This document shows, one piece after another, positions 1-64,000 of a DNA stretch of 64,000 nucleotides. Both the position numbers and the translations under genes were made by a program. The stretch lies in contig JAAOMT010000512.1 of the NCBI GenBank assembly GCA_016748015.1, positions 1,436,893 through 1,500,892 of the forward strand, read 5' to 3'. Below the pieces are notes generated by a model. The model was given only the letters and a program-made list of their open reading frames with translations. It made no database searches and was not told the DNA's origin. Numbering within the stretch: position 1 is the first letter of the stretch; every line of letters begins with the position of its first letter. The stretch comes from Geosiphon pyriformis uo1. Its lineage: Eukaryota > Fungi > Glomeromycota.

Positions 1-573
1 AAAGCAAGATACCACACAAACAACACCATTTAAATTGGTATACGGTAGAACAGCAACATTACTAGTTGAGATAAAAGTCAATATATATCCAACTGAACAA
101 TAACAGAAGATAATTTCCAAGAAACATTGTTGAGAAAAACATATAACTTAATGGAAACACTAGAAAACAGATAACGAAAAGCAGCTGATAACATCTAAAA
201 GTCACAAAAAAAGCAAAAAGAATGATATGATAATCAACTACCAAATAAACTGGTTAAATTCAAGATTGAAGACAAAGTACTATTATATTATACCAAAGTG
301 GAAAAACAATGGAGTGGAAAATTTGACCCCAAATGGGATAGACCATTTTACATAGAAGAAATTCTAAGAAATGGAGCTTATAAATTAAGATAAAACAACA
401 AAATTTTAGCCAAAGCAGCATATAGTAATTGACTGAAACCATATTACCAGATAGTATCATCATCCACCAATAACATTCCACAATTAGAAGTACAAAGAAT
501 ATTAGTTCAACCAGATGAGATTCCACAAGATCTGGAACTAATCATAGTTATTGAACCAAACACATCAAATTGA
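1..573 (+). pseudogene. pol: Integrase C-terminal part of element Z, with stops and a frameshift
   Basis: Reads TTPFKLVYGRTATL...EKQWSGKFDPKWDRPFYI (GPY/F region)...IPQDLELIIVIEPNTSN-stop. Confidence 0.88.
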
Positions 574-610
574 ACAACCAAAAGAGTATATAAAGACACA
601 TTACATGTGA

Positions 611-1573
611 TGTTATCAGAGGTTTTTGGTCTCTTTTCTTGAATATTGTAACTGTCTGTTGGTTGCAAATTCACGTTTTCTAGAAGTAGTTGAACCTCCA
701 ATAACTGAATTTATCTTCAAATTATCCCTTATAATTTGAACTGCTGGACTTATGAGTGGAATGGCCAATTCTCTGTCAGTTACTTTATGTAGTTACTTTG
801 TAGTAAACATCAACTCTTTCCCAGAAATTGCTCGTCTGGAAGCTCACTAAAAATGTGTAGTTACTTTGCTGTGAAAGTCAACTCTTCTACAGGAATCTTA
901 TCTGTAGGCTATCCTAATGATTGTAATAAAAAAAGAAAATAAAATAAAAAAAATGTAAAAGAAATAGGATTTTATCAAGGAAAACGTTTTCTATTCAGGC
1001 CTGGAGTCACTAACAGATTACTGAAATTGGTAGCTAATCAATTTCAAAATGTTAGTTGTGTTGAGGGAATTTCAAGTGTAATAATTTTAAAGATTTGGTT
1101 TTTGAATATTTTAATTTTTATTTGATTTTGTAAAAAAAGGTGATTTGTTCTAATTAAGATATTTTAAGTAAGTTACTATGGTAAGATACATTTTCTTAAA
1201 GAGAAAAGCTCTTCTTTTATACAACTTGTTGTAGTACTAGTCTATGAACTTGCACTTTTTCTCTTTGCTCAAATTTCAGCAAACTAAAGATATATTTTGA
1301 TAGACTACAAGTTATTTCACTGAACTATTGATTAATTTGGGTGAGCTATTCATAATTTCGGCAAATTTTAGAATGTTACAAAGTTCAGGGTATTGTGTAA
1401 TTTGATCATCTTACTTTCTGTTATACTAATTGAATTATTTAATTGAATTATGATATGTGATAATTGATTAAATAATAAATGATAATTTGAAATGATATTA
1501 ATATACTAATTAATTATAGGAATTATAAGAGTAATTTTTATGCCAATTAATAGCTAAAATTCTACTGGTAATA
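611..1573 (-). repeat. 3' LTR of element A
   Basis: Direct repeat of 9510-10492; termini TGTTATCAG...CTGGTAATA, decayed from TGTTACCAG...CTGGTAACA. Confidence 0.95.
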
Positions 1574-2253
1574 TAATCTTCTCTCCAGACTGAGCTTTGT
1601 CAAAGTCCAAGCACTATCTGTAATATTGAGATAGTGATCCAAAATAATTGAAGTAACCTGGTCTGAAAATTGTTGAAATTTCAGTTCTGTGAGTTTGCTA
1701 ATATATTGGACTTTCATTGGTTGCAGTATTGGATTTTGTAGAACATTTTCACAAGTATTAAACAAATCATAGAGTCTAAAAGCTGTTCTAAGTTTGTAGT
1801 AAGTGTTTGTTGGTCCAGCTGCTGTTTTGAATTGATTGTGAATTTGCTTTTGTATAGCTTTAGGAGTGAGATTTGTTGCTTCAAGTTCCAGTTTTCGTTC
1901 ATAAAGTGTGTTTCCAATGTGAAAGTATTTATATATAGAGGTGTGTTCATTGTTCTGTTCATTGAAAAGTAATAGAAGTTTTTGTTGTATTGTAGCATTT
2001 GGTGGAATGTCAATAGGAGCAATTAAAAGATTTTCTTCCAGTGCTTGCTTCAAAAGTCTTGGTAACTTATTTTCAGAGTGACTTCTTGTTTTTTTTCTAT
2101 AGGGGTGATAGTTCTGTGAATGATTTGCTACTGGGGCTGTGGTTTTTTCTGAATATAATTAATTTGACTTCTATTAATCGTTATGGATAAGTCAGGAAGT
2201 GTTTTCAAGACTAACTTTTGGGATATTTGTTGAATATTTCGGGGAATAATCAT
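1562..2253 (-). pseudogene. ORF3 of element A (unknown protein in the env position), frameshifted
   Basis: ATG at 2253 gives MIIPRNIQQISQKLV...; the track ORF 1562-2053 continues it. Homologous by eye to ORF3 of Z, C and D. Confidence 0.75.
1577..1586 (-). promoter_or_regulatory. Polypurine tract of element A
   Basis: Minus-strand GGAGAGAAGA, 3 nt before the 3' LTR. Confidence 0.8.
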
Positions 2254-2355
2254 GATAAAATTGACTAATTATGAAAAGAGAGAATAAAAAAAATTATTTT
2301 TGAATATGGGGTTTTTATTTGTTTTTGGGTTTGGATGTTTTTGTAATTTATTTAC

Positions 2356-3783
2356 TATTTTTGTCTTTGTGTTTTTATTAGAGAATTATTGTAAATTTTA
2401 AGTGTTCAAGTTTGGTTGTTGTTTTATTATAATTATTGGTTTTAAATTTCGGGAAATATCTTTAAGATTAATTAAAAAGGAATGTGTACCAATTTGTAGA
2501 ATTAATAGTTTAGGATTGTTTCTGAAATAATAGTGTTTCAATCTGTCTCCATGTGCAACTTTTACTAGTATTTTGTTATCAAGTCTTAACTTATATGATT
2601 CATTGCCTAGAATTTCGTGAATATAAAATGGTCTATCTCATTTGTTTTCAAATTTCTCACTCCATTGTTTTTCAGTCTTAGTTCTGTGTAAGAAAACTTT
2701 ATTTCCAACTTTAAATTCGTTGGTAATAGGTGGTAATTTGTTGTCATGTCTTTCTTTTTGTTGAGCTTGGGAATGTTCAATATAAGTTGCTACTATTCTT
2801 CTTTTTCCTTCCAGTGTACTAAGAAGAGTGTAGGCCCTTCTTTGGAGTGTTTCTTGAAAGTTTTCTTCATTGATTGGTTGCACTGAGTATGTTTCTACTG
2901 TGAAATTAATTGGTAATGTTGCTGTCTTTCCATAAGTAAGATCAAATGGTGTGTGTTTCATAGTATCTTGTTTTAGCATTCTATATGCTAGTAACACTAA
3001 TGGAATAAAGATATTCCATTTCTGTTCAAAGTCTGTTGAAACTTTGGCTAGAGATTCACACAATGTTCTGTTAAAACGTTCTACAAGTCCATTTGTTTGA
3101 GGATGATAGAGTAATAATAGAGGTTTTTTGACATTGAACTGTTCACAAATTTTTTGCATCAAGTTGTTCACAAAATGTGTTTCTTGATCAGATAAAAGTT
3201 CAATTGGGCATCCATGTCTACAAATAATGTCTTCATAGATGAAATTTGCTACTAATTTTGCATCTGCTCTTTGGATGGCTCTAGCTTCAAGCCATTTGGT
3301 AAGATAATCTACTGCTATTGCAATATAACAATTTCCTTGGGTTGTGATAGGTAATGGTCTGACTAAATCAATTCCAACTCTGTCAAAAGATTGTCCAACT
3401 TTGATTGGATTTAAAGGTTCTGTGGGACAAGTTCCTCTTCTTCTTTGACAACTATCACAAGATTCTACATATTGTCGAATGTCTTTTTGCATGTGAGACC
3501 AAAAATAATGTTCAAGGGTTCTTTGAATTGTTTCATCTCTTCTCAAGTGTGCTGAAGATGGATCTGTGTGCATGTTGTATAAAATTGTTTCTTTTTCATT
3601 CTCTTGTACTAATCTGAGTGGTTGGTTTAGGTTTCTGTGATTTTTATAATAGATTTTGTTCTGATGTATAAAATATTGTTTTGATTGGTGTTGTAAATGA
3701 TGTTTTTCACTTGGAAACCAGTTTTCTGGCTTGGTAAGAGTCTCCAAATAATTTTTAAAATTGCTGTAATTTCTGAGATCCAT
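2356..3783 (-). pseudogene. pol: Integrase of element A (HHCC zinc finger, DDE core, GPY/F; no chromodomain seen)
   Basis: ORF 2638-3783: MHTDPSSAHL...CDSCQ, GIDLV, LLSDQETHF, HPQTNGLVERFNRTL; continues past a TGA into PFYI...HGDRLKHYY. Confidence 0.93.
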
Positions 3784-3840
3784 TTTTGTTTGGTTATTTT
3801 GTTGGTAGGTTGGTAAGTTGTGGTGGAATTGTTGTTGGTA

Positions 3841-5280
3841 TTAATCTTGTCTCATTCTTGAGAGGCTATCAACATTGGTATGTAGTTTTCCTGGTTTATG
3901 GTGTACAATATATTTGTAGTCTGCTAGGAAATCATTCCATCAAAACTGTTTGGCACTTTGTTCAGTTTTCTTTTTATTGAGCCATTTGAGGCCAATGTTG
4001 TCTGTTATTATGTCAAATTCTTTTCTATTCTTCAGATATTGTTGAAAATGTTTAAGAGCCCAAATAACTGCGGCAGCTTCTAATTCAGTTAAGTTGTATT
4101 TTAGTTCTGTTGGTTTGAGTGTTCTATTAGCATAAGTGATAACTTGTTCTTGTCCATTTTCATATACTTGTGATAAGATGGCACCAAATGCTATATGTAA
4201 AGCATCAGTAGCTAGTTGAAATCATTTGTTAAAGTCTGGATAAGTAAGAACTGGGGCTGTTGTCAGCTTTGTTTTGAGAGTTTCAAATGCTTTTTGTTGT
4301 TCTTCAGTCTATTTGTATGGCACATTTTTATTGGTGAGATAATTGAGTGGTTTGGCAATTTCTGAGAATCCTTTGATGAATTTTCAATAATAGGAGACTA
4401 ATCCTACAAATTCTCGTAGCTCTGTGGTATTTTTAGAGATTTGGAAGTTTTTGACAGCACTGATTGTTCCAGGGTTTGGTTTAACTCTATCTTTGCTAAC
4501 AATATGTTCAAGAAAGATTAAGCTTGTTTTTCCAAAGTGACATTTCTCAATATTCAACTTCAATTCTGCTTTCCGTAATCATTGAAAAACTTTTTACAGG
4601 TAAATAAGATGGGCTTCAAAGCTTGATAAGTACACATCAGTGTCATCAAGATAAACAACTACTGATTGCCATAAGAGTCCTTCATATACAACATTCATGA
4701 GTCGTTGGAATGTTGCTAGTGTATTGCAGAGTTCAAAAAGCATAACATTGAACTCATAGTTTTCTTCTTGGGTGGTAAATGCTGTTTTGGATCAGTCTTT
4801 TGGGTCCATTTCGACTTGCCAGTATCCACTTTCCAAGTCTAAAGTTGAGAAGAACTTGGCTTTTCCTAGAGCATCTAGCATGTCATCAATTCTTGAAAGA
4901 GGATAGGCATCTCTAATTATAACACTATTCAGTTGTCTATAATTAACACAGAATCTGATTTTTCCGTTTTCTTTTTAACTAAAACTACTGATAAGACCCA
5001 AGAACTTCTTGATGGTTAAATCAATTCGTTATTGAGCATTCTTTGGATTTCTTCTCTGATGAATTGGTGGCTGGCAGGTGGCACTCGATAAGCTTGTGGA
5101 TGTTTTGGTAAAGCATCTCCTGTATGGATATGATGTTGAACAATGTTCATTTTTCCCAAGTTATTGTTGTCTTTTGCAAATATATCTGCAAATTCAGCTA
5201 TCAATTGTTTCAATTGTTTTTGTTGTTAAGATTCTAAGAGACCTATGTTAATACGAGAGAGTTTTTCTTCCAAAAGATGG
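3841..5280 (-). pseudogene. pol: Reverse transcriptase and RNase H of element A
   Basis: FSTLDLESGYWQV, VVYLDD (about 4640-4660), ATDALHIAFGAILSQ, TELEAAAVIWAL, HTNVDSLSRMRQD-stop. Confidence 0.93.
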
Positions 5281-5684
5281 TAGTTTTCAGTAGTGGGAAT
5301 GATATTTGAATTTGGGAGTAGAGTGTGCCTTACAATTTCGATAAAATTAGAGACAATTTGAGGGTTTTCATCTTGAAAAATATTGCTGTATATGATTCCA
5401 ATCTCTAATTTGTTTAATAAGACAATAGAGTAATTATTAGGGTTGTAGAATGTAACTCAAAATTTTTTCATTCCTTTGGGAATATAAACATTTGGAATTG
5501 AGATTTCATGCTTCAAACAGATTTGTTCATTGGATTCAAAGATTTGTTGTGTAGTGGTGGGTTTTGAGCAAGTGTAAATTTCGTGATATTCTTCAAAAGG
5601 TAAAATAATAATTGGCTGGGGAAGTTGAAGAATCTGGTGAAATTTATTTTGTGTATTAAGAGCTATGTTTACTAGAACTGTAAA

Positions 5685-6125
5685 TCATCCAGTTGAACCA
5701 AAACCTTGAGTTTCTCTTTCACTTTTTCCCAATTGTTCTCTGTTGTTTACTGATTGTAAACCCGAAATGTTAATTAAAAGTAAGTAAATTGCTTGAGCAA
5801 TTTTTTCAGCATGTTCAATTTTGAATGGTTTATTTGTCTTATTTTGTAACATGATAGTAATGTCTCTAGTGTATCTTGCATCTATAACTCCTCCTCTAAT
5901 ATTAATTCCTTTGGTTGCCAATGATAATCTGGAGGCAATTTGAACCATTGTTCCTGGTGGTATTTCAAAAGCAATTTTGAGATTAATTTTTGTCAAGGAC
6001 TTTGGTTGGAGAACCAAAGTATCTTTTCCTGGGTATCTTAGGTCATATCCAGCATCAATTTCGTGTGCTTTTTCTGGTCTGATTCCTTGGCCATGGTTGT
6101 CAAAATATTTAAGTTGTAGAAGTGG
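5685..6125 (-). pseudogene. dut: dUTPase domain inside pol of element A
   Basis: All five trimeric dUTPase motifs: DAGYDL, ASRLSL, GGVIDARY, EKIAQ, RETQGFGSTG. Confidence 0.93.
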
Positions 6126-6239
6126 TTGCTTTTCAAAAAGATAGATGGGGGTGGTTGGTAATTCTTCTACTAGTTCAAATACTCCAAATTCGATTTCATT
6201 TTCATCATTCTCATTTGGCAAAGGAATGTTAAGAGCATA

Positions 6240-6860
6240 ATATTTTAAACACTATTGGTCATCACAAGGCATAATACATTTTTTACACAATTGAATGTTT
6301 ATTTGCTCTAATTGTTAAATTTGAGCTTTTTTGGTCGGATATGTGTGGCTTGCAATTTGGTGGTAGGTTTCTATTTCATCTTCATAATCAAATCCAGCTA
6401 ATTCCATAGTATACTCAATATATTTAGCTTCTTTCATTTGGTGGACATCTTTTTGGGTGGCTCTATTGATCAATGCTATTGCTAAGTCAAAAATCATTTC
6501 AGCATTATGAGGGTAGTAGTAAAGTTTATTAAGAGTACTGTTGTATGCTGCATCAAATGGTGTTCCTCTTCTGACTTTTTCCGAAATTGATAGAGCATAT
6601 TGACAGGTTTGATTACATACTCCTCCTCTTATTGCTACATTAATTCAATTGTATTCTTCTGGTAGCATTTTTCCATAAGTAAGACAAGGAGTTTTGTCCC
6701 ATTTTCCACTTCTCTTTGGGGATCCAAATCATTCTCTATGGCATGCCTTGCAGAAATAACAAGTGCAAGTTTCGTATTTCTCTTCTGGGGAAATACAGGC
6801 TCTCATAAATAAAAGCTTCTTTTTGCAATCTTTGCATTTTAGTGGAATGTATGATGGTTT
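6240..6860 (-). pseudogene. Cysteine-rich domain between protease and dUTPase in element A
   Basis: CRDC, CKAC, GGVCNQTCQY, RGTPFDAA, YPH, LCKKCIMPC; homologous segments are present in B, C and D. Confidence 0.7.
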
Positions 6861-7049
6861 TTTTCGTGGTTCTGGTGTGGAATATCTAACTTTTTTTCAT
6901 CTTCTTGATTCTTCAAAAATCTCTTGTTTTGTTTTCTCAGCCCAATTGGATGGTGATCTAAGAGCCATGTAAGTTTTAGTAAGTGACATTTCTTTCTCTT
7001 CTTCAAATTCAAATACTGGAGCTTTTTCTGATCATTTGTTAAAGGTATC

Positions 7050-7520
7050 ACAGGTTGCAGATACTATGGTATATTGTTCTTGGTATGAGATTTTAAGTTC
7101 TTGAGTTTTTCAGTTCAGGTTTGTATTGCCCTTGAGAAGCCAATCATTTCCGACTAGAACTTGGTATTGGGGTGCATTCATAACAAGAACTTTAACTGGA
7201 ATGGTGATTCCATCAATTGTAAAGGGGAAATTATCAATTTCTTCTACTAGAGTCTTCTTCATACTATCAGCTGTGACAATAACTGTTTGAGCTGGTCTGT
7301 CTATGTTTTGTTTGAGTTGTTGCATCAGCTGGTAAGTGATGATACTTCCAGCCAATCTACTATCTAAGATTAAGTGAATGGGTTTTTTTTCCACTGTAGC
7401 TTCTGTGTATATAGCAGTAATTGCTTTCTGTTCATTGACTGCTGTATTACTAAGCAGAAATGGTGATTTATTTGCTTCAAATTCAAATGAAAATATATCT
7501 GACAGATTGGCATTTTGGGC
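7050..7520 (-). pseudogene. Aspartic protease of element A
   Basis: LILDSRLAGSII (decayed DSGSAGS) and LVGNDWL. Confidence 0.9.
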
Positions 7521-7599
7521 AATTTGAGTTGGTGGAATGGTATGGTTAGAAGGATTTGATTTTGGTGCTGCAATTTCACCTTCAGAAAGTGCAGTTTGT

Positions 7600-9464
7600 T
7601 GAAAATCCGATTTCTCTGGTATTGTAAGATAACTGGGTTGAGTGTGATAGTGATTGGGTCTTTGCTGACCCAAATTTCGGGGAACCAACTGGTTATTTGG
7701 ATTAATTCTGTTGTTGTTACTCTGCAATTGATTTTGGGGTATAAATTGGTTATATTGAACCAATTTTCTTGCTGATACTTGATATTGTTGAGTGAGTGGT
7801 GTCTGATATGGCTGAATTGGTAAAAATTGCTGATATTGTTGCTGCATTGGTTGTGGAGTTGGTGAATAGTAACTGTTTTGATTTTGTGATCTTGGTGAAT
7901 AATAAGTTGGTGATAGAGATTGATAATAAAATTGTTGTGGTAAAGAGTAATGTTGATTACTCCTGTTTTGTTGGTCTCTTTGTAATTTCTTACAATCTCG
8001 TTTCCAGTGTCCTGGAATTCTACAATAATGACAATTTTGAGGTTAGTTGTTGGATGGTGATCCAAAATTGTTTTGGTTGCATTGTTGTGAGGGTTGATAT
8101 CTTTGTGATTGTTGTTGTTGTTGTTGTTGGTTTGTGAAGTAGCTTTCAACCTTTTTTGTGAGTTGGTCTATCTTCTCTTCAGCTGTTGAGCTGGTTTCTC
8201 CAATTGCAAGGTTTACAAACTTGGTGTGATTTGTTTTTTCCATTGCCATTTCATAGCTTTTTGTATATCTAATAGCAGTTGCTAAGTTTGTTAGAGCATG
8301 TAGATGGACTTTCTTAATCAGTTTGTCTTTTAACCCTGCTATAAACTGATCCAGAATTTGAGCATCAAAATAGTAGTCATTGGTTTCCAATTGTCAGATT
8401 TGTCTGAGAAGTTTGTTAAATCTTCTAAGATAGGTCATAACAGTTTCAGATGTTTCTTGTTTGATATTGTGAAAGTGATTTTTGAGAGTGATAGAGATAT
8501 TGTTGTCAGTGAATTGTTATAGAAAAGCAGCTTTGAATGCTTGCCAGTTTTCAAATAGTTCTTCTAAATTTTCAAACTATTCTCCTGCTGTTCTTTGAAG
8601 AAAGTAGGGAATTGCTTTGAGTATTTTTGCTGTGATCCAACTATTTGCATCTCCTGCTTTTTGAACTTTGTCAAGCCATTCTTAAGAACTGGTATTATTG
8701 TCTTCACTAGTAAATTCTGGAATTTTTGCAATGTAAGCAGTTGTAATTTCTTCTTCGTTTTCTGTAATTTCTTCTGGTTTTGATTCAGTTTCTTCACTTT
8801 CCAAGCTTTCCGAATAATTATTTTCATTTTCCTGTAAGTAATCAATGATATTGGCACTTGTTGATATTGGTTCCTGCTATTGAGTAGAGTTTCTAGGTGA
8901 CTGAAAATCTTCTGGTCTGAAGAAGTGGTTGAGTGGTGAATTTGGTGTTTGTGGTTGAACAAGTGAAATTGGAAATAGTGTAATAGAAAGTGGTAGTTTG
9001 ACACTGGTTCCTTGTTTAGGTGTTTGCAAGTGTTTGGCAGTTGTCTTTTGTAGTGTTGGAGTGTTTGGAGTGGTTCTTGAGTATTGCTTCAATCTTTGTT
9101 TGTCTTTGTTGCTTGTTTCTGTCTCTGATTCAAAATCAATAGAGTATTGAGACTGTACTGGGTATTATTTTTCACAATACTCAATAATGTTAAAATTAAG
9201 TTCTTGGAAGTAGGTAGCAAGTGTTTTACTGTTCAGATCTTCTGTTCTCAATCGTGAATAGTACACTAAATTATTGTAAAGATTGCTTCTGACTTCTGAA
9301 ATATTGTAGTTTCCAAAAAGATAATTGTTGATGCAGTTTTCAATATATTGGTATACTGATTTCTTGACAACTTCAATTCCGTCTGAAATGTTGAATCTTT
9401 GCTTGCAGTGAATGTAAATTGACTGGTAATACTCTAGAGTTGCTGTGTTTGGTGTGGTTACCAC
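7600..9464 (-). pseudogene. gag: Gag of element A: N-terminal extension, capsid, CCHC knuckle
   Basis: CHYCRIPGHWKRDC near 7990-8035; ILDQFIAGLKDKLIKKV; AYIAKIPEF capsid start. Confidence 0.88.
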
Positions 9465-9489
9465 TTTGAATTTGTTTTTGCTGTGTTGT

Positions 9490-9507
9490 TTCTGTGGGAG
9501 AGCACCA
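9490..9507 (-). promoter_or_regulatory. Primer binding site of element A
   Basis: LTR end, then TT, then TGGTGCTCTCCCACAG, complementary to a tRNA 3' end ...GAGAGCACCA. Confidence 0.85.
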
Positions 9508-9509
9508 AA

Positions 9510-10492
9510 TATTACCAGAGGTTTTTGGTCTCTTTTTTTGAATGTTGTAACTGTTTGTTGGTTGCAAATTCACGTTTTCTAGAAGTAGTTGAACCTCCAA
9601 TAACTGAATTTATCTTCAAATTATCTCTTATAATTTGAACTGCTGGGCTTATAAGTGGAATGACCAATTCCCTGCCAGTTATTTTATGTAGTTATGTTGT
9701 AGTAAACATCAATTCTTTCCCAAGAATTGCTCGTCTGAAAGCTCACTAAAAATGTGTAGTTACTTTGCTGTGAAAGTCAACTCTTCTACAGGAATCTCAT
9801 CTGTAGGCTATCCTAATGATTGTAATAAAAAAATAAAAGAAAATAAAAGAAATATAAAAGAAATAAGATTTTATTAAGGGAAACGTTTTCTATTCAGGCC
9901 TGGAGTCACTAACAGATTACTGAAATTGGTAGCTAATCAATTTCAAAATGTTAGTTGTGTCGAGGAAATTTCAAGTGTAATAATTTTAAGGATTTGGTTT
10001 TTGAATATTTTAATTTTTATTTGATTTTGTAAAAAAAGGTGATTTGTTCTAATTAAGATATTTTAAGTAAGTTACTATGGTAAGATACATTTTCTTGAAA
10101 AGAAAAGCTTTTCTTTTATACAACTTGTTGTAGTACTAGTCTATGAACTTGCACTTTTTTTCTTTGCTCAAATTTCAGCAAACTAAAGATACATTTTGAT
10201 AAACTACAAGTTATTTTATTGAACTATTAATTAATTTTGGTGAACTATTCATAATTTCGGCGAATTTCTTATAAATTTCGGCAAATTTTAGAATGTTACA
10301 AAGTTCATGTATTGTGTAATTTAATCATCCTACTTTCTGTTATACTAATTGGATTATTTAATTGAATTGTGATATGTGATAATTGATTAAATAATAAATG
10401 ATAATTTGAAATAATATTAATATACTAATTAATTATAGGAATTATAAAGGTAACTTTCCTGCCAATTAATAGCTAAAATTCTATTGGTAACA
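9510..10492 (-). repeat. 5' LTR of element A
   Basis: Direct repeat of 611-1573, ends TGGTAACA, adjacent to the PBS. Confidence 0.95.
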
Positions 10493-10514
10493 GCGACAAA
10501 AGCAACCAAGAAAA

Positions 10515-11150
10515 ATGGAAATACCAGATTATATTTACACTATAGCTCAACAATTGTTCCAGGCCTTAAGTAAACAACAGTTAGACATAGAAATTGTTAT
10601 TAACAACCAAATAATTTGCTATCGAAGCACCCAAAGAAAGACAAAAAATACACTATATTAGCAGCCACCAAAAAATGATAAAAAATGAACAAATAACTTA
10701 ATAGAAAAAGTAAAAAACACTTTTGGGAAAATATCTATTATGGCACCAACAAAAGAGCTTACAAAAGAAAATTGGAAGCAATAGACAGAACAACTTCCAA
10801 TATTATATTGCTACTACTAGTTAGGTCAAAAGTTGAATATTCAGGAGTTGTATATTAACAATATCAAGAAAATATTCAACCAAGACATAATACAACAAAT
10901 TGAAGAATTTATCAGAAAGAAAATGAATTCAACACTACATGTTAAAACAATATACCGACTACACAACATATTTCAAAACTATCCAGAAATACTGTTCCAC
11001 TTTGACATGGAAATTATAACCATTAACCAATGGGAAAAAATAAACAATACACAAGTAGAAGACATAAGAAACAGAATTGAACAAACAATACTTGAAAAAG
11101 AAGTATTAGAATTAATTCAAAATGAAGATTTTGTTGGAGCTCAATATTAG
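10515..11150 (+). pseudogene. ORF3 of element Z (212 codons, several internal stops)
   Basis: AAAAATGG start gives MEIPDYIYTIAQQLFQAL, in frame with track ORF 10833-11150 ending DFVGAQY. Confidence 0.8.
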
Positions 11151-11828
11151 CATTGCTTGAGAAATTATAGCACATCACTTAAAAATGTGAGCAATCTCGT
11201 AAAACCCAAATTATGTATATATAGTGGTAGCATTAGAAGTAGAAAAAGACAGACCTCTCCATTTAGATTTCATCTAAGCGACCTTTTACTCCACAAATAT
11301 CAATAAATAATTATTCTCTATTTCAAATTCACTCTCCATTATTAACACTTCATGTTGATAATAATTAATACTTAAACACACTGGAACAATAACTCTTGAT
11401 CATGGCTATTGACAGGATACTAACTTGCAATTGCTTTTATTTACTTCTTTTATTTTCTTTTATTTTGTTATTTCTTTGTTTGACTAATCGATTAAAGATT
11501 AAGTGCTGAGTTATTAACATCAAGAATAGCCTGGTAAAAGACCCTAAAGGAAGGGTATAAGAATTATATATATTAATGAATAGCTTATTAAAAAGGCATC
11601 TCTGTCAAGATTACCAGCCACCATATTGAAAAAATAATTTGACAGAATTGTAATTCTGAGAGACTACTAGAAAGACAACAATTGAATCTCTGTCTATTAT
11701 ACAAAAGATTCAACCAAAATCTTTAGACACAAACAACACCTTTTAATATCCCCAAGCAGAACAATTAATTAAGCACTAAGTTATGAGTTTGTTATTTGAT
11801 TTGAGATCTCAAATAATCACTTATAACA
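11151..11828 (+). repeat. 3' LTR of element Z, missing the PPT and the start of U3
   Basis: Matches the family-1 LTR from the ATTGCT repeat block onward; ends TATAACA at 11828. Confidence 0.85.
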
Positions 11829-12200
11829 TCACTTACTTCCCAATAGCCTTAACAATTGATGTGATAATAATAATTCAGTCACTTACTTTCTAATAGTCTT
11901 AACAATCAATGCAACAATAATAATCAGATTTACTTATTTTTGGATGGTCTTAGTAATCAATGCAACAATAGTAATTCACTTACTTTTAGACAGCTACAAC
12001 AATCCACATAAATATATTAATCAAATTTGCTTATCTTTAAATGGTTATAGCAATTAATATAACAATGATAATCAGATTCACTTATCTTTGGATAGTCTTG
12101 ACAATCAATGTAACAATAATAATTTACTTCACTTACTTTTGGATAGTTATGGTAATTATTACAGCAATGCTAAATAAATTTACTTAGTGGCTTGGACAAT
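11829..12200 (+). repeat. Degenerate minisatellite, about 7 units of 45-51 bp
   Basis: Unit approximately TCACTTACTTTTGGATAGTCTTRACAATCAATGCAACAATAATAATCAGAT. Confidence 0.85.
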
Positions 12201-12689
12201 TATTCAATATTTGCCATCAAAACAAAGCAGAGCATGCTATTTTACACCAATTTGCTTATTGTAACTTTTAAAATTATACCAATAAAATAATAAATTAATG
12301 AATAAAGCAAACAATGATAGATTAATATAAGTTTTATTATTGCAATACTTAAATGCAAAATAGGGTCAATATTTTAAAATAATATTTAGGACACCTTTTA
12401 TAATCTGAGATACCTTATATGTCTGATTAAATATGAGATAACATCTGATGTTCATATCTAATATTATATGATTATAGTGTAACTATAGAGAGTAGAAATT
12501 ACTTATATTCTGATATCATATTTGTGGGTATAGGAACTATAAGGAGATATATATAGTAAAAATGACTATAAAGAAATAATATTATATATAAATGGTTTTG
12601 GTTTTTAAAAAAATGTAATTATAAGGAAATAGTGACTATAACCAGAGAGACTATAGAGAGAGTTTATTGTAAATGATAATACTATATAG

Positions 12690-13945
12690 TAATATGATTT
12701 CAGGCAATCACCATATACTGCTTTGACTAAGATTTTGTTGTCCCATTTTAATTTATAAGCTCTATTTTCTAGAATTTCTTCTATGTGAAATGGTCTATTT
12801 TATTTGAAGTTGAATTTTTCACTCTATTGTTTTTCTGCTTTGGTATAATATAAAAATACTTTGTCTCCAATTCTGAATTCAACTGGTTTATTCCATAGTT
12901 GGTAATCATGTCTTTTTTTTTGTTTTTTTTGTGATTTTTGAATATTATCAACTGCTTTTTGTTGTTTGTTTTCTAGTGTTTTTATTAAGTCATATGTTTT
13001 TCTTAACAATGTTTCTTGAAAATTGTTTTCTGTTATTGGTTCAGTTGGATATGTGCTGACTTTTATCTCTACTGGTAATGTTGCTATTCTACTATATACT
13101 AATTCAAATAGTGTTGTTTGTATAGTGTCTTGCTTTATTGTCCGATAAGCAAATAATACTAATAATATAAACAAATCTCATTTGTCTTGATTTTTTTGGC
13201 TGATTTTGGCAATTGTTTCACACAATGTTCTATTGAATTTTTCAACTAAATTATTAGTTTGTGGATGATATGGTGATGATAATAGTCTTTTTATTCCAAA
13301 TTTTTGACTTAATTCTGTTAATATTTTATTCACAAAGTGAGTTCTTTGATTAAATAGTAATTTTTTTGGGCATCCATGTTAACAAATCAAATCTTGATAA
13401 ACGAATTCAGCAACAGATTCTGCATCTGCTTTTTGAATGGCCTTTGCTTTTAACCACTTAATAAGATAATCTATGATTACTGCTATATATTTATTTTTTT
13501 TGCTGGTTATTGTTAATGATCTGACTAAGTTAATCTCAATATGATTGAATGGTTGTCTTACTTTAATTGGTCTTAATGGTTTACTCAGTCTTGTTTCTTC
13601 TCTTCTCTAACAAGCATCACAATTTTGAATGTATTAGATGATGTTTGGATACATTGATGGCCAATAGTATCTTTTTCTGGTTCTTTTTATGGTTGTTTCT
13701 TTGTAAAAATGTCTTGCTGTTAGATCAGAGTGTATGTTGAATAATATTGTTTCTTTCTCTGGTTTTGTGATTACTCTGGTTGGTTGATCTGAATTCTTTT
13801 TGTTTTTTTGATAAAGTATATTTTGGTGAGTAATAAAATATTTGGACTGTTGTTTAATATAATTTTATTCCTTTTGAGATAATTTTTTCTTGAACTATTA
13901 AGTATTTATAAAATATTGAAGTTGTTAATATTTTTGTGTATTCAT
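12690..13945 (-). pseudogene. pol: Integrase of element B
   Basis: ATG at 13945 (MNTQKY); PYHPQTNNLVEKFNRTL; track ORF 12824-13174. Confidence 0.88.
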
Positions 13946-13979
13946 CTTTTGTTATATTTTTGGATTAGAATGTTCTTAG

Positions 13980-15380
13980 ATTTGTCTTATCTGTGACAAA
14001 CTGTCAGTATTTTCATTTTTTTTTATTGTAGTGTACAGTATATTTAAATGGTAAAAGTTCTATTTTTTATTAAGCATAGCAGTTGTCTCCAAATTCTTGT
14101 TTCTAAATCAATGTCAATTCTTTGTGATCAGTGTATATGTCGAATTTTTGGCTTAAGTATTTCTTCCATTTTATAACTGCTTAATAAATAGCTAAGTGTT
14201 TTAGTGCTGGTGTTCTATAATTCTTTCTGCTGGACTTAAACTTTGGCTGACATATACAACTGGATGTTCTCATCCATCCAGTCTTCTTTGTAATAGTATA
14301 GCTCTCAATGCTTGACTTGATGTATTTGTAGTGATGATAAATGACTTGTTATGATCTGGATAAATCAATATTGAAGCTTGGATGAGTTTTCTTCTCAAAG
14401 TGTTAAAAGCTTTTTGTTGTTTTCTTATTCATTTATACTTCACATTTTTGGCTTGAAGCTGGTAAAATAATTGAGCTATTTTTGAAAAGTTCTGGATAAA
14501 GCAGTAGTAGTATTCAGCAAATTCCAAGAATGTTCATAGTTCTATCAAATTGGTTGGTGCTAAAAAGTTCTTTATTATCTCAATCTTGTCTGGATCTGTC
14601 TTGATTCTATCTTTGCTTACTACATATCCCAAGAATTTCAATTCTGTTTTGCCAAAAAAGCATTTGGTAACATTTAACTTTAATTTTGCTTGTCTTAGTC
14701 TTTCAAATACTTGTTGTAAATAATAAAGATAGTCATCAAATGTTTTTGAAAATACATTGGTGTTATTTAAGTAGACTACTACTAATTTCCATAGCAGTCT
14801 AGTATAAACAATTTTCATAAGCCATTGGAATATAGCTGGTATATTAGTCAAGCCAAATGGCATTATTTCGAATTCAAAATTTTTTTTTGGTTATAAAAGT
14901 GGTCTTCTCTTTATCTTCTAGTTTTATGACTACTTGCCAATAATTACTATCTAAATTCAATATTGAAAACCATTTCTTTTCTCCAAAAGTGTTAAATAAT
15001 TTTTGAATTTGTGAAGTTAAATAACTGTTTCTACAAGTTACTCTATTGAGTTTTCTGTAATCTACACAAAAATGAATTTTCCCATTTTTCTTATGAACTA
15101 ATACCATTGGTAATAACTATGGACTTATTAATAGTTGAATTAACCCATTGTCTAACATTCAATTGATTTCTTGTTAGATGAGTTTATGGCTTGCTAGTGG
15201 TACTTAATATGCTCTTTGTTTAATTGGCATTGCATTTTCAGTCTTAATTTGATGTTGGATTATGTTAGTTCTGCCAAATTCATTTTCATTAGCAAAGATG
15301 TCAGTAAAGTTGTTGAGTAATATTTTGAGTTGCATTTATTGTAATGAATTTAGGTTTTCTAAATTCATTTGTTTCAATTG
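13980..15380 (-). pseudogene. pol: RT and RNase H of element B
   Basis: FCVDYRKLN, MPFGLTNIPAIFQ, VVYLNN. Confidence 0.9.
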
Positions 15381-15799
15381 TTTTGGCTAGAGCAAATAGC
15401 ATTCATTTTGTCTGTAGATTGTTTGTAATATAATGTCCACATATTCACAAAGTTGTGAAAAATCTGGAATATTGTTTGGTGGTTGGTTGTCAACTTTAGC
15501 ACTTAAATATCTAATAATAGTTCCTTTTGGTATCTCAATAATATCTCCTGTTGTATTGTAGATAGAGATTTTGATGTGTTTAGAGCTTTTGGCTGGTATG
15601 TAAAGATTGGTGAGTTCAATTTTTCCTGATTTACAAATTGCAGCTTCTATTTCAAACATTTGAGCCTGATTTTTTACTTTTCTCTTCATAGCTAACATAT
15701 ACTGATTATATAGTAAAATAAAAATTAATTAACAGATGGAGATAATTTCTCTCTTGTCAACAATTTTTTCCTCTGTTATATTAATTAATATGTCTATTC

Positions 15800-16240
15800 T
15801 ATTTGTAGATCTGAATCTACTAATCCCTCTAACTGTAATCCCTAATTTTTTTCTATCTCCTACCTATATTAATTGAGTTATTTTGACCAGAGACAGGAAT
15901 ATTGCTTGTGCTATCTTTTTGTTTGGCTCTATAATATAGACTTTTTTTGAATCATTTTATAGTATTGCAATAATATTTCCCACATATTCTGCATCAATTA
16001 TTTCTTCTCTAATATTGATCCCCTTTTTTGCTAAACTACTCTTAAATATTAGTTGAATTATTGTTGTTGCTAAGATTTCTAAGGCTATTTTTAGATTAAT
16101 GCATATGTACGAATGTGGTTCCAATTTTATGACTTCTTTTCTTAGATATCTTAGATCAAACTCTGTATTGGTATTATGCACACATTCTGGTATAATACTT
16201 TCATTATTATTACTGAACCATTTAAGTTTCTGCTCCTTGG
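15800..16240 (-). pseudogene. dut: dUTPase domain of element B, decayed
   Basis: NTEFDLRY, FKSSLAKKGINI, IIDAEYVGNI, KIAQAI, RGISRFRST. Confidence 0.82.
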
Positions 16241-17329
16241 TAAAATCAGGAAGTGCAATGTATTGTTTTGGATTTGAATTAGAGTTTGAATCATTATTGT
16301 TATTGTCATTTTGAATGGAGCTGGAACTGTTGTTTTTATTGTTGTCATTATTGGAGTTTGAATCAGGATGAAATGTTGATTCCAATTCCAATGCACAGCT
16401 GCTGATTGGTTTTTCTTCTTCTGAGATCATGTAAATTATGTATAGTAATGGATTATAAATAAGATCACACTTATTACAATATTGAAAGTTATATGAAATT
16501 AAACAATAGTCACATAATTAGGTGTTTAGCTGCTCTAAACATTGTTTTTGCTCTTTCCTAGTGGGTGCTAATTCTTGGTAGTGTTTATGAAATTGTTTTG
16601 GGTCCATAGGGTTTAAAACAATATCTGAATTTGGGCTCCAATTAAATTCTATGGGTTCTGATGGGTTGTTTTTAATCATTCTTATTTTTTCTGGCAATGC
16701 ACTTTTAATTTTGGTGAGAACCATTCTCCATATTTTGTTATTATTATGTGAACAACCATCCAAATATTTTATAGCTCTTCTCTATATAGTGTCTATAGGC
16801 ATTTCTTTTCTTATCCAGTTGCTGATTAAAATCATGTATTGACACAATTTATTGCATGTTTTTCTACAACCAGGAATGTTATTCCACATTTCTTTGTCTA
16901 AAAAAGTTTCTCTACATACAAAGCATAGTTCATTATTCTATTTCTCTTGTTGTTTAGGTCATCCAAAATGCTTTAGAATACATGATTAGCAATAAAACTT
17001 GGTTGCCATTAGCCATTCTTTATCATTACCACAACATGTACTCATTAATGACAATTTTTTGTCACAGTCAACACATATTAACTTTGGTCAACAATAGTTG
17101 GGTTGAGATATAGTGTATAGAATGTAAGTAGAGATGGTGGTTTGAGTAAGCTTTTCTTCTTTTTTCTTTCATTTCCCTTTGTCTTTTTAGGTTAAAATTG
17201 GCAGTAGTTCATTGTGATTGCTTTTAGCCCATGATACTTGATAAGCTTTCTAAGTAGGTTTGTTCTTTTTTTCTTCTAATTCTATGAGTAGTGTTGATGT
17301 AGTGTTCATCTGAAAATGGCTGTATGTGG

Positions 17330-19928
17330 CCAGTATATGTATGTGCTAACTGTTTTGACTGAGTTAAAGTTCTTGTATGGTTTAATCAAACACTGCATTA
17401 GTTTTAAACAACCAGTTGTTGCCAACTAGTGCTTGATATTGGGTTGCTTCTATTACCAAGACTTTGATAGGAGCTATGATACTGTTGACTTCAAAAAAGA
17501 AGTCATCAATTTTGCCAATAAGAATTTTAGTCACTTTATTGGCTGTAATAATTCTGGCGCTAGCACAATCAACTTAGTGACCTAATTAGTCCATAAGTTG
17601 TTATGTAACAATGCTGTCTGCTAATCTACTATCAAGAATTAGTTTGATGAATTAATCATCAACTTTGGCATCAGTGTATATTGCAGTAATAGGTTTTATA
17701 TTAAGAACAGCTCTATTAAAAAAAGATGTTTTTGTTAATTTTTCTATTTTGAAAAAAAAATTACTGCTAATGATTCATTGTTAGTGACAGTTGCTGGTAG
17801 AATATTACTGGTAAGTGGTATTTGGTTAGTTTTCTGATTGTTGTTTTAAGTATTTTCTGAGATTACAAAGAGGCTTAAATAGTTCTGAGAATTTGGGTTT
17901 TGGGCATATCCAGTTTCTAAATTCCACTGGTATAATCCTGATTGTGGAGTTAATGAACTGAAATTGATTAATGTACTACTATTGCTGATCTTCAGTTTTG
18001 CTAAATAGTTCTCAGCCTTTGATTTTTAGTGAGCACTATCATTTGTGATAGTATTTGGATTTGCTGAGATTAATAAATTATTTGTGGCTGTAATTAATAA
18101 ATAACTAATACTGGAGTTTAATAAATGAATGGTTGATAAATTGGCTGCTGTGTCATTGATAGATAATTTGGTTGATATAATTCTGGATTTGGTTGATAAT
18201 TTAGAGTTTGAAACCAGCAATCAGAGTTTCAATATTGATTTCCTGATCATTGGTTATTTATGTGGTTGCAATAGTCGATTTGTAAGTGTCTTTGTTTACT
18301 ACAATAGTGACAACTACACATTTTAGTTTGCTATTGCTGATTGGTGGATGATAATAGATGTGACTAATGTTAGAAATAATTTGCATTTCCTTGATTATTA
18401 CATTATTGTAGAGGTTAATAAATGGCTTGATTGTTAACTAAGTATCCCTCTAATTTCTAATTGATTGAGTCACTGAATTGCTTTAACTTGGAATTCAAGT
18501 TAAATGATCTGTTTATTACTAGATTTATAGCTTGGCAGCTTTAAAATCTTTGGCATAAGTGACTGCAGCTTGAAGATTAACTGGATGTAATGAGCATATG
18601 TGTTGTAGGATGCTGTTGTATAATTCATGAATAAATTGATTCAAGATTTGGGCTATGATAAAATAATTAGCATCAATGACTTGGATTTAATGCAAGTTTC
18701 TGTGAAAGCATTTCAAATAAGTAGTGACTGCTTCTGTATCTTTTTGCTTAATAGTGATGAATATATTAGCCAAGCAATTAATGCTGTTGTTATTGCTGAA
18801 ATATCTTAGAAATTTTAGCTTGAATGCATCGAACATTTGGAATTTCTAAGCCAAACTTTAATACCAGGAATTGGCCATATCCTGTAAAAAATATGGAATA
18901 GCTTGGAGGACTTTAGTGTTATTCTATTCATTGGTAGCAATGGCTTTTCTCTCATTGTTAAGTTATATTTGAGCATTATCCTCTTTGCCAGTAAATTTCT
19001 TGAGTTTGGTGATTGAAACAAATGCTATTGGTGCAATTAATAGTTGTTGGGGTGGCTGTTGTAATTGTTGCTAGTGTTGTATTGGCTGTTATAGAGGTAT
19101 GACAACTAGTGGTAGATCTATTATGAGTTTTGGAGGTAAGTTTTGCTAATTAGCAATGTTAGAGTTTGGATTGTTTTGATTTTGTTGAGTTTGATTGATT
19201 AGAGTTTGATTTTCTGGGTTTTTTGAAATTGGGTTTTGATAATTAAATTCTTAATCTTTGTTTTCTTCTTTTTTTAATTCTGTCACTTCTCAAAAACTTG
19301 TGGTTCTGAAATCTGGTTAAAGTGGTGGTGATCAAAATTCTGATGGCATTGATAATTACAATTTAAATTCTTCAAAATAATTGTCATAGGTTTTTAATAA
19401 CTCTGCTTTTTTTTGTTTATTTTGAAATGAGAGGTGAACTAATGATGGTTTTGTATTTGAGATAGACATGTCTGATAATGAAATATTGATGGTGCTTTCA
19501 GATGTATAGTAATATAATAAGTTGGTTGGTGGTTCTATTCTTGTTTTCTTTCAAGTGAGTGGTTGTATTTTTTGAGGTGTTACTGCTGGTGTTTGTAGTT
19601 TTCTTTTGCTTTTGTTTGCATAAGTGATTGGATATCTTTGTTGAGTGTAATTTTTAATTTCTCTATTGATTTTAGTGAAGATTGTCATGAAGTTATAATT
19701 TATTGGTAAGCTGGTATTTTGGATTAATTCATTGTAAAAATTTCTTCTTGCTGAATTGGTTTCTATTGGTACTCCTAGCAAATATGAGATTTTCTTGTTG
19801 ACATAAAAATTAAAGGCTGATTCTGCTAATAAGTAATTGTTGATTAATCTCAAGTGTTAACAGTAATGTTGAAATAAGGATTTGGTGAATCTTAAATGAT
19901 TTGTATCTATTCTTTCTAATTCTGCCAC
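17330..19928 (-). pseudogene. gag: Gag and protease of element B
   Basis: LILDSRLADSIV and LVGNNWF protease motifs, decayed CHYC knuckle, N-terminal domain in track ORF 19551-19853. Confidence 0.82.
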
Positions 19929-19991
19929 TTTTGAATGGTTGTTTGTTGGTGCTGGTTCTCTGTAGGATTATATCTCACAAAAAGCACCAAA

Positions 19992-20812
19992 TGTTACAGA
20001 TAATTATTTGGGGTCTCAAATCAAATAACAAATCCGTAATTTGGTGTTTGATAACTGATATGATTGGTATTATCTAAAAATTTTGGTGATCCAAAGGTTT
20101 TGGTTAAGTTTTTTGTATAATAAACAGAGATTCAATAGGGTGCAATTTTTTTGTGATGAGTTTCTCAATTTTTTTCTTTAGCTTAGTGGCCAGTTTATTC
20201 TGGCAGTTGTGCTTTTTTAGTAAACTATCCAATTCTTACTCTGTATCCTTTTATTTGGGTCTTTTACCAAATTATTCAATACATCAATAACTCAATGTTT
20301 AATCTTTTAATCAATTAGTAAACAACAAGAAACAAATAAAGAAAATAAAAATAAAGAAAAAAAATAAAGAAAATTAAGCCAAGACAATAAAATTAGTATC
20401 TTGTCAATAGCCATAATCAAGAACTATTGTTTCAGTGTGATCAAATATTTGATACTATCAACATAAAGTGTTGATAGTAAAGAGAGTGATTTAGATAGTG
20501 AATAATTTTTTATTAATACTAATAATTCTAATAAAGATGTAGTAATGGAAAGGTCTTGGTTATTAATTCTGTCTTTTCTGCTTCTAATGCTCTTGCTATA
20601 TATATATAATTTAGGTTCTACAAGATTGCTCACATTTCTAAGCAATGTATTATAATTTCTTGAGCAATGCTTACATTGCTAAGCAATGTGCTCTAATTTT
20701 TTAACATTGCTCCACATTGCTGAGCAATGTGCTTATATACTAACTACTACTTTCTTATTAGTCTATCTGTTTTCCTACTATTTTTTTTTATATGTTTTTT
20801 TTATAAATAACA
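19992..20812 (-). repeat. 5' LTR of element B
   Basis: TGTTACAGAT...AATAACA; similar to the D and E LTRs. Confidence 0.92.
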
Positions 20813-23800
20813 GTATGTAATAACTTCTTAAACTAAATTGATTATTGAAAAAAATAGAAACCCAAATCCAAACCAAGATTATTTATTTTGGTTAACAGAC
20901 ATAAAACTAAATTTAATATATTTTTTATATTATTTTTTAATTTTAAAACATTTGATAAATTTAAAGACATACTTTTGTAACAATTTTACTACTGGTAATT
21001 ACACTCAAACTCTTATTTATTACTATTTTTGCCTTTTGATTCTACAATAAATAGATTACCAATAACTAATATTCAAGATTAAACTAAGAAATTATTGGAT
21101 TAAATATGTTCAATTTTATAGCCAACTTATTAACTTGTTCTATAAAGCTAGTAAGATTGTATTTAAAAACAATAAATCTATTATTTACTTTTACAAACAT
21201 TGACAAAAAAGGTTTAATATCTGAAAACAAATCAATACCAAAAAAAACCTAAAACATTACATAAAAAAAAAACTACTAGCAATCTGTACTTATGTTTTAC
21301 TACTAAAAGAAACTTAATAAGCAATTGATGTCTACTTTTTTTATATATGCCAGCCAACTATATTTAATCTTAAAAAAATACTAGTTTTTTATTATAATTA
21401 CTCAAATTTTTACTAGCTAAATATGTATTAAAATATGATCAAATTGTTTATACAAAATACAACAGACCAAAAAAAGATCAGCTTAACACAAATTTACATT
21501 TTTAAAAACCAAAACAAAACTAATTACAGCTTTTTTTAAAGCTTTATTATTAAAACAAATTACAGCATATTTGTTATATTTATATAAATCTAAATTATAA
21601 TTAATAAAACAAATTTTTTTTACTATATAATATCAATAAATTAAAAAGATTATAAATACTAATATTAACTAACAAGATATATAACAAAGTTTAATAACAA
21701 TTTCTTGATATTTATATTTGTTTATTATTAGTGGTTTTGGTTACACAAACAGAATTTTTTCTTATAAAAACTGACTAGTTAGTTATAACCAATTTGGCAA
21801 TATTAGCAAATTTAAATTCAATTAAAGTTTTTTGCTAAAAACCAATGAGTTGTATTTTAATAAACACTATTTTAAGGTGCATGAGCTGTTATTTTCTATG
21901 TTAACTGAATTACAGATAGTAGTCTTGGCTTTAGAGTGTGTTTTTTTTGATTGCTCTGTAGTTGTATACTTGGATAGTTAAGTTATATTAAATACATATG
22001 TTTCAAAACTTATGCTGGATTGTTTAAACTTTCATAATAAGTACTGGGTGGAAAGATGCCATATTGCTAATTTGATCAGAACCAAAAATATTTCTGTTAA
22101 ATAGGTAAAGATTAAAGGGCATTTAAGGGTTTTGAGCAATAATAAAGTTAATGTTCTAGCAGATAAAGCTGTATATTCTGAATTGTTGCTTCCTATAGAA
22201 ATTCATAGAAAATTTATAATGGCTGATGGCTAGATTGTTTTTGGGAATGTTTGCTATTTTGTTTGAAATGTTTATTAGTCTGTATATTATGCTCAATAAG
22301 AAGCTGATCCTGGTGCCAAAATAGTAAATAAGTCTTTAATTGCAGATATTAATTGGATTAGTACTGATGTAGTTTGGCATTCAGATTTATACATGCTGTT
22401 TGAGTTCATAAGCAAAGCTTCTACTATTCTTTATACTTATATGATAAAGGCTGTTCACAGAAGGCTGCCAACTGCAATAAGGAAGAGACTTTACAACAGA
22501 GTATATCCAAGTGTGTTATGTCTGTTTTGTGATAACATTAAACTATCTGATCATATTTTTACTTGTCCAAAAGACTCTAATACATGAACTAACATTTTAT
22601 TTATGTTAAGCTCTGAAAATCTCTGACAAATGATAGCTGCACATTGTTTTCCAAGATGCTGCATTCACTTCTCTCTGGAATCTTGAACATTGGTATTTAC
22701 ATGGTTTTGTGTAAAAGTTTTGTTTTTAAAAAATAGGTAGATAAGGCAGTTAATATTTTCAATAATTAGAAAAGAGCATTGTTTATAATAGTTAATTTCA
22801 TTCATGGTTTGGCTGAGAGACATCAAAGTAAGTTGTAATTGTTTAGGACTAAATTCAGAATAGGGTTGGAGAAAACCAGTCTGACTAAAGATGTTGGCTT
22901 GATTAATATGACTTTAAAGAAGATTCTGGGTCTTTTGTCTATGGGAACTGTTCAACTGCTTGGTATTTTCGAATTTTTTGCTGTTAGTTTTAGTTTGTGT
23001 AAGTTGTGCACTTTTTTTCAAGTATTGATAATGATGTGAAGGTTCTTATAAGTGTATAGTATAACTTAAACTGGCCTGAATGGCTGATCACATGTAGTAA
23101 GTACATAAACCATGTTTAGTTAGATTTTTTTATTATGTTTCTGTATGTTAAATAGTAATTAGACTGTACTTATTAATAAAATATAAAAAAAAACACTACT
23201 TTATCAAACTTAGAAAAAACTGATTCTATGGCTGATTTAAAAAAATCAACTAGAATTTTCTTAATAATTACTTTCTAATTTATATAAATATTTACTTTTT
23301 TAATATTATTATTAATTAAAATTTTTTTACTAATCATATTCTTAGTCTTTTTCAAATTTAATTTTGATGTAAAAAATAATTTTATAATAGCAGAAAATTT
23401 TAAAAAAATAAATATCTCTTTAAAACTATTAATAGAATAAAAAATTTTTTTTATTGTCATTAATTTATTACTAAAAGTCTTGTCAAACATAGCAAATAAC
23501 TTAATATTTAATGTAAATAATATAACTGGATTAAAAATCTTTTTTTTGATTTGTAACTTAACAATTAGCAACTGTTAAAAATCAGAAAACTTGAAAGATA
23601 AAAGTATCAAAACATTATTATTATTACTTAAATTATTAAAAAAAAAATTTTTATTCTTTGGCAAACTGCTTAAAACATATGTTTTAGTATATGTATTTTT
23701 TAATATAGCATTATTCATTGTATTGTCTATGTCTAAAACAATTAAGTTTATATAGTTAATTTTTTAATAATTATGTTTTTTATATTTTTAACTTCAAGAT

Positions 23801-24200
23801 TCTACTAATATTGCTTATTATATTGTTAACCTTACTATCCCAGAATTTTTTAAGTTCAATACCATCAACTTTTATATTATTAATATTCAAAAAATTAATA
23901 AACAAATTAACCAATTTACTGTCAATTATAAGTTTCTTTGGCTTTTTGTAAAATGTATTATAAGTATAAAAACTCTTTATATTTTTTTTGTATTAGACTG
24001 AAACTTTAATCCAACCAAATTAGAACTAGAATTGCCAACAAAAAAGCTCACCAGTTTTATAGTTATAAATAAAAGTATATTGAAAAAAACAATTAAAAGA
24101 GCAAAAAGAAAAAAAAGCTATTTTTTTAGTTTTTTTATGCTTTTATTGTAATTAAGAGATTAACAAAAAAACATTTTGTTGTTTTTTATTTGTTTATAAT
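20813..24200 (-). mobile_element. Old LINE fragment (ORF1 and start of ORF2), split by a second LINE at 21875-23190
   Basis: Collinear with LINE ORF1 at about 51900-53900; track ORF 23275-23571 is similar to 53110-53439. Confidence 0.8.
21875..23190 (+). mobile_element. 5'-truncated LINE: RNase H, C-terminal Cys-His motif, 3' UTR, A-rich tail
   Basis: TELQIVVLALEC, KIKGHLRVLSN, CLFCDNIKLSDHIFTC. 13-bp TSD AAACACTATTTTA (21862-21874) / AAACACTACTTTA (23191-23203). Confidence 0.9.
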
Positions 24201-24431
24201 AAAATATAAATAGATTATCAAATGTTTATTGTTAATTAATTCATATTATAAAGTTTATAATTAAGTTTTTTTACTGTAAATTTTTATATATATATATTTT
24301 ATTATTATTATTATTAACAAGTGCAGTTTAACTACTATCTAGTATACAGAAACAAAGCAAAATAAATTAAACTAAACATGGCTTATGCACTTTCTACACG
24401 TGACCAGCCACTTGGGCTCATTAAAGCAGCA

Positions 24432-26894
24432 TTATACACTCACAATAACTCCATTACCAATATTCAAGCTGGAAAAAAACAAATAATGCCTTTGCAAATC
24501 AAAGCTAATTACAAAAAACTCAACAATACCAAGTAGACAAATTACTTTATCAAACAGCCAACTGGGCAAACCATGCAATAGAGCAAAAACTCTGCATGTA
24601 TCACAAACCAAGCCACTTTTTTTCATGTTAACTCTAAATTTAGCCTTTAGCAATCATGACTTACTTTGATAGTCATTAGCCAAATAGTAAACAAAATCAA
24701 TCACAACTGACATGACTCTCTTTTTATCATTAAAAATTAAAATGGCCTCTTCAATCCAACTTTTAAAAACAAAATCTTTGCATAATACAGCATATACACT
24801 GACATCAAAGACTTGTAAAAGAGTATATAACACCAAAAATGAAGCTAAAATGCAATTTCCTGTCAAAAATATCCACAAATTAATATGATTGGAAACAATT
24901 TCAGAATGCATCAAAGCATCTGCAAAGCAAGTAAAAACATGATCAGAAAATTCAATGTTACTACACATTAAACACAAAATGTCTAGATAGTTATTGTAAT
25001 ACAATCTCTTATAAACAGCCACTAACAATCTCTTATAAACAGCTTTTATCAGCAAAGTATACAAAGCGGTTGACTTCCAATTAGTAAAACCTGCCAACAT
25101 GTGAGAATCTGGATGCCAAAAGGAGGCAGTATACTTCCAGTCAACAAACCAAATGAATAAGCTGTCTACAACATCCATGCCAGAATTTGTCTTTTATAAA
25201 GTTTGGCTTACAAAATGGTAAACATTGCAAATAAAATGACAAGCACTACCTAAAACAACAAAACCATCAGCCATAAAAAATCTTTTACTTATTTCAACTG
25301 GGAGAATTAGATTCGAACATGATACAGCATAAGTTAGAACATTTACACAAATATTATCAACAACACCTAAGTGTCTTTTCATCTTAACTCATCTTACTGA
25401 AATGTCTTTTGATCTAATTAAATTAGCAATATAATGCTGTTCTATTTAATACTAATTCTGAATGTCAGACTAACTCAACTTATATTCTGACAAATACACA
25501 GCCAAAACTGCTTGGCTATCAGTATATAAAACAACTAAACAAGATAAGAGAATGCATTCCAAAGCCAAGGCTATTGTCTGTAATTTTGCCAATGTAAAAG
25601 ACAACAAACTCTGCATTTTAACATTCACATTTATATCAATCTCAGAGAAATAAGCAGCTGCTTTACAAGCTACATTCTTTATATCCAGATTACTCAAAGA
25701 GCCACAATATAAACACTCAGCTCCTCAGCCCAAATCTCATGCAAACTTTTATAAACATCCACAAAATTACTTGAATTAAAAAAACTAGAACTGGCCAAAA
25801 TGGCAGAATAATTACCAGGTTTTACTAGACAATTGTTCATATACACCAAAGTCTTATTGAATCAAGCCACTACTAGACTCTTAGGGCTCAATTTCTTCCA
25901 ATACTGAAAAGTTCTCCAGTCTATAACAAGGCCATGTTTTATAATTAGACAATTACCAAAGGCAACACCAAAATGCTTTAAAAGATATACTATGTCAAAA
26001 TAGTAAGTAGCTTCCAAGATCTCAGACATAGAGAAGTGGCCAAGACTATAAAATACATAAGATATGTTATTGGCCAATGACACATTTACATCCAAGAAAA
26101 TTCTCATAATTTCTGCCAGAAAATTGTTTAATAGATTAACCTTTAATTTGACTAGACAATGCAAAGAATTCAATAGTGCTTTACTCTAAAACTTGCAAGT
26201 TTAAAGCATAATATACAAACAAATGGCCAAGAATCTCAGAGGCATTGAAAAATCCAATAACTGATACAATCTTAGCTTTAATTTGCACCTGCTTAAAAGA
26301 TTTCAAATTATAAAAATGGATAATACAAAGCTTTATTGGAAAAATTTCTTAGCAATGAGGCTTTAAACTTAAGCTCTTTTTTTACCAAAACATCTTACTT
26401 TTAACACACACTCTTGACAATAAAACTGAACTGTATATGATAGCTGATAATAGACTAAAAAACTACCAAAACCAAGTAAGAAAACTGCTTGTTTGACACT
26501 GCTTTTCTAAGAACCATATTCAAAAAAAATTTAATATTTACATGGGCCTTAGTAAGACTTGGTTTGGATAGACTCTCTGTAAACAAAAAAATACCCAGAT
26601 ATCTATAAGTTTCTCCCTTTTTTGCTATAGAAATAGGTTAATTACTGTGCAAAGTAGCATTCACAACTTTCTGGTTAATAAAAATTGTGATCATTTTGTT
26701 ATTGTTAATTGAAATATTATTAAGTTTATAAAACTTACTAGCAATGTTCAAGATATACTGTGTTAAGACTTGACTATTACTCACTCATATCGTATTATCA
26801 ATAAAAGTGCCAGCTGCAAAAAAGGAAGATCTGCCACTATAATTCTTAATCTTACCAGTTTTTACCACAAATTTGGAGTTAATTCTATAGCCAT
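24432..26894 (-). pseudogene. LINE ORF2 C-terminal half: RT end, RNase H, Cys-His motif
   Basis: GTFIDNTI (decayed FVDD), LAKLQTIALALEC, YTDSQA, CLMCSNIEFSDHVFTC. Confidence 0.88.
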
Positions 26895-27768
26895 TGTTAT
26901 GGGATGGTTTTCTTGTTATATTTAATTGCTGATATTTCGTTTTAATTGCAATCAGTTTTTTGTGAGTTCCTCAATTCTATTTGTGTGATAATGTTACTGT
27001 TATACTGAAAGCTTTCTTTTTAATATTGTGATATAAGTTATTTTTCAATTTCTGATTGTTGTGTGTGTTTATGTACTCCTTCTCAGAGGCTGAACTGAAA
27101 TCTACCCACTGTCTGGGGTCTTCTTTGAGGCTATCCTTGCAATTGTCTAATGTGTTTCTCTAATCTAGAAACACAGAATGTTAATGGCCTTTAGCGCTTT
27201 TTCTAATTCTTACAATAAAGCTTTTATTAATTAGTAACAACGTAAATAATCTTGATCAAGGATTATTCTTCCAAGAGATTCAGTTGATGAATAATAGTTT
27301 CATTCAATAAATAATACAAGTAAGTTTCTTAATACTTTGGGTTGTGATAATTCAGTTTTAAATATTCTTTTTCATTTCTTTTTGATTTAAAGATTTCTTG
27401 GGATATTTAATTTGAAAGTATGATTTAAAGTGGAGTTTGTTGGATAAAATTGGATTTATTGCTTGATAAGTTATGATTTTTATTACTTGCTTGTTTTTTC
27501 CCAATATTAAAGCTACTGTATATATACATGTTTGTAGTTCTATGAGAAAACACATTGTAATACTTTCTTTTTGATATTTCAACCTGGTGTTTGCTGCTAT
27601 TACCAGTTGGTGTTGGCTGCTATTGTGAACTGGTGCTTGCCACTATCACGAGATGGTATTTGCTACTATGTTAATCATTATCTTTTTAAGATTATTACTG
27701 TGCTATATTATGATTGAATAGTTTATATTATTTTTATGATTCTTTTGCTAAATTCTTAAACCATAATA
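26895..27768 (-). repeat. 3' LTR of element C
   Basis: Same length as 36735-37608 and collinear with it. Confidence 0.96.
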
Positions 27769-27781
27769 TTATCCTCTCTTT

Positions 27782-28447
27782 TCAAGATTGAGCTCTGTCA
27801 AAATCGAAGTTAATTTCTTCATTAAATTCTAAGTTACTATAGTGGTTCAATACTATGTTATTAATTTGTTGTTGTAATTCTTGAAATTGCAAGTTGGTAA
27901 GTCATCTAATACTGTTGGTTGTTATTATGTTCATGGTTGGGTCCAACAATAATTTGTGACAGTTTTCAAATGCTTTAAAAATTCTGTAAACTGTTTTTGA
28001 ATAGAATGTAGTGTTGGTTTTTCCAATAAAAGGTTCTAATAGTTGGATAGTTGTTTTGTCAAACACTCTAGTTGAGTCTTTTGAGTATAATGTTTGTATG
28101 TTTAAGTGCTTTCCTAGTTGATAATAACAGTAATTAATTGGAAATTTCATTTTCAAGTTGCTAAATGTGTCTGGTGTTAATTCACTTATTTCTATTTCTT
28201 CCATTATTAATGTATTGCCCAATGCTATCTCTAATTTTTCAATAACTTTGCTGATAAATTTGTTGTTATATTTGGCAATATTATATGGTTCAAAATTATG
28301 TTCTTTTCTTGTTTTTGGATTTTCTATTGTTCTTTTTATGTATGTTATTTTGGAGCTATTAACTGTGATTTCCAGATCGGATTTTAATTGTTGTAAGCTT
28401 TCAACTAATTGTTGAGTTATATTGTTGATGTTTTCTGGAATAAGTAT
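27782..28447 (-). pseudogene. ORF3 of element C (222 codons; start decayed to ATA; one internal stop)
   Basis: (M)LIPENINNITQQLV...INYCYYQLGKHLNIQ...KTVYRIFKAF...DFDRAQS-stop. Confidence 0.8.
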
Positions 28448-28534
28448 TATTGTTTTAATTTTGACTGCTATTTTGGAATTTTTTGCATGCGTTTTTATGG
28501 TTGTTAAATCATTTTTGCTGTGATCTAAGATTAA

Positions 28535-29914
28535 TTATTTTTTTGAATAATGTTCAATTAAAACTATTGGTTCTAAATCTTGTGGAATTTGTTCTGGTAG
28601 AATTAAAGGTAATTGTGTTCCAATTCTGGATGTCTTTGTTGTTATTACTGGTTTACTGTAATAGAATTTCAGCCGGTTACCATGTGCTGCTTTTCTTAAT
28701 ATGTTATCATTTAGTCTTAGCTTGTATGCTCTATTTCCAAGTATTTCGTGAATATAAAATGGTCCATTCCATTTGTGATCAAATTTTCCACTCCATTGTT
28801 TTTCTATTTTTGTACAATGCAACAATACTTTATCTCCAATTTTGTAGCTAATTATATTATCTGATAACTGGTTATTATGTCTCACTTTTTGTTGTTCTTG
28901 TGATTGTTCAATATTTTGTGCTGCTTTTTTTCTTTTGTTTTCTAAAGTTCTCATTAATTCATATGTTCTTCTAAGTAGTGTTTCCTGAAATGTTGCTTCC
29001 ATGATAGTGTCACTTGGATAAGTTGGGATAGTAAGTTCAACTGGTAATGTGGCTTTTCTTCTATAAACTAGTTCAAATGGTGTAAATTGTGTAGTATCTT
29101 GTTTTACTGTTCTATATGTTAGTAGTACTGCTGGTATGAACAAAACCTATTCTTTTTCATGTTTGTTACTAATTTTTGCCAGTGATTCGCATAATATGTG
29201 ATTAAATCTTTCAACTAATCCATTTGTTTAAGGGTGGTATGGTGATGACAGTAGTCGCTTGATTCCAAATTTTTGGCTAAGTTCTTTTAAGATGCTGTTT
29301 ACAAAGTGTGTGCCTTGATCTGATAGCAATTCTTGTGGACATCTATGCCAGCAAATTAAGTCTTCATGTATGAATTGAGCTATGGGAATAGCATCAGCTG
29401 TTTTAATAGCTCTAGTTTCTGGCCATTTGGTAAGATAGTCCATGGCTACTGCAATATAATGGTTGTTTCTTGTTATTATTGGTAAGGGTCCAACTAAATC
29501 AATTCCAATTCTGTCAAATGGTTGTCCAACTTTTATTGGTCTTAATAATTCCATTGTTTTTGTTCCTCTTTTTTGTTGGCATGGGTCACAATTTCTTATG
29601 TATTGGATTATGTCTGAACTCATTTTTGGCCAATAGTAACAGCTAGTTGCACGTTGGATGGTTGCTGTTTTTCCAAAGTGGTCTGAATGAATATCTGAGT
29701 GCATGTTAAATAAGATAGTTTTTTTTTCATCCGTAGTTATAACTCTTAATAAATTATCTGGATTTTGTCAATTCTGGTAATAAAGTATGTGATTTTGGAT
29801 GAAATAGTGTTTTGCTAATTTTTGGAACTTAATTAGCTCTTTTACTGGCATTTTTTTGTCTATTTGTAGTGTTTCCAAGTATTGGCTGAGGTTTTTGTAA
29901 AGGTGATTGTTTAT
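28535..29914 (-). pseudogene. pol: Integrase of element C
   Basis: HSDIHSDHFG...CDPCQ, GIDLVGPLP, SDQGTHF, KWNGPFYI. Confidence 0.93.
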
Positions 29915-29943
29915 TGTTGTTGTGGTGGGTGGGTTGGTGATTT

Positions 29944-31350
29944 TTATGTGTGTCTTATTCTTGACAAACAGTTAGCATTAACATTTTTGGTACCTTTTTT
30001 GTATTTGATAATATAATCGTATGGTGTTAATGTTTGTGACCATCTGGCATATTTTCCTTTTAGCGCTTTCTTGTTATTTAACCAGACCAGATCTCTATGA
30101 TCTATGGTAATCTGAAAGGGTTGGTACCATAAATATGTGTCAAAGTGAACACAACTCCAGACTACTGTTAAGCATTCAAGTTCATGTACTGCATAGTTTT
30201 GTTCTGCCATACTGAGACTTTTGCTGGCATAAGCGATTACACGTTCTCTTCTATTATCATCTTTTTGTGACAGAATGGCTCCAAGTCTAATTCAAGAGGC
30301 ATCTGTGGCCAAAATGAATTTCTTGTTAAAATTCGGATAGATTATTATTGGTGATTCAATGAGCTTTTGTCTAAGATACTCAAAAGCTTTTTGTTGTGCT
30401 TTAGTCCATTCAAACTTCACATTTTTGGATAGTAGGTAATTAAGGGATTTGGCAATGTTTGAAAAGTTTTCTACAAAGTGGCGGTAGTAAGATACGAGTC
30501 CTAAAAAGCTTCTAACTTCTGAAACGTTTTGAAATACTGGAAAATTTTTCATTTTGTCTATTTTTGATAGATCTGGTTTTATTTTATCTTTTCCAACTAC
30601 ATGTCCTAAAAATACTAGCTTATTTTTCCTAAAGAAACATTTTTCTAGATTTAGTTTAAGTCCAGCATATCTCAATTTCTCAAAAACTTGTTGTAAATAT
30701 TGGAGATGATCCATGAATTTTGACGAGAAAACATTTGTATTATCCAAGTAGACAACAATGGATTGCCACAGGATTCCAGAGTAAATTACATCCATTAGTC
30801 TTTGGAATGTCACGGAAGCATTTGTTAATTCAAATGGCATTACATTGAACTCATAATTGTCATTTTGAGTTGTGAATGCTGTTTTATGCCTGTTCTTTAG
30901 GTCTATTTCCACTTGTCAGTACCCACTGGTCAAATCCAGTGTAGAAAACCATTTTGCTCCTCCAAAAACGTCGAAGATTTTGTCAATTAATGGTATTGGG
31001 TATGAGTTTTTGGTTGTTTTGCTGTTTAGTTTGCAATAGTCGACACAAAATCTAATTTTTCCATTCTTTTTCTTTATTAAAACAACTGGTGAGGACCATG
31101 GGCTCATTGATGGTTGTATTATTCCTTTTTCCAACATGTTTTAGAATTCTTCTCTGATAAAATTATGCTCCATTGGTGGGACACAATAAGCGCATTGTTT
31201 TTCAGGTCTGGTGTTTCCAGTGGAGATTTGGTGTTGAACCAAGTTGGTTCTTCCAAATTCGCCATTTCGTGAAAATATATCAGAGTATTTTAAAATTAAT
31301 GCTTTTAATTGTTGCTGTTGGTCAGGATCCATTGTTCTAATATTTAATTT
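29944..31350 (-). pseudogene. pol: RT and RNase H of element C
   Basis: SPWSSPVVL, RFCVDY, YLDN, ILATDAS, HELECL, NANCLSR. Confidence 0.94.
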
Positions 31351-31779
31351 GGCCAATTTTTCTGGCATAAATTGATAGCATTCTAATGGTTGTTGCCAAT
31401 TTATTGAAGTGAGTTCACAGTAAAGGGCAATTTCTGGGAAATTTAGAATTTCTTGTGGTGTTGATGCATTTTCTAGCTCCATTCCAAGATATCCAATGAT
31501 AGTATTTTCCGGAATGTAGACGGGTTCTTCTGTGGTGTTTGCGATAGGAATTTTTATCTATTGAGCTTTATCAGCTGGAATAAAAAAGTTAATAAGTCTT
31601 ATGAGAAACTGTTGGCAAGTTTCTGAGTAGGGCTCAAATATTAGATTTTTTTCTTTAATTGTCTTTTTTATTCTTATTTCTGATTTTCCATATAGTAGAA
31701 ACATGATGGACCGCTCATTTTTAATTACTTTGCCTTTTTCCTCTATTGTTTTAGCAAAATTTGCTTCAATTCCTTTTTC

Positions 31780-32210
31780 TGTCGATCCAAAACCAAAAGT
31801 TCTTCTTGTTGTTTGTGACAATTCCTCACGATTTTCCACTGGCACAAATTTCCCAATTTTTACCAATGGTAAGAAAATTGCTTGTGCAATCTTTTCTTTA
31901 GATTCAATGGTATAAGGCTTTTTTGAATTGTTCTGTAGTAAAACCATCAAATTTCTAGTATATCCAAAGTCAATTACTCCTCTTTGAACACTTATTCCTT
32001 TTTTTCATGAGGCTTGATCGTGATGCTATTTGAATCATTATTCCTGGTGGAATTTTAACCACTATTTTTAGGTCAATTTTGGTAATGCTTCTAAATGGTA
32101 ATGTTGTGGATTGGTCTTCCGAATAATATAGATCAAATCTGGCGTTGGTTAAATGGACTCTTTCGGATATTATTCCTAAGTGCCCGTTGTTGAAGTATCG
32201 AATGTCGGTT
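31780..32210 (-). pseudogene. dut: dUTPase domain of element C, one frameshift
   Basis: NARFDL, QIASRSSL, GVIDFGYT, EKIAQAI, RRTFGFGST. Confidence 0.9.
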
Positions 32211-32339
32211 ATCTGTTCTAGGTCAGTATAGACTACAAATTTTTTTGACTCAGGACCATTAGGTGAGTCTTGTTGATTTATTGATTGATTTTGAGACTGC
32301 TGATTCTCAATTTCCATTTTTCTTTCTAAGTCCCTTTCA

Positions 32340-32960
32340 TCTTGACACTCTTCACAGCACTGATTTTGGCATGGAATAAGACAGTTTTCGCAGAGGTAAG
32401 TGTTGATTTGGGTGAGGTATTGTTCTTACTCTTGTCGAGTGGGGCATAGTTGTTGGTAGTAGTCCTGGAATTTGTCAACTGGGTCAAACATGTTGTAGCT
32501 GGCAACTTTGTTAGCTACTTTGGCTGACTCTTTCCAATGTCATATTTTTTCAGTAGTTCCTCCTCTTACTTTGGCTTGTGCAGTGTTATACAACTCGTTC
32601 TTGTCATGTGGATAGTGCTGTAGTCTTTTTAATGCTCTGTTGAATACTGCTTCGAATGGTGTTCCTCCTCTTATCCAGTCACAGATGAGGATCATGTATT
32701 GGCAAGTTGTGTCACACATTCCTCCTCTGCCTGGTATGTTGTTCCAGTCACACTCTCTTGGTAATGGTTTTCTACAAGCGAGGCATGGTTTCTTATTCCA
32801 TTTTCCATGTCTTTCTGGATAACCATATTTTTCTTTGTTACAACGGTTACAATAGTAGTGGGTAGGCTTTCTTGGGTCTTTATCTGGTGTGCTGCATGCA
32901 GTCATAGACGAGAGTTTTTTCTTGCAAACTGAGCATTCTAGCTTTGGTCTGCGTTACTAA
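32340..32960 (-). pseudogene. Cysteine-rich domain of element C
   Basis: CSVC, CNRC, CLAC, CDTTCQY, RGGTPF, YPHD, CENCLIPCQNQCCEEC. Confidence 0.75.
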
Positions 32961-33149
32961 TGGTTTCTTCGTGAACTTACTTGGTTTTATTTGGATCTTT
33001 TTTTGCTGGTCCACATTGGTATGACTGGCAGTCCTGTTCTTTGGTCATCAGCCCAAGAGAGTTGATAGGTTTTGATGGCTGGTAGTACTGAATCTTTCTC
33101 AAATTCGAAGGTAGGTCTTTGGTTGGTGCTGGGTTTTTGGAAATGGCCA

Positions 33150-33642
33150 CAGGTGGCTGGAATTTTGGCCTGGTGGTCATTATAATTGATCAGAAGCTCT
33201 TGAGTGGTCCAGTTTAGGGTGGTGTTGGTTTTTGTTAGCCAGTCATTCCCTACTAACGCTTGATATTGTGTAGCATTCATTACTAATACTTTGTAGGTAT
33301 TACTATGCCATTAATTTCGAAAGAGAATGAGTCGATTTCACCATAAGACAGCTTTGTACTTCTATTGGCTGTTATGATTTGAGACATCGTGGCACAATCA
33401 ACTTTGAAACCCAGTTGGTTTACTAGTTGAAGCATTATAATGCTTCCAGCGGATCCGCTGTCTAAGATAAGTTTGATTGGGGTATTGTTTACAGTGGCTT
33501 CTGTATACATAGCAGTAATTGGGCATTTTTCATTCAATGCTGCTCCACTAAACATAGCTTTGTTTTCCTCTAATTCAAAAGGAAAAATAGCTGCAAGGCT
33601 GCTATCTTCAGTGGCAACTGCTGGTGGTATTGTCTGGCTCAA
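33150..33642 (-). pseudogene. Aspartic protease of element C
   Basis: LILDSGSAGSII and LVGNDWL. Confidence 0.92.
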
Positions 33643-33849
33643 TTTGTTGGAGGAATTTTTGGTTCTGTTTATGTTTCTACCATTATTGTTTCTGATGATA
33701 AGATTTTTTGGTATATTAAGATAAGTTTGTTGATAATTTTGGTAGTTTAGATTGGTTTGCTAATTGGTTCCAGCGCAGTTTGGATTCCTTTGAACCAATG
33801 CGTTCTGGTTCTACATGGGCTGATTTCGGGTCTCGGAATGCCAATTCGG

Positions 33850-34845
33850 TGTTACCGGAGGTTTTTGGTCTCATTTCTGTAATGTTGTTGATACTTATTT
33901 GCTGTGAATTCACGTTTTCTGGATGTGGTTGAACCTCCAGTAACTGAATTTTTTTTTTTTTTTTAACTTCAAATTATCTCCTATAATTTGAACTTGCTGG
34001 GCTTATGAGTGGAATGGCCAATTCCGTGCCAGTTGCTTTATGTAGTTATGTTGTAGTAAACATCAACTCTTTCCCAGGAATTGCTCGTCTGGAAGCTCAC
34101 TAAAAATGTGTAGTTACTTTGCTGTGAAAGTTAACTCTTCTACAGGAATCTTGTCTGTAGGCTACCCTAATGATTGTAATAAGAAAAGAAAAGAAACATA
34201 AAAGAAATGTAAAAGAAATAAGATTTTTATCAAGAGAAATGTTTTCTATTCAGGTCTGGAGTCACTAATAGTTTACTGAAATTGGTAGCTAATCAATTTC
34301 AAAACGTTAGTTGGGTTTTGGGGATTTTCCAAGTGCAATAATTAAAGAATTTGGTTTTTCAATTTATTTGATATTTATTTCTTTTTGTGTGTATAGGAAT
34401 GGTTCTAAGTGATAAATCTAAAGTAAGATACATTTTCTCAAAGAGAGAAGCTCTTCTTTTATACAACTTGTCATAACACTATTCTATGAACTTGAACTTT
34501 GCTATTTACTACAATTTTGCTGAACTAAAAATACATTTTGGTGAACTACAAGTTATTTCTGCAAACTTATTAAATATTTCGGTGAACTATCAATTATTTT
34601 GGCGAATTTCTATAAATTTCAGCAAACTTTTGAATGTTACATAGTTTGGGGTATTGCATGATTGATCATCGCAATTAGGTTACATTTGTGTTGTGTACAA
34701 TTTGGGTTATTAATTAAATAATAATTTTGAACATTCTTTGTTAATGTAATAAGTGATAATTTGAAACGATAATATATGCTAATTAATAATAGGAATTATA
34801 AGATAGTTTTATGCTAATTGATATCTCTAATTTCATCTGGTAACA
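33850..34845 (-). mobile_element. Solo LTR of family 2 (A-type) inserted into gag of element C
   Basis: TGTTACCGG...CTGGTAACA, homologous to the A LTRs; TSD TCGG (33846-33849) / TTGG (34846-34849). Confidence 0.93.
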
Positions 34846-36652
34846 TTGGGTTGGCTATCATGGGCTGTTGCTAGTAAGCTCCTTGATTTTAATATGTGAT
34901 GGGATATTGGTATAGTATTGGCATGTACTGGTTTCTGGACATTTGGAGTGATGTGTAGTAATTATTTTCGCATGCTTCCTGCATTATTTGCATTTGACAT
35001 TGACTAATCAAATGTTCTACACATTTGCAAAAATGGCAGGCACGCGTTTCTGTTCTGAATTCCTGGTGCGACGAGCAATTATTTCGACTGTTGCTGACTT
35101 CCTGGCTGCATCTTTGGGGTGGTTGATATGTATTTCTTCTTAAATCCAGGATGAAATAACTTTCTATTTTCTTAGAAAGTTTCTTTCCAAATTGTGTTAC
35201 TCTTTTCTCTAATGTTTCTGTCTTATTTTCCTCTATTACTATGTTAACTATTTGACTATGGTTAGCTTCTTTCTCAGTTGATTCAAGGGCTCTGACAAGT
35301 GTAATGGCTTCTGGTAAGGAATTAGGGTGGGCAGGGCATACTCTTCCTAAAATGCTGCTTTTTAATCCTCTAATAAACTGATTTAAAATCTGAGGATCAG
35401 TGTAGTATCCTTGTTTAATCACTTCAATCTAATGGTGAATTTGATTGAATCAAGCAAGGTATTGGGTAACAGTTTCACTGGTATTTTGCTTGATAGTATT
35501 GAATTCGTTCTGTAGTTGGATTATGGTATTTGGATTGCTAAATAACTCCAAGAATGCATTTTTAAATTCGGTGAAGCTCGTGGGTTTTGTTTCCAGGCTT
35601 TGATACCACAAATCGGCTGTGCCTTTTAGGAAGAAAGGTAATGTTTGAATTGCTCTTTGGTTGTTCCAGTTATTTGCCTGGATGGCTTTTTGTGCTTCTC
35701 TGAGCCATGTGTGCATGTCCATTTCTTCTTCTTCTGAGAAATCTGTTAGTCTTGCAATGTATGGTGTGGTCATTTCGTTGCCATTTTCTGCTGATGGGCT
35801 TATTGGTCTAAGAGGAGGTGGGATGATATTTCTTTGAGCATTCCTAAAGATGGCTTCCCTTATATCTAGTTCTTCCTCTTAATCACGAGTTTCTTGGTTT
35901 TTGGACTGGCTGCTTGTTCCAGTAACTGGTCTTGTGATTGTTTTTTCACTGGTCTCTTTTTCGGATTCCGATTCAGACTCCTCTTTATGGTTTTCAAACC
36001 CTGTTCTAAATTTTGGCTAAAAAAGAGGGTTTTGGAATAGTGATGAATATCCTCCTGTAATTGATATGTCTCCTCAGTTATATTGTTTAATTTTATCAGT
36101 ATAACTAGGAGTTCTTAGCATTTGTGGAGTTGATGTCGATGATGATGCAGCTCCTAATGGAATTTGTATCTTATTTTCTGGTGAAAAATGGTATGATTTA
36201 TCTTCTGGTGAATAAATACGTTGTTTTTTTATTGATTGAGTGACAGTTTTCTTTGGTGTTTGAGCAGGTGTTCCTAGTTTTTGCTGGTTACTTTCCTGAT
36301 TAGTTTCTAAATTTTCTTTGGTTTTGTTGGCACGTTCCCTAGTGTTTCCTGTGGATATTAGAAAATTTTTTTTGGCGTATTGCTCAATTTCTCAATGGAT
36401 TTTGACAATAGTTGCAGCTATTACTGCTACTTCTTTTGTAGTGTATTGTGATAATTCTCTATACAATCCAAGTTTTGCATCGTGTGGTTCTTCTTCCTTT
36501 CCTATATGATAATTTATTCTGGCATTGATATAATAAGTGAGAGCAGATTCTGCTGGACAACACTCTTCTGGTAATCCAAGATCACTTTGATTTTGTGTGT
36601 AAATAGCATGGCAGAATTCAAGAACAGTAAGATTAGGGGTTTTTGTTACCAC
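34846..36652 (-). pseudogene. gag: Gag of element C: N-terminal extension, capsid, CCHC knuckle
   Basis: MTTPYIARLTDF...WLREAQKAIQANNW, QILNQFIRGL, CHFCKCVEHLISQC; all three track ORFs share one frame. Confidence 0.9.
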
Positions 36653-36734
36653 TTTTGTTTCTTCCTTTTTAGCAATGAATTATTGCTAATTATTATTTCT
36701 TTTTTGATTTTCTTTTCTCATAGGGTTCACCAAA

Positions 36735-37608
36735 TGTTACAGGATGGTTTTTTTGTTATATTTAATTGCTGATATCCCGTTTTAATTACAATCAGTCTTT
36801 TGTGAGTTTCTCAATTCTATTTGTGTAATAATATTACTGTTATACTGAAGGCTTTCTTTTTAATATTGCGATGTAAGTTATTCTTCAATTTCTGATTGTT
36901 GTGTGTGTTTATGTACTCCTTCTCAGAGGCTGAACTGAAATCTACCCACTGTTTGGGGTCTTCTCTGAGGCTATTCTTGCAATTGCCTAATGTGTTTCTC
37001 TAATCTAGAAACACAGAATGTTAATGGTCTTTAGCGTTTTTTCTAATTCTTACAATAAAGCTTTTATCAATTAGTAACAATGTGAATAATCTTAATCAAG
37101 GATTATTCTTCCAAGAGATTCAGTTGATGAATGATAGTTTCATTCAATAAATAATACAAGTAAGTTTCTTAATACTTTGGATTGTAATAATTCAGTTTTA
37201 AATATTCTTTTTCATTTCTTTTTGATTTAAAGATTTCTTGGGATATTTAATTTGAAAGTATGATTTAAAGTGGAGTTTGTTGGATAAAATTGGATCTATT
37301 GCTTAATAAATTATGATTTTTATTATTTGCTTGTTTTTTCCCAATATTAAAGCTACTGTATATATACATGTTTGTAGTTCTACAAGAAAACACATTGTAA
37401 TACTTTCTTTTTGATATTTCAACCTGGTGTTTGCTGCTATCACCAGTTGGTGTTGGCTGCTATTGTGAACTGGTGCTTGCCACTATCACAAGATGGTGTT
37501 TGCTACTATGTTAATTATTACCTTTCTAAAATTATTACTGCACTATATTATGATTGAATAGTTTATATTATTTTTATGATTCTTTTGCTAAATTCTTAAA
37601 CTGTAACA
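36735..37608 (-). repeat. 5' LTR of element C
   Basis: TGTTACAGG...CTGTAACA, next to the PBS at about 36715-36732. Confidence 0.96.
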
Positions 37609-39017
37609 CCATACAGGTGTTCTTGTTTTTTAACCTCATATAACAAAGAATTATAAAAAATTCTCCAGAGAAAAGGAGAAAATATTTCATTCTGATCCAA
37701 TCTATTATGAACTATATAGTCATCTAAAAGACCAAAGTTTGTCATTATTTTATTTACTCTGTTTTTATGAATATTTCCAAAAAAATTTATGAACTTGCCA
37801 CACATCTTGATGCATTCCAAACTGAATCTTAGATAATACTACCTAATTGAATTATGCTTTGTACATGTCTTGTAAAACCAGCCAGATTTCTTAACTCTTT
37901 TTTAAGACATTTTCTACCACCAAGCCAACAGCAAACACAGAAGACTGAGTTGAGGTGCCCCTTAAAACAGAGAAGTTATCACCATAGAGAATGTTAGACT
38001 TGTTGCAAATAGACAAAATCTAATCAAACAAAATTTTGAACAGAATTTTTTTTATAGTTTCTAATAAAGCAATAAGTCTGATATTAGTTAGGATGCCATT
38101 TCAATTATAAAGTTTGGGAATTATAGAAACCCAAGTCTTCTTTTAAAGACTAGAAACATCACCAATTAACAAATATGAATTAAGCAAACTCAGAAAACAA
38201 ACCAATATATCATTATCACAGTGTTTCTACAATTCATTCATTATATCAGAAAAACCAGCTGCTTTGCCATCTGATAACTTACTAACCACCAACAAAAACT
38301 CATCCAAATTAACTTTACTTATTACACTTGAGAAAGCATCATTATTCACATGAACCAAAAGGGCATATTGTCGAGTCCACAAACCTGACACAAAAGAAAA
38401 AACTTCCCATTTATGAATCCAACCCACCATAATCTTATTCACCTTAGACTTAACCTTCTTAGGCTCCAAAATCAGCTTATCATTAACTACTAAATGATCC
38501 AGAGCAACTTTGCAAAATGGATGTTCTAATACATTTCTGATCATACTACCTTTATTTGAGATGAAGCTCTCCATTCATTTATTAATAGCATCCTTAATGA
38601 ATTTACTCTTGGCAAGCTTAACTTCATAAAACTTGGATTTCTGATAACCCTTCTTGACTTTTGACAAATGTCCACATAAATCAGCTGACTTAAAACTACT
38701 TTGAAGTAAAACAATTATCTTAGAAGTCTTAGTACTATTAAGAGTCATCTAAATTCGAACAAAATAATCAAACTCAGTTATTATACCTGAACTCAAACAC
38801 TTTGGCAACTTAGCAACCAATAACTTCAACTTGAAAAATTTTGAAGATTGCTTGTTTTTTGAGCAATCAAACTCACAGAACTAATGCTTAGAAAATGTCT
38901 TATCAACTAAATCACCATATAGCACTTTTTAATATCTCCTATATTCTGTTCAAATCTCTATTATTCTTCATGACCATGAAAAAATTCAGAAATATAAACA
39001 ACAGAACAGAAAAACAT

Positions 39018-39817
39018 TGTTACAGATAATTATTTAGGGTCTTAAAGCAAATAACAAACTCATAACTTGGTGCTCAATTAATAATATGATGTTGATATCT
39101 GAAGGTTTTGGATTGAGTTCTTTGTATAATAGACAGAGATTTAGTGGTGATTTTAATAGTTTTCTGGAATTGCAATTCTGCCCAATTTTTTTTTCAGCTT
39201 GGTGGCTGGATTTATTCTGACAGTTGTGCCCTTCTGATAAGCTATCTGTTAATATATATGTAATTCTATCCTTATTTCTGAGTCTTTACCAGGCTATCCT
39301 TGATGTCAATAATTCAGTACTTTATTCTTTAATTAATTAGTCACAACAAGAAATAACAAAACAAAAGAAAAAAAAATAAAAGAAAATAAAGAAATAAGCC
39401 AAGACAATAAATGTTAGTATCTCATCAATAGTTATAATCAAGAGCTATTGTTTCAGTGTGGTTAAGTGTCAATTACTATCAACATGAAGTATTGATAGTG
39501 GGAAGTAGATTTGAAATATTGAATAATTATTTATTGATATTTGTGATGTGGAAGGTTGTTTAGATTAAATCTAAACTCAAAGATCTGTCTTTTCTGTTTC
39601 TAATGCTACTGTTATATATATACCTAATTTATGTTCTATGAGATTGCTCACATTTTTGAGCAATGTGTTATGATTTCTTGAGCAATACTTATATTGCTAA
39701 GCAATGTGCTCTAATTTTCTAACATCACTCCATATTGCTGAGTAATGTGCTCACATATTAACTACTACTCCCTTATTGGTCTACTATTTTCTATATCTGT
39801 TTTCTTTATGAATAACA
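39018..39817 (-). repeat. 3' LTR of element D
   Basis: Direct repeat of 48076-48875. Confidence 0.95.
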
Positions 39818-39830
39818 TTATCTCTTTTTT

Positions 39831-40497
39831 TTAATATTGAGCTCTGTCAAAATCCTTATTTTGAATTATGTCAAATACTTCTTTTTCAAATAGTGTCTGT
39901 TCCATTTTACTCTTTATTTCTTCAATTTGTGAGTTGTTTATTCTTCTCCATTGGTTGATAGTTATTGTTTTTATGTTAAAATGTAACAATATTTTTGGGT
40001 CCAAACACTTCTGTCAATGTAATCTCTTGGGAGTTTTAAAATATAGTGTGTAGTTAATAAATGGTTCTGATGTGTAATGTTAAGTTTGTTTTCTTTTCAA
40101 TAATGTCTTCAATATTCCAGATTATCTCTTGATTGAAGATTCTTTTTGATTTGTCAAAATATAACTTCTAAATATCTACTTTTTATTCCAATTGATAGTA
40201 GCAGTATGATATTAGAATTTGGTCTATCCATTGGTTTCAATTTTTTTTCATCAGTTTTTCTGTTGGAACAATGATGGTTATCTTTCCAAAAGTGTTCTTT
40301 ACTTTCTCTACTATTTTATCTGACCAGTTTATTGATTGTTTTTGTGATCGCTGGTATGGTGTACTTTTCCTTTTTTGTTTGGTGTTTTGATAACAGATTG
40401 TTTGGTTGTTAATGATAATTTCTATGTTTACTTGCTGTTGACTTAAAGCCTGAAACAATTGTTAAGCTAAAGTGTAAATATGGTCTGGTATTTCCAT
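39831..40497 (-). pseudogene. ORF3 of element D
   Basis: MEIPDHIYTLA...LFQALSQQQVNIEIIINNQTICY...DFDRAQY-stop. Confidence 0.8.
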
Positions 40498-40552
40498 TTT
40501 TCTTTGTTGCTTTTGTCACATATGTCATGTTTTTATATACTTTTTTGGTTGT

Positions 40553-41934
40553 TCAATTTGACATGTTTGGTTCAATAACTATGATTGGTTCCAGATCTTG
40601 TGGAATCTCATCTGGTTAAACTAGTATTCTCTGTGCTCCCAGTTGTGAAATATTATTGGTAGATGCTAATATTATGTTTTAATATAGTTTTAGTCGATTT
40701 CTATGTGCTGCTTTGGTTAAAATTTTGTTGTTCAACCTTAATTTATAAGCTTCATTTTCTAGAATTTTTTTTATGTAAAATGGTCTGTCCCATTTGGGGT
40801 CAAATTTTCCACTCTATTGTTTTTCTGCTTTGATACAATGTAAAAGTATTTTGTTTTCAATCTTGAATTTGACTGGTTTATTTGGTAATTGGTTATTATA
40901 TCTTTCTTTTTGTTTTTCTTATGATTTTTGGATATTATTAGCTGCTTTTTGCCATTTGTTCTCTAGTGTCTCCATTAAGTCATATGTTCTTTTTAACAAT
41001 GTTTTTTGAAATTCTCTTCTGTTATTGGTTTTGTTGAATATGTTTTGACTTCTATCTCAACTGGTAATATTGTTGTTCTACCATATACTAATTCAAATGG
41101 TGTTGTTTATGTAATGTTTTGTTTTATTGTTCAATAAGCAAATAATACTGATGGTATAAACAAATCCTATTTGTCCTGGTTTTTTTGGCTGATTTTGGTG
41201 GTTGCTTCACACAATGTTCTGTTAAATCTTTTAACTAATCCATTTGTTTGTGGATAGTATGGTGATGATAATGGTCTTTTTATCTCAAATTTTTGACTTA
41301 ATTTTACCAATGTTCTATTTACAAAGTGAGTTTCTTAATCTAATAATAGTTCTTTTAAACATCCATGTTGGCAGATTAAATCTTGATAAATGAATTCAGC
41401 AATGGATTCTGCATCTGCTCTTTGAATGGTTTTTGTTTCTGGCCATTTTGTGAGATAGTTCATGGCTACTGCAATATATCTGTTGTTTCTGCTGGTTATT
41501 GTTAATAATCTGACTAAGTCAATTCCAATGTAATTAAATGGTTGTCCCACTTTGATTAGTCTTAATGGTTTGCTAGGTTTTGTTTCTCCTTTTTTCTAAT
41601 AAGCATTATAATTTTGAACATATTAGATGATATCTGGATATATTGATGGCCAATAGTATTTTTTTCTAATTCTTTCCATGGTTGCTTCTTTGTAAAAATG
41701 TCTTGCTATTGGATCTGAGTACATGTTGAATAATATTGTCTCTTTTTCTGGTTCTGTAATTACTCTAGTTAGTTGATCTGGATTTCTTTTGTTCTTCTAG
41801 TAAAGTATATTTTGATAGTTAATAAAATATTTTGATTGTTGTTTTATGTTGTTTTGTTCTTTTTGAGATAATTTTTCCTTGAACAATTGGGTATTTATAT
41901 AATGTTAGAATTGTTGATATTTTTGTATATTCAT
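40553..41934 (-). pseudogene. pol: Integrase of element D
   Basis: ATG at 41934 (MNIQKYQQ); GIDLVRLL, YLTKWPET, PYYPQTNGLV. Confidence 0.88.
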
Positions 41935-41959
41935 CTTTTGTTATATTTTTGGATTTGAA

Positions 41960-43380
41960 ATGTTTTTGGATTTGTTTTATTTGTGACAAACTGTTGGCAT
42001 TTTCATTTTTTTTTCTTTTTTTGTAATGCACTGTATAATTAAATGGTGAAAGTTTTATTTTCCATCTGACATGACAATTGTCTCCAAATTCTTGCTTCTG
42101 GATCAAAGTCAATTCTTTATAATCAGTGTATATATTGAACTTTTGATTTAAGTATTCTTTCTATTTGATAACAGTTCAATAGATAGTTAAGTATTCCAAT
42201 GCTGGTGTTCCATAGTTCTTTTCAGTGGAATTTAAGCTGTGGCTAGCATATGCTATTGGATGTTCTCTTTCATTCAGTTCTTTCTGAGATAGCACAGCTT
42301 CTAATACTTAACTAGATATATCAGTGGTAATTATAAATGGCTTGCAATGATCTGAATAGATTAGTATCAGGGCTTGAATAAGCTTTCTTCTTAATATATC
42401 AAAAGCTTCTTGCTGAGTTTCTGTCCATTTATATTTGGTGTTCTTTGTTTGGAGCTGGTATAATGGCTGAGCCAGTTTGGAAAAGTCTTTGATGAAACAG
42501 CAGTAATATTTAGCAAATCCCAAAAATGCTTTTAATTCCATATGATTGTTTGGTATTGGAAAGTTTTTAATTATCTCAATTTTGTCTGGATCTATTTTAA
42601 TGCAATCTTTGCTTATAACATGTTCCAAAAATTTCAATTTTGTTTTGCCAAAGAAGTATTTAGTAGCATTTAACTTCAATCTAGCTTTTCTTAGTTTTTC
42701 AAATACTTGTTATAAATGGTGCAAATGATCATCAAATGTTTTAGAAAATACGTTGGTGTTATCTAGATACACAACTACTGATTTTTATAGCAGTTCAGTA
42801 TAGACAATTTTTATAAGCTGTTGAAATATAACTGGAGTATTCATTAAGCTAAATGATATAACTTCAAATTCGAAATTTTTTTCTTGAGTTGTAAAAGCTG
42901 TTTTCTCTTTGTCTTCTGAGTTCATGGCTACTTGTCAGTAACTACTGTCTAAATCTAAAGTTGAAAATTATTTCTTTTCTCCAAAAGTGTCAAACAGCTC
43001 TTGAATCTTTAGTGTTGGGTAGCTATCTTCTTTGGTTACTCTATTTAGTTTTTAGTAATCCACACAAAAGTAGATTTTTCCATTTTTCTTATGGACTAGT
43101 ACTACTGGTGATAACCATGGGCTTATTGATGGCTGAATTAGCCCATTGTTAAGCATCTAATTGATTTCTTGACAAATGATCTCATGGCTGGCTGGTGGTA
43201 CTTAATATGCTTTTTGTTTAATTAGTATTGTATCTTCAGTTTTGATTTGGTGCTGGATTATGTCAGTTCTGCCAAATTCATTTTTACTGGCAAAGATGTC
43301 ATTGAAGTTGTTAAGTAACATCTTGAGTTGCATCTATTAAAATGAGTTTAGATTTCCTAAGTTCATCTGTTTTAATTGTT
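41960..43380 (-). pseudogene. pol: RT and RNase H of element D
   Basis: VVYLDN, FLGFAKYY, FIITTDISS. Confidence 0.88.
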
Positions 43381-43789
43381 TTGGTTAGAGCAGATAACAT
43401 TCTTCTTGTCCATAAATTGTTTGTGATGTAATATCCACATATTCACACAGTTGTAGAAAGTCTGGAATGGTGTTTGGCAGTTGGTTTTTAATTTTAGTGG
43501 TTAAATATCCAATGGTAGTTCTTTTTAATATCTTAATAGTATTTTCTGTGTTGTTGTAAATGAGAATTTTTATGTGACTGTGGTTTTTGGCTGGTATGTA
43601 TAGATTGACTAATCCAATCTTTCTTGATTTACAAAGTATTGTTTCTGCCTCAAAAATCTGAACCTGATCCTTTACTTTTCTTTTTATAACTACCATGTAC
43701 TGATTATATGGTGGAATAGAAATTGATTAACAAGTGAAGATAATTTCTCTTTTGTTAACAACTTTTTTCTCTGCCATATTAACTGGTAC

Positions 43790-44230
43790 ATCTATTCTAC
43801 CCGTAAATCTGAAACTCTGTATCTCTCTAGCTATAATTCTTAATTTTTTTCTGTTTTTTACTAATACTAACTGAGCTATTTTCACTAGAGATAAAAATAT
43901 TGTCTGTGCTATTTTTTTATTTGGCTCTATAATATAGGCCTTTTCTGAGTCATTTTGTAGCATTGTAATAATATTTCCCATATATCTTGCATCAATTATT
44001 TCTTCTCTGATGTTGATTTCTTTTTTTGCTAAACTATTCCTGGATGCTAGTTAAACTATTGTTGTTGCCAGGATTTCTAGTGCTACTTTGAAATCAATGC
44101 AGATACACAAATATGGTTTCAATTTGATGGCATTTTTTCTTGGATATCTTAGATCAAATCCTACATCAGTATCATGCATATGTTCTGGCATAATGTCTTC
44201 ATTATTATCACTGAACTATTTCAATTTCTG
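43790..44230 (-). pseudogene. dut: dUTPase domain of element D, decayed
   Basis: DTDVGFDLRYP, LASRNSLAKK, IIDARYMG, KIAQTI, REIQSFRFTG. Confidence 0.85.
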
Positions 44231-45329
44231 TTTCTTGGTAAGATCAAAGAGTGTAATATATTGTTTGGAGTTTGAATTGGAGTTCGAATTATTGTTATTT
44301 TCATTGTCATTTTGAATAGAGCTGGAACTATTGTTTTTGTTATCACTGTTGTTAAAGTTTGAAATGGAATTAAAAATTGATTTTAATTCTAATATGCAGC
44401 TGCTGATTGGTTTTTCTTCTTTTGGGATTGTGTAGATTATACATGGTGGTTGATTGTAAATAAAATTACACTCATTACAGTATTGAAAGTTACATAGAAT
44501 CAAATAGTGGTCACATAATTAGGTATTTATTTCTTCCAAGCATTGCTTTTGCTCTTCTCTGGTGAATGTTAAATTTTGATAGTGCTTGTGAAACTTTTTT
44601 GGGCCTGTTTCTATGTCAAAAAAAGCATCAGAGTTTGGAATGAAAACAGTGTCAACTGGTTTTAGAGGATTATTTTTGATTTCCAATATTTTGCTGGACA
44701 TGGTGCTTTCAACTTTGGCATTTGTCATTTGCCAGATTTCATCTTTGTCATGTGGGTAACCATTCAAACAAGTTATTGCTTAGTGCCAGACTGCAATAAT
44801 AGAAGTGCCATGACTGATCCAGTTGCTTATAAGGATTGTGTATTGGCACGAAGTATTGCATGTTCCTCTTTGACAAAGAATGTTGTTCCACATTCCTTTG
44901 TCCAGCAACTGTTCTCCACAAATAAGACATGGTTTGTTGTTCTACTTGCTCTATTATTTTGGATAGCCATACTATTCTCTGTGGCATAACTTGCAGTAAT
45001 AGTGGGTTCGCATTCAGTAATCTTTATTGGATGCAATTCAAGCTCCCATGGAAGAAAGTTTCTTGCCACAATCTTGGTATTTGAGTGGGATATATGGTGA
45101 TTGCTTCAGTGGCTCATATGAGTAGAATTTTTTCCAGCCACTAGTTATTTCTTCAGTGGTGGTGTCTTCTTCTACTGTATCCTCTTTCTTTCTTTTCCCT
45201 TTGTTGTCCTAGAAAAGTATTAGTAGTAACTTGTTGTGCTTAGTGTTGGTTCAGAAAACTTGGTAGGCTTTTCAGATAGGTTTTTTTTCTTCTTTTTCCA
45301 ATTTGATGAGTGGCTTGTTATTAGTAGTG

Positions 45330-48013
45330 GTCTTAAAATGACTACAAGTGGCTAGCACACATGTGTGGTAGCTGTTTTGACTGAGCTGCAGTTTTTGGGT
45401 GTTCCAGTCAAGCACTGCATTAGTTTTGAACAGCCAGTTATTTCCAACAAAAGCTTGATACTAAGTGGTTTCCATTACCAATACCCTAATTGGTATTATA
45501 ATACTGTTGACTTCAAATAGGAAGTTATCTATTTCACCAATTGGAGTTTTTGTTGTCCTATTGGCTATAATTATTTGTGCACTGACAGCACAATTAACTT
45601 GGTAACCTAATTGGTTTATGAGTTGTTATGTGATGATGCTGTCAGCTGATCCACTGTCTAAGATCAGTTTAATGTGCTGCCCATCAACTTTAATATCTCT
45701 ATATATTGCAGTGATGGATTTTGATTCTAGAGTGACTCTACTAAATAGTGGCATTTCAACTGGTTCCTCGAGTTCAAAAAAAAAAATAGCAGTAAGTAAT
45801 TTGTCCTTAGTAATGGTTGCTGGCAGTATATTGTTAGTAAGTGGCTGCTTTTGTTTGATTTCTAAATTGTGAGATGTAGTGTCTTCTAGAGTTACCAGGA
45901 GACTTAAATAATTCTGGGAACTCAGGTTTTGAGTGTATCCGGTTCCTGAACTCCACTGGTGTAATCTCAATGACTGGTTTGAGGAGCTGAACATTAGTTG
46001 GTAGACAACTATTGCTGATCTTCAGTTTTGGATAATCTTTGATCTGAGATTTTCTGATGTTATTTGAGCTGAGTTTGATGGCAATGTTGGAATTTGTTGG
46101 AATTGATAGATTACTTAAGACTGTGGCTGATAAATAGGTTGTGTCTGTGGTTGATAAACTATGGCTGCTGGAGACTGATAAATTAATGGTTGATAAATTG
46201 GCTGCTATATTATGAGTAAGTAATTTGGTTGATATGGTGCTGGATTGGGTTAATAACTCGGAGTTTGAAACCAGTAATCAGGGTTTTAATATTGATTTCC
46301 TGATCATTGGTTATTTAATTGATGACAGCAGTCAATTTGTAGATGTCCTTGTTTACCACAATAGTGGTAAACACATGTTTTCTGTTGCTACTATTAATTG
46401 GTCAATGATGATAAATGTGATAGATTTTGGAAACAATTGGAGTTTTCCTGATTAGTGCATTATTGGGAAGGTTAATAAATTGTCTGATTATTGTTAGTTA
46501 AGTATCCCTCTAATTTTTGATTGATCAAGTCATTAAATTGTTTCAATTTGGAATTTAAGTCAGATAATTTGTTCATTACTAAATTTACAGCTTAGATATG
46601 ATTGGCTTTTAATTTAGCTGCTTTAAAATCTCTGACATAGGTAACTGCAGTTTGAAAATCTGCTGAATATAATAGACATACACATTGAAGAATGCTACTG
46701 TGTAGGCCTTTAATGAATTGATTTAGAATTTGTGATACTATGAAATAATCAGCTTGGATTGTCTGAATTTGGCACAGATTCCTATGGAAGTGTCCTAGGT
46801 AGGTAATAACTGCTTTATTTTCTCTTTGTTTGATGGTAATGAAGGTATTTGCTAGACGATTAATACTATTATTATTGCTGAAATATTGTAGGAATGCAAG
46901 CTTAAATGTATTGAAGTCTTAAAATTTGTTGGCCAAACTTTAATATTATAAGTTGGTGGTATTCTGAAAAAAGTATAAGATGGCTTGCATGGCTCTAGTG
47001 TCATTCTATTTGTTGGTTGTGATGGCTTTTTCTATATTGTTCAGCCACATTTGGGCATCATTTTCCTCATCTGTGAATTTTTCAAGTTTTGCTATTGGGG
47101 TGTAGGCCATTGGATCCAAGTTTGGTTGTTGTAGTTTTTAAAAAAATAATTACTGAGGTGGTATTGGTGGCTGTTGAAGTTGTTCAGCAATTGGATCAAT
47201 TGGTTGCTGATTGATGACAATTTCTGGGGATAAGTTTTGCTGATTAATTAACTCAGAGTTTGGATTGTTTAAAGTTTGCTGGGTTTGAATATTTGGAGTT
47301 TCAACTTCCAGATTTTCTGCAATTGGATTTTGATAATTAAATTCTTGATCTTTTTTTTCTAATGCTGTTATTTTCCAAGGACTTGCAGTTCCAAAATCTG
47401 GTGGAGATGGTAGTAATTGGAATTCTAATGGTATTAGAGATTGTAATTTGAATTTTTTAAAGTAATTACTATATGTTCTCAATAACTCTGCTTTCTTTTG
47501 TTTACTTTGAAATGGAAGTTGTCCAAATATTAATGTTATGTTTGATGTGAATGCATCTGCTGATGTGATATTGATGGTACTTCTGGATGTGTAATAGTAA
47601 AATAAATATAATGGAGATTTGATTCTTTGTTTTTTCTATGTGGGTAATTGTATTTCTTTTGGAGTTGCTACTGGTGTTTGTAACTTTCCTTTACCTTTAT
47701 TTGCATAGGTAATAGAAAATTGTTGTTGAGTGTATCTTTTAATTTCTTAATTAATTTCTCTAATGATTGGTGCGAAACTTTAATTTCGTGGTAAGTTAGT
47801 GTATTGAATTAATTTTGTATAGAAATTTTCTCTTGCTAACTTAATGTTAACTGGTCTTCTCAGAAAATCTGTGATTTTTTTGTTGACATAGAAATTGAAG
47901 ACTGATTCCCCCAGATAATAGTTGTTGGTTAAGCTCAATTGTTGGCTGTACTGTTGAAATAAGGATTTAGTGAATCTTAAATGGTTTGTCCCTATTATTT
48001 TTGATTCTGCCAC
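45330..48013 (-). pseudogene. gag: Gag and protease of element D
   Basis: LILDSGSADSII; capsid start MAYTPIAKLEKF at 47110; N-terminal domain in track ORF 47780-48013. Confidence 0.87.
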
Positions 48014-48075
48014 TTTTAAATGACTGTTGTTGGTACTGATTCTCTATAGAATTATACCTTACAAGGAGCACCAAA

Positions 48076-48875
48076 TGTTACAGATAATTATTTGGAGTCT
48101 CAAAGCAAATAACAAACCTATAACTTAGTACTCAATTGATAATATGATGTTAATATCTGAAGATTTTGGGTTGAGTTTTTTGTATAATGGACAAAAATTT
48201 AGTGGTGATTGTAATAGTTTTCTAAAATCACAATTCTGCCCAATTTTTTTTTCAACTTAGTAGCCAGATTTATTTTAGCAGTCATGCCCTTCTAATAAGC
48301 TATCTGTTAATATATATGTAATTCTACCCTTATTTCTGGGTCTTTTACCAGGCTATTCTTAATGTTAATAATTTAGCACTTTACTCTTTAATCAATTAGT
48401 CACAACAAGAAATAACAAAACAAAAGAAAAAAAAATAAAAAAAAATAAAGAAATAAGCCAAGGCAATGAATGTTAGTATCTCATCAATAGCTATGATCAA
48501 AAGCTATTGTTCTAGTGTGATTAAGTATTAATTACTATCAACATGAAGTGTTAATAGTGAGAAGTAAATTTGAGATATTGAATAATTATTTATTGATATT
48601 TGTGATGTAAAAGATTGCTTAGATTAAATCTAAACTCAGAAGTCTGTTTTTTCTGTTTCTAATACTACTGCTATATATATACTTAATTTATGTTCTACAA
48701 GATTGCTCACATTCTTGAGCAATGTGCTATGATTTCTTGAGCAATACTCATATTGCTGAGCAATATGTCATCATTTTTGATATTGCTCCATATTACTAAG
48801 TAATATGCTCACATGCTAATTACTACTCCCTTATTGATCTACTATTTTCTATATCTGTTTTCTTTATAAGTAACA
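48076..48875 (-). repeat. 5' LTR of element D
   Basis: TGTTACAGAT...AAGTAACA. Confidence 0.95.
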
Positions 48876-51699
48876 AAGTTCTTTAAATTGTATCTACTTA
48901 GCTTTATTCACACCCTTTAATCTAAATTTCCAATGGTTTTTATTAGTCTATTTTTAAATACTGGTTAGATGAGCATCCACCAAACCTCCCAATCCAACTG
49001 AGATTCTAATCATATTATGATCAATATTAAAAAATTTGGACACAGAGCCAATTTCACACCCAGTAATAGTTGAAGAAAGATTTTCACTCACAAAAATGTA
49101 ATTAATAACTTTTTCAATCTCTTTTAAATTGCTCTAAATAGTCGATTTACTCAAGAGGCAGCCACCCAATGAGTTGACCAACCCCAAATCCAAACATTTT
49201 TTAAAACTTGCATTTTTTTAGCCCTGTTTTCATTAAAGTGACCACTAAAAACCACAAATAAACTTGTATTGACAGCTTTGGTAATTAGTGAATTGACACT
49301 CGAAGCTTGAACAAATTATGTTTTGGCTAAAGTCTCAACATACAAATCCAGAAACATAACTAAAAACTTATTTTTAAACAATAAATAAACAAAAATAACA
49401 TGACCAGAAATTTTTTTAATCTTCAAAACATGCTGAGTTAGAGAACAGTTCATTACAATAACCACACCTGTACCAAGAAAACTTTTTTCTATGCCAGAAG
49501 TAAAAATCCGAACTCCCTCAAACTTGTCTTTAATCTAAGGCCCAGCATTTGATTTTAACTTGGTCTCAATGAAAATAAAAACCATATTATCAGACACCAG
49601 ATGCCAACAAATAATGTTTTTCTGCTTAGCCAAATTCGTCATACTTCTAATATTGCACATGGCAATTTTTTAAATTAGACTGGTTATTAAGGAAAGAATT
49701 TGAGAAACATACTACCAGTTAAGACCAAATTATCTAAATGTACTAACAGACTTAACACTGAAGCAAAAAGCCCACCCAGCATGTTTTTTAGTTTTTTTAT
49801 CTTAGAAAAGACAGAAGAATCCAAAATCATAGCAACCTTACCACCAGTGGCCTTACCTGAGCTCTTTCCCATTACTATATCACCTACCTGATTCTGTGAT
49901 AAGGGGGTTATCAACAGCTAACATTCAGAGTTAGACTGAAAAACTGCCATCATGAATGATTCCAACCTCTTAGTCAACTTATTAATCTGTTCCATGAGAC
50001 TAGTAAGACTGCTTTCAATATTCACTAAATATAATTCCAACTTATTAACAACAGGCAGGGGTGGTTTCATCTCCGAAGAGGAACCAGAATAAGTCAAATC
50101 ATTATGTGCAATAAAAGGAGAGAAAAAAGACCCACCAACAATTTTTGTCCAAGAAGCACCACCAAAAGAGACAGAGTAAGCAATAGAAGCTGAATATTTT
50201 GCATAGATGAAAGCCAGTCTGCTTTTATTCTCCTCAGATAGCATCTTACAAAAAAGAGCACCAAAAAAATTTTTCTTACCAGAAACACAGCTCTATGATA
50301 TGTAATCCAATTTTCTATACTTAGCATATTTGGCAAAGCCCAACTGGGACCAACATAGATTGGCATTTTATAACACAGGTGTAGTTCTTATAACAGCATT
50401 CAGAGAGGCTGCAAAGTTAAAACAAACAATCACACATCTGGCTTGAGTATAAGTAACTAAATAATAATCAATGAAACAGGTTTTTCTACTCACTAAGCTG
50501 ATATAATCCCAAATATTGTGTGCATTGGTTCTCAAAGGCAAAGTGTAGAACAGTATTCTATAATTATTTTTTACATTCCAAGATTTTTTGTCCTTATCAG
50601 ATCTAGCAACATATATAACATCTTTTTTGATTAGGATGAACCACTTTGTTGTGACTAAATTAGCATAATCTGATTGTTCAAACTCAACCACTGTCTTTTA
50701 TTAAAGTCCCATCAACTGTATTTTAATTGACTTAATTATTCTAAATTCAGAAAGAATAGCATGTATAGTTTTAGCCAATGTTCTAACAGAGATTTTTTTA
50801 TCACTACAGCCCAATCTAAATAACTAGTGGATTTCTTAAGATTGGTGTTTACCATAATCTTTACCATTTTTGCTATTTCAAAAGCTTGTGCCAAGCTTAA
50901 TTTGGAAGTAAATGTCACTCTGATGATCCCAGCAAATTTTGAACAGATAAAGATCCCCTTAAAACCATTGATTTTTGAAAATAATTTTCTAACTACCACC
51001 AGTTTTTTCTGAGAAAATTTTTCAACTATTTTATCTAAACCAATATTTAAAGCAAATAATTTTCTGACTGGAACATTAACCAAATTTTTTAAAGGAAGGA
51101 GAAGTTTTAATGGAGTATTTGAAAAAACTTTGTCAGCATTACCACTGCCTGAAAAATCAATTTTCCCTAATGGCTTGTTAAATGCCTTCTTGGTTTTAAC
51201 TTGCAAACTGGTAAGTGTTTGATTAGAATTTTTTTCAGCAATAACATTACTTTTACCATAATCAAAACTAATTTTCTCTATTAGACACTTCTTTTCTATA
51301 TCAATATTATTAGATTCAATGGTGTCACTAGTCTCTAAACCTCATAAACAACTACTCTGCACTTTAGCAGAACTTTTTTCATCACTAATATTATCTTGAA
51401 GAACACCACTCTTTTTTTTTTTTCTTGACACAACAGATTTAAAGCTATTATCAGAATCAGAATTTTTAACAGCTTTTTTCATAACAGCAACACTAGAGCC
51501 AACAATGACCTTGTAATCAAGCAAAAAAGGTTTGGATTTATTATACTGAATGGTAAAAAACTTTTTGACTCTTTTTTGAGAATTTGGAATAAAGGAAAGA
51601 AAGAAGTTTTTTTTTTAAATCATGTAAATTAATCTTTTCTATTTTTGAAACATGTTAAGCCAAAAAACTGTTTATAATTATGGCTATATTAGCACCAAA

Positions 51700-53930
51700 A
51701 AAACTTATCTCTAACTTAGAAATAAAAATCTTGATTTTTTTAAACTTATTTATAATCTATAGTTTAATGTTAAATTTTAATTTTGTTTTTATAATAATAG
51801 AAATTATGTTTTCCAAGTTTGTATATCAATAAACAATATTTTTTTGCTTAACAAAGATATTAATGCTTCGAATATTACATATAGCAATTTTTTAGATCAA
51901 ATTAATTATTATTGAAAAAAAATGCCTAAACTTAAATTATTATTGTTTATTTTGGTCAACAAATTTATAACCATAATTAAAAAATTGTTTATTTTCTTTT
52001 CTAATCTTGAAACAATTGACTAATTTAAAAACTCTGCTTTTATAACAGTTTTACTACTTGTGATTGTACTTAAACCTTTATTTATTATTGTATTTGTTCT
52101 TTAATAAAAGAGTTGTCAATAGTTAATATTCAGAATTAAGCTGGAGAATTATTGGCTTAAGTATATTCAACTTTTTAGCCAGCTTGTCAACTTCCTCTGC
52201 AAGACTAATAAAACTGTACTCAAGAATAGCAAATCTATTATTCATATCTATAGACATTAATAGAGAAGATTTAACATCTAAAAATGAATTAATGCCAAAA
52301 AAACTGAAGAAATTATACAAAAAAAAGAATCATTAACAATCTGCACTTATGTTTTATCATCAAAAAAAACTGAATAAGCAACTAATACCTGCTTTTTTTT
52401 ATATATGTTAGCTAAATACACTTAATTTTGAAAAGTTATAAGCTTTTTACTATGACTACTTAAATTTTTATTAGCTAAACATATACTAAAAACATAACTA
52501 AATTGTGTGCACTAAATACAAACAGCCAATAACAAGTCAGTTCAATGTAAATTTACACTCTTAAAAATTAAAGAAAAACTAATAACAGTCTTTTTTAATG
52601 CTTTATTAGCAAAACAAACAATAGTACATTTGTTGTGCTTATATGTATTTAGATTATGGCCAATAAAACAAGTTTTTTTATTATATGATGTTAATAAATT
52701 AAAAAAATTATAAGCAGTAATACCAACTAGCAAGATATATAATATAGCCTAATAGCAATTTCTAAAAATTCATATTTGTTTATTGTCAATAATCTTAGCC
52801 ATGCAAACAAAATATTTTTATAAGAACTGATCATTTAACTGTGATCAAATTAGCAATATTAGCAAACTCAAATTCAACTAAAGTCTTTTATTAAAGACTA
52901 ATAAGCTGTATTTTAATTAATATTATCTTGTTAAATTTAGAAAAAACCAATTTTATAGTTAATTTGAAAAGATTTATTAGTATTTTTTTAATTATTATTT
53001 TCTGATTATATAGCTGTTTACTTTTTTAATATTATTATTGACCAGAATTTTTTTACAGACTGCCATTTTTTTAGTTTTTTTTAAGCTTAATTCAGATATA
53101 AAAAATAATCTAATAATTTTTGGAAATTTTGAAAAAATATCCTCCAAAATCATTAATACAATAAAAAATTTTTTTTACAATTATTAATTTATTTTTAGAG
53201 ATTTTTTTAAACACAACAGAAAGTTTAATATCCAAAACAAAAGATTTTACAACTTTAAAATTTTGTTTTTTTAAAACATATGACCTGATCAATAGTAATT
53301 GTTTAGAGCCAAAAAACTTAGAAGACAAAAACACTAAAATGTTATCATTATTACTTAAATCATTAAATGAAAGTACTGTTGATAAGTAACCTAACATATA
53401 TGTTTGAGTACAAGTCTTTCTTGGTATAATTTTGTCCATATTTTCATCACTTATAAAAGTATTTAAATCTATGTAATTGGTTTCTTTTGTAATTATGTTT
53501 TTTATATTTTCTATATCTGAAAAACTATTAATACTACTTGTTATATTATTAACTTTACTTTTTTAAAACATTACAAATTTAATATTAGAGCTTCCAAAAT
53601 TTTTCAAATTTAAAGGACTAACAGACAAGTTAATTATACTATTATTGGCTTCAAGTTTTTTTAGCTTTTTATAAGATATACTATAGAAGTAGATATTCTT
53701 TACATGTTTATTTTTTTTGTTGTTTGAGCAGATTTCCAAACCAGCCAAATGAAAACCAAAACTATTAGCAGATATGCTTATCAGTTTCATTATAATAAAA
53801 AAAAATATATTAAAAAAAATAACTAAAAGAGAAAAAAAAAGAGAATAAGAAAAGCTATTTTTTTGGCAACTTTATACTTTGTTATAACTTAAAGATCAAC
53901 AAAAAAAAAGTTTTTGTTTTTTTATTTATT
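51700..53930 (-). mobile_element. LINE fragment: 5' UTR, ORF1 and start of the endonuclease, heavily decayed
   Basis: Track ORFs 52123-53790 resemble ORF1 pieces at 49918-51206; the 5' UTR matches about 24060-24200 and 54510-54640. Confidence 0.8.
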
Positions 53931-54500
53931 TTATAATTTTTGTATTTAATCACAGCTATTTTATAATTAACAATTAATTATAAGATTTAGTTTAGCTTTG
54001 TATTTGCAAATTTGTGTTAAAAATAGAATATTATAATTTATAGAAACTTAAAATTAAAGACAAATCTGCCTAAAATTTTTTTAATTAAAGTTCTATATTA
54101 TTTTTTTTTATATAATTTAAAAACTTTTAACCAAATTAGTTTAAAAATAAGATTATGTTTTTATTAATCTTTTCAAATATTCTAAAAATAGTTAGTTATT
54201 TATTTAATTACTGGTTTTTTGATTTATAAATATTAAAAAAATTTTGCAGTTTTTTGGTAAATTATATATTAGTTTAATTAACAATTTTTTAGCTAATATA
54301 ATTGAAATCTTGTAAATTTGTGATTTGTTTTTTATAAATAATCTGTTTTTAGTTTTTTATTTGGTTGAAAATATGTCTATTTTGAATATTTTAAATAAAT
54401 TTATATATTATAATATTGTGTATTTTTTTAAAAAATTTGGTATGGCTTTTTGTAGTTAATTTTTTAATAAAAATAATAAAATTCTTAATTAAAAAATATT
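53930..54500 (+). mobile_element. Extremely decayed LINE ORF2 fragment
   Basis: Residual collinearity with about 59110-59620, e.g. TTTGGTATGGCTTTT for the KFG(V)AF motif. Confidence 0.5.
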
Positions 54501-54509
54501 TTGAAAAAA

Positions 54510-57500
54510 AAAACTCTTTTTTTTATTGATTTTTTGGTCATGACAAAAGCATAAAGTTGTCAAAAAAATAACTTTTTTTATTTTCTTTTTTCTTTGCACT
54601 TTTAGTTATTTCTTTTAATATGCTTATTTTTATTACTATAAAACTAGTAAGCTTTTTTGTTAATGACTCTGGTTCTGGTTTGGCACTAAAAAAAAGTGCA
54701 TATTGAGAATGTCTACTCTTATAGTTTCTCATACAAAAAGCCAAAAAAACCTAATATTCTTAATAGCATAGTGAAATTGTTAGCTGGTTTTTTATCTGTT
54801 GATATATTATAAACTAATAAAAATAGACACAAGAAATTTTAAAATAGTAAAGTAACTAGTAAAAAACCAGTATTAGTAAAATATTGGACATCAAAAACAT
54901 AAAAAACACAATTGCAAAAAAAACAAGTTACTTAGATTTTCTGAAATAGATAACACAATTCTGAAAAAAACATAAATAAGAATATATGTTTTAAGATAAC
55001 TGTTAAGTGTTTCTTTCTTTAAAGTTTTGAGTAATAATAATAATACTCAATTAGTGCTTCTGGTACCTAAGTTTGTTGGTTCCAAAAAATTATTATTAAT
55101 CAAGTAACAAAGTAAGAAGATTAAAAATTTTGATTTAATGAAGTTTTTTGTATTGAATATTGAGCTTTCTGTAGTGTTTAGCAAAATCTCTGAAGATAAA
55201 CTTCTGTTTATTAAAAAAAAATTTTATTGTATTAATAGTTTTAGAGAGCATTAACTTTTTCAAAATTTTCAAATATTATTAAATTAACTTTTACTTCCAA
55301 ACTAAGCTTAAACAAAGTTAAAGAATTAACTATTAGTGAAAAATTTTTAGTAAATAATAATGTTAAGAAGACAAACAATTATACAACTTAGGAAGTAATT
55401 ATTAAAAAAATTCCAGTAGATTTTTCCAAATTGGCAATAGAATTAGTTTTTTTTAAATTTAATAAAATAGTTTTAATCAAAATACAGCTAATTGGTTTTT
55501 GGCAAAAAATCTTGGTAAAGTTTGAGTTATTATATGTTGCTGGTTTGGTTGTTTTCAAATAATTAGTTTTTATGAAAAAAAATTCTGTGTGTATAGCATT
55601 GATTGTCAATAATAAAAAATTATAGATATCTAAAAATCTTTATTAGACTTTGTTATATACTTTGTTTGTTGGCATTACTGCTCATAATTTTTTGATTTAT
55701 TGAAATCATATGATAAAAAAACTTGTTTTATCAGTTACAATTTAAGTTTATATGTGTATAACAGATGTGCTGTGGTTTATTTTGCTAATAAAACATTTAA
55801 AAAGACTATTATTAATTTTATTCCAGTTTTTAGAAATGTAAATTTGTGCTGAGCTGGTTTTTTTTTGGCTTATTGTACTTAATACAAGCAATTTGGTCAT
55901 GTATTTGGTATGTGTTCAGTAAATAGAAATTTGAATAGTTATAATAAATAAGTAGTCAATTTTTAGGATCTAATTTATTTAGTAAATATATATAAAAAGA
56001 AACAGATACTAATTGCTCCTCCAGTTTTATTTGGTAAAAAGACATGAGCTCAAATTACTAATAGTTTTACTTTTTGTGTGATGTCTTTGGTTTTTTTTAA
56101 TGCTAGTCTATCTTTAAATATTAAATCTTTTCCACTGGTTTTTTTGAACTTGAATAATAGGTTTGTTACTTTTGAGTATAGTTTTATCAGTTTTATAGAG
56201 CAAGTTAATAAGCTGGCTAAAAGATTAAATGTATTTAAACTAACAGTTTTCTAGTCTAGCCCTAAATGTTAGCCATTAGTAACTCTTTTATTACAGAATT
56301 AAAAAATAGATATAGTAATAAGTGAAAATTCGGATGTAATTACTAGTAATAAGATTGTTGCAGAAGCAGTATGTGTTAATTTGTTAATGGTTTCTAAATT
56401 AAAGGACAGTTAAATAAGTTTCTTGAATACAGTTATAAGCTTTTTGGCCAAAGTAGATAATTTTGTTTTGAAATCAGGATTTTATTTTTCTTAATAACAG
56501 ATCTGGTTTGAAAAATTACTATATGTAATATTCAGAATATTAATGTTTCTGTTAAGCAAGAAGATGTTGTTTATTGGCATATGGAATCAAAGAATATAAT
56601 TTCAATTATTACAGAAACTAAATTAAAGTCTAGCATTAGGTTATAGATTTTAAATAAGTTTGATAGAATTCGGATTTTTACTTCTGGTTTGGATGTTGAT
56701 TTTCTTGGTACTAAAGTGATTGTAATTATAAACAGTTCTCTGGCTTGACATGTTTTTAAGTTGAATAAAATTCCAGATTATTTGATTTCAATATGACTTT
56801 TGTTTAAAGACAAGCTTTTAATTACAATTTTAGATTTATATGCTGGGACATCTGCTGGTGTGCAATTTAATCAGGCTTTCAATATCAACTCTGTTATTTT
56901 TAAAGCTATTAATTCTAGCTCTTTTATTGTTTTAAGTGGTAATTTTAATAAAGATGATTCTAAAAAAAGTGTGAGCTTCAAAAAATACTTGGATATAAGT
57001 CTGGTTAATTCACTTAAGAAATACTCTTTAGCAAAAAATTTTACTTAAGATAACTTTAAAAATGCCATGAAAATTATTAACTATGTTTTTATTAGTAAAA
57101 TTTTGTTGTTAATAGTCATAATATGAAAGATTGGCATTGTGTTTGAGTATTTTGATACAGATAATAAAATAATCATAGTTTTAATTGGCTTAGAAAAACT
57201 TTTAAATACACATTTAAACAGTATTCACAAGCAAGTAAACAAGAATTACTAGAAATTTAATATTAAAAATGCAAATAATACCAAATAGACACATTTTAAA
57301 GAATATGTTTCAACCAAACTTTTGTTAATAGTGAATAGATTTGTGAATACAAAAGTTCTTAATAAATTAAATAATATGTGAAAAATTTTGAGGAAGATAA
57401 TAATAGATTTAACAAATACTACTTTTTTTAAACATTGGTTGAGTGTTTTTAAGTGCTCAAAAAATAAGCAGTCTTTGAGATTTCTTGGTCTGAAATTACT

Positions 57501-59624
57501 AGTTGCCAGAATTATAAAAAAATTAAACACAGGTAACATATATAAGTGTAATTGTCTTCTTACAAAATAGTTAATGCTTGATAATAGAGAGACTTTCATG
57601 TTTTATTTTTTGGTTTGGAATAGTACAAATTTAGTTAATGCTATTAAATATTTATTATTGGTTAGAAAAAAATACAAAAAGTTTAAATACTATAAATTAA
57701 AAATTGTCAAGGATCCAGCCATCAGAAAAATGATTAAAAAGCAAATAAAAAATTTCAGTTTTAACAAAAGAAGCATGATAAGAAGTGTTCTAGATTGGCT
57801 ATTTTGTAAGGTGGTTTTGGATTATTTAATGATTGGAAAAAAGTTACTTTTAAACCCAAAAAAAATTATGCTTAGAATTAATGAAATTATGATAAATTGA
57901 ACAAGAAAATACAAAGTGTCTTTAGTGTTACTTACTATTTAGTTTTGACAATATGTACTATTGAATTATGTGAAAAAAAATGCTTTTTCTAAGATTATAA
58001 ATAAAATCAGTATACATGAATTGGTTATGGTAATTAATAAACTGTCTGATGGCAAAGCAACTGGTTTGTTGAGCATATTAAATGAACTTTAAAAGCATTG
58101 TAAAGATAAAATACTGGATTAATTGTTATGTTTGTTGAATTTTTGTCTGATATTTGAAAATGTTTTGACTTTTTTAAAAAAAGCATTAGTCTTAATAATC
58201 TCTAAACCATATAATTGAAAAGATATTTTAACAAACATATAATTCATTGTACTAATTAAAACAGTTAGAAAGATACTTTTTAAGATTTTTTTAGACCATA
58301 TCTTATCTGTTTGCACTAAACATGATGTTCTTTAAGATAATAATTTTTTAGTTTTAAAAAGCACTTCAATTCAATCTTCTGTGTTTGCAATTGGTTTAAT
58401 AGTGAGAATGTTTTAAAAAAAAGTTGAGAAGTTTGACTAATACTGCAGAATATTTACAAGATCTATAATTCAGTTAAATAGTAATACTTAAAAACTAGTT
58501 TAAAATGAATAAAAATGTGTAGCAAATTTATTAAGTTTTTTGGAAATATATACATAAACAGAATCAACAAAGTAATAATTGACTTTGGTTTTTTGGATGA
58601 GTACAAAATACTGAATAAGTTGAATCAAGATAAAGTTTTTTCACCACTCTTATAGAGAATTTTTTATGACCCTTTGTTATATAAGATTAAGAAACAGAAA
58701 TACCTATGTGAATACAAAATTAATATAAACTTTGTAGTAAAAACAGACAAAATAAAAGTAAGAAGAAGCAGGTCTTTATTTTTTGTGACAAGTGTATTTG
58801 TTAATAACATAATCTGGATAAAAAATGGTCAAACTTCAACACAGCATATTTTGGATATTGCTAATAAGTTTTTTGAGATCAATAATATTTCTATCAACAG
58901 TAATAAGATGGTGGCAATTTCTATTAATTAAAAAGCCATAAATGCTTTATTACACATTAATGGTTAGCCAATTTCTATAGCTAAACATAGTGAATTTATA
59001 GATATTTAGATATTTTTTTATTAACAAATAATTTATTCAAGCCCAGTCTTGCCAAAGCACATTAAGATATTAAGTTTTTTTTTAATATAGTTTTTAGAAA
59101 AATATTATTTGATAAACAATTTTTTTATCTGGTTTTAATGATTTTACAACTTATTATTAATTATTATATACAATTCAGTTTTGTATCTAAAAATATATAT
59201 CGGAAATAGAATGTATTGTTAAGAAAGAAATTTAAATCTAAAGCCAATCTGTTAAGAGACTTTTTTAATAAAGCTTTGTACTATTTTTTTTTTTATAGAC
59301 TGAAAACATTTAAACAAATATAGATAGAAGACAAAACTGTCTTATTAATTAAATTTTCTAATGCATTTGGAATTTTTAGTCATTTGTTTAAGCATCACTT
59401 TTTGGATTTGCAAGTTTTGGGATAAGCTTTAATAAATTTTTTGTAGTATTTTGTCAGATTAAAAGTCAGTTCTATAAACAATTTTTTGGCAGGTATTATA
59501 AAAATTTTTTTGGATAACAAAATATCTTTGGCCAATAACTTGCTCAGTGTATTTTGTGGCACTAATCACTTTTTTATGTCTAAGATTTTGAAGAACTCTT
59601 TTTATTATAGTATAGTTCCTTCTT
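54510..59624 (+). mobile_element. LINE with ORF1, APE and RT, 3'-truncated before RNase H, heavily decayed
   Basis: ITETKLK, LSGNFNKD, FDTDNK, QDKVFSPLL, FVNN (decayed FVDD). Confidence 0.87.
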
Positions 59625-60951
59625 TAACAGCAGCTATAAAACACATGAAGCAGAAAGGGAGAGACCAAAAAGCACCTTCCAAGAAGACATACAGAATTCC
59701 AAAACCTGACGACGAGCCGCATCATTAATAACACAAGAAAACACGTGATTAGACACCTCCACCTTACCACAATACAAACACAAAACACTGGGGTAATATT
59801 TATCATAAACGCGTTTTCGAACAGCCACGGGAAGCCGACAGTGCAAGGCCTTCATGAAGTAAGTACGAATATTAGCAGTGCACCTGCTGGTGAAACCAGT
59901 TGCCATATGCAAATCAGGGTGCCAAACTCTGGAAGAGGCAAGCCAATCGACATCCGAGTGCAAATCACCAGCTAGAAACCCAGAACTGGAACCAACCTCC
60001 TAGCGTGCCTGACAGACAGCATGAAAAACATTATAAACAAAGTGTCTAGAATTGCCAGAAACAATACTGCCATCTGCCAACAAAAATTGTTCAGCCACAC
60101 AAGGAGAGAGAAACCAATCAGAGAGAGCTGCAGTGTTAGCGATGCTATCAGCACAATCATTTCCCAACACACCAGAGTGGTCCTTAACCTTGTGCCAGCT
60201 AACCTTCAAATTCTTTTCATGTATAATATTTCTAATATGCTGGTGCTCAACCCAACACTGATTGTGAAAGTCAGGACACACCAAGTCAACCTCTGACTTG
60301 CAAGCATCTAAAGCTGCCTGGCTATCCAAAAACAGGTGAACAGAACAATCTACAGGCACACATTCTAGAGCCAACACTATAGCCTACAACTCCACCAAAG
60401 TAAATGACATCAGACTCTGAACACAGACACCCAAACCCAAGTCAATGTCCTCAAAAAAGGCAGCAGCCCTGGCTCTACAACCAGTCATGCCTAAATTTTT
60501 TACCAACCCATCTGTATACACAGACAAACTATCAGCGCCAACCCAAGAAAGACAATTACATACAGACACAAAACCATCAGAACCACAAATGTTCACAGGG
60601 CCAACACCACTCAAGACCAATGGAAAGAGAGGCACACCACTAAGAAATGCAACAGAGTGCCCGAACCACTCAGGAACCAGGCCACAAGGATTCAGTTTTT
60701 TCTACTGCTTAAGGGTGTACCAGTTGAAGATATCCCCATGACAATTCCGAAGCTGATCTACAAAGGCAATGTCATAATGCCGGAGAGAAGGCAAGTATTT
60801 GAAAAACAAGGATTGGCCCAGAACAGCAGACATAGGCACCCCATCACGAAACTGAAAAGAGCTGGCCAAAGAGCCACTTAAAGACAAATTACATTCAAGA
60901 AGAATACATATTATACCTGACAAGAAATTATTGGAAACACTGACATGGATA
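59625..60951 (-). mobile_element. Younger, GC-richer LINE fragment: RNase H and Cys-His motif
   Basis: VYTDGL, TLVEL-x-AIVLALEC, LDSQAAL, KVKDHSGVLGNDCAD, CLYCGKVEVSNHVFSC. Confidence 0.9.
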
Positions 60952-61290
60952 CGTTTATTTTAATTTATTATTTTTTTATTTATTTTTTGTTTAATATATA
61001 TATTATATTAGATATAAATTATATAACTATATATAATTAGTAATTTAAATTAATTAAAATTATATTAAAATTTTTTTAATTTTAATTATAAAAAAGTTAA
61101 AAAATTTTATTTTTATATTTTAAATAAATTGTGATTTCTTAATATTTATATAAATTACAAATATACAGATATAAATTAAAATTATACTTTTTATATATAT
61201 AATTAACTATTTGTTTGGATCTCATTCATTAAACATAATAAAAAAAAATTAACTATTTAATATTTTATTAATAAATATTATTTATTTAAT
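60952..61290. repeat. Almost pure A/T low-complexity tract
   Basis: Very few G or C residues and no clear period. Confidence 0.7.
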
Positions 61291-61606
61291 AAACTTTTTG
61301 CAACTTATAGTCAGTTATAAGTTGTAGTTTAGTTGTGTTTCAAGATATATGTGTGTAAAGTAAGACAAAATATTGAGAAAAGGTTTGAAGTTCAAAGCCA
61401 ACTTGTTAAGGATTTTCCAAATAAGGCTTTGTATCATCCTAAAATGTATGGTTTAAGAACTTTTGAGCAAGTACTGATTGAAAATCTGTTAACTGGTTTA
61501 GTCAATTTCACCAATGCTGATGGAATCTTCAGTAATTTGTTCAAATATAGAGCCATAAAACTGCAGGCTGCTAGTTGAATATTTTAGCATCCTCTCAAAT
61601 TTCCAG
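61290..61606 (+). mobile_element. LINE ORF2 fragment, interrupted by element E
   Basis: DFPNKALYHPKMYGLRTFEQV, homologous to about 59250-59330. Confidence 0.8.
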
Positions 61607-64000
61607 TATTACTTATAGAAAAAACATACAAGAAAATAGTAAAAAAAACAGATAGACTAATAAAAAAATAGTAATTAATACATGAGCATATTGTTTAGTA
61701 ATGTAAAACATTGTCAGGAATTATAGCATATTGCTTAGCAATATGGAGCAATGTCAAAAAATTATAGCATATTGTTCAGCAATGTAAGTATTGCTTGAGA
61801 AATTATAGCATATTACTTAAGAATGTGAATAATCTTATAGAACCCAAATTATGTATATATAGCAAGAGTATTAAAAGCAGAAAAAAAAAAATTGATACCA
61901 AGATCTCTTAGTTAGAATATTTTAGTTAAAATCATCAATATTAATAAATTATTATTTATTATCTAACTCACTCTTCCCATTATTAATACTTCATGTTAAT
62001 AGTATTTAATACTTGATTATATTGGAACAATAACTCTTAATTATGATTATTAACAAAATACTAGCTTTTCTTGTCTTAGCTTATTTTTTATTTTATTTTT
62101 TTATTTATTTTATTTTTTTTCTTTTGTTGTTTACTAATTGATTAAAAAAATTAATGTGCAGGATACAGATATTAAGATATAATATTGGTAAAAGACCCAA
62201 AAATAAGAGTAAACACTCAAAATTGAGAATAGTTTACCAAAAAAATTATTAGCTATCATACTAAGAAAAAAATTGACAGAATTGCAATTCTGAAAAGTAA
62301 TGGACAACAAAACATACTAACCCAAAGGTTAACACTTAAAACATTACTAAAGAAAATCTCTATTGAATCTCTGTTCATTATACTAAGGACTCAACTAAAG
62401 CCTTCAGATTACTCAAAATCTTTAGATATTACCTATTGTATTAGCTATTAAGTACCAAGTTATGGATTTGTTATTTGCTTTGAGACCCCAAATAATCACT
62501 TATAATATTTAATGCTCTCTGTAAGATATAATTCAACAGAAAACCAGCACCAACAACAACCATCTGAAACAGTAACAGAATCAGAAGAAATAAGGACAAA
62601 CCATTTGGAATTTGCAAAATCCTTATTCTAGTATTACAAAGATTATCTTAAATTAACAAATAATAATTGGCCAGCAGAATCAGCTTTCAATTGTTACATT
62701 AATAAAAGAATCATATATTATTTGAGAAACCAAGGAGATCCAAAATTTGTCTTCAACAATTTCTTTAGTGAACTACTTCAAAGCATCACACTGCCACAGA
62801 ATCATATATTTGCACCACTAATTACAGAAATAAACAGAAAAATTGAAAAGTACATTAAACAAAAATTCTCTATTACTTTTGCTAACAAAAAAAAAAGATT
62901 ACAAACATCAACAGAAACTTCAAAACAAATACAATTACCTACTTGGAAGAAACAGAGAGTTGGTTCACTTGCTAATCTATTATATCATCACACACTCAAA
63001 AGTATTATCAATATAACATTAATAGACACATCTACTGCAAATATAATAATACCACTAAACAGAATCCCATTCCAAAATAAACAGAAGAAAACAAAATTAT
63101 TAGGAACATATAGCAATTATTTTGAGAGATTTAAATCACGATTTTCAATGCCATCAGAAGTTCAATTAACACCACCACAACCAGATTTTGAAGCTGCTAG
63201 TTTTTGGAAAATAACCAATTCCAAGGAAGAGAAAGATAACAATCAGGAAATTAATAATCAAAACCTGATCTCAAAAAACTCAGAAATACAAACTCCAATT
63301 GTTTCAACTCCACAAAATCAGAACAATTCAAATATTGCTCCTATTGTTCTCCAAAACTTACTTCTAGTAATTGTGATCAATTTACCACCAGGTGCATCAA
63401 TCACCAAGCAGCAACAACAACAGCCACAACTACCATCCCAACAGCAACTTCAATCATAATTTCAACTACAATCACAACTACAACAATTACTATTAATATC
63501 AATAGCACACATACCAATTGCAAAACTTGAAAAATTCACTGACAAAGAAGATAATATACAAGTATGACTCAATAACATAGAAAAAGCCATCACAGCCAAT
63601 GAATGAAATAACACCAGAGCAGTATAAACAATCCCATATTTTCTTCAGAATACTGCCAATTCATAATATTAAAGTCTGATTCAAAAAACCCAAAATTTTA
63701 ATGTATTCAAAGTTGAATTTTTGAAATATTTTAGTAACAATAATAGCATTAATTGTCTAGCCAATACTTTTACAACCATCAAACAAGGAGATACTAAAGT
63801 CATTACTACTTATCTAAAATGCTTCTATTAAAATTTATGCCAAATCCAAGCCATTGATGCCAATTATTTCACAATAACCCAAATCTTGAATTGGTTTATT
63901 CACAGATTACACAGCAGCATTCTACAATGCATACATCCATTACATTTGGCTATACTTTAAGCCATAGTTATACACACCAAAGATTTTGAATCAGCTGAAT
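61607..64000 (+). mobile_element. Ty3/Gypsy element E (family 1), 5' part: LTR 61607-62507, decayed PBS, gag
   Basis: LTR matches the reverse complement of the B/D LTRs; gag track ORF 62722-63459, then PIAKLEKF capsid. Confidence 0.9.

Follow-up and report, generated by a model that had tools for sequence, protein, structure and literature searches.

Three decayed Ty3/Gypsy families of Geosiphon pyriformis with integrase and a predicted helical ORF3 apparently encoded apart from Pol

LTR retroelements package their integrase because it belongs to Gag-Pol. Gammaretroviruses make glyco-Gag, an N-extended Gag begun at a weak upstream non-AUG codon, and ordinary Gag from a downstream AUG, and the env of errantiviruses and the pol of foamy viruses are made from shorter RNAs. 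The accounts of canonical Ty3/Gypsy elements cited here describe integrase as a domain of Pol (PMC3248453; PMC2864245; PMC5006619); in the elements described below it lies outside Pol. A dUTPase between protease (PR) and RT has been described in elements of Postia, Phanerochaete and Tuber (PMC2864245), and translation restart is known from fungal viruses and from SART1 (PMC10275272). LTR elements are reported to make up 41% of the G. pyriformis genome (PMC11952901).

The window analysed is a 64,000-nt stretch of G. pyriformis in which elements A, C and D and a further copy, B, all lie on the (-) strand. Its features are as follows.

611-10492 (-): element A; LTRs 611-1573 and 9510-10492, 94.6% identical
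9510..10492 (-): A 5' LTR, ends TGTTA...TAA[T]A, 4-bp TSD TCGC/TCAC
9490..9507 (-): A PBS, TGGTGCTCTCCC...
8748..9464 (-): A Gag N-terminal extension, 238 codons, likely start GTG 9464
7986..8747 (-): A capsid and CCHC knuckle, second start codon decayed
7086..7442 (-): A aspartic protease, RVP_2 E 1.2e-5
6222..6851 (-): A Cys-rich domain, ~210 aa, three to four Cys clusters
5688..6077 (-): A dUTPase, PF00692 E 8e-20
3841..5000 (-): A RT and RNase H (RH), ending at TAA 3843-3841; one frameshift, in RT, near 5000
3784..3840 (-): A spacer between RH and integrase (IN), 57 nt, rich in CAA, without G or predicted structure
2398..3783 (-): A integrase ORF with its own ATG; H2C2, DDE core, SH3-like end
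1562..2253 (-): A ORF3, ATG 2253, frameshift near 2050-2150; runs through the PPT into the 3' LTR
1574..1586 (-): A polypurine tract (PPT)
611..1573 (-): A 3' LTR
26895-37608 (-): element C; LTR pair 94.7% identical
36735..37608 (-): C 5' LTR, TSD ATGG/ATGG
35774..36652 (-): C Gag N-terminal extension, from GTG 36652
34846..35773 (-): C capsid and degenerate CCHC, second start ATG 35773
33850..34845 (-): solo LTR inside C, between NC and PR; 996 bp, 87% to the A LTR, TSD CCAA/CCGA
29944..33849 (-): C protease, Cys-rich domain (32333-32953), dUTPase, RT and RNase H; TAA 29946, two frameshifts
28535..29914 (-): C integrase ORF; start reads ATA, at the family's invariant Met position
27770..28447 (-): C ORF3, start codon ATA
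27769-27783 (-): C PPT
26895..27768 (-): C 3' LTR
39018-48875 (-): element D; LTR pair 89.3% identical
48076..48875 (-): D 5' LTR, without matching TSD
41819..48013 (-): D Gag-Pol, one frame, no frameshift; GTG 48013, second ATG 47110; CA, CCHC, PR, Cys-rich (44447-45100), dUTPase, RT, RH
40553..41934 (-): D integrase ORF, ATG 41934, one frameshift near 40950
39818..40497 (-): D ORF3, ATG 40497; E 1.8e-6 to A/C ORF3
39018..39817 (-): D 3' LTR; the PPT of D is decayed
12664..20812 (-): copy B, D family, 3'-truncated; GTG 19928, integrase ATG 13945
1..11829 (+): D-family remnant in pieces 1-606 and 10493-11829; integrase end, ORF3, LTR

The elements have the direct LTRs with TG...CA ends, the PBS and the PPT of Ty3/Gypsy. 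The first-pass annotation of this DNA had described the LTRs of A, C and D as dissimilar and their PBSs as different, and both descriptions held: LTRs of different families do not match one another (blastn, window against itself, E 1e-8), and the PBSs read TGGTGCTCTCCC (A), TGGTGAACCCTA (C) and TGGTGCTCCTTG (D). Identities from global alignment of LTRs across families depend on 240-295 gaps and do not speak for homology. The window holds no tRNA gene by which to name the primers. Three of the four insertions (A, C and the solo LTR) have 4-bp TSDs, and the flanks of D (ACTT/ATGT) mismatch. A was inserted into the (+)-strand D-family remnant, splitting it at 606/10493. As also proposed on first reading, removal of the solo LTR and one TSD from C (996 bp + 4 bp = 1000 bp) leaves Gag and PR in one frame.

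All copies are heavily decayed: the Gag-to-RT frame has 18 stops in A and 51 in D, and catalytic residues are partly lost. Transitions outnumber transversions in the LTR pairs (46:6, 46:0 and 83:2) and CpG observed/expected is 0.15; the present copies were probably silenced and decayed through cytosine deamination. Sequencing runs X2 and X3 contained almost nothing of the stretch.

Pfam searches and ORF mapping bear out the common plan that the first-pass annotation had read in A, C and D, namely Gag-PR-Cys-rich-dUTPase-RT-RH, a stop, an ATG-integrase, a stop and ORF3, and likewise the two decayed starts of C (integrase ATA 29914, ORF3 ATA 28447). The Pfam order in the window is Gag, CCHC, protease, dUTPase, RT, RNase H and then an H2C2-rve-SH3 integrase, and it contains the Ty3/Gypsy order PR-RT-RH-IN with Gypsy-type RT_RNaseH, Integrase_H2C2, rve and SH3_Tf2-1 domains and HHCC, DDE and GPF/Y. 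CCHC has a Pfam match in A only, and in C and D was recognised by eye. The RH-IN junction differs between families. TAA 3843 of A is followed by the 57-nt spacer and ATG 3783, with integrase in the RH frame; TAA 29946 of C is followed by 29 nt and ATA 29914, with integrase in another frame; and ATG 41934 of D overlaps the RH frame, which stops at 41821. Copy B has an in-frame TAA 6 nt before its ATG and differs from D by one base at this junction, so that the form of the D-family junction is tentative.

Between PR and dUTPase a 210-aa Cys-rich block aligns across A, B, C and D. It matches no known family, its predicted model is poor (pLDDT 61), and a search with the domain gave no match. The best 120 matches to the Cys-rich/dUTPase region are all (120/120) hypothetical proteins of G. 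pyriformis. The core of the layout is present in relatives from other Glomeromycotina, but the GTG start, Cys-rich block and dUTPase were seen in none of the metagenome relatives and in this host only, so that the complete layout is not supported as that of the lineage. The claim that canonical fungal Gypsy elements lack such accessory domains does not stand for the dUTPase, which had already been described between PR and RT (PMC2864245). Cys-rich block and dUTPase are probably later captures in the sub-lineage of this host.

Gag appears to have two starts. Each leader contains a single AAAGTGG motif, which lies in the Gag frame 44-79 nt past the LTR (A 9464, C 36652, D 48013, B 19928), and protein similarity among the four copies begins at its GTG (0/300 shuffles), with a one-base indel upstream of it between the B and D leaders. 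Seven Gag N-extensions hold 13 out-of-frame ATGs against 52.3 in codon shuffles, and four Met in 1842 codons; the corresponding values for comparison regions elsewhere are 444 against 429, and 169 in 10597. The N-extensions of three intact relatives have no ATG where 24.4 were expected, and the 238 codons of that of A contain a single ATG, which is out of frame. Taken singly, neither D (p 0.20) nor B (p 0.10) shows significant depletion; the long N-terminal region of locus L016 shows none (36 against 38), and a low-complexity control, the NC-PR spacer of D, is depleted as well (p 0.015). The first start is either GTG or an ATG preceded by a pyrimidine at -3. At the second start, position -3 is a purine in C, L014, L009 and L001, and a C in D. 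A protein of the same family as A, P0354, begins MATAYIAK at A's decayed second-start site. The second start, before capsid, was absent from the layout of the first-pass annotation.

Depletion of ATG from the N-extension in all frames points to two Gag forms by leaky scanning, which, judged from sequence, we consider probable: a long form would be made from the weak GTG, and a short one by scanning on to the ATG before capsid. Use of the GTG as a start codon is itself likely. C also has an in-frame ATG inside its PBS, upstream of the GTG and followed by two stops, which could be its real first start.

All proteins are likely to be decoded from a single LTR-to-LTR RNA by non-standard translation, the polyprotein ending after RNase H and integrase and ORF3 being reached by restart past the upstream stop. 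Restart or internal initiation on genomic RNA, not a shorter RNA, is the reading that we favour by a little. Stop and start codons overlap in L015 (-8, pol-IN), L013 (-4, cargo ORF-IN) and L008 (-4, IN-ORF3), a signature of coupled translation, and eight short spacers (L003 and L014 left out) hold one ATG against 6.9 expected. The stop-to-start distance is 6 nt in B, 29 in C, 30 in L016, 57 in A, -113 in D, and 62-727 nt in L001, L003, L004, L007, L009, L010, L012, L014 and L029. Most spacers, at 30-163 nt, exceed the 20-30 nt given for TURBS-type restart (PMC10275272), and simple restart does not fit L003 (365 nt, 7 ATGs) or L014 (727 nt, 12 ATGs). Read-through or one fixed frameshift into integrase was considered as well and is ruled out, because the RH-IN offsets of split loci occupy all three frames.

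The long, ATG-rich spacers of L003 and L014 suit another origin for integrase and ORF3 under the same gene plan, from shorter RNAs that arise by splicing, from an internal promoter, or through cutting or trimming at a structured RNA. Integrase starts have a purine at -3 in 15/18 and G at +4 in 15/18 (L017 not counted), and so strong a Kozak context fits first-AUG scanning equally well. A stable hairpin that ends 3-15 nt before the integrase ATG in 8 loci could mark an RNA 5' end. The overlaps in L008, L013 and L015 speak against shorter RNAs, as do the RH-IN spacers of A, C, L004 and L012, which contain no AG to serve as acceptor, although one could lie inside RH; we regard this origin as possible but rather unlikely. 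The hairpin, of about 40 nt and covarying, belongs to one sister subfamily. Rfam gave nothing for 8 loci at E up to 1, and the pattern of the hairpin had 0 matches in viral and prokaryote contigs. The hairpin model matches neither the window elements nor 11 other split loci, so that perhaps several mechanisms are in use. The plan probably serves to uncouple the amount of integrase from that of Gag-Pol, itself one frame without frameshift, and integrase would then need to reach the particle or cDNA in trans.

ORF3 lies directly 3' of integrase in 8 loci and belongs to a helical family of 460 clusters. It has ~140-230 aa, and a 143-aa member is predicted to be all-alpha. Neither Pfam nor PHROG holds a matching family, Foldseek found no match to the fold in PDB or BFVD, and the best VIA Z, 5.1, falls on generic helical repeats and indicates neither a new fold nor a function. 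The window ORF3s match the wider family only weakly, by HMM (E 0.017 and 0.059) and by profile-profile comparison (probability 84, E 7.8e-6). The lineage had been called retrovirus-like on first reading, and an infectious lineage with ORF3 as envelope or movement protein would explain the position of ORF3 at env's place between integrase and PPT, the numerous accessory domains, and an Atlas neighbour, as a lead only, in a closterovirus coat cluster (score 0.94, 150/256 features). That reading is very improbable and we do not retain the description: besides being small, all-alpha and of no Pfam or PHROG family, ORF3 has a 19-residue hydrophobic stretch over 1.6 in 0/94 members and no env family match. 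ORF3 might tentatively be seen as a partner or targeting module of integrase that replaces a chromodomain; a translation transactivator or a silencing suppressor are alternatives.

Sequence comparison indicates that the plan with a separate integrase and an ORF3 goes back to the ancestor and is no product of decay, so that the break between RH and IN, taken as a genuine plan on first reading, can be upheld. Among 621 contigs of run X1, which may be the window's own source and would then supply other copies of A and not an independent sample, the stop (3841-3843) and ATG (3781-3783) of A show no other letter at >=6%, and neighbouring sites vary by 8-62%. Met stands exactly 11 residues before a conserved Y/F in 96/120 best integrase homologues, and the ATGs of A and D and the ATA of C sit at the same distance. 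All 13 near metagenome loci that carry both domains are split (in 10, RH and IN are free of stops), whereas RH and IN are fused in 11/11 intact distant loci. That the break arose when a CAA or CAG codon decayed to a stop before an incidental Met in an ordinary single Pol is hardly credible: in A only one TAA stands between RNase H and an integrase in the same frame, C-to-T stops abound in the window, and clade member P0124 is fused, but the fixed Met, the invariant stop and the intact loci, split in all frame offsets when near and fused when distant, contradict it.

P0124 has RT-RH-IN-ORF3 in one frame, with ORF3 joined to the integrase C-terminus, and the data choose neither a sister nor a nested placement for it (AU p 0.52). 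Four eukaryotic gene models, read as protein only (up to 2000 aa), also join Pol to integrase, and in three of them the RH end or the IN N-terminus is visibly missing. As a whole, the plan of separate-ATG integrase, helical ORF3, leaky-scanned Gag and restart from one RNA seems fairly likely.

RT-RH of A, C and D is 52-54% identical, and the branch that unites them is supported at 100/98, in keeping with the single old lineage first suggested. Split elements form one clade for RT-RH (14/43 rows, 97/86) and one for integrase (53/113 rows, SH-like 95; copy B not included), against a comparison set of 109 mostly unnamed fused elements with no named GyDB, REXdb or Repbase references. The clade reaches Rhizophagus, Gigaspora and Cetraspora. 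A, C and D are the dead remains of three related families within one Ty3/Gypsy lineage of Glomeromycotina. A literature search found no description of a separate integrase ORF, which agrees with the suggestion that the lineage may be undescribed. More speculatively, it may amount to a genus of Metaviridae, so far unnamed, that inhabits arbuscular mycorrhizal fungi and has a polycistronic, caulimovirus-like RNA: two Gag forms by leaky scanning, PR-RT read-through at TGA-CTA in some families (such a stop is absent between PR and RT in the A, B and D frames), restart or a novel RNA element for the integrase and cargo ORFs, and ORF3 as a new helical protein that drives restart or brings free integrase to cDNA. 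Integrase production outside Pol would then be a first among LTR retroelement groups.

A large and successful clade with a free integrase poses questions on the synthesis of integrase, its level and its route to the cDNA. The 57-nt spacer, the 40-nt hairpin and a 140-aa protein are compact test pieces for polycistronic translation in fungi. There is a consequence for annotation too, as fragments of these elements have been catalogued as host genes, with stand-alone integrases and ORF3s in Rhizophagus, Glomus, Gigaspora and Cetraspora. ATG depletion of the Gag N-extension, the ORF3 family and the covarying hairpin are new; the dUTPase position was already known.

Integrase at the end of Pol is customary in Ty3/Gypsy but does not formally define the group. 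These elements share with canonical Ty3/Gypsy the TG...CA LTRs, tRNA-type PBS, PPT, short TSD, Gag-PR-RT-RH-IN and HHCC-DDE-GPY/F, and differ in a conserved ORF3, two Gag starts, a 4-bp TSD and the lack of a chromodomain (PF00385 was found in none of the window integrases or their best 120 homologues). The dUTPase-bearing fungal Gypsy elements (PosPlaTy3-5, the Phanerochaete elements, Tmt1 of Tuber), compared by their descriptions, likewise have dUTPase between PR and RT, but are described with integrase in Pol and dUTPase independently acquired, and the passages cited do not mention a Cys-rich block, separate IN or ORF3 (PMC2864245; PMC6431247). An extra sense ORF between integrase and 3' LTR is shared with errantiviruses, Athila/Tat and the bdelloid ORF3s; errantiviruses and other three-ORF Gypsy elements keep integrase in Pol in the account cited (PMC2774666), and ORF3 here is small, predicted soluble and helical, and unrelated to env. 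HvV190S, CHV1, caliciviruses, SART1 and TAV-driven CaMV are described as having, like these elements, a downstream AUG at or shortly after a stop, sometimes with an RNA element or virus-coded helper (PMC10275272), but they are not retroelements of this class, and most spacers here exceed TURBS length. The likeness to glyco-Gag is one of start arrangement, with an extension that in these elements has 240-300 aa and varies by sub-lineage.

The 64-kb window is a nested array of decayed LTR retrotransposons, as shown by comparing the window with itself and by inspecting the element ends. The Ty3/Gypsy copies are as follows:

611-10492, minus strand: element A, with two LTRs
26895-37608, minus strand: element C, with two LTRs
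39018-48875, minus strand: element D, with two LTRs
12664-20812: copy B, a truncated second member of the D family
1-606 with 10493-11829, plus strand: D-family remnant split by the insertion of A
61725-64000, plus strand: D-family remnant
within C: A-like solo LTR

The LTR pairs are 94.6% (A), 94.7% (C) and 89.3% (D) identical, and almost all differences are transitions (transitions to transversions 46:6, 46:0 and 83:2 respectively). CpG stands at 0.15 of expectation, and these copies of A, C and D are dead. Target duplications of 4 bases flank A, C and the solo LTR, with none at D (3/4). Self-comparison also revealed other repeat families between the Gypsy elements (20815-24200, 49170-56755, 37615-38372 and 57947-59590), with copies 65-75% identical, in both orientations, AT-rich and mostly non-coding. 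A degenerate tandem repeat of ~51 nt (11848-12186) adjoins a plus-strand LTR.

With stops translated as X, the Pfam order in A, C and D is Gag, protease, dUTPase, RT, RNase H (RH) and then a Gypsy-type integrase (IN). In D, Gag through RNase H forms a single frame of 2,065 codons without a frameshift and, as the first-pass annotation had proposed, Gag and protease of C fall into one frame once the solo LTR (996 bp) is removed together with its 4-bp duplication. Past RNase H there is a break, then a Met 11 residues before the conserved integrase Tyr in A and D (ATA in C). Downstream of integrase lies a stop, followed by a small ORF (ORF3) extending into the PPT in all three. The layout seen at first pass is thereby borne out for A, C and D, and we hold this gene plan (Gag to RNase H, a separate integrase, ORF3) to be practically certain.

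A Cys-rich block of ~210 aa between protease and dUTPase can be aligned across A, B, C and D. The dUTPase and this block are absent from the protease-to-RT regions of five metagenome relatives (L003, L009, L014, L015 and L016), and therefore belong to the sub-lineage of this host. All of the best 120 among 434 matches to the Cys-rich/dUTPase region are annotated as hypothetical proteins in Geosiphon pyriformis, with identities up to 85%, which makes that fungus or a close relative the host. At least 120 such annotated proteins (P0241-P0360) are fragments of this region of family A; filed as proteins, they would inflate the dUTPase domain count of the genome. Between dUTPase and RT, ~140 aa (5270-5680; homologous 31400-31770 in C and 43400-43830 in D) look beta-rich and dUTPase-like by eye, and are possibly a second, degenerate dUTPase domain.

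Since integrase in A is in frame with RNase H and only one TAA lies between them, decay of a fused Pol could explain the break there; at the D-family junction, the B and D copies disagree by one base. Several observations argue against decay. Across 621 contigs spanning the A junction in sequencing run X1, possibly the window's own source and so no independent sample, the stop and the ATG show no alternative letter at or above 6%, against 8-62% variation at nearby sites; private transitions of the window copy are plain in the wider X1 alignment (among the matches listed, 40 of 127 rows). Exactly this Met is the start in 96 of the best 120 of 1228 integrase homologues (209-667 aa), which include proteins of R. 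irregularis and R. clarus; among the remaining starts, 23 lie farther downstream (P0082 among them) and 2 slightly upstream. Because this search was length-filtered, proteins of 668-2000 aa were searched too, and just five fused matches fell inside the clade. Four of the five are gene models from eukaryotes; three of them leave out the end of RNase H or the start of integrase, and one of these has almost the same sequence as a free-standing R. clarus integrase. The fifth, database protein P0124, is a true RT-RH-IN-ORF3 fusion. Among 36 fetched loci carrying both domains, all 13 near ones are split, 10 of them with stop-free domains, whereas in the 23 others (L031 placed among these from the RT-RH tree) every one of the 11 intact loci is fused and decay has affected the 6 that are split. 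The stop-to-ATG distances (-8, 30, 62, 63, 74, 82, 89, 110, 163, 365 and 727 nt) cover all three frames.

The three families share 52-54% identity in RT-RH and about 55-60% in integrase. Split elements, gene models and P0124 form one RT-RH group (FastTree 84, 123 rows; IQ-TREE 97/86, 43 rows), which recurs in the integrase tree (support 95, 113 rows); the outgroups are mostly fused elements from the same searches, without GyDB or Repbase references, and the trees neither name the clade nor set it apart from named ones. A, C and D form a sub-clade (100/98), and both a sister and a nested position of P0124 are compatible with the data (AU p 0.52). The PBS of metagenome element L009 (6740-6757) equals that of D (48057-48073) at 16/17 bases, though their RTs are distant, and L007 and L014 have another PBS in common.

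How might the separate integrase be translated? We favour a restart or internal start on genomic RNA because there are true stop-start overlaps (L015, L013 and L008), short spacers are nearly ATG-free (1 against 6.9 expected in 8; two long ones, holding 7 and 12 ATGs, are excluded), the spacers of A and C are G-free, CAA-rich, unstructured and without a splice acceptor, and the start context of the integrase ATG is strong in 15/18 loci. Judged from sequence, this step of the translation model is somewhat more likely than not. Stop-restart is used by fungal viruses and SART1, CaMV relies on a viral helper, and TURBS-type restart works within about 20-30 nt (PMC10275272). Most RH-IN spacers exceed that range. 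Integrase made from a subgenomic RNA would explain L003 and L014 better than restart, as their spacers are long, with 7 and 12 ATGs.

One sister subfamily, on one side of a 92/78 branch and including R. irregularis P0108, carries a 40-nt two-helix RNA ending 3-15 nt upstream of the integrase ATG, at eight loci:

L007, 583-625: two-helix RNA
L008, 183-225: two-helix RNA
L009, 4461-4503: two-helix RNA
L011, 173-215: two-helix RNA
L018, 6-48: two-helix RNA
L020, 490-532: two-helix RNA
L017, 17-59: two-helix RNA
L006, 22-62: two-helix RNA

In the 6 sequences used to build the model, 97% of cells pair and 5/12 pairs covary; the covariation score was reached in 0/500 shuffles, and slid controls gave 0.01-0.17 against 0.46. 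The RNA model recovered two more hairpin loci. The structure has no Rfam match and does not occur in the window's elements; its function could lie in internal entry, restart, cleavage or the blocking of a nuclease.

Between protease and RT, L003 (870-875), L014 (3358-3363) and L015 (1585-1590) have an in-frame TGA-CTA in otherwise open frames. We take this to be a read-through context, and it is likely a stop read-through site. In L016 the gag and pro-pol frames overlap instead. L013 has two cargo ORFs with short overlaps directly upstream of integrase (3-1237), the second matching a restriction-endonuclease family (Mrr_cat_2, E 5.5e-9). Long acidic, Cys/His-containing Pol extensions past RNase H in L009 (3500-4441), L014 (4950-6705) and L007 (2-544) gave no match to the window's Cys-rich profile.

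Gag itself appears to have two starts. AAAGTGG occurs once per leader, in the Gag frame, in A, B, C and D (a fifth copy has GTA there), and protein similarity among the four sets in at the GTG codon (0/300 shuffles in each of 6 pairs), with a one-base indel upstream of it between the B and D leaders. The second start, just before capsid and 240-300 codons downstream, is ATG in C and D and decayed in A and B, where the same-family protein P0354 has Met. In three intact relatives the arrangement is the same but the extension differs: their first ATG has a pyrimidine at -3, and the second, preceding capsid, a purine. Between the starts there are 13 out-of-frame ATGs against 52.3 in codon shuffles (seven elements), and 0 against 24.4 in the three intact relatives; elsewhere in the elements there are 444 against 429. 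Met makes up 4/1842 codons between the starts and 169/10597 elsewhere. This depletion matches the prediction of leaky scanning, which would yield two Gag forms and which we rate, like the use of the GTG as a start, as fairly likely. Counting against it, depletion is non-significant in B or D taken alone and absent in L016, one low-complexity control shows depletion as well (p 0.015), and an in-frame ATG lies within the PBS of C. The Gag N-terminal region of L016 (1-1650) exceeds 500 aa, with many small Cys clusters.

A profile built from 10 ORF3s gathers 460 clusters at 50% identity, and 138 of the best 150 members are no longer than 200 aa. Ten member proteins were looked up; the named ones belong to R. 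irregularis, Gigaspora margarita, Glomus cerebriforme, Cetraspora pellucida and G. pyriformis. Within this family the ORF3s of the window are divergent and have a longer N-terminus (profile-profile probability 84, E 7.8e-6; reversed control 0.15). The family was originally recruited with a profile that already contained A and C, and the ORF3 of D links to it by way of A/C (E 1.8e-6). No Pfam family covers the domain at the curated cut-off (0/38 tested), no PHROG matched (0/6 proteins tested), and the predicted structure of the L001 ORF3, confident and all-alpha (pLDDT 92), gave no significant fold match. None of 94 members has a membrane-like stretch, so ORF3 is not an env; the first-pass reading of a retrovirus-like lineage is not supported on this point, and the single lineage is upheld by the trees. 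At a guess, ORF3 would be an integrase partner, given that it follows integrase and is fused to it in P0124.

Full-text searches returned no account of a Gypsy integrase encoded by an ORF of its own, though Repbase Reports, GyDB, subscription journals or supplements may contain one; those on leaky scanning, on the hairpin and on ORF3 gave nothing relevant. The view that canonical fungal Gypsy elements lack such accessory domains does not hold for dUTPase, already known between protease and RT there (PMC2864245 and PMC6431247). As most G. pyriformis repeats have already been classified from known sequences (PMC11952901), the A, C and D families may already be listed in repeat libraries simply as Gypsy. 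All structural and domain tests identify A, C and D as Ty3/Gypsy elements, with one exception: their integrase lies outside Pol.

Follow-up and report, generated by a model that had tools for sequence, protein, structure and literature searches.

A conserved GUG codon as the probable start of a long Gag-Pol in Ty3/gypsy retrotransposons of Geosiphon pyriformis

The gag gene of LTR retrotransposons is normally assumed to start at an AUG codon. Several described systems follow other rules. The glyco-Gag of MLV starts at a CUG codon, upstream of and in frame with the gag AUG, that has A at −3 and G at +4; a GUG is also reported from ribosome profiling, and the extension is reported at 6.7% of gag translation; gammaretroviral glyco-Gag extensions are generally AUG-free (PMC5778647). 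PEG10, a domesticated Ty3/gypsy gag-pol, is reported to use an upstream CUG as well as an AUG start, both shown by mutation (PMC2800197). In RTBV, ORF I lies behind a long leader with uORFs and starts at an AUU codon used by about 10% of ribosomes, followed by about 900 nt without an internal AUG (PMC5902531).

Here, we analysed a window of 64,000 nucleotides, the whole stretch of DNA under study, from the genome of the fungus Geosiphon pyriformis, in which LTR elements are reported to occupy 41.2% (PMC11952901). From the gag frames of the retrotransposons in this window, and from those of their homologues, we infer that a weak GUG codon probably starts a long Gag-Pol and that ribosomes leaking past it probably begin a short, Ty3-like Gag-Pol at the capsid AUG. 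The proposed arrangement resembles that described for MLV glyco-Gag in that a non-AUG codon with A at −3 and G at +4 stands in frame with an AUG-started gag and opens an AUG-poor extension. The products, however, would differ: whereas glyco-Gag has a signal peptide and enters the secretory pathway, the extension found here, of 239–310 residues, is predicted to comprise a soluble four-helix domain and a linker, in elements without env. PEG10 likewise has a Ty3/gypsy-type gag frame with a non-AUG start ahead of an AUG, a layout deduced here from sequence; unlike the Geosiphon elements, it is a host gene, uses CUG and gains only 34 extra residues, and the cited parts of that report give no evidence that its start was inherited from a mobile element (PMC2800197). 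With RTBV, the elements would share a long leader with uORFs, a non-AUG start and an AUG-free stretch before the downstream start, but RTBV is described as a pararetrovirus with an AUU codon, a separate ORF and ribosome shunting, whereas the extension found here is fused in frame to the capsid (PMC5902531).

A shorter Gag from an internal AUG is also known from another LTR retrotransposon, Ty1; unlike the elements considered here, Ty1 belongs to the Ty1/copia group, starts its full Gag at an AUG and is reported to make p22, which restricts transposition, from its own Ty1i RNA (PMC5408680). A fungal example is described in Neurospora cpc-1, where conserved non-AUG codons, likewise flanked by A at −3 and G at +4, give N-terminally extended isoforms, although cpc-1 encodes a cellular transcription factor and the codons are ACG, AUU and CUG (PMC5487733). 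Our search of the literature, which covered largely titles and the openings of abstracts, found no report of an autonomous LTR retrotransposon whose gag starts at a non-AUG codon.

A nest of decayed elements

Decayed LTR retrotransposons of the Ty3/gypsy type make up the nest in the window (Table 1). They were recognized by self-comparison and Pfam searches, and in them gag, zinc knuckle, protease, dUTPase, RT, RNase H and integrase follow one another in Ty3/gypsy order. Element A, read through with X, matches Retrotrans_gag, zf-CCHC, protease, dUTPase, RVT_1, RT_RNaseH, Integrase_H2C2, rve and SH3_Tf2-1, and C matches Ty3_capsid. B and E are relatives of D; a search of the window for a 3′ LTR matching B found none. 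A D-type element on the opposite strand, Z (1–609 and 10493–11829, plus), harbours element A in its 3′ part, and the gag of C is interrupted by an A-type solo LTR (33850–34847). The dUTPase domain lies between protease and RT (5685–6251 and 15957–16517, minus) and is preceded by a cysteine-rich region. Elsewhere in the window, four copies of a direct repeat of about 100 nt, with 51-nt spacing, occupy 11882–12180, and a 2.3-kb inverted duplication with 70% identity (51648–56755) is related to 20815–24200. A search for tRNA genes within the window found none; the sequence that follows the LTR in the leaders is described here as primer-binding-site-like (PBS-like).

The copies have decayed by C-to-T change on both strands, because the differences between paired LTRs are nearly all C/T or G/A (transitions account for 47/53, 45/45 and 88/91 in the three pairs) and because D carries A or T where most contigs of run X1 carry G or C at 31 of the 40 best-supported among 219 differences. 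The first-pass annotation of this DNA had described a G-to-A bias; transitions do dominate, but the change is not G-to-A alone.

Table 1. Positions of the elements and of their features in the window.
Feature	Position	Strand	Details
Element A	611–10492	minus	LTR pair 94.5% identical; 4-nt target duplication TCGC/TCAC
5′ LTR of A	9510–10492	minus	TG..(C/T)A ends
TATA-like box, 5′ LTR of A	10114–10121	minus	about 610 nt before LTR end; same site in 3/3 A-type LTRs
Leader of A, 5′ LTR to GTG	9465–9509	minus	45 nt; PBS-like TGGTGCTCTCCC first, then A/C-rich
GTG of A, putative start codon	9462–9464	minus	TTCAAA GTG GT
AUG-poor N-terminal extension of A	8748–9464	minus	239 codons, in frame with capsid
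N-terminal domain of A	9168–9461	minus	predicted four-helix fold, pLDDT 91
Capsid-start codon of A	8745–8747	minus	ATT here; Met in 82/94 A-family proteins
Capsid, zinc knuckle, protease, dUTPase of A	5067–8747	minus	frame of the GTG; scattered stops
RT, RNase H, integrase of A	2389–5088	minus	integrase ATG at 3783, after TAA
3′ LTR of A	611–1572	minus	preceded by polypurine tract
GTG of B	19926–19928	minus	TCAAAA GTG GC; leader 63 nt; capsid codon ATA at 19028
Element C	26895–37608	minus	LTRs 36735–37608 and 26895–27767, 94.8% identical; target duplication ATGG
GTG of C	36650–36652	minus	ACAAAA GTG GT; leader 82 nt
Capsid ATG of C	35771–35773	minus	AACGAA ATG A
GTG of D	48011–48013	minus	TTAAAA GTG GC; leader 62 nt
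LTRs of D	48076–48875 and 39018–39817	minus	88.6% identical; without matching target duplication
Capsid ATG of D	47108–47110	minus	GATCCA ATG G
GTA of E, codon homologous to GTG	62572–62574	plus	GAAACA GTA AC; capsid codon ATA at 63502
RNase H/integrase junctions	3783–3864 (A), 13945–13999 (B), 29914–29967 (C), 41934–41989 (D)	minus	
ORF3, between integrase and 3′ LTR, sense	1562–2158 (A), 27902–28534 (C), from 40497 (D)	minus	
ORF3 of Z	10515–11138	plus	

The codon at the head of the gag frame

The gag frame is headed by AAA GTG G in A–D and by ACA GTA A at the homologous codon of E, at the same positions in all five copies as the first-pass annotation had given for the beginning of protein similarity; the GTA of E is presumably a decay product of GTG. 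The codon stands 45–82 nt past the 5′ LTR, downstream of the primer-binding-site-like sequence, with leaders of 45, 63, 82, 62 and 64 nt in phases 0, 0, 1, 2 and 1 in A–E. In-frame stops occur upstream of it in all five copies (at −36 codons in A and −23 in E); the earlier description of leaders that differ in phase is borne out, but in-frame stops are not confined to B, C and D. GTG is the rarest Val codon elsewhere in these frames (9/139), so that its occurrence at the start site is beyond chance, and the last 15 codons of the leaders hold no other near-cognate codon common to the copies. The AAAATGG sites with which the codon had been compared are present at the integrase of A and at ORF3 of D and Z. 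In filamentous fungi, A at −3 and G at +4 are described as the key context bases of conserved near-cognate starts (PMC5487733).

Homologues extend this comparison to 356 retrieved predicted proteins, which yield 294 stretches in three families, 285 covering the start column and 9 without it; a few chimeric gene models are counted in two families, and the counts are of residues of predicted proteins, with codons seen only in the five window copies. The start column holds Val in 246 of 285 rows, Met in 27, Leu in 11 and Ile in 1 (Val/Met/Leu/Ile 112/14/5/1 in the A family, Val/Met 15/1 in the C family and Val/Met/Leu 119/12/6 in the D family), the Leu rows being gene-model junctions at AG/TG, and Val-Ala is the commonest pair of first residues in all three families. 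The Met share, about 10%, is similar to that of G-to-A change at neighbouring codons (5–16%; A>T 11, E>K 9 and 5, and G>R 17 among 107 rows; D>N 15, E>K 8 and A>T 6 among 118) and stays at the decay rate although gene callers favour ATG. A true ATG column behaves otherwise: at the capsid start, which aligns across all three families, Met stands with Ile (154 and 25 of 180 rows; 82 and 12 of 94 in the A family; 72 and 13 of 86, with one Pro, in the D family). Judging from these two columns, ATG at the first site arose by decay of GTG, and GTG did not arise from ATG, so that the proposal that GTG is ancestral stands, with Val and not Met as the consensus residue.

All named homologues are hypothetical proteins of G. 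pyriformis G9A89, among the best 120 of 548 and the best 120 of 471 matches. A search with representatives passed 251 proteins; among the best 150, 110 were new and belong to the same three families or are fragments thereof, and the ten new proteins that were looked up are all from G. pyriformis. Pattern scans for relatives outside Geosiphon gave 547 and 475 matches in two scans of metagenome contigs and 71 in viral contigs, none of them confirmed. Some homologues are probably the window's own copies; the capsid of C, for instance, recurs in sequence in P0314. In effect, the sample amounts to three families from a single species, with all copies decayed and inactive and descended from few parents. 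In the public annotation, these decayed copies (P0001–P0356) appear as many hypothetical proteins in which various upstream exons precede the Val (548 and 471 matches).

Upstream of the Val, constraint ends, to judge from two boundaries that lie at the codon or just before it: D-family gene models join three leader frames to one Val (69, 14 and 8 of 107), and 29 contigs of run X1 cease to match D four bases before it. At the three start bases of D, contigs of this run, which may be the window's own source, show no difference among the 40 of 219 rows listed, at a summed depth of about 100,000, a weak agreement. An alternative is that the true start is an upstream AUG in the LTR or primer-binding site, with the Val internal and the stops due to decay. 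In C, an in-frame ATG indeed lies 69 nt upstream of the GTG, inside the primer-binding site, with two stops between; in E, another lies 60 nt upstream of the GTA, also in the primer-binding site; and some gene models read the leader in frame. However, other copies have GTG or GGTG where these two ATGs stand, not one of the 16 C-family proteins begins at such a site, the leaders are found in each of the three phases, and a stop-free upstream in-frame ATG is absent from all five window copies. An upstream AUG is thus largely refuted, and we leave it the slightest of probabilities.

The codon could also be completed by splicing, as is reportedly the case for the env of Drosophila gypsy: the G of GTG would end an intron (AG/TG), an LTR exon ending in A would make the AUG, and unspliced RNA would give the short form. 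In each of the five window copies, the bases at −1/+1 of the codon are AG, a possible acceptor, which gene models use in the Leu rows; a donor-like GT at the LTR end (GTAACA) lies 50–90 nt upstream; and the depletion of AUGs described below would be expected here too. Yet the acceptor is AAG in four of the five copies and follows an A/C-rich, pyrimidine-poor stretch, a poor fit to the fungal acceptor consensus YAG. A donor at the LTR end would yield GTG or TTG, not ATG, and an A/GTRAG donor is present in A-type LTRs but was not found in the LTRs of C or D. Furthermore, five D-family proteins have Asn at −1, the codon of which ends in C or T, so that, as read back from protein, the AG has been lost and the A at −3 kept. 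We consider a spliced start quite improbable.

The AUG-poor extension

From GTG to the capsid, the frame runs for 239, 300, 293, 301 and 310 codons in A–E, interrupted only by scattered stops. All six gaps among B, D and E in this region are multiples of three, and their transversions are distributed over the three codon positions as 32/32/58 in the domain (P 0.0008) and 58/59/82 in the linker (P 0.012); by these signs, and by the confident fold model of the domain (pLDDT 91), the extension is coding. The first 100 residues are homologous in the A, C and D families, at 19–29% identity (hhalign E 7e-6, 2e-5 and 2e-13), and the hhalign alignments of D to A and C start at residues 7–11 after the Val; this homology was established through C, which serves as a link, and with profiles, the pairwise BLAST of A against P0014 being not significant (E 0.72).

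In A, the extension consists of a helical domain and a Q/P/S/T/N/E-rich linker, and the four-helix model of the domain obtained with AlphaFold2 has its first helix from residue 7. Foldseek with this model gave no match at E ≤0.001 in the PDB or viral libraries. The best result of the fold search is a designed protein (VIA Z 7.5, rmsd 3.0, 96 residues aligned), which is within chance for helical bundles; with regard to a matrix fold, the searches returned only generic helical matches, and Pfam gave just a sub-threshold PAZ_2 on C (E 0.007). A look-up by sequence likewise turned up nothing that resembles the domain. Near the N-terminus there is no signal peptide or membrane segment (the top 19-residue hydropathy is 0.83–1.22 in A–D, and E reaches 1.9 only at residue 255, in the linker), so that the analogy with MLV glyco-Gag drawn in the first-pass annotation applies to the logic of translation and not to the nature of the protein.

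Along this whole extension, Met is nearly absent, as had been noted at the outset: in-frame Met codons number 0/239 in A, 3/300 in B, 1/293 in C, 0/301 in D and 1/310 in E. The capsid-start codon that follows is ATG in C and D and ATA in E, all re-found where first described, as well as ATA in B and ATT in A (at 8747). The predicted proteins tell the same story on a larger scale, with 2 Met in 20,846 extension residues versus 160 in 11,457 capsid residues among 94 proteins of the A family, and 46 in 18,498 versus 118 in 8,784 among 73 proteins of the D family, where the 46 are scattered, mostly at Thr- or Val-like positions. A count of conserved Met between GTG and the capsid Met in the consensus, the check proposed earlier, gives zero columns in both families (0/238 and 0/300), none reaching 30% Met.

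The depletion is not confined to the reading frame. In the DNA of the window, ATG occurs 18 times in 4,329 nt of extension versus 447 times in 25,649 nt downstream. Out of frame, the extension has 13 ATGs versus 34.9 expected from codon shuffles, a value as low being reached in none of 2,000; the capsid control has 34 versus 35.2 expected, and 13 downstream control blocks give P values of 0.07 to 0.97. Copy by copy, the out-of-frame depletion has P values of 0.011, 0.105, 0.03, 0.199 and 0.0005 in A–E and is thus not significant in B or D taken alone. ATA, the decay product of ATG, is likewise depleted out of frame (65 versus 101), and the two are the most depleted out-of-frame triplets, aside from CpG words, which decay removes. 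Leaky scanning, the mechanism suggested by the first-pass annotation, predicts AUG depletion of this kind in and out of frame and is supported as the presumed mode of initiation.

If only the long form were made, the GUG would serve to throttle expression, and the Met at the capsid start would be a protease cleavage site or a structural residue. Retroviral proteases cleave beside hydrophobic residues, and the context of the capsid AUG is moderate and not conserved, with C at −3 in D and A at +4 in C, both of which count in favour of this possibility. However, it leaves unexplained why Met is reduced to 2 in 20,846 residues and why the out-of-frame loss of ATG ends at the capsid Met. A short form would, moreover, match most Ty3/gypsy Gag proteins, which are described as consisting of capsid and nucleocapsid, without matrix (PMC6525542). 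Production of the long form alone is very improbable.

The leader weighs against simple scanning. All nine LTRs examined have a TATA-like box 606–655 nt before their end; the leader would therefore be about 600 nt long, with two or three shared upstream AUGs, the uORFs of which, mostly of 3–13 codons, scanning must leak past or reinitiate after. In the 5′ LTR of A, two shared short uORFs lie downstream of the box, given a presumed transcription start. No stable hairpin was found downstream of the GTG (z 0.3 to 1.1). In the last 120 nt before it, two local hairpins are present on the minus strand in B (19929–20048, z −5.2) and D (48014–48133, z −3.9), one spanning the LTR end and the other pairing the primer-binding site with the downstream leader, and none was seen in A, C or E, the copies being decayed. 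Among the features of a shunt, uORFs are present and hairpins occur only in the B and D leaders of these decayed copies.

Such a long leader with uORFs could favour an arrangement in which the long form starts at the GUG and the short form comes from an internally initiated transcript, or by internal entry or a shunt, instead of linear leaky scanning. Ty1 provides a precedent: its truncated Gag is reported to be made from an RNA that starts internally, the full-length RNA not being its source (PMC5408680). A separate transcript, however, would not need the loss of AUGs in three frames over the 700–930 nt from the GTG on, and we regard this arrangement as unlikely.

Two forms of Gag-Pol and their significance

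Under leaky scanning, which we favour, ribosomes would scan the capped LTR RNA, leaking past the upstream uORFs or reinitiating after them. A minority would start at the GUG and make the long Gag-Pol with its predicted four-helix N-terminal domain, and most would scan on to the capsid AUG and make the short, Ty3-like Gag-Pol without a matrix domain, both Gag forms thus coming from one RNA. By analogy with RTBV and MLV, the long form may amount to about one in ten. Both forms would include protease and RT, and therefore the switch would govern how much of the N-terminal domain is made, not the Gag:Pol ratio. Most likely, the long form would be a minor component of the particle, with the extra domain outside the capsid shell at the position of retroviral matrix; from this position, our guess is that the domain targets or anchors the particle.

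A similar layout recurs further downstream. In A, B and C, an aligned TAA closes RNase H (CAA in D). An A/C-rich spacer of 32–60 nt follows, in phases 0, 0, 2 and 1 in A–D, after which integrase opens with an aligned ATG that has A at −3 (ATA in C). The parallel with the integrase start drawn by the first-pass annotation thus extends to the phase-variable A/C-rich spacer and the A at −3, but this start is a true AUG. Integrase may be a separate ORF, which would be unusual for Ty3/gypsy elements. Between integrase and the 3′ LTR lies ORF3, of about 200 codons, which starts at AAAATGG in D and Z; a Pfam search with its copies in A, C and Z gave no match. Taken as a whole, the genome might be a polycistronic, scanning-controlled RNA that encodes a long Gag-Pol with a new domain from the GUG, a short Gag-Pol from the AUG, a separate integrase and a third ORF, a tentative picture to which we give somewhat less than an even chance.

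Three families with extensions so divergent have all retained the putative GUG start, and they carry an unusually clean signature of leaky scanning; the exact codon is newly pinned here by nearly 300 copies in the three families. The GUG start would also account for the hundreds of decayed copies that have been called host ‘hypothetical proteins’ with differing upstream exons. If true, it would extend the strategy of gammaretroviruses, PEG10 and pararetroviruses to autonomous fungal retrotransposons, and it would mean that a Ty3/gypsy Gag carries, in the place of matrix, a domain that has not been described before.

Follow-up and report, generated by a model that had tools for sequence, protein, structure and literature searches.

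A separate third gene between pol and the 3′ LTR in a Ty3/gypsy lineage of the fungus Geosiphon pyriformis

Nested elements and their ORF3 copies

The window, the whole 64-kb stretch of DNA analysed here, is AT-rich (GC 0.20–0.39) and consists of nested LTR retrotransposons, among which self-comparison and Pfam matches told apart five related pol-bearing elements, named A, B, C, D and Z. Element C (26895–37601, minus strand; LTRs 26895–27761 and 36735–37601, 95% alike) encodes, in order, gag, protease, dUTPase, RT, RNase H, integrase and SH3, followed by the reading frame considered here, ORF3; from this domain order, the host elements are Ty3/gypsy LTR retrotransposons. The order gag–protease–RT–RNase H–integrase was recovered by Pfam matches in A and C and by tblastn in B and D. 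LTR pairs with TG...CA ends are present in A, C and D (39018–48875, minus strand; LTRs about 39018–39817 and 48076–48875, 88% alike), together with a polypurine tract (PPT) and a primer-binding site that begins TGG two bases past the 5′ LTR, and four-base duplications were seen at A, at C and at a solo LTR of A type. The D-like element B (12664–20816, minus strand) ends at the integrase SH3 region, its ORF3 and 3′ LTR gone.

Element Z lies on the plus strand and is interrupted. The C-terminal part of its integrase (SH3-like region, 1–573, pol stop at 571–573) is parted from its ORF3 (10515–11150) by the whole of element A (611–10492, minus strand; LTRs about 611–1573 and 9510–10492), which is flanked by a four-base target duplication with one mismatch (607–610 and 10493–10496). 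The insertion point is 22 bases upstream of the ORF3 ATG, so that ORF3 was cut off from the rest of Z. Downstream of the ORF3 stop, the PPT and about the first 120 LTR bases are absent, and what remains of the 3′ LTR (11142–11829, plus strand) aligns to the D LTR from 39696 on.

A profile built from 44 relatives found ORF3 in A, C, D and Z, the four places proposed in an earlier note on this DNA, and nothing else in the window below E 0.5; the frame is thus present in 4/4 window elements that retain the region. The Z copy (plus strand) has 211 codons, with its own ATG at 10515 and a stop at 11148–11150, and, despite four internal stops (codons 49, 58, 90 and 102), shows 79% identity along its entire length with P0008, an intact protein of 211 aa. 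The other three copies are on the minus strand: that of A (1562–2253) has its ATG at 2253, occupies two frames near its 5′ end, is open from 2158 to 1562 and overlaps the PPT and LTR start with its last codons; that of C (27782–28450) has ATA where its relatives have Met, and one internal TGA; and that of D (39831–40497, ATG at 40497) is interrupted by six stops and shifts frame near 40010. All four copies are therefore broken. For most of its own length, the G. pyriformis protein P0026 has the same sequence as copy A. In pairwise comparison ORF3 of Z matched that of C (34% identity, E 5e-30) and A matched C (E 1e-12), with no match between A and Z.

Several further features of the window were recorded. 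A dUTPase domain lies between protease and RT in all four elements that keep the middle of pol (A, 5688–6251; B, 15801–16229; C, 31780–32212; D, 43799–44257), preceded in each by a cysteine-rich stretch with CxxC motifs. Just before RT, 31144–31557 gives a weak Spuma_A9PTase Pfam match (E 3e-4); the catalytic motif of a protease is missing there, and the match may be a recurrent annotation error. The A-type solo LTR (78% alike) occupies 33850–34846, within the gag-pol of C, and a tandem array with units of about 51 bases (11848–12186) separates the Z LTR from the truncated end of B. Another B/D-type element, represented by an LTR remnant and gag, starts at 61725 on the plus strand and extends beyond the window at 64000. 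Decayed copies of a different repeat, in both orientations, fill 20815–26900, 37602–38600 and 49170–61600; its RT-like, RNase H and cysteine-rich C-terminal pieces resemble a non-LTR retrotransposon.

Separation from pol, selection and decay

A metagenome scan returned 597 pattern matches, of which a single locus, L001, was confirmed; it reads RT, RNase H, integrase, SH3, stop, AT-rich spacer, ORF3, PPT and an LTR-like start, with an intact ORF3 of 230 codons and one stop inside the integrase. In A, C, D, Z and L001 alike, ORF3 is a sense frame between pol and the 3′ LTR, and wherever the 3′ part of an element remains, ORF3 precedes the PPT. The spacer from the pol stop to the ORF3 ATG measures 55 bases in Z (counted without the inserted element A) and D, 84 in C, 144 in A and 316 in L001, and the frame of ORF3 relative to pol varies among elements. 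These features bear on whether ORF3 might be a C-terminal integrase tail, joined to pol through readthrough, a frameshift or splicing. In favour of this, ORF3 and pol share a frame in C and are parted by one stop, and the annotated proteins P0012, P0038, P0096 and P0117 fuse integrase pieces to ORF3 pieces. Such a tail is nevertheless highly improbable: apart from the unequal spacers and changing frame, the pol stop falls at the same codon in Z and D, the A spacer holds further stops, and the start Met is kept at one alignment column in 6/8 families. Because the fused annotations each skip a different stretch, they read as the gene-prediction artefacts that decayed copies would be expected to yield. 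In this fungal Ty3/gypsy lineage ORF3 is a third gene in its own right, decayed in its Z copy, and not the integrase tail that the earlier note had named as a possible contrary outcome.

The 3′ end of the gene carries a second kind of conservation. Directly before the PPT region the motif AGCTCA.T is invariant in A, C, D and Z (1586–1610, 27770–27800, 39820–39850 and 11125–11150, respectively) and in L001 (3095–3120), and only in C, D and Z is it read as DFxxAQ; ORF3 of the A families and of L001 uses another frame at this point and runs through the PPT into the LTR. While the four copies and their position in the place of env held, the terminal D-F-x2-A-Q described earlier as a shared protein motif did not, the conservation being of DNA. 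Since the motif is invariant as DNA though the frames differ, it is most simply cis-acting, and probably a signal for plus-strand priming or packaging.

Selection on the protein, which the earlier note had proposed, was apparent in the DNA alignment of the Z and D copies, where 200 codons showed 44, 32 and 72 differences at first, second and third positions (p=1.2e-5). The dN/dS ratio was 0.28 in the ORF3 frame, while the two remaining sense frames gave 0.73 and 0.98 and the opposite strand 0.39–1.07; LTR sequence showed no periodicity (p 0.8–1.0; ratios 0.45–0.88). Comparisons of RT and integrase gave 0.17, 0.31 and 0.38, and ORF3 has thus been conserved like the other proteins of the element. 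Between families, protein-guided ratios were 0.23–0.47, well away from 1, although these values are near saturation.

The damage to the copies has a different character. All ten internal stops in the Z–D alignment (10/10) stand opposite a Gln, Trp or Arg codon and arose by transitions only, and at least three of the four Z stops are a sense codon in most of the contig depth of run X1. Among 184 changes between the paired LTRs of A, C and D, 175 were transitions, commonest at CpG (20/36 sites) with other cytosines also hit, and CpG has fallen to 0.15 of its expected frequency. From codon bias, dN/dS, transition-only stops and CpG loss taken together, we infer that ORF3 was under purifying selection while the families were active and that the window copies decayed afterwards through methylation-type (C-to-T) mutation. 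It is scarcely credible that the frame arose as a side effect of non-coding conservation and at no time specified a useful product. The breakage of 4/4 window copies and a terminal motif conserved as DNA, not protein, might suggest it, but it is already contradicted by the codon-position test and the ratio of 0.28, as well as by profile similarity across divergent families, the intact frames of L001 and many annotated relatives, the confident predicted fold (see below) and the lateness of the stops.

The ORF3 protein family

Profile comparison joined ORF3 proteins of eight families at 18–37% identity, bar one close pair, so that the between-family similarity on which the earlier observation depended was recovered. 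Motifs shared across families are I-P-x-N-I...Q-x-L, I-T-I...I-x-Y, P-Y, Y-x-Y-x2-I-G, G-K-T-N, A-x2-R-L-Y-x2-F and N-x2-G. In the predicted model, a small module made up of a helix and a hairpin is joined by a flexible basic linker to a compact core of helices; the model is confident overall, dipping to 59 in the linker, and has no recognisable fold.

ORF3 stands in the position and orientation of env, and a closterovirus coat-protein cluster came fourth in an ESM Atlas feature search (0.93, 156/256 features), as might be expected of an envelope-like or movement protein that takes particles from one cell to another or along the coenocytic hypha. Such a role is very improbable, however, given that 0/82 relatives reached a 19-residue hydropathy mean of 1.6, taken as the cut-off for an anchor (maximum 1.5), as the earlier reading of no transmembrane stretch had it. 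The proteins have only 210–240 residues and 1–3 cysteines, no env family was found among Pfam matches, no fusion protein appeared among the matches listed from Pfam, PDB sequence, Foldseek and VIA searches, nor was there a clear env match among them, and the Atlas itself cautioned that the scores of this search carry little weight. N-terminal 11-residue hydropathy was 0.7–1.8 in the nine proteins with an N-terminus, and this stretch, unlike a cleaved leader, shows conservation and is predicted to fold as a helix and a hairpin. The evidence supports ORF3 as a selected, soluble accessory protein, mostly helical by prediction, that is neither envelope nor integrase tail. To that extent the soluble helical factor of the earlier note stands, and its job may be that of a transactivator, an anti-silencing protein or a targeting factor.

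Putative function and known systems

A motif of the form R/H/K-x(2-5)-P-Y lies in a basic, unstructured stretch in 8/9 representatives, with 4–7 basic residues in a 23-residue window, suggesting that the linker contains a putative PY-type nuclear localisation signal. Over the helical core, structure and profile both give weak helix-turn-helix-like signals, and a weak likeness, in one register, to the DNA-binding domains of ParB/Spo0J/KorB and to DUF1016_N (the N-terminal domain of YhcG). This likeness to bacterial proteins is non-significant by any single test: HHalign gave E 0.023 (2%) and E 0.57, and HMM scores were far below the 32.8-bit Pfam cut-off, though above reversed controls. The N-terminal helix–hairpin module has no counterpart seen in either group. 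In the model, helices 105–122, 129–144 and 149–163 (P0151 numbering), with a conserved G-[KP]-[TN]-N turn followed by a basic helix, may form a helix-turn-helix-like putative DNA-binding unit.

That ORF3 is a separate gene under selection, that its product is soluble and that its copies decayed is shown, and its fold is predicted; for its action we tentatively favour a nuclear protein, made from an RNA of its own, that would bind element DNA and raise transcription in a host that methylates its genome, a reading that may well be correct. ORF3 would be translated from its own subgenomic RNA and brought into the nucleus by the PY-type signal in its linker; there the helix-turn-helix-like unit would bind the element's own DNA, acting on the LTR, and the resulting increase in transcription would give the element an advantage against CpG methylation by its host. 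VANC of Arabidopsis VANDAL is a model for such action on the element's own family, being likewise an element-encoded accessory protein in a methylating host (PMC6719617), although VANDAL elements are DNA transposons, VANC activity has been demonstrated where that of ORF3 is conjectural, and the likeness is functional and by description.

The same features could serve a nuclear factor that binds RNA and either exports unspliced genomic RNA or stabilises it, in the manner of CERV of the nematode element Cer1. ORF3 is small and soluble, with a basic linker, a PY-NLS-like motif and a conserved DNA/RNA motif at its end, and CERV is itself a novel nuclear LTR-retrotransposon protein required for export of genomic RNA (PMC10309623). 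This role is unlikely, if worth weighing, as the weak structural pointers are toward DNA-binding domains and no splice acceptor is conserved across families, leaving the need for Rev-like export unsupported. CERV of C. elegans is a functional model, its likeness resting on description: both are novel accessory proteins, nuclear in the one case and presumptively so in the other, yet CERV is made from a spliced mRNA and exports RNA (PMC10309623), either of which would be conjectural for ORF3.

Decidedly unlikely, too, is a tether to integrase or chromatin that steers insertion into repeats in place of a missing chromodomain. The 203-aa open integrase tail of C had SH3_Tf2-1 as its sole Pfam match, with none to a chromodomain, and insertions in the window are nested (A into Z, and the A-type solo LTR into C); but nesting is expected where LTR sequence makes up 41.2% of the G. 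pyriformis genome (PMC11952901), and a tether would need packaging, for which there is no evident route into the particle because ORF3 is unfused to Pol. The remaining probability is reserved for roles outside those considered here. Returning to the transcriptional reading, its boldest extension, a long shot, is that a whole fungal LTR lineage has its own helix-turn-helix transcription or anti-silencing factor, distant kin of ParB/DUF1016_N with an added eukaryotic nuclear import signal, by which it outran CpG methylation and filled some two fifths of the Geosiphon genome.

Additional ORFs in sense orientation, located downstream of pol and upstream of the 3′ LTR (aORF-3S), are a known kind; ORF3 resembles them in where it lies and how it is oriented, in being kept by most copies of a family, and in its unknown origin (PMC7264820). 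The plant examples described in that source are env-like, some with transmembrane domains, whereas ORF3 is fungal, lacks such domains and has no Pfam match to them. A dUTPase and an 'add. ORF' of unknown function are recorded in fungal gypsy elements (PMC2864245), which share with those of the window a dUTPase inside pol and additional ORFs; that survey concerns chromoviruses and covers ascomycetes, basidiomycetes and a chytrid, while among the present elements the scanned integrase tail, that of C, gave no chromodomain match, and the 'add. ORF' of the survey is likened by description. No published description of ORF3 was found in the literature searched, a scope that left aside supplements, Repbase and the Geosiphon genome paper. 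ORF3 is a new protein family in a known kind of arrangement, to which a function can be ascribed only by inference. Accessory genes of LTR retrotransposons are seldom understood, and this family is old (eight branches), with intact members that could be expressed and a confident model; were it proven to be an element-encoded activator or silencing suppressor, it would offer a clear example of a fungal element that counters host defence.

Free-standing homologues in other arbuscular mycorrhizal fungi, for which the earlier note had suggested a search, were not present among 76 profile matches (10 checked by name). With P0008 as query, Mucoromycota clusters of 98 and 63 members ranked first and third in the ESM Atlas, with scores flagged as weak evidence, and these may belong to a wider ORF3 family. 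Within Geosiphon pyriformis, more than 200 'hypothetical proteins' (P0008–P0204) match ORF3, many of them joined to unrelated transposon pieces. They are probably this single transposon gene, and the Geosiphon gene catalogue appears to be inflated by decayed elements.
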